A DNA stretch of 39,950 nt from Flavobacteriales bacterium. Its GTDB lineage: Bacteria; Bacteroidota; Bacteroidia; Flavobacteriales_D; Sanyastnellaceae. Position 1 is the first letter of the stretch, and every line of letters begins with the position of its first letter. Position numbers and translations under genes: made by a program. The notes under the pieces were generated by a model. The model was not told where the DNA came from and made no database searches. It was given only the letters and a program-made list of their open reading frames with translations. Of this stretch, positions 1 to 39,950 are shown in pieces. The DNA lies in assembly GCA_044341475.1 (NCBI GenBank), contig JBIIRP010000001.1, positions 1 to 39,950 on the forward strand, read 5' to 3'.

Positions 1-2
1 CG

Positions 3-959
3 CGCTCCCTCCTCGCCTGGGCCGAGGGCCCCACCCTGGACGGGGTGGTGCGGCTGCACGCCCAGGTCACCGGGCCGGCGACCGCTGTGGTAGCGGAAGT
101 GGATGGTGGCGACGTGGGGTGCACGCAGGAAGCCCCCGGCATGTGGGCCTGCAGCGTTCCGGCTTCGTCGCCGTCGTCGCTCGTCCGGGTGGTGGCCGAG
201 TTCCCGGGCGGCGTGGTACGCCATTCCCCGTGCGACCCCGTGCGGGTGTGGACGGCACCGGCGGAAACGCCGTTCGTGCTGCTCAACGAAGTCATGCCTC
301 TGAACAACAGCTACATTTCAGATGCAAGCGGCACGTACGGGGACTGGGTGGAGCTGTACAATCCGGGGCCGCAGCCGCGGTTCATCGGGAACGCCTACCT
401 CACGGACCGGCTGGACCTGCCCCGGCGGTGGCGTCTGCCGAATGTGACGCTCAACGCGGGCGACCACCTCCTCCTGTGGTGCGGCGACCGGCCCGAAGCC
501 GGCCCGCTGCATGCCCCTTTCGCACTCGATGCCGCGGGGGAAGGCCTGTACCTGCTGCTTGAAGAACTCGGGGCGTTGCGCATCCAAGACGCCTTCACGT
601 GGGACGCCGCGTTCCCCAATGTCTCCTGGGGCCGTTCCACCGACGGCGCAGCGGACTGGGTGGCGTTCTCAGCCGGGGGCCTCCCCCCCACCCCCGACGG
701 ACCGAACGGAACGCCCGCGGGCATCGCCCGGCCGGGCTCCGCATGCACACCCGTCGTTCCGAACCCCGTGGCCGTCGGCACACCCGTCGCGCTGAACGGC
801 CCAGCCCAGGTGGTGGCGATGACCGGGGCCGTGGTGTGGCGCAGCACAGCGCCCGAGGGGACCTGGACGCCCAGCGCACCGGGCGTCTATGTGGTCCACC
901 GTGCGTCCTGTCCCGTGCCCATTCGTGTCCTTGCTCTCGCAGCCGGTGGACCGGGTTAG
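3..959 (+). CDS. Lamin-tail-domain (LTD) secreted protein; 5' end lies outside the window; degenerate T9SS-type C-terminal domain
   Basis: Frame 3 is open from nt 3, with no stop before the GTG at 45, so the CDS enters from upstream. VLLNEVMP..GDWVELYNPG..AYLTD..RRWRLPNVTLNAGDHLLLW..PFALDAAGEGLYLL..VSWGRSTDG matches the lamin-tail-domain signature. The last ~70 aa (VVPNPVAVGTPVAL..GVYVV..IRVLAL) resemble a T9SS type A sorting domain. Confidence 0.7.
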   Translation, partial: RSLLAWAEGPTLDGVVRLHAQVTGPATAVVAEVDGGDVGCTQEAPGMWACSVPASSPSSLVRVVAEFPGGVVRHSPCDPVRVWTAPAETPFVLLNEVMPLNNSYISDASGTYGDWVELYNPGPQPRFIGNAYLTDRLDLPRRWRLPNVTLNAGDHLLLWCGDRPEAGPLHAPFALDAAGEGLYLLLEELGALRIQDAFTWDAAFPNVSWGRSTDGAADWVAFSAGGLPPTPDGPNGTPAGIARPGSACTPVVPNPVAVGTPVALNGPAQVVAMTGAVVWRSTAPEGTWTPSAPGVYVVHRASCPVPIRVLALAAGGPG

Positions 960-1019
960 TGTACTTTGCACACCTACACCGGATCTGTCCTACCTTTTCG
1001 GCCCACAACCTCTCGTACC

Positions 1020-3824
1020 ATGCGCCTCCTCACCTCCCTCGCATTGCTCCTGGCAGCACCGCTCGTTTCCGCGCAAGTGGTTTGGACAGAGCCACCGTTT
1101 CCGACCGCAAACGACCAGGTCACACTCTATTACAATGCCGGACTCGGCAACGGTGCCCTCGCCACAGTCATACCTGTCTACATCCACACGGGGGTCATCA
1201 CCAGCGCTTCCGCCACCCCCAGCGACTGGCAACACGTCCAAACCTCCTGGGGCCAGGCCGACCCGGCCGCGGTCATGACGCCGCAAGGGGGCGGCATCCA
1301 CGCCTTCACCTTCGGCGGGCAAACCCTGGCGGATTACTACGGCATCGGCGCGAACGAGACCATCGAGCAGCTGGCCATGGTGTTCCGCAACGCCTCGGGC
1401 ACCCTCGTCGGACGCAACGCCGACAACTCGGACATCTTCCTGCCGGTGTCGGACGGGACCTTCTCGGTGTCCTTCATTGCCCCCGAACTGGGCTATGCGG
1501 TGCTCGAGGTAGGCGAGTCGGTTACGCTCGAGGCCATCGCGTCGTCGGATGCTTCACTTACCCTCGAAATCAATGGTGTAGAGGTGTCTGCCGCGAGCGG
1601 CCAAACCCTGAGCTTCCCCTTCACCGCCACCGAACCGGGCACCTTCGTCTGCACGCTTACGGCCACTTCGGGCAACATGACGGCTGAGGACGAAGTTACG
1701 GTCACTGTGTTGCCAGAGTCCCCGCCGACCGGTTGGGCTCCGGCCGGCACCCTGGACGGCATCACCTACACCAGCGCGACCTCCGTGCGGCTCCAGCTCT
1801 ACGCGCCGGGCAAGGACTTTGTGTTCGTCACGGGCGACTTCAACGGGTGGCAGCTGACGGGCGACTACATGATGACCCGTACGCCGGATGGTCAGCGGTT
1901 TTGGCTGGACATCCCGGGCCTGGTTGCGGGGGAGCAGTACCGGTTCCACTACCACGTCTTGCCCGACGCCATCCGGGTCACGGATCCCTACTGCGAGGTG
2001 GTGCTCGATCGGTGGAACGACCCGTGGATTCCGGAGACGACCTACCCGGATTTGCTGGACTTCCCGACGATGCTGACCGAGAATAGCCCGGTGGGGGTGC
2101 TCGAGCCGGGGGCTGCGGAGTTTGTTTGGTCGGACGCGGGCTTCACGCGTCCGCCGAAAGAAGACCTCGTCATCTACGAACTGCTCGTGCGCGACTTCAC
2201 CGAAGAACGCACCTACCAGGCCATCATCGACACACTCGATTACCTTGAACGGCTGGGAATCAATGCCCTGGAACTCATGCCCGTGATGGAATTCAACGGG
2301 AACGACAGCTGGGGCTACAACACGACCTTTTACCTCGCTCCGGACAAGGCGTACGGCCCGAAAGAGAAACTGAAGGAGCTCATCGACGCGTGCCATGCGC
2401 GCGGCATCGCGGTCATTCTCGACATCGTGCTGAACCACAGCGACCAGCCGAATCCCATGCTCATGCTGTACTGGAACAGCGCGTCGAATGTTCCCGCGGC
2501 AAACAACCCCTGGTTCAACGTCACCGCACCGCATGCAATGAGCTGGTTCTACGACTGGAACCACGAGTCGAATGCGACGCGCGGATTTACGAAGCGGGTC
2601 TTCGACCATTGGGTGGAGAACTACCACGTCGATGGGTTCCGGCTGGACTTCAGCCAGGGCATGAGCCAAACCCCGAACGGCGGCCCCTCCTACGACCAGA
2701 GCCGCATCAACATCTTGAACGACTACGGCGCACACGTGTGGTCACAGGATCCTGGCGTCTACATGATCCTCGAGCACTGGTGTGCATTTGCAGAGGAGCA
2801 GGCGCTTGCCGAAGATGGTTTCATGCTGTGGACAAATGCCACCCACGACTACCAGGAAGCGGCCATGGGCTATGCGTCGAACCTGAGCTGGGCGAATTAC
2901 CAGAGCCACGGCATGGCGACCCCGTCGGTGGTGGGGTATGCCGAGTCGCACGATGAGGAGCGGTTGATGTACAAGAACTTAGCGTACGGGAACAGCGCCG
3001 GCAGCTACGATGTGCAGGAACTCGAGACGGCGCTCCGGCGCATCGAAGCCATCCAGTGCGTCAACGTGCCGCTGCCGGGGCCGCGTATGATTTGGCAGTT
3101 CGGAGAACTGGGCTACGACTACTCCATCAACACCTGCTCCGACGGGGTCACTATCAGCGACGACTGCCGCGTGGAGGCCAAACCCGTGCGGTGGGACTAC
3201 CGCGACGATGCGGACCGCTACCGCATCCACCAAGTCATCCAAGGCCTGGCGCACCTGAAGACGGCATACCCCGGCACGTTCCGCACGTCCGACTTCACGT
3301 TCGATGCGGGCGGATTCGGCAAGCGGTTGCGGCTCACCGGCACGGACTTCGACGCGGTAATCGGCGTCAACTTCCAGGTGACCGGCATCTCCATGGTACC
3401 CGGCTTCACCCACACCGGGACGTGGTACGATTACTTCAGCGGCGAGTCCTTCGAAGTTACAGACCTCGGAGCTACCGTGGCTTTTGCCCCGGGCGAATAC
3501 CGGGTGTTCCTCGATGCGCCCATCGCGGCGCCTGTGCTCTTCAGTGTCGACGAGGTCGATTCTGCGCTGTCGGAAATGCGCGTCTACCCGAACCCGGCAT
3601 CGGACCGGTTGAGCGTGCTCTTCGACCTCGGCACACCAGGACCTGTGCGCGTCGAAATCCGTGACCTGACAGGACGGCTCGTAGTGGCGGAGCAACGATC
3701 CGTGCACCGGGCAGGCGCAACCCGTCTGGATGTGGCATTGCCCGCGTGCTCGGAGGGCCTGTACGTGGCCACGGTGGCGGCGGCTTCCGGTACCGTTTCG
3801 CGGCCATTCGTGGTCGCCCAGTGA
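1020..3824 (+). CDS. Secreted GH13 alpha-amylase-family glycoside hydrolase with T9SS type A C-terminal sorting domain
   Basis: The ORF-track start at 966 is TTG; ATG 1020 gives a canonical signal peptide, MRLLTSLALLLAAPLVSAQ. The GH13 conserved regions occur in order: I AVILDIVLNHS, II DGFRLDFSQG, III MILEHW, IV YAESHDEER. An E-set/CBM48-like segment (YAPGKDFVFVTGDFNGWQ) precedes the barrel. The last 82 aa (3576-3821, MRVYPNPASDRLSVLFDL..GLYVATV) form a T9SS type A CTD. Confidence 0.9.
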   Translation: MRLLTSLALLLAAPLVSAQVVWTEPPFPTANDQVTLYYNAGLGNGALATVIPVYIHTGVITSASATPSDWQHVQTSWGQADPAAVMTPQGGGIHAFTFGGQTLADYYGIGANETIEQLAMVFRNASGTLVGRNADNSDIFLPVSDGTFSVSFIAPELGYAVLEVGESVTLEAIASSDASLTLEINGVEVSAASGQTLSFPFTATEPGTFVCTLTATSGNMTAEDEVTVTVLPESPPTGWAPAGTLDGITYTSATSVRLQLYAPGKDFVFVTGDFNGWQLTGDYMMTRTPDGQRFWLDIPGLVAGEQYRFHYHVLPDAIRVTDPYCEVVLDRWNDPWIPETTYPDLLDFPTMLTENSPVGVLEPGAAEFVWSDAGFTRPPKEDLVIYELLVRDFTEERTYQAIIDTLDYLERLGINALELMPVMEFNGNDSWGYNTTFYLAPDKAYGPKEKLKELIDACHARGIAVILDIVLNHSDQPNPMLMLYWNSASNVPAANNPWFNVTAPHAMSWFYDWNHESNATRGFTKRVFDHWVENYHVDGFRLDFSQGMSQTPNGGPSYDQSRINILNDYGAHVWSQDPGVYMILEHWCAFAEEQALAEDGFMLWTNATHDYQEAAMGYASNLSWANYQSHGMATPSVVGYAESHDEERLMYKNLAYGNSAGSYDVQELETALRRIEAIQCVNVPLPGPRMIWQFGELGYDYSINTCSDGVTISDDCRVEAKPVRWDYRDDADRYRIHQVIQGLAHLKTAYPGTFRTSDFTFDAGGFGKRLRLTGTDFDAVIGVNFQVTGISMVPGFTHTGTWYDYFSGESFEVTDLGATVAFAPGEYRVFLDAPIAAPVLFSVDEVDSALSEMRVYPNPASDRLSVLFDLGTPGPVRVEIRDLTGRLVVAEQRSVHRAGATRLDVALPACSEGLYVATVAAASGTVSRPFVVAQ

Positions 3825-3826
3825 CC

Positions 3827-3847
3827 ATGGTGTACGTTGGACACCAT
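3827..3847 (+). terminator. Weak hairpin (possible attenuator) between the secreted GH13 gene and susC
   Basis: A 7-bp stem ATGGTGT / ACACCAT (3827-3833 / 3841-3847) with a 7-nt loop starts right after the TGA at 3822-3824. It is followed by CCCTTTCC and then TACATTCG. Confidence 0.3.
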
Positions 3848-3855
3848 CCCTTTCC

Positions 3856-3863
3856 TACATTCG
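3856..3863 (+). promoter_or_regulatory. TACATTCG box, 23 nt before susC ATG 3887
   Basis: A one-mismatch relative of TACCTTCG, 8 nt after the 3827-3847 hairpin. Confidence 0.3.
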
Positions 3864-3886
3864 CACCGAACCGAATCGCAACCTCT

Positions 3887-6800
3887 ATGCGCAACTTCCT
3901 TCTCGCAGGTCTTGCCTGCCTTTGCTGGAGCATAGCCACCCACGCCCAAACCCTCGAAGGGGTCGTCACGGACGTTTCTGGCACCCCACTCCCCTCCGCC
4001 TCCGTGCGGATTGACGGCGGGAAACAGGGCACCTTCACCGATGCAAACGGCCGCTACAGCATCGCCCTTTCCGCGGGCCAGCACACGGTGGAAATCAGCT
4101 TCATCGGTTACTCGAAGCAATCGAAAACCGTCACGCTCGGCACCGGAAAGACCACGCTCAACATGGCGTTGAAGGAGGATGCCGTGCTCATCGGAGACGT
4201 GGTCGTGGTGGGCTATGGCGTACAGCGGAAAAAGGAAGTCACCGGCTCCATCGCCCAGGTCACGGCCAAACAAATCACCAGCATACAGACACCCTCGTTC
4301 GAAGCCGCCCTGCAGGGCCAGGCCGCCGGTGTCCAAGTCAGCCAAAGCTCCGGCGTCGCCGGTGCCGGATCGCTCATCCGCGTGCGCGGCGTTGCCTCGG
4401 TTTCTGCCGGCGGGGACCCGCTCTACGTCATCGACGGAATTCCGATTACCCAAGAGTACTTCCTCCGCGGGAATTCTGGGGCCATGAACAACAACCCCTT
4501 AGCCGCCATCAACCCGAACGATATCGAGTCCATCGAGATCCTGAAGGACGCAGCAGCTACGGGCATTTACGGCTCCCGCGGTGCGAACGGGGTCATCCTC
4601 ATCACCACGAAACGGGGCACACGGAAAGGCACCTCGTTCGAGTTCAGTTCGCGGGTCGGGGTAGGGACGGCTGCCTCCCGGCCGAACATGATGGACACCG
4701 ACACGTATTTGGCGTTGCGTCAGGAAGCATGGGAAAACGATGGGGGAACAGGCTATGTCTGGCTGCCGAACCTGACCTCGGCAGCGGATGATCCGGAAAC
4801 GCGAAAAGAAGCCTACTTGCGCGCCCAGGGAACGAACACCGACTGGGTCGGCCAAACCATCGGCACAGGTGTCAAGCACTCCCACAGCTTCGGAGCCCGG
4901 CACGGCGGAAAGCGCTACACGTTCTATGGCGGTGTATCGTACGATGACAACCAGAGCTTTTTGCTCGGCAACAGCTACGAGCGCATGAGCGCACGGGCAA
5001 ATTTCGATGTGTCGCCGGTCGACGGCGTGCAACTGCTGTTGAGCTCCTCCTTCAGCCAAGGCCGTAACAACCGCATCGATGCGGCGTGGTCCGGCGGACT
5101 CGGGGATGCGATGTCGAATGCCCTGCCGTACTATCCGGTGCGGTACGAAAACGATGTAATCGAGAACGGCGATACCCTGCACCGCGCAGGCGAGTACTTC
5201 CTGTGGTTCGACGAATGGGGTGGCTCGAAAAATCCGGTGGCCGTGCGCGAGCTCAAGAAATGGCGGACCACCGAGGACCGGTCCATCAGCAACGCCCAGC
5301 TCATCCTTACCCCGCTCGACAACCTGCACGTCAAGCTGAGCGGTGGATTTGACTACATGCACATCCGCGAAGACATCTTCAATCCCGGAGCACTCTCCAT
5401 CACGACAGAGCTCGGAAGTGCGAACCGCTACGCGAACTATGTGCTGAATTGGAACGGAAATGCCACCGTCGATTACCTGCTCGAACTTGACGACACCCAG
5501 TCGTTGACCTTCCTCGCAGGTACGGAATTCCAGCGGACCGACAACTACGGCTATTCGCAATTCTACGGCAATGTCACGGGACCGGTGTTCGAACTCGATA
5601 GCCTGCAAGAAGTTGCCGGTACCGTCAACGAACGCCAAAACCTGCCCTCCCAGCACAGCTTCCTCTCTTACTTCGGCCGCGTGAACTACACCCTGAAGGA
5701 CCGGTACTTCTTCCAAGGCACGGCGCGGGTGGATGGCAGTTCGCGGTTTGGCCGTGACAACCGGTACGGCTTCTTCCCTTCCGTGTCCGCAGGCTGGGTG
5801 ATCTCCGACGAGCCGTGGTTCGCTGCGGAAAAGGTCAGCTTCCTGAAACTCCGCACCAGCTGGGGAAAAACGGGAAATGCCGCATTGCCAGATTATGCCC
5901 GCTTCGGCACGTACTCGCCAGCGGACAATGGCATTACCTACGCCGGTGATTCCATTTTGTACCCCATGCAGCCGGACAACCCCACCTTGCGCTGGGAATC
6001 CTCATCCACCTGGGATGCCTCTCTCGAGGCCGGTTTCCTCGAGGACCGCATCACCGTGGAACTCGCGGCGTACCGGAAAATGAGCCGGGATGTCCTGATG
6101 AACGTTTCGACGCCGGCTTCAACGGGATTCACGAACTACTGGGACAACGTGGCGACCATCCTCAACCAAGGAATCGAACTGGGCATCAAGTCGCGCAACC
6201 TGATCGGAAAATTCCAGTGGACGACCGACCTCAACGTGAGCCGGAACTACAACGAACTCGTTGATATCGGAAACTACACCCCGGATGCGGTCAGTGGAGG
6301 CACGAACGATTCACGCGTCATCGTAGGAAAGCCGGTGGGCTCGTTCTTCCTCGTCGAGCACAGCCACGTCGACCCGGCAACGGGATTGCCGGTCTACCTC
6401 GACCTGGAGGGCAACGAGACGTACGACTACAACAACAACATCCGGAAATACGTGGGCGATGGCCTTCCCGAATTCATCGGGGGAATGACAAACACCTTCC
6501 GCTTCGGCAACTGGGACTTGAGCGCACTGGCGACCTTCAGCCTCGGAGCAAAGATTTTCGACTCCTCGGCGAAAAGGCAGCTGGGTGTGGTGACAGGTTG
6601 GAACATGCGGACCGAGAAACTCGACCGGTGGCGCCAGCCCGGGGATGAGGCGCGCTACCCCCGCCTCACGCTGGACGAGACGACCTACAGCTTGCCCAGC
6701 GGGTTCCCGTGGTGGAACACGAGCTTGTTCATCTACGACGCGGACTACTTGCGCCTGCGGAACATCACATTGGGCTACAACCTGCCTGACTTCAAGGCGG

Positions 6801-6997
6801 GTGCGGTGAGCTTCTCCGAGTTCCGGATTGCCTTGAATGCCACGAACCTGTTCACCCTGACAAACTTCCCAGGTCTGGATCCCGAAGTCGTGCGCGACTT
6901 CGAGAACGCACAGGATCGGAACATGAGTCCGAACGTGACCTACCTCACTCCGCCCCAGGAGCGCGCCTTCACCCTTACCCTCACCACGAACTTCTAA
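3887..6997 (+). CDS. susC: SusC/RagA-family TonB-dependent outer-membrane transporter
   Basis: ATG 3887 gives signal peptide MRNFLLAGLACLCWSIATHAQ; the ORF-track GTG at 3746 overlaps the upstream gene. It has a CarboxypepD_reg-like N-domain (GVVTDVSGTPLPSASVRIDG..DANGRYSI) and a plug (VVVVGYGVQRKKEVTGSIAQV..IRVRG..DPLYVIDGIPI). The large barrel ends ..LTLTTNF. A SusD gene follows 3 nt later. Confidence 0.92.
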   Translation: MRNFLLAGLACLCWSIATHAQTLEGVVTDVSGTPLPSASVRIDGGKQGTFTDANGRYSIALSAGQHTVEISFIGYSKQSKTVTLGTGKTTLNMALKEDAVLIGDVVVVGYGVQRKKEVTGSIAQVTAKQITSIQTPSFEAALQGQAAGVQVSQSSGVAGAGSLIRVRGVASVSAGGDPLYVIDGIPITQEYFLRGNSGAMNNNPLAAINPNDIESIEILKDAAATGIYGSRGANGVILITTKRGTRKGTSFEFSSRVGVGTAASRPNMMDTDTYLALRQEAWENDGGTGYVWLPNLTSAADDPETRKEAYLRAQGTNTDWVGQTIGTGVKHSHSFGARHGGKRYTFYGGVSYDDNQSFLLGNSYERMSARANFDVSPVDGVQLLLSSSFSQGRNNRIDAAWSGGLGDAMSNALPYYPVRYENDVIENGDTLHRAGEYFLWFDEWGGSKNPVAVRELKKWRTTEDRSISNAQLILTPLDNLHVKLSGGFDYMHIREDIFNPGALSITTELGSANRYANYVLNWNGNATVDYLLELDDTQSLTFLAGTEFQRTDNYGYSQFYGNVTGPVFELDSLQEVAGTVNERQNLPSQHSFLSYFGRVNYTLKDRYFFQGTARVDGSSRFGRDNRYGFFPSVSAGWVISDEPWFAAEKVSFLKLRTSWGKTGNAALPDYARFGTYSPADNGITYAGDSILYPMQPDNPTLRWESSSTWDASLEAGFLEDRITVELAAYRKMSRDVLMNVSTPASTGFTNYWDNVATILNQGIELGIKSRNLIGKFQWTTDLNVSRNYNELVDIGNYTPDAVSGGTNDSRVIVGKPVGSFFLVEHSHVDPATGLPVYLDLEGNETYDYNNNIRKYVGDGLPEFIGGMTNTFRFGNWDLSALATFSLGAKIFDSSAKRQLGVVTGWNMRTEKLDRWRQPGDEARYPRLTLDETTYSLPSGFPWWNTSLFIYDADYLRLRNITLGYNLPDFKAGAVSFSEFRIALNATNLFTLTNFPGLDPEVVRDFENAQDRNMSPNVTYLTPPQERAFTLTLTTNF

Positions 6998-7000
6998 CCG

Positions 7001-8365
7001 ATGCGCCTCAAGCATTTCCTTCCGGTATGTGGCATCGCAGTGGGGCTGGCCTCCTGCGACTCCTTTCTCGAATTTGCCCCCGGCGATGTCATTTTGGCCG
7101 AAGACGCTATCCAGGACACCGATGACCTGCAGCGCCTGCTCACCAGTACCTACGACGTGCTCGGAAACATCTTCGGAGGGCGTTTTCAGATCGTCAATGA
7201 ACTGCGTGGACCCAACTTCGGTGCCCCGGATAACAGTTTGGATTTCACCGCTGTCTACAACCGAGAGACGACCTTCTTTACGGGCATCAATGGCGGCGTG
7301 TATACCGACTTCTATTACGCGATTTACCGGTGCAACGTGGTATTGGGGAGCTTTGATTTGGTCAGCAACCTTTCGGAAGAAGACCGCACACGGATGGAGG
7401 CTGAAGCCCGCTTTGTCCGCGCAGTGAGCCACTTCGGGGCCGTGCGCCTCTATGCCCAACCGTTCGGGGCAACGGCAGACAACAGCCACCTCGGGGTACC
7501 GTTGCGTCTCACTGCAGAGTCGAATCCGTTGCCCCGCGCCACGGTAGGCGAAGTGTACGCAGCAATCGTGGAAGACCTCGAATTTGCCGCGGCGAATCTG
7601 CCGGAAACGAATGGCGTGTATGCGACCCGGGATGCGGCGGAAGGCTACCTCGCCCACGTGAGGTTCCTCATGGGGGACTACGCCGTGGCCGCGGAACACG
7701 CCACGAATGTGATTTCCTCTGGGCGGTACACGCTGGACGGCGATCTCGACCGGTACGATACGGATGTGGTCAACCCGGAAACCGTCTTCGGCATCGTGAG
7801 CATGCCCTTCGATTTCCGGAGCAACTGGTTCCGAGACAACCTGCGTTCAGATGGAAATCCGAACCCGCAGCTCGCGTTCAGTGAGGACTTTGCATTCTTC
7901 ATGAGCCTTGCCGGCGGGGGCGACGGTCGCAGTGCGTGGGTGAGCGCTGGCGCCCGCCCGTTGTGCAACCGCTTCAACGGAAAGGAGTACTTCAACGTCC
8001 CTGTAGTGCATTTGACCGGATTGATGCTGCTCCGCGCGGAGGCACTCGCAGAGTCAGGAGGCGATTTGGGGACCGCCATTGCGGACATCAACGCCATCCG
8101 CGACCGTGCGTTCGGCGAAGGCAACAATCCCTTAGACGCGGGTTCAGATGCACAAGCAGTCATCGCCGCGGCACGGGACGAATACCGCAAGGAAACCGCC
8201 GGCGAGGGCGCGTGGACGGACCAACTCCTGCGACGCGGCGCCGCGGGTGAAGACATCACCATCCGTGACGCTTCTTGGAACTGCCCGGGCATGTCGCTGC
8301 AATTCCCGAACAACGAAACCACTTCAGCCGGCTTCGTGCTTAACGAAGAAGGCGGTTGCCTGTAA
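7001..8365 (+). CDS. susD: SusD/RagB-family nutrient-binding outer-membrane lipoprotein
   Basis: Lipoprotein signal MRLKHFLPVCGIAVGLASC. The 454-aa size, the position directly after susC, and the helical SusD-like segments (YYAIYRCNVVL, EARFVRAVSHF, LMLLRAEALAE) fit the family. Confidence 0.88.
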   Translation: MRLKHFLPVCGIAVGLASCDSFLEFAPGDVILAEDAIQDTDDLQRLLTSTYDVLGNIFGGRFQIVNELRGPNFGAPDNSLDFTAVYNRETTFFTGINGGVYTDFYYAIYRCNVVLGSFDLVSNLSEEDRTRMEAEARFVRAVSHFGAVRLYAQPFGATADNSHLGVPLRLTAESNPLPRATVGEVYAAIVEDLEFAAANLPETNGVYATRDAAEGYLAHVRFLMGDYAVAAEHATNVISSGRYTLDGDLDRYDTDVVNPETVFGIVSMPFDFRSNWFRDNLRSDGNPNPQLAFSEDFAFFMSLAGGGDGRSAWVSAGARPLCNRFNGKEYFNVPVVHLTGLMLLRAEALAESGGDLGTAIADINAIRDRAFGEGNNPLDAGSDAQAVIAAARDEYRKETAGEGAWTDQLLRRGAAGEDITIRDASWNCPGMSLQFPNNETTSAGFVLNEEGGCL

Positions 8366-8376
8366 CTTCACTTCCG

Positions 8377-8874
8377 ATGGAACATCCTCATTCTCTCGTT
8401 CGGACCGGAGCCTGGGCTTTGGTCCTTGTAGCAGCCCTGTTCACCGGGTGCAAACCCGAGCCGGAAGGCGAACTCGGCGAGACCTACGATAAGGTGAAGG
8501 GCCTCACGGGCACCTGGCAGCTCACCGCGTTCACCCAGCAGGACCTGAACAGCCCCGTCAAAGAAGTGCGCGACCTCAGCAGCTTCTACATCGACGGATC
8601 GGTCACGCCGCTGCAACTCACGTTCAACGCGGACCGGACCTATGCCGTCGCGCTCGAACGCGGCCGCAACTACTTCGGCGAGGGCGGCACCTGGGGATTT
8701 GACGACGACGATTTCCCGAGCTACATCCACTTGTTCAGCGGCGAAGACACCCTCGTGTACGACATGGGGGCCATGGTGCGCGAGTTCGACCAGGATATGA
8801 GCATCGAATACCGCCGCGCGTGCAATGGGACTGCGACGGTCATTTACACCTTCTCCTTCACCCGGATCAACTGA
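8377..8874 (+). CDS. Small lipoprotein, lipocalin-like (DUF5004-like) PUL accessory protein
   Basis: The ORF-track start at 8356 is TTG; ATG 8377 gives MEHPHSLVRTGAWALVLVAALFTGC with an LFTGC lipobox. GTWQLTAF..FNADRTYAV..GTWGF is typical of the small lipocalin-like proteins found after SusD genes. The family assignment is from memory. Confidence 0.6.
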   Translation: MEHPHSLVRTGAWALVLVAALFTGCKPEPEGELGETYDKVKGLTGTWQLTAFTQQDLNSPVKEVRDLSSFYIDGSVTPLQLTFNADRTYAVALERGRNYFGEGGTWGFDDDDFPSYIHLFSGEDTLVYDMGAMVREFDQDMSIEYRRACNGTATVIYTFSFTRIN

Positions 8875-9737
8875 TGGCCATGCGGTTAACCTCCTTTGTG
8901 GCGGCCTGTGGGGCCGTTTTGGCAGCGGCCCTTCCGGCCGCAGCCCAAAAAGCCTACGTCCTCCCCTCGCCGACGGATGCAAACGCGGAAATGACGTTGT
9001 TCATCAACCTCAACAACTGCGAAGACGGCATCCAAAACAACGGTTTGAAGGCCATTCTCGAGGCCTTCCCGGACACGGCCGTCTACCTGTGGACGTGGCA
9101 GCCCGCGGGCCCGGCAGCCGGGAACGGCAACTGGGACGATTCCGCCGACCACCAGCAGCTGACGAAGGTGGGTCCAGGCCTGTACTCGATGACCTTCGTT
9201 CCGACTGCGTACTATGGCGTCGATGGTCCGGCCTTGTTCTCGCGGGGCATCTCGTGTTTGGCGAAGCTGAAGAATGGAAACAGCGTGGACGGCTTCCCCT
9301 TCGAAGCGAAAACGGAGGACATCCACGTCGACATCATCCCGAAGCTGTGCGAAGCCCGCATCTGCGTCTTCCCAGAACTGCGTAACTCCGATGACTTCGT
9401 GAGCATTACGTACGATAACGCGAAGGAAACGCGCGAGGGTCTCCAAAACATGGGGCCGGACGAATGCTACTTCTACATGATCGGTAAGGTCGACGCGTTC
9501 ACGAGCTACGAGATTGCTGCAGTGGCGGATGTCACCTCCCATCCCGAGCTTCAGGTAACGGCCATGCCGTTCACGACGAAGTTCCGGTATACGTTCATCC
9601 CGGAAGAGCTGTTCGGTGACTTCCTGCAGCCTGGCGAGAAACTCTCGGAGGTTTGGTACTACGTGGTGCGGGAAGGCTTCACCTACCCCCCCGGTCCTCC
9701 ACCCTTTGAAATCCTCAGTCTGCTCGACTGCGAATAA
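8874..9737 (+). CDS. Secreted protein with two tandem ~125-aa modules related to the N-terminus of the 1020-3824 amylase; candidate surface glycan-binding protein (SusE/F-analogous)
   Basis: ATG 8874 overlaps the upstream TGA (ctgATGgcc) and gives signal peptide MAMRLTSFVAACGAVLAAALPAAAQ. Module starts PSPTDANAEMTLFINLN and FPELRNSDDFVSITYDNA align with PFPTANDQVTLYYNAG of the amylase. I recognise no catalytic motif, lipobox at a normal distance, or T9SS CTD. Confidence 0.6.
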   Translation: MAMRLTSFVAACGAVLAAALPAAAQKAYVLPSPTDANAEMTLFINLNNCEDGIQNNGLKAILEAFPDTAVYLWTWQPAGPAAGNGNWDDSADHQQLTKVGPGLYSMTFVPTAYYGVDGPALFSRGISCLAKLKNGNSVDGFPFEAKTEDIHVDIIPKLCEARICVFPELRNSDDFVSITYDNAKETREGLQNMGPDECYFYMIGKVDAFTSYEIAAVADVTSHPELQVTAMPFTTKFRYTFIPEELFGDFLQPGEKLSEVWYYVVREGFTYPPGPPPFEILSLLDCE

Positions 9738-9745
9738 CCCCCTAC

Positions 9746-9780
9746 AGACGGATGGCTTCGGCCATCCGTTTCTCATTCTA
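9746..9780 (+). terminator. Intrinsic terminator after the tandem-module PUL gene
   Basis: A perfect 9-bp stem ACGGATGGC / GCCATCCGT (9748-9756 / 9761-9769) carries a TTCG tetraloop. It can extend by G-U and A-U pairs to 9746/9771 and is followed by TTTCTCATTC. It starts 9 nt after the TAA at 9735-9737. Confidence 0.7.
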
Positions 9781-9786
9781 CCTTCG
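9779..9786 (+). promoter_or_regulatory. TACCTTCG box, 4 nt before ATG 9791 (GH13 lipoprotein)
   Basis: This is an exact copy of the recurrent 8-mer, placed directly after the terminator U-tract. It has the TAnnTT(T/C)G / TAnnnT shape of a -7/-10 element. Confidence 0.45.
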
Positions 9787-9790
9787 TCCC

Positions 9791-12124
9791 ATGCGCATTT
9801 CGCTTGTTTTCCTCGCGGGTCTCGCGGCCGTCGGATGTGGCCCAGCGTTCCGTCCCGCCGACTACCCCCTTGCAACGGGGTATCCCCTGCTCCCCGTGGT
9901 GCTGAATCCCGACACCACGGTGCTGGTGATCGCGGACTTCCTGCCCGACGGAACCGTGCCCGATTCGGTGGTGTGGGACGATGACACGCGGCTCGCGGTA
10001 GACTCCGGGCCGGATGGGCCTACGGTAACCATCCTCGGCGCACCGAAGCTCGGCATCGGTATGCTCCGGATGCATTGCGGAACCCGGGCGGTGGACCTGC
10101 CGGTGCTGCGTTCGGACATCCAAACCCTCACCCTCACCCGCTCCTTCCCGGGTGCACAAAGCGTCACACTGACCGGAGCTGTGAACGGCTGGAATGCGGA
10201 GGCCACGCCCTTCGTGCAGACGGCCAGCGGGTGGGAACTCGAGCTGAAACTGCCGGCCGGGGTGCACCCGTACCGGCTGGTGGTGGACGGGGCGTGGCGC
10301 CTCGATCCAGAAGCCCGCGACAGCATGCCGAACGGGATGGGCGCCTTCAACTCGGTGCTGGAGGTCGGCGCCGGAGGACCGGTTCTCGAAGCGACCGACG
10401 TTGTAGAGACGGACAGCGGCACCGTCGTTGTCTGTTCGGGGTCGGCCGGGGCGTCGCTCTTTGCGTGGTGGGAGAATTCACGTGTGCCCGCGGGGCAGGT
10501 GGGCGAAGACGGCAAGGGCTACGTGCGGTTGCCGGACTTTGCGGACCAAACCGGCCGGGCCCACCTCCGCGTTTGGGCTGCGAACGCCGAGGGGACGAGC
10601 CCCGTCGTGCTGCTTCCGCTGCAGGATGGCCACATCGTGCGCGATCCGGCCGAGCTCACGCGCACAGACCGCCATGCCACGGTGATGTATTTCCTGATGG
10701 TCGACCGGTTCATCAACGGCTCGACGGCAAACGACGGCCCCACTCCGGACGCCTCTATCTCTCCGAAAGCCAACCGCTACGGCGGCGACTTCGCTGGAAT
10801 TCAACAAGCACTCGAGACCGGATATTTCGACTCGCTCGGAATCAACACGTTGTGGATTTCACCTATCACCCGAAATCCCGACGACGCCTGGGGCCTGTGG
10901 AAGCATCCGGACACCGATGTGACCAGCCGGTTCAGCGGGTACCACGGGTATTGGCCCATCCGCCTGCGGGAAATCGACCCCCGCTTCGGCACAAAGGAGG
11001 AATTCGACGGCCTCGTGGGCGCGTTGCACGCCAAACAGATGAACGTGCTGGTGGACTACGTGGCGCACCACGTCCACGAGCAGCATCCCATGGTAAAGGA
11101 ACACCCGGACTGGTACACGGACCTGTACCTGCCGGACGGCTCGCTGAACACGGAGCGTTGGGACGACCACCGATTGACCACGTGGTTCGATGTGTTCCTG
11201 CCCACGCTCGATGTGGCGAAGCCTGAGGTGTGTGAGGCCATGACGGACAGTGCGTTGTGGTGGGTGTTGAATTCGGACATCGACGGCTTCCGTCACGACG
11301 CCACGAAGCACATTCCGGAGGGATTTTGGCGGATGCTCACCCGCAAGATCCGGACGCAGGCCCCCGGCCGTCCGCTGTTCCAAATCGGAGAAACCTACGG
11401 CAGCACAGCCCTCATCCGCAGCTACGTCCACAGCGGCATGCTCGACGCGCAGTTCGACTTCAACCACTACGACGCAGCCGTGGCGGCCCTGGGACTGCCT
11501 GGCGGTCGGATGGAGGATTTGGTCCGGACGGCGCAGGAAAGCCTGCGCGCGTACGGCGCAGACCACGCCATGGGCAATATCAGCGGCAACCAGGACCGAC
11601 CGCGCTTCACCTCGCTGGCCGACGGAAGCATCGCGCCAGGCGAAGACACGAAGTACGCCGGCTGGACGCGTTCCATCCAGCACGCAAACCAGCGCGGCTT
11701 CGACCGGATGCGCCTGCTCATGGCCTACCTGATGGCGTCGCCGGGCATCCCGTGCATCTACTACGGCGACGAAATTGCCGACGTGGGCGCGAACGATCCC
11801 GACAACCGGCGGCCCTTCCGGAGCACGGAACTGTTCGACGAGGAGCTGCGGACGCGGGATTGGACGGCGGCGTGGGTCAAGCTGCGCCGCAGCCGCATGT
11901 CGATGATGTACGGGGCGACGGCCTATGCGGTGCTCGCGCCAGGCCTGCTCCGGATCGACCGGACCTACCTCGGCGAGCGCACCATCGTGCTCATCAACTC
12001 CGGGGAGGCGCCGGTTCGTGTGACCTGGCCAGAAGGGGCCCCGCGCATCCTCGCAGGGAACGGCACGGCCATCGACGGGGCGATCGACCTGCCGGTCGGC
12101 GGAGCGGTGGCGGTTGCCGGCTGA
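9791..12124 (+). CDS. GH13 alpha-amylase-family lipoprotein with CBM48-like N-terminal module
   Basis: ATG 9791 gives lipoprotein signal MRISLVFLAGLAAVGC; the alternative ATG at 9752 lies inside a terminator hairpin. CBM48/AMPK-beta-like segment: VTLTGAVNGWNAEATPF..WELELKLPAGVHPYRLVVDGAWRLDP. GH13 regions: I VLVDYVAHHV, II DGFRHDATKHI, III FQIGETYG, IV GNISGNQDRPRF. Confidence 0.88.
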   Translation: MRISLVFLAGLAAVGCGPAFRPADYPLATGYPLLPVVLNPDTTVLVIADFLPDGTVPDSVVWDDDTRLAVDSGPDGPTVTILGAPKLGIGMLRMHCGTRAVDLPVLRSDIQTLTLTRSFPGAQSVTLTGAVNGWNAEATPFVQTASGWELELKLPAGVHPYRLVVDGAWRLDPEARDSMPNGMGAFNSVLEVGAGGPVLEATDVVETDSGTVVVCSGSAGASLFAWWENSRVPAGQVGEDGKGYVRLPDFADQTGRAHLRVWAANAEGTSPVVLLPLQDGHIVRDPAELTRTDRHATVMYFLMVDRFINGSTANDGPTPDASISPKANRYGGDFAGIQQALETGYFDSLGINTLWISPITRNPDDAWGLWKHPDTDVTSRFSGYHGYWPIRLREIDPRFGTKEEFDGLVGALHAKQMNVLVDYVAHHVHEQHPMVKEHPDWYTDLYLPDGSLNTERWDDHRLTTWFDVFLPTLDVAKPEVCEAMTDSALWWVLNSDIDGFRHDATKHIPEGFWRMLTRKIRTQAPGRPLFQIGETYGSTALIRSYVHSGMLDAQFDFNHYDAAVAALGLPGGRMEDLVRTAQESLRAYGADHAMGNISGNQDRPRFTSLADGSIAPGEDTKYAGWTRSIQHANQRGFDRMRLLMAYLMASPGIPCIYYGDEIADVGANDPDNRRPFRSTELFDEELRTRDWTAAWVKLRRSRMSMMYGATAYAVLAPGLLRIDRTYLGERTIVLINSGEAPVRVTWPEGAPRILAGNGTAIDGAIDLPVGGAVAVAG

Positions 12125-12652
12125 TCAGGGGGCCTTCGCTGCTTCGTTGAGGGTCAGGACGCGGACGATGGTCCACGCGCCGTCGCCGAGGTTGATGGAT
12201 TCGGTGCAGCGCAAGGCGCCAGGGGTGCGCTCGAAGGTGCGGCGGAGGAGGGCCGGTCGGCCTTGCCATTCGGAGCCGCGGGCGAGCGTTCCTTTCGAGG
12301 CTGCGGAAGAGCTGTGGAACCAGGTTTCTGTGCGGGGTTTAGAGTCTTCGATGACGGTGACTTCGACGCGGTTGTCCGTGCCGGTTTTCCACATTTCGAG
12401 GTGCTCGCGCACAGTCCCGTCCGAGCGTTGTTCGAGCCACTGGAGCACGAAGCCGTCTTCTTTGCCGTTGCGTTTGCCCGACAGGCTCACCGGGTTGCCA
12501 GCAGGATCTTCTGGGCGCGTGGCATTTCCGGTGTAGGATCCCTCAAGCATGTACATCCAATCCGGCACAGCAGTTTGGGCACGGGAAGCGCTAGGCAGTA
12601 GGGCCGCACATGCGAGGAGCAGCACCGTGGGGAAAGGAAAGCGGACGTTCAT
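12125..12652 (-). CDS. Hypothetical secreted protein (175 aa)
   Basis: ATG at 12652 gives signal peptide MNVRFPFPTVLLLACAALLPSASRAQ. The longer ORF-track start at 12823 would overlap the divergent dehydrogenase gene. I recognise no family. Confidence 0.55.
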   Translation of the reverse strand: MNVRFPFPTVLLLACAALLPSASRAQTAVPDWMYMLEGSYTGNATRPEDPAGNPVSLSGKRNGKEDGFVLQWLEQRSDGTVREHLEMWKTGTDNRVEVTVIEDSKPRTETWFHSSSAASKGTLARGSEWQGRPALLRRTFERTPGALRCTESINLGDGAWTIVRVLTLNEAAKAP

Positions 12653-12672
12653 GCCGCAAAGGAAAGTCGTGG

Positions 12673-12680
12673 TACCTTCG
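12673..12680 (+). promoter_or_regulatory. TACCTTCG box, 24 nt before ATG 12705 (PQQ dehydrogenase)
   Basis: An exact copy in the 52-nt divergent intergenic region. A related TTCCTTTG lies on the minus strand at 12664-12657, 4 nt before ATG 12652. Confidence 0.4.
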
Positions 12681-12704
12681 GGTCCGCACCTGTATTTCGA
12701 AATC

Positions 12705-14108
12705 ATGCGCACACGCCTTCTGCATGCGGCAGTTTGGGCATCGGCACTCGTGCCGATGGCAGCCCACGCCCAACCCACCTGGAACCTCGGCACCACCGTC
12801 CTCACGGAAACGAACCTCGTCACCGGCGTTCAACTGCCATGGGAAATCCTGTGGGGCCCGGACGACCACCTGTGGGTCACCACGCGGCCGGGCGATGTAC
12901 TGCGCGTCGACCCCGCAACGGGCATCTACACCACGGTGCTCGAGCTGACCGTGATGAACAACGGCTCGGGCGAACCCGGATTGCTCGGCATGGCGATGCA
13001 TCCGGAATGGGAATCGACGCCGAAGGTCTTCCTCGTGTACTGCACGGGATCAGGTGCATCCGGAAGCGAGCGGCTGAGTGTGTTCGATTGGGACGGAGTT
13101 TCGCTCGTGAACGAGCAGGTTCTTTTGACCATTTCTGCGGGAGGCATTCACAACGGATCGCGGCTGCTCGTCCTGCCTGACAATACGCTGCTCATGACCA
13201 CGGGCGACGTGGGCAATACCGGCAATGCCCAAAATTTGAATAGCTCGCAAGGCAAAATCCTGCGGCTCAACCTCGACGGCAGCATCCCCGCGGACAACCC
13301 GGATCCGACGAGCGCGGTCTACACCTACGGCAACCGCAACGCCCAAGGCCTCGCGCTGGGACCGGATGGCATCGTTTACAGCTCCGAACACGGCCAAAAC
13401 AGCGACGACGAGCTCAACATCGTCCTCCCCGGCCGCAACTACGGCTGGCCCACCGTCCAAGGCCTGTGCAACACCGCTTCCGAACAAACGTTTTGCGAAG
13501 CAAACAATGTCATGGAGCCCTTGAAAGTGTGGACTCCGTGTGTGGCGGTCAACGGCCTCGAATACTACAACCACCCCGCCATTCCGGAATGGCAGCACAG
13601 CCTGCTGCTCTCGGTACTCGGCGGCTTAAACGGGCAGTACGAGCGCTTGAGCGTGCTGCACCTGAGCGCCGACGGCCAGTCAATCACGTCCGAGGACCAG
13701 TGGTTCTCCTCGTTCAACCAACGCGTCCGGGACATCGCAGTCAACCCCTACGACGGGTCCGTCTATGTCGCGCTCAACGGCGTATCGTACCCTGGCTCGG
13801 GACCGAACATCATCAAGCAGTTCCGGAATGCCTCGTTCGGCGTGGACGTAGCCGAACACGCGGAGACGCCCGCTCCTTCCGCCTACCCTGTGCCGGCGAG
13901 CGACCTCCTGACGCTCGAAATTCCGCAGGAATGGCAGGGCAGCGAGGTGCGCATGTTCAGTTACACCGGCAGCCAGGTCGCGGCGTTTCGCGCGGATGCA
14001 TCGCATGAGGTTGTCGAGGTTCAGGACTGGTCGGAGGGCCTGTACTTCGCAGCCCTCGAGGCCCCGGATGGACGGAAGTGGACGGTGACGTTCTCGGTCG
14101 TGCGGTGA
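12705..14108 (+). CDS. PQQ-dependent soluble sugar (glucose/sorbosone) dehydrogenase family protein with T9SS type A C-terminal domain
   Basis: ATG 12705 gives signal peptide MRTRLLHAAVWASALVPMAAHAQ. sGDH/YliI-type blocks are present: LPWEILWGPDDHLWVTTRPG, GLLGMAMHPEW, HNGSRLLVLPDNTLLMTTGD, GKILRLNLDGSIPADNP, YTYGNRNAQGLALGPDG..SEHGQNSDDELNIVLPGRNYGWP. The last ~80 aa (YPVPASDLLTLEIP..EGLYFAALE..VTFSVVR) form a T9SS CTD. Confidence 0.85.
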   Translation: MRTRLLHAAVWASALVPMAAHAQPTWNLGTTVLTETNLVTGVQLPWEILWGPDDHLWVTTRPGDVLRVDPATGIYTTVLELTVMNNGSGEPGLLGMAMHPEWESTPKVFLVYCTGSGASGSERLSVFDWDGVSLVNEQVLLTISAGGIHNGSRLLVLPDNTLLMTTGDVGNTGNAQNLNSSQGKILRLNLDGSIPADNPDPTSAVYTYGNRNAQGLALGPDGIVYSSEHGQNSDDELNIVLPGRNYGWPTVQGLCNTASEQTFCEANNVMEPLKVWTPCVAVNGLEYYNHPAIPEWQHSLLLSVLGGLNGQYERLSVLHLSADGQSITSEDQWFSSFNQRVRDIAVNPYDGSVYVALNGVSYPGSGPNIIKQFRNASFGVDVAEHAETPAPSAYPVPASDLLTLEIPQEWQGSEVRMFSYTGSQVAAFRADASHEVVEVQDWSEGLYFAALEAPDGRKWTVTFSVVR

Positions 14109-16108
14109 GCCTGCGGGCTGCGCTCGTCTGCGCAATCGTTTGGTATTCAGCGTTTCCTGCGCTTTTCGCATCGAGCGACTCGCTGACCGCTCCGCAGGTG
14201 GTGCTCCCTCCTGCTGAGGTGGGCATCGACCGGCCGTCGGCGGCTGCAGGACTGCTCGTGCGGTCGCGGACCGCAACCGAACTGAGGTCCGGCGCCTTGC
14301 CGGATATCCAGGAAGCGCTGAACCGCCTTCCCGGCGTGAAGATGGAAAGTCGCGGCATCGGCGGTTCGAGGCGCATCTCAATCCGAGGAAGCAATGCCCG
14401 CTCGCCCTTTGCTATCCGGAATACCTTCTTGCTCGCCGACGGGTTCGTGCTGACGTCTGCGGATGGCGTATCGCCGTTCGAATGGCTTGATCCCCAGCTG
14501 CTTACCGGGGTGGAAGTCATCGCCGGCCCCACGGGGGCGTTCATCGGGGGTGGGTACGGAGGCGTTGTTTCCGTTTCGCTGAAGCCCGATGCACAGGCGC
14601 TGCGGTTCGGTACCTCCGTGGCCACGCTCGGCGAGGGGGCGGCCGGCGAAGGCCCTGCCGGCGGGCTGGCGGCTGCGGTGGCGCTTCCCTCCCGCTTGCC
14701 CACGGCCGTGCGCGTGTCTGCGGTGCATCAGCCGGGCTACCGAGACCAGGAGGCGAACCGCAAGGTGCAGGTGGATGTGCGTACCACCCTGCCGTCCCGC
14801 CAGGGTGACCAAACCCTGTGGATCGCCGCCTGGACCGGGCGATGGGAGCTGCCCGGAGCCCTCGATGTCAGCACAGCCGCGTCAACACCGACGGCCGCGC
14901 CCGGCGCACCCTTTTCCGCCCGGGTGGAGCGGGACCGGATGCTGGTCGGGTGGAGCCGGGAAAAGGAAGGTCCGCGGGGGGCGTCGGGCGTTTGGCTCCT
15001 CGCCCACGGCAGCACGAAACGCAATCCCTTCGGCACCTCGCGGTTCTACCAAGGCGACAAGCACGAGTCCGAAGGCGGGCTCACCGCGCGCGGCCGGGTG
15101 GTACGGGTGCTGCATTCCGGTGACCGCGGGATGGTGCGGGCCGACCTCTCGACCATCGTTCGGGCGGACCGGCTGGCCGTGACGGAATGGGACACGCTCG
15201 CCGCGCCACAAGACCGCTCGCTGCGCTACGACCTCCTGACCGACGCCCTCAACCTGTGGGCCGGAGCGGGGTGCGACTGGCTCGGCACCCGCGGCAGTCG
15301 AGCGGCAGTCGGCATCGGCATGGAGCGCCTCGACCGACTCACCGCGGGCTCGTTTACCGCCATTCCTGACCCTTACCGCGAACGGTATTCCGACGCACGT
15401 CCCCTCCTTCGGGCCTCGTGGAAGCAGCCCATCGGAAAGCGGCTTGCAGGACACGCGGCCTTCGCCCAAGGCATCGGACATCCCGCCTCCCTCGAACTCG
15501 TGCATCCAGAAACCTTCCTGCCGAACACCTTGCGCTCGGAACGGGCGGACGGGTACGAGGCGGGCCTGCAAGCCGCGGGATCCCGCTGGTCCACGGACCT
15601 GACGCTGTACCGCACCCGGGTCGTCGATGCCATCCGCCAAGTCCCAGGAAGCACCGATGCGGCGGTGCTGGAAAATGCCGCAGCCGCGGCCCTTGCCGGG
15701 GCGGAATGGGAGGCGACGGCCCGCGGAGCGCACTGGGAGGTCCGTGGCTACGCTGCGCTGCAGCAGCACCGGATTTTCGAGGCAGACACCCTGCTCCTCC
15801 CAGGGTCGCCGCGGTCCGTGGTGGGCATCGATGCGACAGGAATGTGGCGCAATCTGCGGGCCGAGGTGCATGTCCGCCGCACCGGCGAAACCCCACTGAA
15901 CGATGCAAACTCCGACGTGGCAGAGCCGTGGTCCCGGGTAGATGCCGAGCTCGGCCGCACCTTAGGTCCGTGGACCATCACGGCCGGGGTACGCAACGCC
16001 CTAGACGTTCGCACCACGGACTGGTGGTCCGTGAATGCCCCAGGTGGTCGGTACTACAACCCGGCCGCACCGCGCACCTGGTTCCTGGCCTGCGTGTTTA
16101 CTCGATGA
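14105..16108 (+). CDS. TonB-dependent receptor (small, about 667 aa)
   Basis: Plug motifs DIQEALNRLPGVKMESRGIGGSRRISIRGSNARSPFAIRNTFLLADGFVL..VEVIAGPTGAFIGGGYGGVVSV are followed by a barrel-length Gly/Ala/Arg-rich region. GTG 14105 overlaps the dehydrogenase stop (GTGA) and yields signal-like VSLRAALVCAIVWYSAFPALFA. The ORF-track GTG at 14078 is an alternative start. Confidence 0.8.
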   Translation: MSLRAALVCAIVWYSAFPALFASSDSLTAPQVVLPPAEVGIDRPSAAAGLLVRSRTATELRSGALPDIQEALNRLPGVKMESRGIGGSRRISIRGSNARSPFAIRNTFLLADGFVLTSADGVSPFEWLDPQLLTGVEVIAGPTGAFIGGGYGGVVSVSLKPDAQALRFGTSVATLGEGAAGEGPAGGLAAAVALPSRLPTAVRVSAVHQPGYRDQEANRKVQVDVRTTLPSRQGDQTLWIAAWTGRWELPGALDVSTAASTPTAAPGAPFSARVERDRMLVGWSREKEGPRGASGVWLLAHGSTKRNPFGTSRFYQGDKHESEGGLTARGRVVRVLHSGDRGMVRADLSTIVRADRLAVTEWDTLAAPQDRSLRYDLLTDALNLWAGAGCDWLGTRGSRAAVGIGMERLDRLTAGSFTAIPDPYRERYSDARPLLRASWKQPIGKRLAGHAAFAQGIGHPASLELVHPETFLPNTLRSERADGYEAGLQAAGSRWSTDLTLYRTRVVDAIRQVPGSTDAAVLENAAAAALAGAEWEATARGAHWEVRGYAALQQHRIFEADTLLLPGSPRSVVGIDATGMWRNLRAEVHVRRTGETPLNDANSDVAEPWSRVDAELGRTLGPWTITAGVRNALDVRTTDWWSVNAPGGRYYNPAAPRTWFLACVFTR

Positions 16109-18026
16109 CCGTGATTTCCGTCCGGCGGTTCAATGCGCGCCCTTCTTCGGTGTCGTTCGAGGCGACCGGTTCTGCCGCGCCACGGCCGGCGGTGACCAAG
16201 CGAGCAGCATCGATTCCTCGGGCAACGAGGTAGTCCTTCACGGCGGCTGCACGGCGCTCGCTCAGCTCGAGATTCAAGGCCGCAGCGCCTGTGGCGTCCG
16301 TGTGGCCGGTGATGCGGATGCGCTCGGTCCCCGGAGCGAGCAACTCGACGAGTTGGTCTAACTCGGTCTGGTGGGTGGCTTGCAATTCCGCAGAATTCGT
16401 GGCGAAACGAACATCGCGCAAGGTGAGCGTCGTGCCGATCTTCCAGCGCTGCAGCGCGATTTCGATGGAAGACTCGCGGAAGGTGGTGTCGGCCACCGTT
16501 TGGGAGAAAAATGCATACCCCGGCAGGTCCACCACGAACTGCAAACTGCCCACTTCCGGGAGCGGCAACGTGAAGCTGCCGTCCGCGCGGTCGCTCGCCA
16601 CGCGTGCATGCATGCTTCCATCTGCCTGCAAAAGAACCACTTCTGCCGCGAGCGGCTTCCGGGTTGTTGCATCAATCACCCGCCCCATCAACGGACGTTG
16701 TGGCACCGCAGCCACGGCCTCAGGCAACTCGAACGTCCACAGGTCCAAATTCCCGGGCGTATCCCGGTCGGAGGCAAACAACGCAAGCCGACCGTCCGGC
16801 GCCACCAGCAGGCTGTTTTCGTCCGCGGCGGTGTTGATGGGATAGCCGAGGTTCACGGGAGCCCCCCACCTTCCGTCCGGCTGCATCCGGCTGACAAAGA
16901 GGTCCATTCCCCCCAGTCCCGGGTGGCCATCGGAGGCGAAATACAGCGACTTCCCGTCGGGGTGCAGCACGGGGTTTTCTTCTCTGCCGCTCGTGTTGAT
17001 GGGTCCGGCAAGTGGACGGCCTGGGCCCCAACGCCCACTGGATTCGCGGTCAGCCACGAAAATATCCTGCCACCGCCGGCCATCGGATCCGCGTGCGCTC
17101 CGCACATAAAGGAGCGTTTTGCCGTCGGCACTCAGCGAGGGTTGGCTTTCCCATGCGTTCGAGTTCGGTTGACCGACATGGGTTGCAGGGCCAAACCGCC
17201 CGGCCTCTTCCACCCAGCGGGTCTCGAAGATGTCGCACGACCCCAGGCCTTCACGCGGTCCATAGTCCCCGCCGACTTCCTCGCACGCCGTGAAAACCAG
17301 CACGCGCCCGTCGCCACGAAGTGCCGGGGCCCCTTCATTTCCCGAGGTGTTCACGCCCACCACCGGGCCCGTGACCTTCCAGGTTCCCTCCTGCCGCTCT
17401 GCCCAGAAAAAGTCCTCTTGGCTTCGACGTTCTGTCCGGATCTCCCGGGTGAAGAGCATGCGGTTGCCATCAAGGGTCAAGGCCGGATAGTACTCCGCCA
17501 TCGCAGTGTTGACATCGCCCAAAAGGAGGACAGCTTCCGTAGGTACCGGCTCCCGCACCGCCCCATCCGCGAACCGAACCGATGCCACCAGCAGATCCCA
17601 CGCCTCTTGCTCCTCCGCCGTTGCCGGTCGCCACGAACCGAGACGTTCGAGCACCTGCAGGGCTTCTGTGTAATCGCCCGACCGGTAGGCGAGGCGCACG
17701 AGCAGTGCCAGAAGCCGGGCATCGACTAACTCAGGACGGGCGGCGCACGCCGCCTTTACGTCCGCGCAGGCCTCCGCCCACCGTCCGCCGTCTTCGCGCA
17801 CTTGGGCACGGACCATCCATGCATCGAAGAAGGACGCATCGCGCGCGATCGCAGCACTGCAGGCCGCTTCCGCCGCCGCCAACTCGCCGAGGGAGTAGTG
17901 GGCAATCGCTTCGTCCCAGAGTTTGGTGGCCCGCCGGTCGTCCGAAGCGCCGAGCGAAGGCCGACCGGGTTGGGCCGCGAGCACCACGGGAAGGCCGATG
18001 GCCAGCAGCGAGCAGAGAATACGCAT
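16098..18026 (-). CDS. OmpA-family protein: signal peptide + TPR + TolB-like (PD40) beta-propeller repeats + CarboxypepD_reg-like + OmpA_C
   Basis: Signal peptide MRILCSLLAIGLPVVLAAQ is followed by TPR-like helices. Repeated PD40-type segments (PALTLDGNRMLFT, PSLSADGKTLLYV, PVLHPDGKSLYFAS, LLVAPDGRLALFASDR) follow. The C-terminus FATNSAEL..ITGHTDATGAAALNLELSERRAAAVKDYLVARGI..GRGAAEPVASNDTEEGRALNRRTEI is a canonical OmpA_C domain. Confidence 0.85.
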   Translation of the reverse strand: MRILCSLLAIGLPVVLAAQPGRPSLGASDDRRATKLWDEAIAHYSLGELAAAEAACSAAIARDASFFDAWMVRAQVREDGGRWAEACADVKAACAARPELVDARLLALLVRLAYRSGDYTEALQVLERLGSWRPATAEEQEAWDLLVASVRFADGAVREPVPTEAVLLLGDVNTAMAEYYPALTLDGNRMLFTREIRTERRSQEDFFWAERQEGTWKVTGPVVGVNTSGNEGAPALRGDGRVLVFTACEEVGGDYGPREGLGSCDIFETRWVEEAGRFGPATHVGQPNSNAWESQPSLSADGKTLLYVRSARGSDGRRWQDIFVADRESSGRWGPGRPLAGPINTSGREENPVLHPDGKSLYFASDGHPGLGGMDLFVSRMQPDGRWGAPVNLGYPINTAADENSLLVAPDGRLALFASDRDTPGNLDLWTFELPEAVAAVPQRPLMGRVIDATTRKPLAAEVVLLQADGSMHARVASDRADGSFTLPLPEVGSLQFVVDLPGYAFFSQTVADTTFRESSIEIALQRWKIGTTLTLRDVRFATNSAELQATHQTELDQLVELLAPGTERIRITGHTDATGAAALNLELSERRAAAVKDYLVARGIDAARLVTAGRGAAEPVASNDTEEGRALNRRTEITVIE

Positions 18027-18067
18027 GGCGTGTGTTTGGGCCCGAAAATCGGGCCAAATTCGCCACC

Positions 18068-18571
18068 ATGCGCATCGGCATCCTTTCCGACACCCACAGC
18101 TACCTCGACGACCGCATCCTCCACCACCTCGAGGGCTGCGCAGAAATCTGGCACGCCGGCGACATCGGCAGCTTCGAGGTGCTCGACGGGCTTGCCGCGG
18201 TGGCTCCTGTCCGGGCCGTCTATGGAAACATCGACGACCACCGGATGCGGAGTACTTGCCCGGAACGGCTCGTTTGGGACTGCGCCGGATTGCGGTGTGC
18301 GATGGTCCACATCGGCGGACATCCGGGCCGCTACGCCGCGGGCATAGGCGCCTGGCTCGAGGCCGAACGCCCGGACATCTTCCTGTGCGGCCACAGCCAC
18401 ATCCTGCGGGTGGAGCGCGATGCCCGATGGGGCGGACTGTTCATCAATCCGGGGGCGGCAGGCACGCACGGGTTCCACCGGATGCGCACGCTGTTGCGTA
18501 TGGAGGTCGTGGAGGGAGAAATCCGCGGAATGGAGGCGGTGGAGTTGGGTTTGCGCGGGAAAATCAGCTAA
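18068..18571 (+). CDS. Metallophosphoesterase, YfcE/MJ0936 family
   Basis: MRIGILSDTHS..IWHAGDIG..VYGNIDD..MVHIGGHP..FLCGHSHI..NPGAAG carries the phosphoesterase metal-ligand motifs. The upstream part of ORF 17582-18571 is antisense to the OmpA gene and is rejected. Confidence 0.85.
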   Translation: MRIGILSDTHSYLDDRILHHLEGCAEIWHAGDIGSFEVLDGLAAVAPVRAVYGNIDDHRMRSTCPERLVWDCAGLRCAMVHIGGHPGRYAAGIGAWLEAERPDIFLCGHSHILRVERDARWGGLFINPGAAGTHGFHRMRTLLRMEVVEGEIRGMEAVELGLRGKIS

Positions 18572-18594
18572 GTTTGTCACGACGTTGAAGGGCG

Positions 18595-18615
18595 GGATGT
18601 CCTGAGGGGACATCC
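18595..18615 (+). other. Perfect 8-bp hairpin in the metallophosphoesterase-rho intergenic region
   Basis: GGATGTCC-TGAGG-GGACATCC has no U-tract (AAACATTCC follows). It lies 24 nt after the upstream TAA and 36 nt before the rho ATG. Confidence 0.35.
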
Positions 18616-18650
18616 AAACATTCCACACCACTGACATTCTCGTATTTTTG

Positions 18651-20495
18651 ATGTACGACATCATAGACCTCAACAGCAAGAAGGTCAACGACTTGCGCGA
18701 AATTGCCAAAGGCATGGGGGTAGACGGAGGGGACAAGCTGAAAAAGCAGGACCTCATCTACACCATCCTCGACACCCAAGCGGTGTCGGCCAAATCCACT
18801 CCCCCTGCCGCCAAGGCACCTGCGGAACCCGCAGGTCGCTCCCGGCGCGGTCGCGGTGGCAACCCAGGACCGCCGGCGAACGGCGGTGCCGAACCTGCCG
18901 CTCCGGTCCTCGAAGTGGCCCCTCTCACCGACGCAGCTCCTGCTGGAACGGTTGCAGCAGAGCCAGGCGAACCCCGCCGGCCCGGAGACCACATCCGCAA
19001 CCGCCGCGAGCGCCAGCGACTGCAGCGCGATCAACGTCCTGAAGGCCCATCTGAAACCGGGGCTCCCGCGCAAGCAGAGGCGCCTGTGCCTCCTGCCCCG
19101 CGGGACCGCAACGACCGGCCGGACCGGAACGATCGGCCGGACCGCAACGATCGGCCGGACCGGAACGACAGAAACGACCGCAACGACGTACGCGGAGACC
19201 GCAACGACATGCGCCGCGACCGGAACGATCGGAACGACCGGAATGACCGCCGCGACCGGAACGACCGCCGCGACGGACGCGAGAACCGCGACGGACGCGA
19301 CGGACGGAATCCGGCGATGCAAAACGGCGGTGGCCGACCGCACGAGCGGCCCGCTGATCCGGAAGAACACGGATACAACTTCGACGGCATCATCGCCTCG
19401 GAGGGGGTGTTAGAAATCCAGCCGGAAGGCTTCGGCTTCCTCCGTTCAGCGGATTTCAACTACCTCAATTCTCCGGACGATGTGTATGTGACTGCTCGCC
19501 AAATCAAGCAATTTGGCCTGCAGACAGGCGACACCGTAATTGCAAAAATTCGCCCTCCGCGGATCAACGACAAATACTACCTGCTCGCCGATGTGGAGAG
19601 CATCAACGGTCGCGATCCCTCCTGGGTGCGCGACCGCATTCCGTTCCAGTTCCTTACGCCCCTGTTCCCACAGGAGCGGTTCAAACTCAGCACGCGGGGA
19701 AGCACCATTTCCACACGCCTCATGGACCTCTTCGCTCCCGTGGGCAAGGGCCAGCGTGGCATGATTGTGTCGCAGCCGAAGACGGGAAAAACCACCCTGC
19801 TGAAAGACGTTGCGAACGCCATTTCGCTGAACCACGCCGAGACCTACCTCATCGTCCTGCTCATCGATGAGCGGCCAGAAGAAGTCACAGATATGAAGCG
19901 CAGCGTCAACGCCGAGGTCATCGCCTCGACCTTCGACGAGCCTGCCGACCGCCACGTGCGCATCGCGAACCTGGTGCTCGAAAAAGCGAAGCGCATGGTC
20001 GAATGCGGCCACGACGTGTGCATCCTTCTCGACTCTATCACCCGCCTGGCACGCGCCTACAACACCGTGAGCCCGAGTTCCGGGAAGATCCTGAGCGGCG
20101 GCGTCGAGGCAAATGCCCTGCAGAAGCCCAAACGGTTCTTCGGTGCGGCCCGGAACATCGAAAACGGTGGCTCCCTCTCCATCATCGCGACGGCCTTGAC
20201 CGACACCGGTTCTAAGATGGACGAGGTGATTTTTGAGGAATTCAAGGGAACCGGCAACATGGAATTGCAGCTCGACCGCCGCATTTCGAACCGCCGGATC
20301 TACCCGGCCATTGACATCTTGTCTTCGGGCACCCGGAAAGAAGATTTGCTCCTGGACAAGGATACCTTGCAGCGCATTTGGATCCTTCGCAAACACCTTG
20401 CGGACATGAACCCCGTGGAGGCGATGGAGTTTATCCGGGATCGGATCGAAAAGACCCGGACGAACGAGGAGTTCCTCGCTTCGATGAATGGCTGA
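18651..20495 (+). CDS. rho: Transcription termination factor Rho with ~195-aa low-complexity insertion after the N-terminal helix bundle
   Basis: The ATG at 18651 is the start (18648 is TTG). The N-terminus [30 protein letters not shown] aligns with the Rho helix bundle. The RNA-binding subdomain is [33 protein letters not shown]. The ATPase core carries [19 protein letters not shown] (Walker A), [10 protein letters not shown] and [14 protein letters not shown]. Confidence 0.95.
19104..19310 (+). repeat. In-frame 18-bp tandem repeat array (about 11 units) encoding DRNDR(P/N/R) hexapeptides inside rho
   Basis: gaccgcaacgaccggccg / gaccggaacgatcggccg / gaccgcaacgatcggccg are three near-identical units at 19104-19157. 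Progressively diverged units follow (gaccggaacgac.., gaccgcaacgac.., gacggacgcgac..). Confidence 0.8.
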
Positions 20496-21040
20496 TGCGT
20501 GCGTGGGCTGCGGCTGCTGGTGCGGCAGGAGTTTGGCTTATCGGACGTGAACTCGGCATCGGAGCGGTGCCGCTCGCACAGGGTGCACTGGTTGGAGGTG
20601 TCTTGCATCTGACGTGCCTGACGGTGCTCGCGGTGTACGGGGCCCAGGCCTCCGGAGCGCACCTGAGGAAGGTCGGAATCTTGGAGTCGTTCAAACACGC
20701 CGTGCAGCCTGGACTCGTTTATGCGGTGCTCGGGACCGCGGCGTCTGCGGTGTGGACCTACGGTGTGCGAAGTGACCTCCATGACCGCATCCAGGCCGAA
20801 CGCGCCGCGGCAGTTGCCGCTCCGTTTGCCACCGATGCCACCTACGCGCACTGGAGAGCAGAAACCGGGGCGCCCGAGGGGGTTCCCCGTGAGCTGGCGC
20901 GAGATCAGCAGCTCGAAGCCGTGAAAGCCCTCGACCATCCGGGGGTATTCATCGGGATGAATGTGCTGGGACTGGCATGGGGGGCAGCGTTGCTCGCGGC
21001 TGTGATGACTGCGGTGTGGCGCTTTGTGCTCGGGGGGTGA
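20495..21040 (+). CDS. Hypothetical multi-pass membrane protein
   Basis: ATG 20495 shares one nt with the rho TGA (gcTGATGcg). There are three to four hydrophobic segments (AAAGAAGVWLIG, GALVGGVLHLTCLTVLAVYG, PGLVYAVLGTAASAVW, FIGMNVLGLAWGAALLAAVMTAVW). I assign no family with confidence. Confidence 0.5.
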   Translation: MRAWAAAAGAAGVWLIGRELGIGAVPLAQGALVGGVLHLTCLTVLAVYGAQASGAHLRKVGILESFKHAVQPGLVYAVLGTAASAVWTYGVRSDLHDRIQAERAAAVAAPFATDATYAHWRAETGAPEGVPRELARDQQLEAVKALDHPGVFIGMNVLGLAWGAALLAAVMTAVWRFVLGG

Positions 21041-21068
21041 GGTACTGTGGAAGGGGCGGCCTGCGTTG

Positions 21069-21076
21069 TAGATTTG
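21069..21076 (+). promoter_or_regulatory. TAGATTTG box (perfect TAnnTTTG), 16 nt before ATG 21093
   Basis: It lies in the 52-nt gap upstream of the outer-membrane barrel / CapD / unknown / yigZ unit. Confidence 0.3.
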
Positions 21077-21092
21077 GGACGATTCCCGGCAC

Positions 21093-21815
21093 ATGAGAGA
21101 TTCGCTTCGTTGTTGTGTAGTGTGCGCCGTTGCGCTGGTGCTGACGTTCAGTGCTCAGGCGCAGGGGCTCGCCGGGAAACGCAACCTTCCTGCGTTCGAC
21201 ACGAAGCCGTACCACTTCGGATTTTTGCTGTCGGGGAATCGGGCCGATTTCCGCTTTGATCGCGCCGCTGAACCGGTGTGGACGGACAGCTTGCTGGGCA
21301 TCTCGAATGTCCCGCAGGCAGGGTTCAATTTGGCCCTGCTCGCTTCGTGGAATATCAACCGGTTCTTGAGTGTTCGGTTCGTACCCGGACTTTCTTTCCA
21401 AGATCGCGGCCTCTCCTACCGCTTTCAGGCAGAAGACGGCGAGGAAACTACCCTCAAGCGGACCGAATCGGTGTACCTGGACTTCCCCTTGCTCCTGAAG
21501 TTTCGCACCGCCCGCGTGGGCAATTTCGCGGCCTACGGACTCATCGGCCGCACCTGGAGCCGGGATATGCAGTCGCAATCGGATGTCAACCAGCAGCTTC
21601 AAGACGACTTCATCCTGCGGCTGGAACGCGGCAACCGCTCCCTCGATGTGGGCGCAGGGACCGACTTTTTCCTTCCCTTCTTCAAGCTGAGTGTAGAAGG
21701 TAAATTCCAGCTCGGAACGCGGAACGTACTGATCCAAGACCAGAGCACCTATTCCGCTCCGCTAGATCGGTTGCGGACGCGCACGTTCATTCTGTCGTTC
21801 TGCTTCGAAGGGTGA
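21093..21815 (+). CDS. Outer-membrane beta-barrel protein (PorT-family-like)
   Basis: Signal peptide MRDSLRCCVVCAVALVLTFSAQAQ. The 240-aa size and alternating hydrophobic beta-strand pattern (YHFGFLLSGN, GFNLALLASW, VYLDFPLLLKF, LDVGAGTDFFL) fit a barrel. The C-terminus is aromatic (..FILSFCFEG). PorT-type is a family-level guess. Confidence 0.6.
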   Translation: MRDSLRCCVVCAVALVLTFSAQAQGLAGKRNLPAFDTKPYHFGFLLSGNRADFRFDRAAEPVWTDSLLGISNVPQAGFNLALLASWNINRFLSVRFVPGLSFQDRGLSYRFQAEDGEETTLKRTESVYLDFPLLLKFRTARVGNFAAYGLIGRTWSRDMQSQSDVNQQLQDDFILRLERGNRSLDVGAGTDFFLPFFKLSVEGKFQLGTRNVLIQDQSTYSAPLDRLRTRTFILSFCFEG

Positions 21816-23746
21816 TGCCACAGGCGGGACTGCGGCTTGTGCCCCGATCGCGCTGGCTGCGGCGCACACTGCGGCGCAAGCGGTTCGAATGGCAACTGCA
21901 AGCGGCGAGGCGGTTCATGCCCCGGTGGGCCATTTTCGTTTTCGATGCAGGACTTGCCCTCGGCGCCCTCGGAATGGCGGCCTTGCTGCGGTTCGAGTTC
22001 GCCATTCCCCCGAGCGAGTGGCGGGTTCTGGTGGCCTTTTTGCCGCTGTTTCTCGCTGTCCGGCTGGCAGCAATGGGCCTGTTTCGGACCTCCGCTGGGG
22101 TCATCCGACACGCCGGTGCCTACGACGCGCGGCGGTTGCTCGCGGCGACCGGTGTCGGAACGGCAATTTTCGCGGCGGGCAATCTGGCGCGCGCTGGCTG
22201 GGGCGACGGCGCCTACTTCGTTCCGTTTTCCATCGCCGTCATCGAGGGGTTGTTGACGGCGAGCGGGTTGCTGGCGAGCCGCTTTGTGGTCAAGTGGCTG
22301 TACCAGGCGTCGCGGCGGTCGCCAGATGAGGTGGTCCGCGTGGTCATTTTCGGAGCGGGAGATGCGGGATTGATTGCCAAACGCGCCCTCGAACGTGAAC
22401 CTGGAGCCGCTGGTCTTCAAGTGGCTGCCTTCCTTGACGACGACCGCCGGAAGGCCGGCAAGGTGCTCGACGGCGTGCAGATTGTCGATGCGACGGAGGC
22501 GGGCGATCTCTTCGCGGAAGGCGGGGTGGACCGGCTGATTTTGGCGGTGCAGCGGCTTGATCCGGAGCGCCGGCGGCAACTCGTGGATCTGGCCCTGGCC
22601 CACGGCGTGCGTCCGCTGGATGTTCCCCCGGTAGACCGGTGGGTGGGCGGCGAGCTGACCGCTCGCCAAATCCGCGAACTCCGCATCGAAGACCTGCTCG
22701 GTCGCCCTCCCATCCAGCTCGACGCCGCCCACGCCGGTTCGGTGCTGGAAGGCCGCCGCATCCTCGTCACCGGCGCTGCCGGCTCCATCGGCTCCGAGCT
22801 CGTGCGCCAAATCTGTGCCCACCGGCCCGCAGCGGTATGCGGACTGGACCAGGCCGAAACGCCGCTCCACGACCTGATGCTCGAGTTCAGCGGCCAGGCG
22901 GGCCCGGGACTCGACCTGCGCATCGCGGACGTGCGGCGCCCCGAAGACCTCACCGCCCTCTGTGCCGCCTTCCGGCCCGATGTCGTGTTCCATGCCGCCG
23001 CGTACAAGCACGTGCCGCTCATGGAAGCGCAACCCGCGGAGGCCCTGCGCACGAACGCCTGGGGGACACTCAACGTCCTGCGGGCAGCGCAAGCTTCCGG
23101 GTGTGCCACCTTCGTGCTCGTCTCCACCGACAAGGCCGTCAATCCGACGAACGTCATGGGCGCGACGAAACGTTTGGCCGAACGATGCGTCCACCTGCAG
23201 GCGGCCCGCGGAACGACCCGGTGCGTGACGACGCGGTTTGGCAATGTGCTCGGAAGCAACGGCAGTGTTATTCCGCGCTTTCGCGCCCAAATCGAAGCCG
23301 GTGGACCCGTCACGGTGACCCACGCCGACGTCACCCGCTTCTTCATGACCATCCCAGAGGCGGTGGCCCTCGTGCTCGAGGCGGCAGCACTGGGCCGAGG
23401 CGACGACCTGTTCGTCTTCGACATGGGCGAATCCGTGCGCATCGTCGACCTCGCCCGGAAGATGATTCAGCTCGCGGGACGCGAAGTGGACCGCGACATC
23501 GAGCTCGAAATCACCGGCTTACGCCCCGGAGAAAAACTCCACGAAGAACTGCTTGCCGCCTCAGAAGGCCTCCTGCCGACCCACCATCCGAAAATCTTAC
23601 GCGCTGCCCACACCGCATCGACCGAGGACGAAACCCACCTGCTTGACGCCCTCGATGCCTGGGCTGCGGGGGGGACTGGGGACGCAGATGCCCGAGATGT
23701 GCTTCATCGGTGGGTACCGGAATACACCCCTACCTTCGCACCATGA
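21815..23746 (+). CDS. Membrane-anchored polysaccharide-biosynthesis protein, CapD/WbpM/PglF-type NDP-sugar 4,6-dehydratase
   Basis: N-terminal transmembrane segments are followed by VVIFGAGDAG, and then by a short-chain dehydrogenase domain (RILVTGAAGSIGSEL, HAAAYKHVPLME, VLVSTDKAVNPTNVMGATKRLAE, RFGNVLGSNGSVIP). ATG 21815 shares one nt with the upstream TGA; GTG 21812 is an alternative start. Confidence 0.88.
   Translation: MPQAGLRLVPRSRWLRRTLRRKRFEWQLQAARRFMPRWAIFVFDAGLALGALGMAALLRFEFAIPPSEWRVLVAFLPLFLAVRLAAMGLFRTSAGVIRHAGAYDARRLLAATGVGTAIFAAGNLARAGWGDGAYFVPFSIAVIEGLLTASGLLASRFVVKWLYQASRRSPDEVVRVVIFGAGDAGLIAKRALEREPGAAGLQVAAFLDDDRRKAGKVLDGVQIVDATEAGDLFAEGGVDRLILAVQRLDPERRRQLVDLALAHGVRPLDVPPVDRWVGGELTARQIRELRIEDLLGRPPIQLDAAHAGSVLEGRRILVTGAAGSIGSELVRQICAHRPAAVCGLDQAETPLHDLMLEFSGQAGPGLDLRIADVRRPEDLTALCAAFRPDVVFHAAAYKHVPLMEAQPAEALRTNAWGTLNVLRAAQASGCATFVLVSTDKAVNPTNVMGATKRLAERCVHLQAARGTTRCVTTRFGNVLGSNGSVIPRFRAQIEAGGPVTVTHADVTRFFMTIPEAVALVLEAAALGRGDDLFVFDMGESVRIVDLARKMIQLAGREVDRDIELEITGLRPGEKLHEELLAASEGLLPTHHPKILRAAHTASTEDETHLLDALDAWAAGGTGDADARDVLHRWVPEYTPTFAP
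23731..23738 (+). promoter_or_regulatory. TACCTTCG box, 4 nt before ATG 23743 (hypothetical protein), inside the 3' end of the CapD-like gene
   Basis: Exact copy with the same N4 geometry as at 9779. Confidence 0.4.
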
Positions 23747-24138
23747 CGAGCGATCCCCGGACAGAACAGGTACGGCTGGAAGATGCGGTGCGCGCTTACT
23801 TCCTGCCGCATGCACCTCGCTTTGATTACGTCGAACAGAACGGGCGGGTGAGTTTGGCTTTGGTCACTGAAAACCCGCGCCACAACCAGCGGTTTCTGTT
23901 TCACCAAACCGAAGGCGCCACCGCCGTTCAGGCTCTCGAAGCGCTCCTGGCATACATCCGGGAGCACCGGGCGCTCGAGCCCTCGTACACCATCCAGTGG
24001 CGTGCCTTCGACGACCCCGAACTGCATACCTCGTATTTCTCTGCCCCCACGATCTTGTCCGCCCTCGACAAGTTCTTTTACGGGCGCGATGTGCACAGCA
24101 TCACAGTGTTTTCTGTTAACCTGAATCCCCTATCCTAA
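23743..24138 (+). CDS. Hypothetical protein (131 aa), no family recognised
   Basis: ATG 23743 overlaps the CapD-like stop (ATGA) and sits 4 nt after a TACCTTCG box. The ORF is uninterrupted with normal composition and ends 6 nt before yigZ. Confidence 0.55.
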   Translation: MTSDPRTEQVRLEDAVRAYFLPHAPRFDYVEQNGRVSLALVTENPRHNQRFLFHQTEGATAVQALEALLAYIREHRALEPSYTIQWRAFDDPELHTSYFSAPTILSALDKFFYGRDVHSITVFSVNLNPLS

Positions 24139-24144
24139 CCCGCT

Positions 24145-24765
24145 GTGGCGGACCGATTCCGCACCCTGGAGGGACCGGCGACCGGAGAGTTTCGGGCCAA
24201 AGGTTCGCGGCACCTCGGTTTTGTCTTCCCGGTGTCGACCGCGGAAGAGGCCCTACTCCACGTGGAGACCTTGCGCCGCGCCCATGTCGGGGCCGTACAT
24301 TGCTGCTTTGCCTACCGGCTCGGTGCTGATGGCGCCGTATGGCGGGCGTCGGATGACGGTGAACCGGCCCATTCTGCGGGAACGCCCATCCTCGGCGTGC
24401 TGCGCAGCCGCGAACTGACCCACGTGGTGGCCGCGGTAGTTCGGTACTTCGGGGGGACGAAGCTTGGCATCCCCGGGCTGATCGAGGCCTACCGCGAGGC
24501 AACCGTCGCTGCGCTAGCCGGAGCGATCATCGTCGAACGGGACGTGCTCGTGCGCTGCACCATCGAGTTTCCGTTTGACCGCATCGGAGAGGTGATGCGC
24601 CTGGTCAAGCAATGGAATGGGACGCCGGGAGCGCCCGATTTCACGGGGTCGGCAGCGCGCCTCGAGGTATACCTGCCGCAATCGCAGCATCCTGGGGCTG
24701 CATCCAGTTTGGCACCGCTTGCGGCTTTCGGGGTGCGTGCAAGCTTCCAGCAGGCACCGCTCTGA
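24145..24765 (+). CDS. yigZ: YigZ / IMPACT-family (UPF0029) protein
   Basis: The start is GTG; there is no in-frame ATG nearby. EFRAKGSRHLGFVFPV..HCCFAYRLG..DDGEPAHSAGTPILGVL..VVRYFGGTKLGIPGLIEAY is the IMPACT/YigZ N-terminal domain signature. Confidence 0.85.
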   Translation: MADRFRTLEGPATGEFRAKGSRHLGFVFPVSTAEEALLHVETLRRAHVGAVHCCFAYRLGADGAVWRASDDGEPAHSAGTPILGVLRSRELTHVVAAVVRYFGGTKLGIPGLIEAYREATVAALAGAIIVERDVLVRCTIEFPFDRIGEVMRLVKQWNGTPGAPDFTGSAARLEVYLPQSQHPGAASSLAPLAAFGVRASFQQAPL

Positions 24766-24771
24766 AGCGAA

Positions 24772-25545
24772 TCAGCGCGGCTTGCGAATCACGTACAAGG
24801 TGCGATCCCAACCGAGCGCATACCGCTGGCAGCGATCCTCCCCCACGAGTTTGGTCAAATCCACTACGTCGACCTCAAATCCTGTATCCCTCCACCGCTG
24901 CGGATAGTCCGCATAGCCGTAGAGACGGACGTGGTCCCGCTGCCAGTACAGCCGCTCCCGCTCCGCCGGATCGGTGACCGCCGGGTCTTCTGCGGTATCC
25001 GGATTTTGTCCGTTGATAGGCACGAGCACAATGCCCCAGCCTCCTGGCCGCAGCACACGGAAAAACTCGCGCATCACTTGGCGGTCATCGGCCACGTGTT
25101 CAAGCAGGTGGTTTGCCATAACCACGTCGAACGACGCATCCGGAAACGGAATCGCATGGCAGTCGAAGTGGTGCTCCGCCCACGGGGAATTCAAATCGCC
25201 GGTTATGTAGTCCAAATTCCTCAACCGCTTGAAATAGCGCAAGTAGCAGTACTCCGGAGCGAGATGCAAGAACCGCAGGGGCTCGGTAAAGAAGCTCGTT
25301 TGTTCGCGCAGATAAATCCACACCGCGCGGTGGCGCTCCAGGGAAAGGCTGTGCGGGGCTATAGCGTTCAGGCGGGGTGAGATGCGCCCGTACGGCAGCA
25401 ACTTGCGGTAGGTCCTGCCGGTAATCGGGTCTTCGAAGCGGTTTCCTCGCCAAACAAACGCGACCAGCACCACGGTCCACCGCGTGATCGGCTGCAGCCA
25501 ATGGCGCGGAACAAACCGTGTAAAAAAGGCAATCAGCGATTTCAC
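24772..25545 (-). CDS. Class I SAM-dependent methyltransferase
   Basis: Methyltransferase-fold motifs LHLAPE, FDVVMANHLLEHV and VLRPGGWGIVLVP are present. The ORF-track TTG start at 25605 would place a strong intrinsic terminator inside the CDS. GTG 25545 lies 5 nt after a TACCTTCG box and just past that terminator. Confidence 0.8.
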   Translation of the reverse strand: MKSLIAFFTRFVPRHWLQPITRWTVVLVAFVWRGNRFEDPITGRTYRKLLPYGRISPRLNAIAPHSLSLERHRAVWIYLREQTSFFTEPLRFLHLAPEYCYLRYFKRLRNLDYITGDLNSPWAEHHFDCHAIPFPDASFDVVMANHLLEHVADDRQVMREFFRVLRPGGWGIVLVPINGQNPDTAEDPAVTDPAERERLYWQRDHVRLYGYADYPQRWRDTGFEVDVVDLTKLVGEDRCQRYALGWDRTLYVIRKPR

Positions 25546-25550
25546 GCCGC

Positions 25551-25558
25551 CGAAGGTA
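25551..25558 (-). promoter_or_regulatory. TACCTTCG box, 5 nt before GTG 25545 (methyltransferase)
   Basis: An exact copy on the minus strand, 2 nt after the end of the terminator tail (..TTTTTGTTGCGCAG-TACCTTCG-GCGGC-GTG). Confidence 0.45.
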
Positions 25559-25560
25559 CT

Positions 25561-25602
25561 GCGCAACAAAAAGCCCGCCCCGACGCATCGGAGCGGGCTT
25601 TT
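25561..25602 (-). terminator. Intrinsic terminator after the CRTAC1-like T9SS gene
   Basis: The minus strand reads AAAAGCCCGC..(inner 4-bp stem with one mismatch, CGCA-type tetraloop)..GCGGGCTTTTTGTTGCGC. The outer stem is a perfect 10 bp (25569-25578 with 25593-25602), followed by a U-tract. It lies 20 nt past the TAA at 25623-25625. Confidence 0.8.
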
Positions 25603-25622
25603 CAACCGGCCTCCCGGAAAAC

Positions 25623-28424
25623 TTACTGCACCACCAGGCGCACCACGCTGGTGCCGGCGGACACCGAATACACACCCGGAGCCCAGCCGCTCACATCGAG
25701 TACCGTCCGTCCAGCGGCGGTCGCCACCGGAATTTGATTCACGAGGCGGCCCGTAGCATCTGCGATGACCAGTTCGCGCACGGCTTCCACCGCAGGCCAG
25801 GTCATCACTACCTCACCCGATGCCGGGTTCGGGAAGGCCTGCAGCAGCGACGCTGCAGCCTCCTCCACTCCCACCACCGTCACCGTCACCGGCACCCGGT
25901 CCGACGGGCAGGACACCGAAGGCGTCTCGACCACCCAGTCGTAGAAGAAGTAGTAGTAATTCGTGGCGTTTTGCTGTCCTGCTGTGCTTTGGGTAATCGT
26001 CGCCAACTCGCCCAGAGCGTAGGGGTAGTTCAAGGTCGAACCCAAACCGTCACGCCACAGCTGGGGATTGCCCGTGTAGCACCGCAAGCCGTAGCCTGTT
26101 CCCGCAGGCACCTCGATGCCCAACTGCACCGTGCTTTCGCCATCCGGCACGTTCACAGTCACGTTGTTCCCGACCGGGTTTCCGCCCGCATCGATGACCC
26201 CGATTTCCCGCTCCCCGGCACCATTTGCGAACACCTTGACCGACACGAGCACGAGGTCTTCGTGGGCGTCGAAAATCAGCCAGCGGGTGCTGTTGTCGTG
26301 GTATTGGCCTGCGTCCGTGGTGGTTTCACCGCCCATTGCCGTAACCGGCTCAGATCCTGCAAAATCTTCCACCCAGTAGGTGGTCGTTTCCGTCAGCACC
26401 GGTGTGACGAACGGGTTGCCTTCGAAAATGGGAGTCGCGGCTGCTTCCGCGTCGTACCAGCGCAGGTTTGAACCTGTGGCCGTCAATTCGACAGAACCTG
26501 ATCCATTCACTTCAGCCCCCTGCACCACCGGATTTGCTGGGCTCGGGAACACCGTGAACGTGAACTCTTCCGAATATCCAGCGTTGCCGCAGATGTCCAC
26601 CATGGACACCGAGTACGTTCCGGATTCGGTCACCGTGATGGACTGTGTGGTGGCGTTGTTCGACCACGTCCAAGCCGTGCCGTTCGGGGCAATCAGTTCT
26701 GCCGAGGAGCTCGAGCAGAATTCCAATTCACCTACCAGCGTCACTTGCGGCACACCGGGCTCGACGACGACCACCTCAACCGGGGCGGTCACACCGGCAC
26801 AGCCTTCTGCCGTATAGACGGTTGCCGAATAGACACCTGCCGTTCCCACTTCCAGAACGGCGTCGGTGCTGCCGTTCGACCAGAGGATGGACTCGAACGT
26901 ACCCGGAACCGTCAGCGTCGCAGTGGTGCCTGGGCAGACTTCCGTCGCGCTGGCTTCGATGGCCACTGCAACGGTGCATTCTGCCTCGAGGAGGCTGTGG
27001 TACTGGTCGATGGCCGGGTTTTCGATGACCGTGGTCAAGCCCGCCGGCCATTCGATGGTCACCTGATCGATTTCCGTCGCGGTGCCGATTCCGAACATGC
27101 AGTGGAACGTGTTCGTGATGCCGTAGCTCTCGCCCGCCCGCACTTCGCGGATTTGGGTGCCAAAAGGACCGGTGATGGTCACCTTCGTCCCTACCGCATC
27201 CTTGTTCGACACGATGCCCTGCAAATCGAATGCAATCCAGTGGTTCGTGTTCCCGTCGTTCAGCCACAGCCGGTCCGCGTTTGCGTTGTCCGGGCTGTTG
27301 TAGCCGTTGCCATAGCTCGCATACACGTCCATAAATCCGTCGCGGTTGACGTCGCCGAAGGCGAAGCTGTGCATGGTGTCCGTTGCCGGGAACATGGTCA
27401 TTTCTGTGAAAGTCCCGTCGCCGTTGTTGTGGAAGTAGCGGTGGATTCCCCCGCCGAGCACGACGTCGACGAAGCCGTCGTTGTCGAAGTCCGCAAGTTT
27501 TGCTTGGAGGCAGAATCCGCTCACGCCGAGACCGCTGGCGGCCGTTCCGTCCGTAAAGTGCCCGGTTCCATCGTTGATCATGAGCTTCATCGTCGCAGAG
27601 TGCGTGGTGATGAAGCAATCCCAATCGCCGTCGTTGTCGACGTCCGCAAAGTCGGCTGTCCAGCTTTGCTCATTCAACACGAGCCCGCGGGCATCGGCCT
27701 CTTCCGTGTAGAAGTTCGTGCCGTCGTTCACCCAAAGCTGGTTTTGGCGGCGGGGATCGAAGGGGTCGTTGACGAACTGGCGGCACTTCGCGATCATGAG
27801 ATCGAGGTCGCCGTCGTTGTCGAAGTCGCTCCACACCGTGCCGTAGTTGCCGCTGTGGTCGTTGCCCGGGTAGTTTTGGAGGGCATAATCGGTCAGGTCG
27901 ATGAGCTCCGGTGCCGGAGTCAGTGCTGTGCCGTTGCCACGCCACATCCGGCTGAGGCCGTCGTCATGGCATCCGAAAGCGTCGAGCTGGCCGTCGTTGT
28001 CGATGTCGGCGAAGTTGCAGGCCTGCATGAACATTTGGCCGTTCGTCAACTGCATATCGGAGGCCACACCGACCCCGTCGATGTGCTTCACGTGCACTCC
28101 GTCGTACGACCCGCCGCTGAACACATCCTTGTGGCCGTCGTTGTCGTAGTCGGCGATGACCATGCCCCACTGGTTCGAGTTCGAAACCGTTCCGTAGTTC
28201 ACGGCGGTAAACGCACCGTCCGCCCCTTGGTAGAGCACACGCACTGTTTTCGACTGGTCGAGGACCACGATGTCATCGCGGCCGTCGTTGTCCATGTCCG
28301 TGACGCCCACACAGTTACCGCTTCGGAACGTGCCGGGCAGGTTCGCGGAGGCGTTCGTGAAGGTTTGGCCGAAGGCCGCAGTCGAAAGCGCTACGGCGGG
28401 CAGGAGAAGTCGCACGTGTTTCAT
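25623..28424 (-). CDS. FG-GAP/VCBS beta-propeller + UnbV/ASPIC (CRTAC1-like) protein with Ig-like repeats and T9SS type A C-terminal domain
   Basis: Signal peptide MKHVRLLLPAVALSTAAFGQ. Seven D-x-D/N-x-DG calcium-type FG-GAP repeats are present (DMDNDGRDD, DYDNDGHKD, DIDNDGQLD, DFDNDGDLD, DVDNDGDWD, DFDNDGFVD, DVNRDGFMD). An UnbV/ASPIC segment follows (REVRAGESYGITNTFHCMFGIG..IEWPAG). Three Ig-like repeats come next, and the CTD is LLQAFPNPASGEVVMTW..PGVYSVSA. Confidence 0.85.
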   Translation of the reverse strand: MKHVRLLLPAVALSTAAFGQTFTNASANLPGTFRSGNCVGVTDMDNDGRDDIVVLDQSKTVRVLYQGADGAFTAVNYGTVSNSNQWGMVIADYDNDGHKDVFSGGSYDGVHVKHIDGVGVASDMQLTNGQMFMQACNFADIDNDGQLDAFGCHDDGLSRMWRGNGTALTPAPELIDLTDYALQNYPGNDHSGNYGTVWSDFDNDGDLDLMIAKCRQFVNDPFDPRRQNQLWVNDGTNFYTEEADARGLVLNEQSWTADFADVDNDGDWDCFITTHSATMKLMINDGTGHFTDGTAASGLGVSGFCLQAKLADFDNDGFVDVVLGGGIHRYFHNNGDGTFTEMTMFPATDTMHSFAFGDVNRDGFMDVYASYGNGYNSPDNANADRLWLNDGNTNHWIAFDLQGIVSNKDAVGTKVTITGPFGTQIREVRAGESYGITNTFHCMFGIGTATEIDQVTIEWPAGLTTVIENPAIDQYHSLLEAECTVAVAIEASATEVCPGTTATLTVPGTFESILWSNGSTDAVLEVGTAGVYSATVYTAEGCAGVTAPVEVVVVEPGVPQVTLVGELEFCSSSSAELIAPNGTAWTWSNNATTQSITVTESGTYSVSMVDICGNAGYSEEFTFTVFPSPANPVVQGAEVNGSGSVELTATGSNLRWYDAEAAATPIFEGNPFVTPVLTETTTYWVEDFAGSEPVTAMGGETTTDAGQYHDNSTRWLIFDAHEDLVLVSVKVFANGAGEREIGVIDAGGNPVGNNVTVNVPDGESTVQLGIEVPAGTGYGLRCYTGNPQLWRDGLGSTLNYPYALGELATITQSTAGQQNATNYYYFFYDWVVETPSVSCPSDRVPVTVTVVGVEEAAASLLQAFPNPASGEVVMTWPAVEAVRELVIADATGRLVNQIPVATAAGRTVLDVSGWAPGVYSVSAGTSVVRLVVQ

Positions 28425-28524
28425 GCGGGAAAGTGGTTAAAGTTCAACTTCTTGCGAAAAGGTTGGCGTGAAAGGTACGCAGTTTCCTGCAGGACTCCAC
28501 CCCCGTCTGCGCGGGCGAGCGTTG

Positions 28525-28532
28525 TACCTTCG
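28525..28532 (+). promoter_or_regulatory. TACCTTCG box, 8 nt before ATG 28541 (mtaB)
   Basis: An exact copy in the 116-nt divergent intergenic region. A related TACCTTTC lies on the minus strand at 28477-28470, 45 nt before ATG 28424. Confidence 0.4.
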
Positions 28533-28540
28533 CCGCCGTC

Positions 28541-29824
28541 ATGACCCTCGGTGGAACCGCTGCCTTTCATACCCTCGGGTGCAAGCTGAATTTCAGCGAG
28601 ACGAGCACGCTTGCGCGGATGCTCGATGAGGCAGGCTACGCCCGCGTGTCCGTGGACGACCGCCCGGATGTGGTGGTCATCAATACGTGCAGTGTCACGG
28701 ACCATGCGGACGCCAAATGCCGCAATGCCGTGCGCCGTGCCCGGGCCTCAAACCCCGACGCCTTCGTGGCCGTGGTGGGCTGTTATGCCCAGCTCAAGCC
28801 GCAGGAAATTGCCGCCATCGAAGGTGTGGATGTGGTGCTCGGGGCGGCGGAGAAATTCGACCTGGTCGCCCACCTCGGATCGCGTGGGGTGCACGTGGGC
28901 GAGATCAAGGAACTGCGAACGTTTGTTCCGGGATTCTCCTCTGGAGACCGAACCCGGACCTTCCTGAAGGTCCAGGACGGCTGCAACTACTTCTGCGCAT
29001 TCTGCACGATTCCACTCGCCCGCGGGCGATCGCGAAGCGCGACAGTAGAAGCAACAGTGGCCCAAGCTGAGGCGGCCGCACAGGCTGGGGCTCGGGAAAT
29101 CGTCCTGACCGGCGTGAACATCGGTGATTTCGGGCGGGAGCACGGCGAGTCGTTGGAGGATTTGGTGCGCGCGCTGGACGCCCGCGTCGCGGTGGACCGG
29201 TTCCGCATCAGCAGCATCGAGCCGGACCTGCTCACGGACTCCCTCATCGACTTCGTGGCGGAAAGCCGCGCCTTCATGCCCCACTTCCACCTGCCCCTGC
29301 AGAGTGGCTCCGACCGCATCCTTGCCGCCATGCGCCGACGCTACCGCACCGAGCGCTACGCCAGCCGCATCGAGCGCATCCGCGACCGCATGCCCGACGC
29401 CGCCATCGGCTGCGACGTGATTTCCGGCTTCCCCGGCGAAACCGACGCGGAATTTGCCGCCACACTCGACTTCCTGCAGGCGACCGATGTGACCTACCTG
29501 CATGCCTTTACGTACAGCGAACGGGCGAAGACCACGGCCTTGCGGCTCGACGACGTGGTGCCCGTCCCGGAGCGCAACGAGCGCACCCGTGCCGTCCGAC
29601 AGCTCGGTCTGAAGAAACAACGTGCCCACTGGGAACGCTTTGTCGGGGCAGAACGTCCGGTGCTGTTCGAACACGCGGAAGAAGACGGGCTCAGGTTCGG
29701 CTTCACTCCGGAATATGTCCGGATCGCTGCTCCGGCTGAAGCCGTCCGCCCGAATTTGCCTACATCCGTGCGCATTGAGCGCATCCAAGCGGTAGGCCAT
29801 GCCACCTGTACCCTGCTACCGTAA
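28541..29824 (+). CDS. mtaB: tRNA (ms2t6A37) methylthiotransferase MtaB (radical SAM)
   Basis: The N-terminus AFHTLGCKLNFSETS..VVINTCSVT is the UPF0004 domain. The radical-SAM cluster motif is GCNYFCAFCTIPLARG. The MiaB-family core follows, and the N-terminal motif matches MtaB rather than MiaB or RimO. Confidence 0.88.
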   Translation: MTLGGTAAFHTLGCKLNFSETSTLARMLDEAGYARVSVDDRPDVVVINTCSVTDHADAKCRNAVRRARASNPDAFVAVVGCYAQLKPQEIAAIEGVDVVLGAAEKFDLVAHLGSRGVHVGEIKELRTFVPGFSSGDRTRTFLKVQDGCNYFCAFCTIPLARGRSRSATVEATVAQAEAAAQAGAREIVLTGVNIGDFGREHGESLEDLVRALDARVAVDRFRISSIEPDLLTDSLIDFVAESRAFMPHFHLPLQSGSDRILAAMRRRYRTERYASRIERIRDRMPDAAIGCDVISGFPGETDAEFAATLDFLQATDVTYLHAFTYSERAKTTALRLDDVVPVPERNERTRAVRQLGLKKQRAHWERFVGAERPVLFEHAEEDGLRFGFTPEYVRIAAPAEAVRPNLPTSVRIERIQAVGHATCTLLP

Positions 29825-29827
29825 GCG

Positions 29828-31069
29828 ATGTATCCTACGCTGTACCATGCCTTTTACGACCTGTTCGGTGCGGAATTCCCCGCCCTGAAGCTCGTCAACA
29901 GTTTCGGTTTCTTCGTGGCCCTGGCCTTCGTGGTCGCCGCGCGGCTGCTCGCGGTGGAGATGCGGCGCAAGGAGCGCGAAGGCTGGTTCCGCGGCCCGGA
30001 AGTGCTCATCGAACCGGGACGGCTGGCGCGGCCGGGCGAGATCGCCGTTCAGGCACTCATCGGGTTCGTGATGGGCTGGAAGTTTCTCTACCTGATTTTC
30101 AATGCCTCTGTGCTGTTTCAAGACGGCCGGTTGCCGCAGGAGCACCTGTTCAGCGGGGAGGGCAGCTTGCTCTGGGGCGTGGTGCTGGCGGCCGCTTTTG
30201 CCGGCTACCGGTGGTGGGAAGGGAAGCAGTCCGTAGCGCGGGGCCCCGGTCAGCCGGAACGCGTACGGCTACCGGCATCCGATTTCGTCGGGGGAATCGT
30301 CACGGCCTCTGCCATCGGCGGTTTGGCCGGGGCCAAACTCTTCCACCTGCTCGAGTACCCCGAGGAATTCGTGCGCTTCTTCCGCGAGCCGTCGCCCGCG
30401 AACTTCCTGGGCGGACTGACCGTTTATGGCGGGCTCATCCTCGGAGCCTTGGCAGTCGCGTGGTTTGCGCGGCGCAAAGGCCTGCCGTTCCTGCCGCTGG
30501 CCGACGCTGCAGCTCCGAGCATGATGCTGGCCTATGGCATCGGCCGCATCGGGTGCCAGGTGAGCGGCGACGGCGATTGGGGCATCCCGAATCCCCACCC
30601 GAAGCCGGACTTCCTCGCATGGGCGCCCGACTGGATGTGGGCCTATGCGTACCCGAACAACGTGAACGGCGTGTGGGGTCCGCGCGAGGCGGGCTACACG
30701 GGACGGGAGATCTTGCCGACAGATCCGTGGCCGAGCTTTCCGGGCTACGGAACCTACCTCGACCCGGCGGTCTTTCCGACGCCGTTGTACGAGACGCTGA
30801 TGGCCACTGCCCTGTTTGCGGTGTTGTGGCTGCTCCGCAAACGGCTCGCCGTGCCCGGCATGCTCTTCGGGGCCTACCTCATTGCGAACGGGGTGGAGCG
30901 GTTTCTCATTGAACAGATCCGCGTGAATCCGCCGGTGACCGGCTCGGGACTGAACTTGACGCAGGCGGAAATCATCTCGGTGCTGACCGCCCTCGGCGGC
31001 ATCGTGCTGATCGCGGTGCTCCGAAAGCGGCCCCGGCCAGTTCCTCCCCACCCACCGGTACGCGGTTAA
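29828..31069 (+). CDS. lgt: Prolipoprotein diacylglyceryl transferase
   Basis: This is a multi-pass membrane protein with Lgt motifs GGLTVYGGLILGALAV and YGIGRIGCQVSGDGDWG, plus a C-terminal LIANGVERFLIEQIR segment. It is the long Bacteroidota-type form. Confidence 0.88.
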   Translation: MYPTLYHAFYDLFGAEFPALKLVNSFGFFVALAFVVAARLLAVEMRRKEREGWFRGPEVLIEPGRLARPGEIAVQALIGFVMGWKFLYLIFNASVLFQDGRLPQEHLFSGEGSLLWGVVLAAAFAGYRWWEGKQSVARGPGQPERVRLPASDFVGGIVTASAIGGLAGAKLFHLLEYPEEFVRFFREPSPANFLGGLTVYGGLILGALAVAWFARRKGLPFLPLADAAAPSMMLAYGIGRIGCQVSGDGDWGIPNPHPKPDFLAWAPDWMWAYAYPNNVNGVWGPREAGYTGREILPTDPWPSFPGYGTYLDPAVFPTPLYETLMATALFAVLWLLRKRLAVPGMLFGAYLIANGVERFLIEQIRVNPPVTGSGLNLTQAEIISVLTALGGIVLIAVLRKRPRPVPPHPPVRG

Positions 31070-31099
31070 ACCCCGGCGCCCGCTGGCCGTCCTCCGGTC

Positions 31100-31663
31100 A
31101 TGACCGGTCAGCCCGTTTGGCTCGAAGAGCTGCAGCATCCGCGCTCCTCCGCAGCACGGGAACGGGCCTTCCGCCAGCTCATTGCGGAGTACCAACTCCC
31201 GGTCTACCGCCACGTCCGGCGCCTGCTCGGCAACCACGCGGACGCCGACGACGCCACCCAAGAGACCTTCATCCAGGTGCACCGCTCCATCGGCAGTTTT
31301 CGGCGCGAAGCTCCGTTCCGGGCCTGGATCCTGACCATCGCCGGACGCAAAGCCCTGGACCTCATCGCGCGGCGGCGCTCAGGCGAACTGAGTCTCGACC
31401 TGGCCTACGACCAGGCGGAGCGAGCACTCGTTGCCGACCCGCTGTTCCACGGCGACGCGGCCGAACGCGCGCTTCACGCCGCCGTCCTCGCCCTTCCCGA
31501 GCGCCAGCGCCAGGTCTTTGTGTTGCGCTACTTTGACGAGGTGCCCTATGCAGAAATCTCTGCCACCACGGGCGTCACCGAAGGAGCCCTTAAAGCCTCC
31601 TACCACCATGCCGCAGAGAAAGTCCGGCGCTTCGTCACGGCACTTCCTCTGCCCATCGATTAA
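31100..31663 (+). CDS. ECF-type RNA polymerase sigma-70 family factor
   Basis: Region 2 is VYRHVRRLLGNHADADDATQETFIQVHRSIGSFR..FRAWILTIAGRKALD. Region 4 is LPERQRQVFVLRYFDEVPYAEISATTGVTEGALKASYHHAAEKV. Confidence 0.9.
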   Translation: MTGQPVWLEELQHPRSSAARERAFRQLIAEYQLPVYRHVRRLLGNHADADDATQETFIQVHRSIGSFRREAPFRAWILTIAGRKALDLIARRRSGELSLDLAYDQAERALVADPLFHGDAAERALHAAVLALPERQRQVFVLRYFDEVPYAEISATTGVTEGALKASYHHAAEKVRRFVTALPLPID

Positions 31664-31699
31664 ACCTGAACCCCACCTCCGCTGTCATCGCTTCAACCC

Positions 31700-31993
31700 A
31701 TGGATCCGTTTTCGACCCCTCCCGGCTACTTCGATGCCCTCCCTGAACGCATCGTCCGTCGCACGCGCACTCGGACGCGTCGGCTTCGTATGGTGTGGGC
31801 TTCTGCAGCAGCACTTGCGGCCGGGTGGATTGCGTGGGCGATTTTGCCCGTGCCGGCAGGCGGGCAAAAGCCCTGTGCGACCTTCGCCTGCCTGCTCGAA
31901 ACCACTGCGACGGAGGATTTGCTCCACGACGCCGTGCTCGAGGAACTCGCGGATGACCCCGAAGCGTTTGATGTGCTCACCGAGGATCTCTAA
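31700..31993 (+). CDS. Putative anti-sigma factor (small single-pass membrane protein)
   Basis: It lies directly downstream of the ECF sigma gene. A basic stretch (RRTRTRTRRLR) is followed by one transmembrane segment (MVWASAAALAAGWIAWAILPV). Its stop shares one nt with the next ATG (TAATG). The function is inferred from context only. Confidence 0.5.
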   Translation: MDPFSTPPGYFDALPERIVRRTRTRTRRLRMVWASAAALAAGWIAWAILPVPAGGQKPCATFACLLETTATEDLLHDAVLEELADDPEAFDVLTEDL

Positions 31994-32451
31994 TGCCGAA
32001 CCCCATGGCCCTCGCCCGAACCCTTTGCGTGCTCGCCGGACTGATTTGCGCTGGTGCAGCGGCAGCACAACCTGCCACGAATCCGCGCATTGAATCCCTG
32101 CGCATCGCCTTCGTGACGGAGCGCCTCGAGCTCACGCCTCAGGAAAGTGAGGCGTTTTGGCCCGCGATTCGGGTGCACCACCGCGAGCTCGAATCGTTGC
32201 GGTCGCGCATCGATGCCCTGTACGATGAAGTCAAGGCCGGCGTGTCGGAGAAGCGGGCAACTGAAATCTATGCCCAACTGAACAGTCTCCACCGCGCAGA
32301 GCTCGAGCGTAGGGAACTGCTGATCCGCGATGCGGCAACGACCATCGGGTACGCCCGTGCGCTGCGGCTTCCCGCTGCCGAACGTGAATTCCGGGTCCGT
32401 GTGGCCGAGGAGATTCGGGAGCGGCGCGGCGGTCCCCCACCCCGTCACTGA
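31993..32451 (+). CDS. Periplasmic Spy/CpxP-like (LTXXQ-type) protein, third gene of the ECF module
   Basis: Signal peptide MPNPMALARTLCVLAGLICAGAAAAQ. The helical repeats carry LELTPQESEAFWPAIRVHHRELESLR, which is typical of the periplasmic 'sensor of ECF sigma' proteins of Bacteroidota. Confidence 0.6.
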   Translation: MPNPMALARTLCVLAGLICAGAAAAQPATNPRIESLRIAFVTERLELTPQESEAFWPAIRVHHRELESLRSRIDALYDEVKAGVSEKRATEIYAQLNSLHRAELERRELLIRDAATTIGYARALRLPAAEREFRVRVAEEIRERRGGPPPRH

Positions 32452-32804
32452 GGAGGCGCGAAGGCCAGGCACACACCGTTGATGCAGAAGCGCTCGCCGG
32501 TGTCCGTCGGGCCATCCGGGAACACGTGTCCGAGGTGGCCGCCGCAGCGCGCGCACCGCACTTCGGTGCGAATCATGCCGTGGCTAAGATCGCGGTGCAA
32601 GGTGACTGCACCCGGCAGGGCCGCATCGAAGCTCGGCCAACCGCACCCGGAGGCGAACTTCGTGTCGGCTTCGAAAAGCACCGAATCGCAGCCTACACAC
32701 CGGTACGTTCCATCCTCGAAATGGTCGCAGAGCGGCGAGGAGAAGGGCCGCTCCGTCCCGCCCTCCCGGAGCACCCGGTGGGCCTCAGGACTGAGCGGGT
32801 TCAT
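32445..32804 (-). CDS. msrB: Peptide-methionine (R)-S-oxide reductase
   Basis: GTERPFSSPL..GTYRCVGCDSVLF..KFASGCGWPSF..EVRCARCGGHLGHVFPDGP..RFCINGVCL is the full SelR/MsrB signature, including both CxxC zinc pairs. Confidence 0.93.
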   Translation of the reverse strand: MNPLSPEAHRVLREGGTERPFSSPLCDHFEDGTYRCVGCDSVLFEADTKFASGCGWPSFDAALPGAVTLHRDLSHGMIRTEVRCARCGGHLGHVFPDGPTDTGERFCINGVCLAFAPPQ

Positions 32805-34147
32805 GACGGGTCCGCCTTCGGTTTGCGGTTGCGGCGCTTTTTTCTGCGTTTGGCGGCATCCGAGGTGGGTGCTGGGGCCGTCTGGGCTGCAGGCCGGTTG
32901 CGGTCCCCTCCCCTACCGCGATCCCCGCCTCGGCCGCGGTCGCCGCCTCGGCTACGTTCGCCGCCTCGGCCAGCCGCTTTGTGGGATCCCGTGTATTCGG
33001 GCGATGGTCCGACGCCTTCCGGGAGGGGGCGCTTTTCGACTGTACGCTCGATGAGCTTTTCGATGCGCATGAAGCGGCGTTGGTCGTCGGGCGAGACGAG
33101 CGTGATGCCCTCGCCTTCGCGATCTGCCCGCGCCGTCCGTCCGATGCGGTGCACGTAATCCTCTTCGTTCGGCGGAACGTCGTAGTTCACGACGAGCTCG
33201 ATGTTGTCGACGTCGATGCCCCGGCTGACGACGTCGGTGGCGACAAGGATGGGGATTTTGCGCTGCCGGAAGGCCAGCATGACCTCTTCGCGCTCGTTTT
33301 GTTCGAGATCGGACGAGATGCGGTCGCACGCAATGCCGGCCTTGCGGAGGACGCGGACGATGGTCGACACAGTGCGCTTCCGCGAGGTGAACACGATGCC
33401 GCTGGAGACGTTGCGTTCGCGCAGGATGTGGACGAGCACGTCATCTTTTTGGTGGTCGAAGACCAAATACGCCCCCTGCTTGATCTTCTCCGCGGGCTTC
33501 GACAGCGCAAGTTTCACCGTGACGGGATCGCGCTGCAATTCGCGGGCGAGTTGCTCGATGCGGTCGGGCATGGTGGCGCTAAACAGCAGGGTTTGGCGGT
33601 CTTTCTTGCAGTGCTCGGCGATGCGCATGATATCGCCCACGAAGCCCATGTCGAGCATGCGGTCCGCTTCGTCGAGGATGAGGAACCGGAGTTCGCTCAG
33701 GTCGACATAGCCCAGGTTCAGGTGCGACAGGAAGCGGCCGGGCGTGGCGATGATGATGTCTGCTCCCTGGACGAGGGCGTTTTTCTCGCGCGTGAAGTCG
33801 AGACCTGATCCTCCGCCATAAATGGCCAAGCTCGTGACGTTCGCATAGTAACCGAATCCTTCCACCGCCTGGTCGATCTGCTGGGCGAGCTCGCGGGTCG
33901 GAACGACAATCAGGGCCTTGACCTTGCCGTTTTCCGGGGTGTCGAGGATGCGGTCGATGACCGGCAAAAGAAAGGCAGCGGTCTTGCCGGTGCCTGTTTG
34001 GGCGATGCCGAGCAGGTCGCGGCCGGCCAGCACCGCGGGCACGCCCTGGGCCTGGATGGGCGTTGCGTTGTTAAATCCCATCGCCGCAAGGGCATCCAAC
34101 ACATCTGGATGCAAGGGCATCTCCTCAAACCGAACCTGATTTTCCAC
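32801..34147 (-). CDS. DEAD-box ATP-dependent RNA helicase with C-terminal RGG/RGD-rich tail
   Basis: Helicase motifs are present: Q motif FNNATPIQAQ, motif I AQTGTGKTAAF, PTRELA, DEAD in LILDEADRMLDMGF, SAT, and motif VI HRIGRTAR. The ORF-track start at 34201 is TTG. GTG 34147 (VENQVRFEEMPLHPDVL) lies 4 nt after a TACCTTCG box, and ATG 34120 is the alternative start. Confidence 0.9.
   Translation of the reverse strand: MENQVRFEEMPLHPDVLDALAAMGFNNATPIQAQGVPAVLAGRDLLGIAQTGTGKTAAFLLPVIDRILDTPENGKVKALIVVPTRELAQQIDQAVEGFGYYANVTSLAIYGGGSGLDFTREKNALVQGADIIIATPGRFLSHLNLGYVDLSELRFLILDEADRMLDMGFVGDIMRIAEHCKKDRQTLLFSATMPDRIEQLARELQRDPVTVKLALSKPAEKIKQGAYLVFDHQKDDVLVHILRERNVSSGIVFTSRKRTVSTIVRVLRKAGIACDRISSDLEQNEREEVMLAFRQRKIPILVATDVVSRGIDVDNIELVVNYDVPPNEEDYVHRIGRTARADREGEGITLVSPDDQRRFMRIEKLIERTVEKRPLPEGVGPSPEYTGSHKAAGRGGERSRGGDRGRGGDRGRGGDRNRPAAQTAPAPTSDAAKRRKKRRNRKPKADPS
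32894..32971 (-). repeat. In-frame short periodic repeat encoding (R-G-G-D/E-R-G/S) units in the helicase tail
   Basis: The plus strand shows recurring cgccgcctcgg units (32923-32970). The translated minus strand reads GRGGERSRGGDRGRGGDRGRGGDRNR. Confidence 0.6.
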
Positions 34148-34151
34148 ATCA

Positions 34152-34159
34152 CGAAGGTA
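34152..34159 (-). promoter_or_regulatory. TACCTTCG box, 4 nt before GTG 34147 and 31 nt before ATG 34120 (DEAD-box helicase)
   Basis: An exact copy on the minus strand, upstream of the conserved helicase N-terminus. Confidence 0.4.
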
Positions 34160-34255
34160 GGGCAGGCAGGACGCAACCTGAAGCCCCCTTTTCTTGTTCA
34201 AGGAACACGAGCGGTGATGCGTATCCTATGCATTCGCCCGAACTTTGACCCGCCC

Positions 34256-36979
34256 ATGCGTCCGAACCTCCCTTCCGTTGTGCGCCGCCTCCTCGCCGGG
34301 TGGGCGGTTTGGCTGCTTGCCGGAGGGGCCCACGACGCGGCAGCTGCCCATGCCCTCGGGGGGGAAATGATCTACGAATACCTCGGCAGCAACCAGTACC
34401 GGATTACCGTCTATTTCTACCGAGAGTGCTTCACAAATGCCGTGGAACCGCCCGGATGGCAGCAGGGAGGCACGAACCTCGACCCGAGCATTCAGGTGGG
34501 GATTTTTGAAGGGAATGGGTTAGAAACCCAAATCACCTTGCCCCTGACCGAAAGCTCCATCACCCCCGTCGAAACGGTGCTCGAGAACCCCTGTGGCACC
34601 CTGCCGCCGAACCTGTGCATGCAGCGCCTGCGGTATTCCGCGGTGGTAACCCTCGCACCGTCTTCCGTCGGCTACGATGTGGTGTTCCAGCGGTGCTGCC
34701 GCAACCCGGGCATCCAAAACATCCAAAACCCCGACGACATCGGGATCACCCTCACGACCCAAATCCCGCCGAACACCGGCGATGCGAATCCGAATTCCAG
34801 CCCGGTGTTCAACACCATCCCGCCGGCCGCCATCTGCGCGAACTTCGATTTCTTCCTCAACCAAAGCGCCACCGACGCGGATGGGGACCAGCTCGTGTAC
34901 TCGCTCTGCAACCCGCTGCAAGGGGGAACGCCGAACGATCCGTCGCCCGCGCCTTCTCCCGCCTCCACCTTTGTCGATGTTCCGTGGTCCGGGGCGTTCA
35001 GCGCCACCGACCCCATGCCCGCGAATCCGAACATGGCCATCGACCCGGTGACCGGCCAGATCACCGGTTTCCCTACGGCAGTCGGGGCCTACGTGATGGG
35101 CATTTGTGTCAGCGAATACCGCGATGGCGTGCTGATTTCCACGGTTATGCGGGACTTCCAGTTCAACGTAGTGAACTGCAGCCCGGTCATCGTTTCGGCG
35201 GTAACCCCCCAAACCGCCCAGCAGCTGTGCGTCGGTGAAACGCTGTCCTTCACCGAGCAGAGCATCGGGGCCCAATCGTACTTGTGGGATTTTGGCGTAG
35301 CCGGTATTTCTTCCGACATCAGCACATCCGAAAGCCCGTCCTACACCTATCCGGACACCGGGACCTATGTCGTCACCCTCATCGTGAACCCGACCTGGCC
35401 GTGTGCGGATACGACGAGCACGACGTTTTACGTCTACGAGCCCATCCAGCCTTCCATCGAAGTGAGCAACTTCCAGTGCAGCGAGGGCCTCGAGTACTTC
35501 CAACTCACGGCAAATGGCGCGTTCAACGCGGCGACCGACCTGCTGTGGACGCTTCCCGGAGGTTCCGTCGGCGCCGCCTCCACGCTGAGCACCGGTTGGG
35601 TGCACTTCAACAACGCGAACACGTGGAGTGTCGATCTGCAGGCCTCCCATTTCGGCTGCTCGGCGGAAACAGATTTTGCGTGGACGGCCCCGCCTGAGCC
35701 TTTCGCCGACATCGCCGACCAAACTTCGTTTTGCCAAGGCTTTACGTTTGACTTCGAAAACCTGAGTGTCAACGCAGAATCGTTTGCCTGGGACTTCGGC
35801 GTGACCGGAAGCACCGCAGACGTGAGTGCGCTGACTTCGCCGACGTACACGTACCCTACCGACGGGGTGTACACCGTCCGTCTCATTGCCGGTGCGCCAT
35901 ATACCTGTCCCGACACCGCTTTCGCAACGGTGGAGATCTTCCCCCTCATCGACCCCCTGTTCACCGCGCCGGTGCCGGACTGCTTTTCGAACCATGCCTT
36001 CGATTTCCAAGTTGTCGCTAGCAACATCCCGGAAACCCAGTATGCGTGGGATTTCGGCGGACCGGTGGACGATGTGAACATACAGGGCGGGACGGTCGTA
36101 AACCTGCACTACGCAGAGCCAGGGACGTACGCGGTGACGGTGACGGCGTCGGCAAACGGGTGCGATGTGAGCCACACCGAGACGGTTTGGGCGATTGCCG
36201 ATCCGACCATCGGATTCACCGGGGGGCCGGTGTCCGGATGTCCGCCTCACCCCGTCTCGTTCACGAACCTCAGCACCACAGAAACGGCAACAAGCTACCT
36301 GTGGCACTTCGGAGACGGCAGCACGTCTCCTGCGGCCAGCCCATCCTACGTCTACACAACTTCCGGGAACTTTTCGGTGACCCTCGAAATGACCACGGGA
36401 GGCTTCTGTCCGCGCAACCTGGTGCTGGAAATGCCCGGTTTTATCGACATTTTGCCCGTTCCGCAGGCGGGCTTTGACATCGAACCGAACGAAGTGGATC
36501 TGCTGAATCCCGTGGTGACCGTGACGAGTCTCGCAGAGGAGGGCGTGGAGTGCTTTTACTACTTCGGCGATGGCGGAAGCCTTGCAGCGTGCGATGGAAT
36601 CTACACCTACACGGACGGTGGTCTGTTTGATGTGACCCAAACGGTCGTCAACGCCGCCGGGTGCACCTCGACCGCGGTGGGACAGGTCGCGGTGAACGGG
36701 ACCATTTTCTATGCGCCGAACGCCTTCTCGCCGAACAACGACGGCATAAACGACGTGTGGCTGCCGGTCGCGCTGGGCACCGAGGGCTACCGGGTGGAGA
36801 TCTTCGACCGGTGGGGCGAGCGAATTTGGTCGGCGGATCGTCCGGGAATTCCGTGGCTGGGGTCGGTGGGCGACGGGACACATTACGTACCGGACGGGGT
36901 CTACTTTTGGAAGGTTTGGCTGCAGGACCAGGTCCTGCAGCCCCAAACCCATTCCGGAACCCTGCAGGTCATTCGCTAA
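34256..36979 (+). CDS. Large PKD-repeat cell-surface protein with gliding-motility-associated (CHU_C / T9SS type B) C-terminal domain
   Basis: The signal-like N-terminus is MRPNLPSVVRRLLAGWAVWLLAGG; ATG 34217 is an alternative start. The N-domain HALGGEMIYEYLG..YRITVYFYRECF is characteristic of this family. At least five PKD-type repeats carry a W-D/H-F-G motif (YLWDFGV, FAWDFGV, YAWDFGG, YLWHFGDG, YYFGDGG). The last 92 aa (36701-36976) are TIFYAPNAFSPNNDGINDVWLPV..YRVEIFDRWGERIW..GVYFWKV. Confidence 0.85.
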   Translation: MRPNLPSVVRRLLAGWAVWLLAGGAHDAAAAHALGGEMIYEYLGSNQYRITVYFYRECFTNAVEPPGWQQGGTNLDPSIQVGIFEGNGLETQITLPLTESSITPVETVLENPCGTLPPNLCMQRLRYSAVVTLAPSSVGYDVVFQRCCRNPGIQNIQNPDDIGITLTTQIPPNTGDANPNSSPVFNTIPPAAICANFDFFLNQSATDADGDQLVYSLCNPLQGGTPNDPSPAPSPASTFVDVPWSGAFSATDPMPANPNMAIDPVTGQITGFPTAVGAYVMGICVSEYRDGVLISTVMRDFQFNVVNCSPVIVSAVTPQTAQQLCVGETLSFTEQSIGAQSYLWDFGVAGISSDISTSESPSYTYPDTGTYVVTLIVNPTWPCADTTSTTFYVYEPIQPSIEVSNFQCSEGLEYFQLTANGAFNAATDLLWTLPGGSVGAASTLSTGWVHFNNANTWSVDLQASHFGCSAETDFAWTAPPEPFADIADQTSFCQGFTFDFENLSVNAESFAWDFGVTGSTADVSALTSPTYTYPTDGVYTVRLIAGAPYTCPDTAFATVEIFPLIDPLFTAPVPDCFSNHAFDFQVVASNIPETQYAWDFGGPVDDVNIQGGTVVNLHYAEPGTYAVTVTASANGCDVSHTETVWAIADPTIGFTGGPVSGCPPHPVSFTNLSTTETATSYLWHFGDGSTSPAASPSYVYTTSGNFSVTLEMTTGGFCPRNLVLEMPGFIDILPVPQAGFDIEPNEVDLLNPVVTVTSLAEEGVECFYYFGDGGSLAACDGIYTYTDGGLFDVTQTVVNAAGCTSTAVGQVAVNGTIFYAPNAFSPNNDGINDVWLPVALGTEGYRVEIFDRWGERIWSADRPGIPWLGSVGDGTHYVPDGVYFWKVWLQDQVLQPQTHSGTLQVIR

Positions 36980-37031
36980 CCCGTTGCATCCCCGGAGCGG
37001 ATTTGTATATTCGCCACGAAGTCCAAGCCAG

Positions 37032-37391
37032 ATGAGCGATTTTTCGAACAAGGAGGAGATTTACTCGCGGCCGGTGCGCGCGGGAAAGCGGACGTACTTC
37101 TTTGATGTGAAGGCCACCCGCGGGAAGGACCTGTACATGACCATCACGGAGAGCAAGCGGCACTTCGACGACGGCGGGGGCATCCACTACCAGAAGCACA
37201 AGATCTTCCTGTACCAAGAGGATTTCGATAAGTTCGAAGAGGGCTTCCTCGATGCCGTCGACAAAATCCAGGAACTCGTCGCCACAGGCGAATTCAAGGG
37301 GCCTTCCCTCGAGCACACGACCGACGAAGGCGAGGGTGGGCCTGCTGAAACCGGCGAAGCCCGCCGGGATGTGGAGTTCGACGACCTCTGA
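37032..37391 (+). CDS. PUR-alpha-like nucleic-acid-binding protein (DUF3276 family)
   Basis: EEIYSRPVRAGKRTYFFDVKATRGKDLYMTITESKR..KHKIFLYQEDFDKFEEGF is the conserved Bacteroidota PUR-repeat signature. An acidic C-terminal tail follows. Confidence 0.8.
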   Translation: MSDFSNKEEIYSRPVRAGKRTYFFDVKATRGKDLYMTITESKRHFDDGGGIHYQKHKIFLYQEDFDKFEEGFLDAVDKIQELVATGEFKGPSLEHTTDEGEGGPAETGEARRDVEFDDL

Positions 37392-37417
37392 GCGCGGGCT
37401 CGCATAGGTTGATAACT

Positions 37418-37444
37418 TTCCGGGGCTGCACCTGAGCCCGGAAG
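37418..37444 (+). terminator. Probable intrinsic terminator after the PUR-alpha-like gene
   Basis: Stem TTCCGGG / CCCGGAA (37418-37424 / 37437-37443) has two further pairs after a one-nt bulge and a 7-nt loop. It is followed by GTATCTTTGGGTTTG, a T-rich but interrupted tract. Confidence 0.5.
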
Positions 37445-37452
37445 TATCTTTG
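37445..37452 (+). promoter_or_regulatory. TATCTTTG box (perfect TAnnTTTG), 8 nt before ATG 37461
   Basis: It matches the Bacteroidota -7 consensus, lies immediately after the 37418-37443 hairpin, and is 5 nt before GTG 37458. Confidence 0.4.
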
Positions 37453-37460
37453 GGTTTGTG

Positions 37461-38153
37461 ATGCGGATTCAGTACCTCGGACATGCGTGTGTGCTCGTGG
37501 TTGCCGGGGACCGGCGGCTGCTCATCGACCCGTTTATTCGGCCGAACCCCTGGGCCGCGGCCATCCGGCCGGAAGAGCTCGAGGTCACCGATGTGCTCAT
37601 TACCCACGGACATGAGGACCACCTCGCGGATGCGCTCGAGTTTGCGGTCCGACCGGGAGTCCGCACCATCGCCTGCTACGAGGTGGCAGAATGGCTGGGT
37701 GCGCAAGGCGCGCAGCACCCCGTAGGGATGAACATCGGCGGCACCCTCTCCTGGGAAGGTGGCCGGTTGCGGATGGTGCCCGCCGTGCACTCCAGCACCC
37801 TTCCGGACGGCAAGCCGGGCGGCGTGGCTGCAGGCTACCTCATCGAATCCGAAGGCATTCGCCTTTACCACGCCGGGGATACGGCGCTCTCCGCGGAAAT
37901 GGGCCTCATCGGGGACCTCTGGCCGCCGGACGTGGCCCTGCTTCCCGTCGGAGATCACTTCACCATGGGCCCGGAAGACGCCCTGCATGCGGCGCGCTTG
38001 CTGCACTGCACGAGGGCCTTTGCGCTTCATTTCGACACCTTCCCTCCCATTTCCCTCTCGGACGAGCGCAAACGCGCGGCCGAAGCCGCCTTCCGCGCAG
38101 ACGGCAGGTCGCTGACGTTCTGGGACATCGGAGCATCGTACCCGCTTGATTGA
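37461..38153 (+). CDS. Metal-dependent hydrolase, UPF0173 family (MBL fold)
   Basis: MRIQYLGHACVLV..LLIDPF..VLITHGHEDHL..YHAGDT match the family; GTG 37458 is an alternative start one codon upstream. Confidence 0.85.
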   Translation: MRIQYLGHACVLVVAGDRRLLIDPFIRPNPWAAAIRPEELEVTDVLITHGHEDHLADALEFAVRPGVRTIACYEVAEWLGAQGAQHPVGMNIGGTLSWEGGRLRMVPAVHSSTLPDGKPGGVAAGYLIESEGIRLYHAGDTALSAEMGLIGDLWPPDVALLPVGDHFTMGPEDALHAARLLHCTRAFALHFDTFPPISLSDERKRAAEAAFRADGRSLTFWDIGASYPLD

Positions 38154-38163
38154 CACGGCCAGC

Positions 38164-38976
38164 ATGGGAAAGATTATTGCGATTGCAAACCAAAAAGGCG
38201 GGGTCGGCAAGACCACAACCGCCATCAACCTCGGGGCCTGCTTCGGTGCACTCGAATTTAAAACCCTGCTCGTCGATGCCGACCCGCAGGCAAACGCGAC
38301 GAGCGGCCTCGGCATCGATCCGGCGGCGTGTGAGTTCGGAACCTACGAAGCCCTGCTGGGCGGCACCATCGACGCCGGTGCAATTCAGGCGACCACGTCG
38401 CCGAACCTCGACGTCCTGCCCGCACGCATCGATCTCGTGGGCGCAGAAATCGAGCTCATCTCGATGGAAGGACGCGAGATGCGGCTCGCCGAAGCCCTTG
38501 CTCCCGTGCGCGATGCGTACGACTTCATCCTGGTGGACTGCTCTCCGAGTTTGGGCCTCATCACCGTCAACGCGCTTGCCGCGGCGGATGCGGTACTCAT
38601 CCCGGTGCAGTGCGAGTACTTCGCCCTGGAAGGCCTCGGCAAGTTGCTGAATACCATCCGCATCGTGCAGGACACTTTGAACCCCGAGCTCGGGGTAGAA
38701 GGCATCCTGTTGACCCTCTACGACACCCGGCTACGCCTTGCAAATCAAGTCGTTGAGGAAGTGCGGACGCATTTCGAGGAGCTGGTGCTGGATACCATCA
38801 TCCACCGCAACACGAAACTCGGGGAAGCCCCCAGCTTCGGCGAATCCATCATCGTGCACGATGCGGCCTCGAAGGGATCTGTGAATTACTTGAACCTGGC
38901 ACGGGAACTGCTGCAGCGCAACCGCATGACGCGGCTCCGGCAAGACCAGCGGCACCTCCCCGTGCAAGAGAACTGA
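38164..38976 (+). CDS. parA: Chromosome-partitioning ATPase ParA/Soj
   Basis: MGKIIAIANQKGGVGKTTTAINL is the deviant Walker A motif. LLVDADPQANAT, FILVDCSPSLG and IHRNTKLGEAPSFG complete the signature. Confidence 0.93.
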   Translation: MGKIIAIANQKGGVGKTTTAINLGACFGALEFKTLLVDADPQANATSGLGIDPAACEFGTYEALLGGTIDAGAIQATTSPNLDVLPARIDLVGAEIELISMEGREMRLAEALAPVRDAYDFILVDCSPSLGLITVNALAAADAVLIPVQCEYFALEGLGKLLNTIRIVQDTLNPELGVEGILLTLYDTRLRLANQVVEEVRTHFEELVLDTIIHRNTKLGEAPSFGESIIVHDAASKGSVNYLNLARELLQRNRMTRLRQDQRHLPVQEN

Positions 38977-38978
38977 CC

Positions 38979-39899
38979 ATGTCGAAGAAGCAAGCGCTGG
39001 GTCGCGGGCTCGAAGCCCTGCTCTCCTCCGCCCCCCGCAGGGACACCACGTCCGCTCCGGCACAGTCCGTTGCGGTTCCTACCCCGCCCGCCGAGGAGCG
39101 TCCGGAGGTGGTCGCCTTCATGGCCGGGGCCATCTCCGTGGTGCCTGTGGGCAGCATCGAAGCAAATCCGGACCAGCCCCGGCGGGATTTTGATGAAGAA
39201 GCGCTGCAGGCCCTGGCCGACAGCATCCGCGAACTCGGCATCATCCAACCCATCACGGTGCAGCGCGTGGCCGCACACCGCTACCGCATCATTTCCGGAG
39301 AGCGCCGGTTTCGGGCGGCACAACTCGCGGGTCTCGACCGATTGCCCGCCTACCTCCGCGAGGCAGACGACCAAACCGTGCTCGAGATGGCCCTGGTGGA
39401 GAACATCCAGCGCCAAGACCTGCATGCCATCGAGCTCGCCCAATCTTTTCACCGCCTCATCGAGGAGTGTGGGCATACCCACGATGCCCTCGGGAAGCGG
39501 CTCGGCGTGGACCGTTCAAGCATCACGAACCACCTGCGGTTGCTGCGGTTGCCCGCAGACATCCAGCTTGCCGTGAGCGAACGCAGGCTCGGCATGGGCC
39601 ACGCCCGTGCACTCGTCGCTGTGGACGATGCCAGCCGCCAGCGGTCCATCTTCCAGCGCATCCTGGCCGACGACTTGAGCGTGCGTCAGGTCGAAGAACT
39701 CGCACGGCCGAAGGCGCGGAATCCCCGTGGAGCTGGCCCGGTGCTGACGTTCGACCGGCAGCAGGTGCAGGCAGATCTTCGGCTGAAGTACGGCACACGG
39801 GTCGCGTTGAAGCCCGACACCGCGGGGGGGGGGCGCATCGAGTTGCCGTTTCGCGACAACGACGAGTTAGATCGGTTGCTGGCGCTGCTGGGGCTATGA
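38979..39899 (+). CDS. parB: Chromosome-partitioning protein ParB/Spo0J
   Basis: The N-terminus is KKQALGRGLEALL. The ParB box is NPDQPRRDFDEEALQALADSIRELGIIQPI..IISGERRFRAA. The helix-turn-helix segment is EECGHTHDALGKRLGVDRSSITNHLRLLRLP. Confidence 0.93.
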   Translation: MSKKQALGRGLEALLSSAPRRDTTSAPAQSVAVPTPPAEERPEVVAFMAGAISVVPVGSIEANPDQPRRDFDEEALQALADSIRELGIIQPITVQRVAAHRYRIISGERRFRAAQLAGLDRLPAYLREADDQTVLEMALVENIQRQDLHAIELAQSFHRLIEECGHTHDALGKRLGVDRSSITNHLRLLRLPADIQLAVSERRLGMGHARALVAVDDASRQRSIFQRILADDLSVRQVEELARPKARNPRGAGPVLTFDRQQVQADLRLKYGTRVALKPDTAGGGRIELPFRDNDELDRLLALLGL

Positions 39900-39950
39900 C
39901 CGGATGGTGCTGGGGGGTCGTACTGGGTGTCGCGGGGGCAGGCTCTGCTG
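39896..39950 (+). CDS. 5' end of a downstream CDS (hydrophobic N-terminus), truncated by window end
   Basis: ATG 39896 overlaps the parB TGA (ATGA) and opens MTGWCWGVVLGVAGAGSA... Only 18 codons are visible. A small membrane protein commonly follows parB in Bacteroidota, but that is context only. Confidence 0.35.
   Translation, partial: MTGWCWGVVLGVAGAGSA

What the first reader, a model, noticed from the sequence alone, without database searches (positions are those of the whole stretch)
9779..34159. Exact 8-mer TACCTTCG occurs six times, always sense-oriented 4-24 nt upstream of a start codon: candidate lineage-specific -10/-7 box implying leaderless mRNAs
Scanning both strands by eye, I find TACCTTCG exactly six times. 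On the plus strand the copies are at 9779 (N4 then ATG 9791, GH13 lipoprotein), 12673 (N24, ATG 12705, PQQ dehydrogenase), 23731 (N4, ATG 23743, hypothetical) and 28525 (N8, ATG 28541, mtaB). On the minus strand they are at 25558-25551 (N5, GTG 25545, methyltransferase) and 34159-34152 (N4, GTG 34147, DEAD-box helicase). I saw no copy in a gene body away from a start, and none in antisense orientation. A uniform-composition model expects about 2 x 39950 / 4^8 = 1.2 copies anywhere in the window. One-mismatch relatives occupy the same position class: TACATTCG 3856 (susC), TATATTCG 37006 (PUR-alpha-like), TATCTTTG 37445 (hydrolase), TAGATTTG 21069 (outer-membrane barrel), TACCTTTT 991 (secreted GH13), TACCTTTC 28477 minus (CRTAC1-like) and TTCCTTTG 12664 minus (N4, ATG 12652). 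The shape TAnnTT(T/C)G is that of the Bacteroidota sigma-A -7 element (TAnnTTTG), and TACCTT also fits a TAnnnT -10 hexamer. With only 4-5 nt between box and start codon, transcription would begin at or within a nucleotide or two of the start codon. That would make these mRNAs leaderless, which is not the textbook picture for this phylum. I see no fixed-distance TTTG -33 partner.
Basis: partly seen in the sequence, partly recalled or inferred. Interest (0 to 1): 0.7.

Follow-up and report, generated by a model that had tools for sequence, protein, structure and literature searches.

The report
Promoter boxes abutting start codons
The repeated 8-mer TACCTTCG is this uncultured Flavobacteriales bacterium's version of the standard Bacteroidota promoter "-7 box", and where it sits 4-5 bases before a start codon the gene is most likely transcribed without any leader; this is a known but minority arrangement in the phylum, and it explains several wrongly called gene starts.

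Summary
TACCTTCG occurs exactly six times (0.49 expected), at the stated coordinates. All copies are in sense orientation, 4, 24, 4, 5, 8 and 4 nt upstream of homology-supported start codons. Only the 8-mer is shared among the six sites.

The 8-mer fits the Bacteroidota sigma-A -7 box (TAnnTTTG at -12 to -5) except for C instead of T at -6. Published TSS maps put the start 4-5 nt after the box, so N4/N5 places +1 on the A/G of the start codon.

- Orthologs in relatives with 37-64% GC keep box-N4-start for mtaB, the DEAD-box helicase, the methyltransferase, GSDH and TPR-OmpA. Their flanks diverge.
- susC, DUF3276 and the lactamase-B gene keep boxes at N12-23.
- Spacing histograms show a sharp N4-5 peak, and -1 is C in 26 of 35 sites.
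- Two copies directly follow terminator hairpins.
- F. psychrophilum ruvB (TATATTTG-N4-ATG) has a mapped 5'UTR of 0.

What is overstated: the box and leaderless mRNAs are already documented in Bacteroidota (about 4-13% of mRNAs), C-6 boxes occur outside this lineage, and no TSS data exist for this organism. Whether leaderless genes are unusually frequent here (about 6 of 20 units) remains open.

The parts
9779..9786 (+). -7 box TACCTTCG. N4 to ATG 9791 of the GH13 lipoprotein. Predicted +1 is A9791 (leaderless).
   Evidence: The lipoprotein signal peptide starts at this ATG. The public gene call agrees. The box is not conserved in the 85%-identical sister species (L099/L100).
9746..9771 (+). 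Terminator-like hairpin (11-bp stem, TTCG loop, U-rich tail). It ends 7 nt before the box and closes the upstream PUL genes.
   Evidence: dG -18.5 kcal/mol, z -4.75, and 0 of 200 shuffles fold as well. A hairpin is retained in L099, L100 and L104.
12673..12680 (+). -7 box TACCTTCG. N24 to ATG 12705 of the GSDH/PQQ dehydrogenase. Predicted leader is about 20 nt, so this is an ordinary leadered promoter.
   Evidence: The box and N24 are conserved in L102 and L098. Marine relatives L103, L119 and L120 have TACCTTCG at N4 before the same gene.
23731..23738 (+). -7 box TACCTTCG inside the last 16 nt of the epimerase gene. N4 to ATG 23743 of a 131-aa hypothetical protein. This is an internal, leaderless-type promoter.
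25551..25558 (-). -7 box TACCTTCG. N5 to GTG 25545 of the methyltransferase. Predicted +1 is G25545.
   Evidence: Orthologs in L009 and L013 have a hairpin followed by TATGTTTG or TATTTTTG at N4 before ATG, and their N-termini align.
25568..25603 (-). Strong terminator hairpin (16-bp stem plus U-run) after the FG-GAP gene, ending 9 nt before the box. The public gene calls (starts at 25569 and 25605) run through it.
28525..28532 (+). -7 box TACCTTCG. N8 to ATG 28541 of mtaB. Predicted leader is 3-4 nt (near-leaderless).
   Evidence: mtaB has a box at N4-N10 in 54 of 72 Bacteroidota loci, and at N4 in 12 of them.
34152..34159 (-). -7 box TACCTTCG. N4 to GTG 34147 of the DEAD-box helicase. Predicted +1 is G34147.
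   Evidence: The GTG-GAA start with a box at N4 is conserved in L007, L008, L009, L010, L012, L013 and L032. The public calls at 34081 and 34114 cut into the conserved N-terminal FEEMPLHPDVLDA segment.
3856..3863 (+). Related box TACATTCG. N23 to susC ATG 3887 (leadered).
   Evidence: The box is conserved at N18-23 in susC orthologs.
37006..37013 (+). Related box TATATTCG. N18 to the DUF3276 gene ATG 37032 (leadered).
   Evidence: N18-19 is conserved in L007, L008 and L012.
37445..37452 (+). Related box TATCTTTG. N5 to GTG 37458, or N8 to ATG 37461, of the lactamase-B hydrolase.
   Evidence: Orthologs L008 and L019 have the same box at N16 and N12.
21069..21076 (+). Related box TAGATTTG. N16 to the OMP beta-barrel gene ATG 21093.
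   Evidence: Orthologs in L009 and L013 have TACCTTCG and TAAGTTTG at N4.
991..998 (+). Weaker box TACCTTTT (lacks G-5). N21 to the secreted GH13 gene ATG 1020.

Best explanation
TACCTTCG is the preferred local form of the housekeeping sigma-A (sigma-ABfr type) -7 promoter element of Bacteroidota, whose consensus is TAnnTTTG at -12 to -5. Here it carries C instead of T at -6.

RNA polymerase starts 4-5 nt after the G of the box. At 9779, 23731, 34159 (N4) and 25558 (N5) the first transcribed base is therefore the A or G of the start codon. These four genes (GH13 lipoprotein, 131-aa protein, DEAD-box helicase, methyltransferase) are made as leaderless mRNAs and translated from a 5'-terminal AUG or GUG. 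mtaB (N8) gets a 3-4 nt leader. The GSDH gene (N24) gets a normal leader of about 20 nt.

Shown here: the sequence match, orientation, spacing statistics, cross-species conservation of the box-to-start spacing, and the terminators directly upstream. Inferred: the actual TSS, recognition by sigma-A, and translation of the leaderless transcripts.
For: - **Count and placement:** six copies against 0.49 expected, all in sense orientation upstream of starts.
- **Match to the defined box:** the experimentally defined -7 box has T-12, A-11, T-8, T-7, T-6 and G-5, no G at -10/-9, and 4-5 nt to the TSS (PMC6847099; box at -12 to -5, PMC9723704).
- **Conserved N4 arrangement in orthologs:** mtaB has TAACTTCG, TAAATTCG, TAATTTCG or TATTTTTG at N4 in L007 and L009-L013. 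The DEAD-box helicase has GTG at N4 in 7 relatives. The methyltransferase in L009 and L013 has a hairpin, then a box, then N4 and ATG. GSDH in L103, L119 and L120 has TACCTTCG at N4, and TPR-OmpA has TAAATTCG at N4 before GTG.
- **Gene-specific longer spacings:** susC, DUF3276 and the lactamase-B gene keep their boxes at N12-23. This is promoter-like, not RBS-like, behaviour.
- **Spacing histograms:** a sharp N4-5 peak with N0-3 and N7-10 depleted, and flat reversed and reverse-complement controls.
- **TSS-like dinucleotide:** in the logo of 35 N4 sites, -1 is C in 26, and +1 is A in 29 and G in 6. This is the usual pyrimidine(-1)/purine(+1) TSS preference.
- **No room for a leader:** strong hairpins end 7-9 nt before two of the boxes.
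- **Experimental precedent:** F. psychrophilum ruvB has TATATTTG-TACG-ATG and a mapped TSS-to-start distance of 0.
- **Out-of-sample check:** the 10 kb past the window end (L092) holds one good box, TACTTTCG at N4 before the gcvT ATG.
Against: - There are no TSS, 5'-end or ribosome data for this organism.
- T-6 is described as nearly invariant in F. johnsoniae, but here it is C.
- No -33 element is detectable. It is also weak in F. johnsoniae.
- The box before the GH13 lipoprotein gene is missing in the 85%-identical sister species (TCCCTTGC at N3), so that promoter is young or dispensable.
- Ortholog counts are phylogenetically non-independent.
- Two of the four leaderless candidates use GTG. 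GTG works poorly on leaderless mRNAs in E. coli, although it works in mycobacteria (my own knowledge, not tested here).
Confidence: 0.75

Rival explanations
1. The 8-mer is transcribed and acts in the mRNA as a translation-initiation element at a fixed distance from the start codon, like a substitute for Shine-Dalgarno. Transcription would start further upstream.
For: A tight 4-5 nt spacing to the start codon is also what a ribosome-binding signal would show. One copy (23731) lies inside an operon-like gene pair with ATGA overlap. Bacteroidota lack SD sequences and use other upstream cues.
Against: - The same motif sits at N12-N24 before other genes, with gene-specific conserved distances.
- It equals the experimentally defined promoter box, and the spacing equals the known box-to-TSS distance.
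- Ten internal operon genes in the window lack it.
- Two copies follow strong terminators by 7-9 nt, so an upstream TSS would have to read through them.
- The 8-mer resembles, rather than complements, the 16S 3' tail CACCUCCUU (my own knowledge, not tested).
- F. psychrophilum ruvB has this architecture and a mapped TSS on the ATG.
Confidence: 0.07
2. The exact 8-mer is the binding site or -10 element of a dedicated regulator or alternative sigma factor. It would define a small regulon (GH13, GSDH, a hypothetical protein, the methyltransferase, mtaB, the helicase) rather than the housekeeping promoter box.
For: Six of about twelve plausible boxes are letter-identical, which is more uniform than the degenerate TAHHTTYG consensus predicts, and canonical TACCTTTG is absent. 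In the window clade, C at -6 goes preferentially with the N4 class: 4 C-major families against 0 T-major, compared with 3 against 8 among leadered families.
Against: - The genes are functionally unrelated housekeeping and PUL genes.
- Orthologous promoters in relatives carry different nn bases, and either T or C at -6, at the same position.
- The motif keeps every strongly conserved sigma-A contact except T-6.
- The ECF-type promoters described in F. psychrophilum look different (SM6 has a CGT box).
Confidence: 0.1
3. The boxes are real promoters but the proteins start further downstream. The proximal ATG/GTG would not be the true start, so the mRNAs would have ordinary leaders.
For: Public gene callers chose other starts for three of the six genes.
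Against: - For the methyltransferase and GSDH the alternative calls are upstream of the proposed start, not downstream, and for the methyltransferase they run through a terminator hairpin.
- The alternative helicase calls are downstream, but they cut into the conserved N-terminal segment.
- Protein conservation starts at residue 1-8 for mtaB and the helicase.
- The GH13 lipoprotein and GSDH begin with typical signal peptides at the proposed ATG.
Confidence: 0.04
4. This is a chance or compositional artefact: an AT-richer 8-mer that simply accumulates in intergenic DNA of a 63% GC genome.
For: Intergenic DNA is less GC-rich than coding DNA, and the window is only 40 kb.
Against: Zero of 100 shuffles reach 6 copies. 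All six copies are in sense orientation and none is antisense (p about 8e-13 under uniform placement). The arrangement is conserved in orthologs across GC contents of 37-64%. Reversed and reverse-complement control motifs give flat histograms.
Confidence: 0.01

Closest known systems
Bacteroidota sigma-A (sigma-ABfr) -33/-7 promoter, TTTG / TAnnTTTG (B. fragilis, F. johnsoniae, F. psychrophilum, B. thetaiotaomicron)
   Same: T-12, A-11, T-8, T-7 and G-5 are present, with no G at -10/-9. The motif is upstream of genes in sense orientation. The box-to-start distances fit the published 4-5 nt box-to-TSS spacing. The -33 element is weak or absent, as in F. johnsoniae.
   Different: Position -6 is C in all six copies and in about 56% of conserved boxes in the window clade, against about 18% in other Bacteroidota loci. 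The nn bases are uniformly CC. No TSS or sigma-factor data exist for this organism.
Leaderless mRNAs mapped in Bacteroidota (e.g. F. psychrophilum ruvB, TATATTTG-N4-ATG, TSS distance 0)
   Same: The architecture is identical: box, 4 nt, start codon.
   Different: In the mapped species these are 3.7-5.5% of mRNAs, or 13% with a leader of 10 nt or less. In this window about 6 of about 20 transcription units have a box at N4-8. That is a small sample, and the figure is not established genome-wide. Two of the candidates use GTG.
Leaderless promoters of Actinobacteria and Deinococcus (GeneMarkS-2 'group C': Pribnow box at a fixed short distance from first genes of operons)
   Same: A promoter -10-type box is sharply localised a few nt upstream of start codons, and there is a bimodal split between leaderless and leadered genes.
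   Different: The box and sigma type differ (TAnnTTYG against TAnnnT). Ninety percent of Bacteroidetes/Chlorobi genomes were typed as group B (non-SD RBS), not group C.
SM5 motif TAnnTTGY of F. psychrophilum
   Same: It has the same TA...TTG frame at -12 to -5. TAnnTTGC boxes are conserved upstream of orthologs of the FG-GAP/ASPIC gene.
   Different: The six TACCTTCG copies keep the sigma-A spacing between TA and TT-G, so they are not SM5.

Membership tests
Bacteroidota sigma-A -7 promoter box (TAnnTTTG) | Near-invariant T-12, A-11, T-8, T-7, T-6 and G-5 | tested here: inconclusive
   Five of six positions are met in all six copies. T-6 is replaced by C. TTCG boxes also occupy conserved promoter positions in other Bacteroidota, for example lgt with TATCTTCG at N15-18. 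The substitution therefore appears tolerated.
Bacteroidota sigma-A -7 promoter box (TAnnTTTG) | No G at -10/-9 (TAHHTTTG) | tested here: met
   These positions are CC in all six copies. In the 35 N4 sites, G occurs once at -10 and three times at -9.
Bacteroidota sigma-A -7 promoter box (TAnnTTTG) | Sense orientation upstream of genes, with conservation at orthologous promoters | tested here: met
Bacteroidota sigma-A -7 promoter box (TAnnTTTG) | A -33 TTTG partner about 19-21 nt upstream | tested here: not met
   There is no positional TTG/TTTG enrichment in the 35 aligned N4 promoters. This element is also 'much less evident' in F. johnsoniae, so it is not a strict requirement.
Bacteroidota sigma-A -7 promoter box (TAnnTTTG) | Transcription starts 4-5 nt downstream of the box, and the box is recognised by sigma-A holoenzyme | not testable with these tools
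   This needs 5'-end mapping or in-vitro transcription. The rpoD gene is not in the window.
Leaderless mRNA | The TSS coincides with the first base of the start codon, or lies within a few nt of it | not testable with these tools
   This is inferred from the N4/N5 spacing together with the published box-to-TSS distance and the ruvB precedent.
Leaderless mRNA | A correct start codon immediately downstream of the promoter, supported by the protein N-terminus | tested here: met
   Ortholog N-termini and signal peptides support 9791, 25545, 28541 and 34147. 23743 rests only on the public gene call.
Leaderless mRNA | Fixed promoter-to-start spacing under selection (a sharp spacing peak, conserved across orthologs) | tested here: met
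Leaderless mRNA | TSS-like dinucleotide (pyrimidine at -1, purine at +1) at the start codon | tested here: met
   Position -1 is C in 26 of 35 sites, and +1 is A or G in all 35.

The most novel reading that the evidence does not exclude
In this Flavobacteriales clade, leaderless initiation is a major mode of gene expression rather than a marginal one. It would cover a quarter or more of transcription units, several-fold above every mapped Bacteroidota species. It would also be marked by a specialised C-6 form of the -7 box (TAnnTTCG) locked at exactly 4 nt from the start codon, perhaps reflecting a change in sigma-A or in TSS-selection precision.
Probability: 0.2. Interest if true: 0.6.

Novelty: new member of a known kind. 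Interest (0 to 1): 0.4.

Why it matters
**Annotation.** In this window, public gene calls mis-place the starts of at least four genes: the methyltransferase, the DEAD-box helicase, GSDH and a secreted 175-aa protein. The box-N4-start rule and the ortholog N-termini resolve them. Gene finders treat Bacteroidota as 'non-SD RBS' genomes and do not model promoter-adjacent starts.

**Biology.** The results show that a leaderless or near-leaderless architecture is conserved for specific housekeeping genes across a phylum whose translation-initiation mechanism is still incompletely understood. mtaB has a box at N4-10 in 54 of 72 Bacteroidota loci, and DEAD-box helicase orthologs keep the arrangement too. 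The results also give a concrete, testable set of promoters, including C-6 variants, for work on sigma-ABfr specificity and TSS selection.

It is not a new mechanism.

Tried and rejected
- **Dispersed repeat or mobile element:** rejected. Only the 8 bases are shared among the six sites.
- **Known RNA family:** Rfam finds nothing at gathering threshold anywhere in the window.
- **Sigma-70 consensus scan:** it gives no signal (2 and 4 promoter-like hits against 3.3 and 2.7 expected). Its terminator scan missed the two hairpins that direct folding shows clearly.
- **-33 partner:** I looked for one in 35 aligned N4 promoters and found none.
- **Pairing of the 8-mer with 16S rRNA:** considered from memory only. 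ACCUUC resembles the anti-SD strand rather than complementing it. The partial complement GAAGGU lies in helix 45, which is not an mRNA-binding site. This was not pursued.
- **Genome-wide count in the same organism:** not possible. The species has no representative in the genome collection (best MtaB match 71%). Contigs carrying window proteins add only about 10 kb of new sequence (L092). An 8-mer is too short for collection-wide pattern scans, which need at least 14 specified bases.
- **TAACTTCA (8363) as a box for the DUF5004 gene, TATTTTTG (18643) for rho, and TTCCTTTG (12657, -) for the 175-aa protein:** none is accepted as a canonical box. They have, respectively, overlap with the susD stop codon, N0 spacing with a conserved 'ttgATG', and no A-11.
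- **The F. psychrophilum ortholog of mtaB in the published TSS table:** I found only miaB, with TSS distances of 2 and 12.

Full report
**Observation**

Dinucleotide-preserving shuffles give a mean of 0.49 copies and never more than 2. All six copies are in sense orientation upstream of a start codon. The spacers are 4 nt (ATG 9791), 24 nt (ATG 12705), 4 nt (ATG 23743), 5 nt (GTG 25545, - strand), 8 nt (ATG 28541) and 4 nt (GTG 34147, - strand). Under uniform placement the probability of that pattern is about 8e-13, and TACCTT is the most enriched hexamer in the 40 nt before starts. Aligning the six sites shows that nothing outside the 8-mer is shared, so it is not a repeat element. Rfam finds no known RNA in the window.

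**Organism and gene map**

The window carries SusC/SusD genes, T9SS C-terminal domains, a DUF3276 gene and a parAB-dnaA neighbourhood. Identical proteins occur only on metagenome contigs. The nearest genomes are uncultured Flavobacteriales MAGs with about 70% MtaB identity. It is therefore a high-GC (63%) uncultured Flavobacteriales lineage.

Public gene calls disagree among themselves for the methyltransferase (starts at 25569 and 25605) and the helicase (34081 and 34114), and they place GSDH at 12651.
- The upstream methyltransferase calls run through a 16-bp terminator hairpin.
- Ortholog N-termini align to GTG 25545 and to the conserved GTG-GAA at 34147.
- GSDH and the divergent 175-aa protein begin with signal peptides at 12705 and 12652.

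**What the 8-mer is**

Experimental work defines the Bacteroidota sigma-A -7 element as T-12, A-11, T-8, T-7, T-6 and G-5, with no G at -10/-9. It lies 4-5 nt from the TSS (F. johnsoniae, PMC6847099) and spans -12 to -5 (F. psychrophilum, PMC9723704). TACCTTCG fits every position except -6, where it has C instead of T.

Other genes in the window carry sibling boxes at longer distances: TACATTCG at N23 (susC), TATATTCG at N18 (DUF3276), TAGATTTG at N16 (OMP), TATCTTTG at N8/N5 (lactamase-B) and TACCTTTT at N21 (GH13). Of 22 TAnnTTYG matches on both strands, 11 lie within 24 nt upstream, in sense orientation, of a gene start.

**Comparative test**

I fetched 80 mtaB-centred loci from species-representative genomes and 46 GH13-centred metagenome loci. 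The box-N4-start arrangement is conserved while the flanks diverge and GC ranges from 37% to 64%.
- **mtaB:** TAACTTCG, TAAATTCG, TAATTTCG, TATTTTTG or TAATTTTG at N4 in L007, L009-L013, L021 and L032, and at N5-7 in further Flavobacteriales. A box lies at N4-N10 in 54 of 72 Bacteroidota loci overall.
- **DEAD-box helicase:** a box, N4, then GTG in seven relatives.
- **Methyltransferase:** a terminator hairpin, then TATGTTTG or TATTTTTG, then N4 and ATG in L009 and L013.
- **GSDH:** TACCTTCG at N4 before ATG in L103, L119 and L120, against N24 in the window's own genus.
- **TPR-OmpA:** TAAATTCG at N4 before GTG in marine relatives.

By contrast, susC, DUF3276 and the lactamase-B gene keep their boxes at N12-23 in all relatives. 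Gene-specific, conserved distances of this kind are what a promoter element shows, not a ribosome-binding signal.

**Spacing statistics**

I counted box-spacer-ATG/GTG combinations that open an ORF of at least 100 codons.
- The Flavobacteriales relatives show a sharp peak at N4-5, depletion at N0-3 and N7-10, and a broad shoulder beyond N11. Reversed and reverse-complement control motifs are flat.
- In the window clade, TAnnTTCG gives 22 hits at N4 against 1 at N3, 3 at N5 and 1 at N6.
- Pedobacter- and Chitinophaga-type loci show mainly the N17-22 mode expected from published 5'UTR lengths.
- A logo of 35 N4 sites shows C at -1 in 26 and A or G at +1 in all, which is the usual pyrimidine/purine TSS dinucleotide. 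It shows no -33 motif.

**Local anatomy**

Two copies follow strong terminator-like hairpins by 7-9 nt. These are at 9746-9771 (dG -18.5 kcal/mol, z -4.75) and 25568-25603 on the - strand (16-bp stem). That leaves no room for a separate promoter plus leader.

Two boxes lie inside the 3' end of the preceding gene and would act as internal promoters: 23731 in the window, and TACTTTCG before gcvT in the 10-kb extension L092.

**Experimental precedent**

In the F. psychrophilum TSS table, ruvB has the sequence TATATTTG-TACG-ATG and a TSS-to-start distance of 0. The column definitions were checked. The architecture found here is therefore known to give a leaderless transcript in a cultured relative.

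**Conclusion on mechanism**

The best explanation (confidence about 0.75) is that the six sites are sigma-A promoters. Four of them (9779, 23731, 25558, 34159) start transcription on the start codon itself. mtaB has a 3-4 nt leader and GSDH a normal leader. The sequence evidence is direct. The TSS, the sigma-factor dependence and translation of the leaderless transcripts are inferred.

Four rivals were considered:
- A transcribed translation signal (0.07).
- A dedicated regulator or alternative sigma factor (0.10).
- Wrongly placed start codons (0.04).
- Chance (0.01).

**What is and is not new**

The -7 box is textbook for the phylum. Leaderless mRNAs are documented but rare:
- 3.7% of 5'UTRs are shorter than 10 nt in B. 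thetaiotaomicron.
- 5.5% of mRNAs are leaderless in F. psychrophilum.
- 13% have a leader of 10 nt or less in F. johnsoniae.
- One of 37 Bacteroidetes/Chlorobi genomes had predicted leaderless genes.
- 90% of Bacteroidetes/Chlorobi genomes were typed as 'non-SD RBS' by GeneMarkS-2.

'Lineage-specific' holds only quantitatively. C at -6 is found in about 56% of conserved boxes in the window clade against about 18% elsewhere. The exact 8-mer and other TTCG boxes occur at conserved promoters in relatives and in Pedobacter-type genomes.

In the window, about 6 of about 20 transcription units have a box at N4-8. That is higher than the published fractions, but it is a small and possibly unrepresentative sample. 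Rough estimates from relatives' loci give about 7-13%.

**Unexplained residue**

- Among families conserved in at least two loci of the window clade, N4-5 promoters are C-major at -6 in 4 families and T-major in 0. Leadered promoters are C-major in 3 and T-major in 8 (my own Fisher test on these counts gives p about 0.03). This is suggestive, but the sample is small and not phylogenetically independent.
- Six letter-identical boxes, with zero canonical TACCTTTG, is more uniformity than the consensus requires.
- The GH13 lipoprotein box is absent from the 85%-identical sister species, although the hairpin is kept.

**Verdict**

This is a real, functional signal, correctly read by the first stage. 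It is a new set of members of a known kind, with a modest lineage-biased variant (C-6). Interest is moderate. It is useful for annotating gene starts and as a testable promoter set, but it is not a new mechanism.

Noticed in passing
window 3827-3847: A perfect 7-bp inverted repeat, ATGGTGT-N7-ACACCAT, lies 8 nt upstream of the susC -7 box (3856). Relatives keep GTGT-N7/8-ACAC at the same place (L105, L110, L116, L125, L140). It is probably the operator of the regulator of this starch-type PUL.
   Followed up: partly
window 28425-28480 (- strand) and orthologous loci L010, L013, L019, L021, L032: Orthologs of the FG-GAP/ASPIC gene carry conserved TAnnTTGC boxes (TAACTTGC, TATCTTGC, TACATTGC) at N21-31. 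These match the SM5 motif TAnnTTGY described in F. psychrophilum. The window copy is degenerate (TACCTTTC at N45).
   Followed up: partly
window 24772-25605, 32801-34147, 12651-12705, 12125-12652, 34109-34256: Public automatic gene calls mis-place or disagree on the starts of the methyltransferase, the DEAD-box helicase, GSDH, a secreted 175-aa protein and the PKD/CHU_C protein. One PKD call overlaps the helicase N-terminus.
   Followed up: yes
window 18569-18653: The rho gene (ATG 18651) has TATTTTTG directly abutting its ATG (N0), with 'ttgATG' conserved in relatives, so this is not a promoter. The likely promoter is TAAGTTTG at 18569, overlapping the stop codon of the upstream gene. Its leader of about 70 nt contains a hairpin (about 18596-18623).
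   Followed up: partly
window 18027-18067: A 41-nt divergent intergenic region lies between TPR-OmpA (-) and a metallophosphoesterase (+). It holds the palindrome GGGCCCGAAAATCGGGCC and two near-boxes lacking T-12 (GATTTTCG at N16, CAAATTCG at N5). Both are conserved in L102.
   Followed up: partly
window 12657-12664 (- strand): TTCCTTTG lies at N4 before ATG 12652 of the secreted 175-aa protein. It is conserved in L098-L102, and as TTTCTTTG at longer distance in marine relatives, but it lacks the A-11 that -10-type elements normally need. It sits back to back with the GSDH box, 8 nt apart.
   Followed up: partly
L092 6958-6972 (about 7 kb past the window end): TACTTTCG lies at N4 before the gcvT ATG, inside the 3' end of the WbqC-like gene. 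This is a second internal leaderless-type promoter in the same organism.
   Followed up: partly
loci L034-L086 (mtaB and lgt upstream regions): mtaB keeps a -7 box only 4-10 nt before its ATG across Pedobacter, Chitinophaga, Mucilaginibacter and others (54 of 72 loci). In the Pedobacter-type loci (set B+C), lgt keeps a TATCTTCG (C-6) box at N15-18.
   Followed up: partly
L013 (CAZKGY010000011.1): The record is titled 'uncultured Comamonadaceae bacterium', but the contig is syntenic with the Flavobacteriales loci and 55-73% identical in protein. This is probably a bin or taxonomy mislabel.
   Followed up: no
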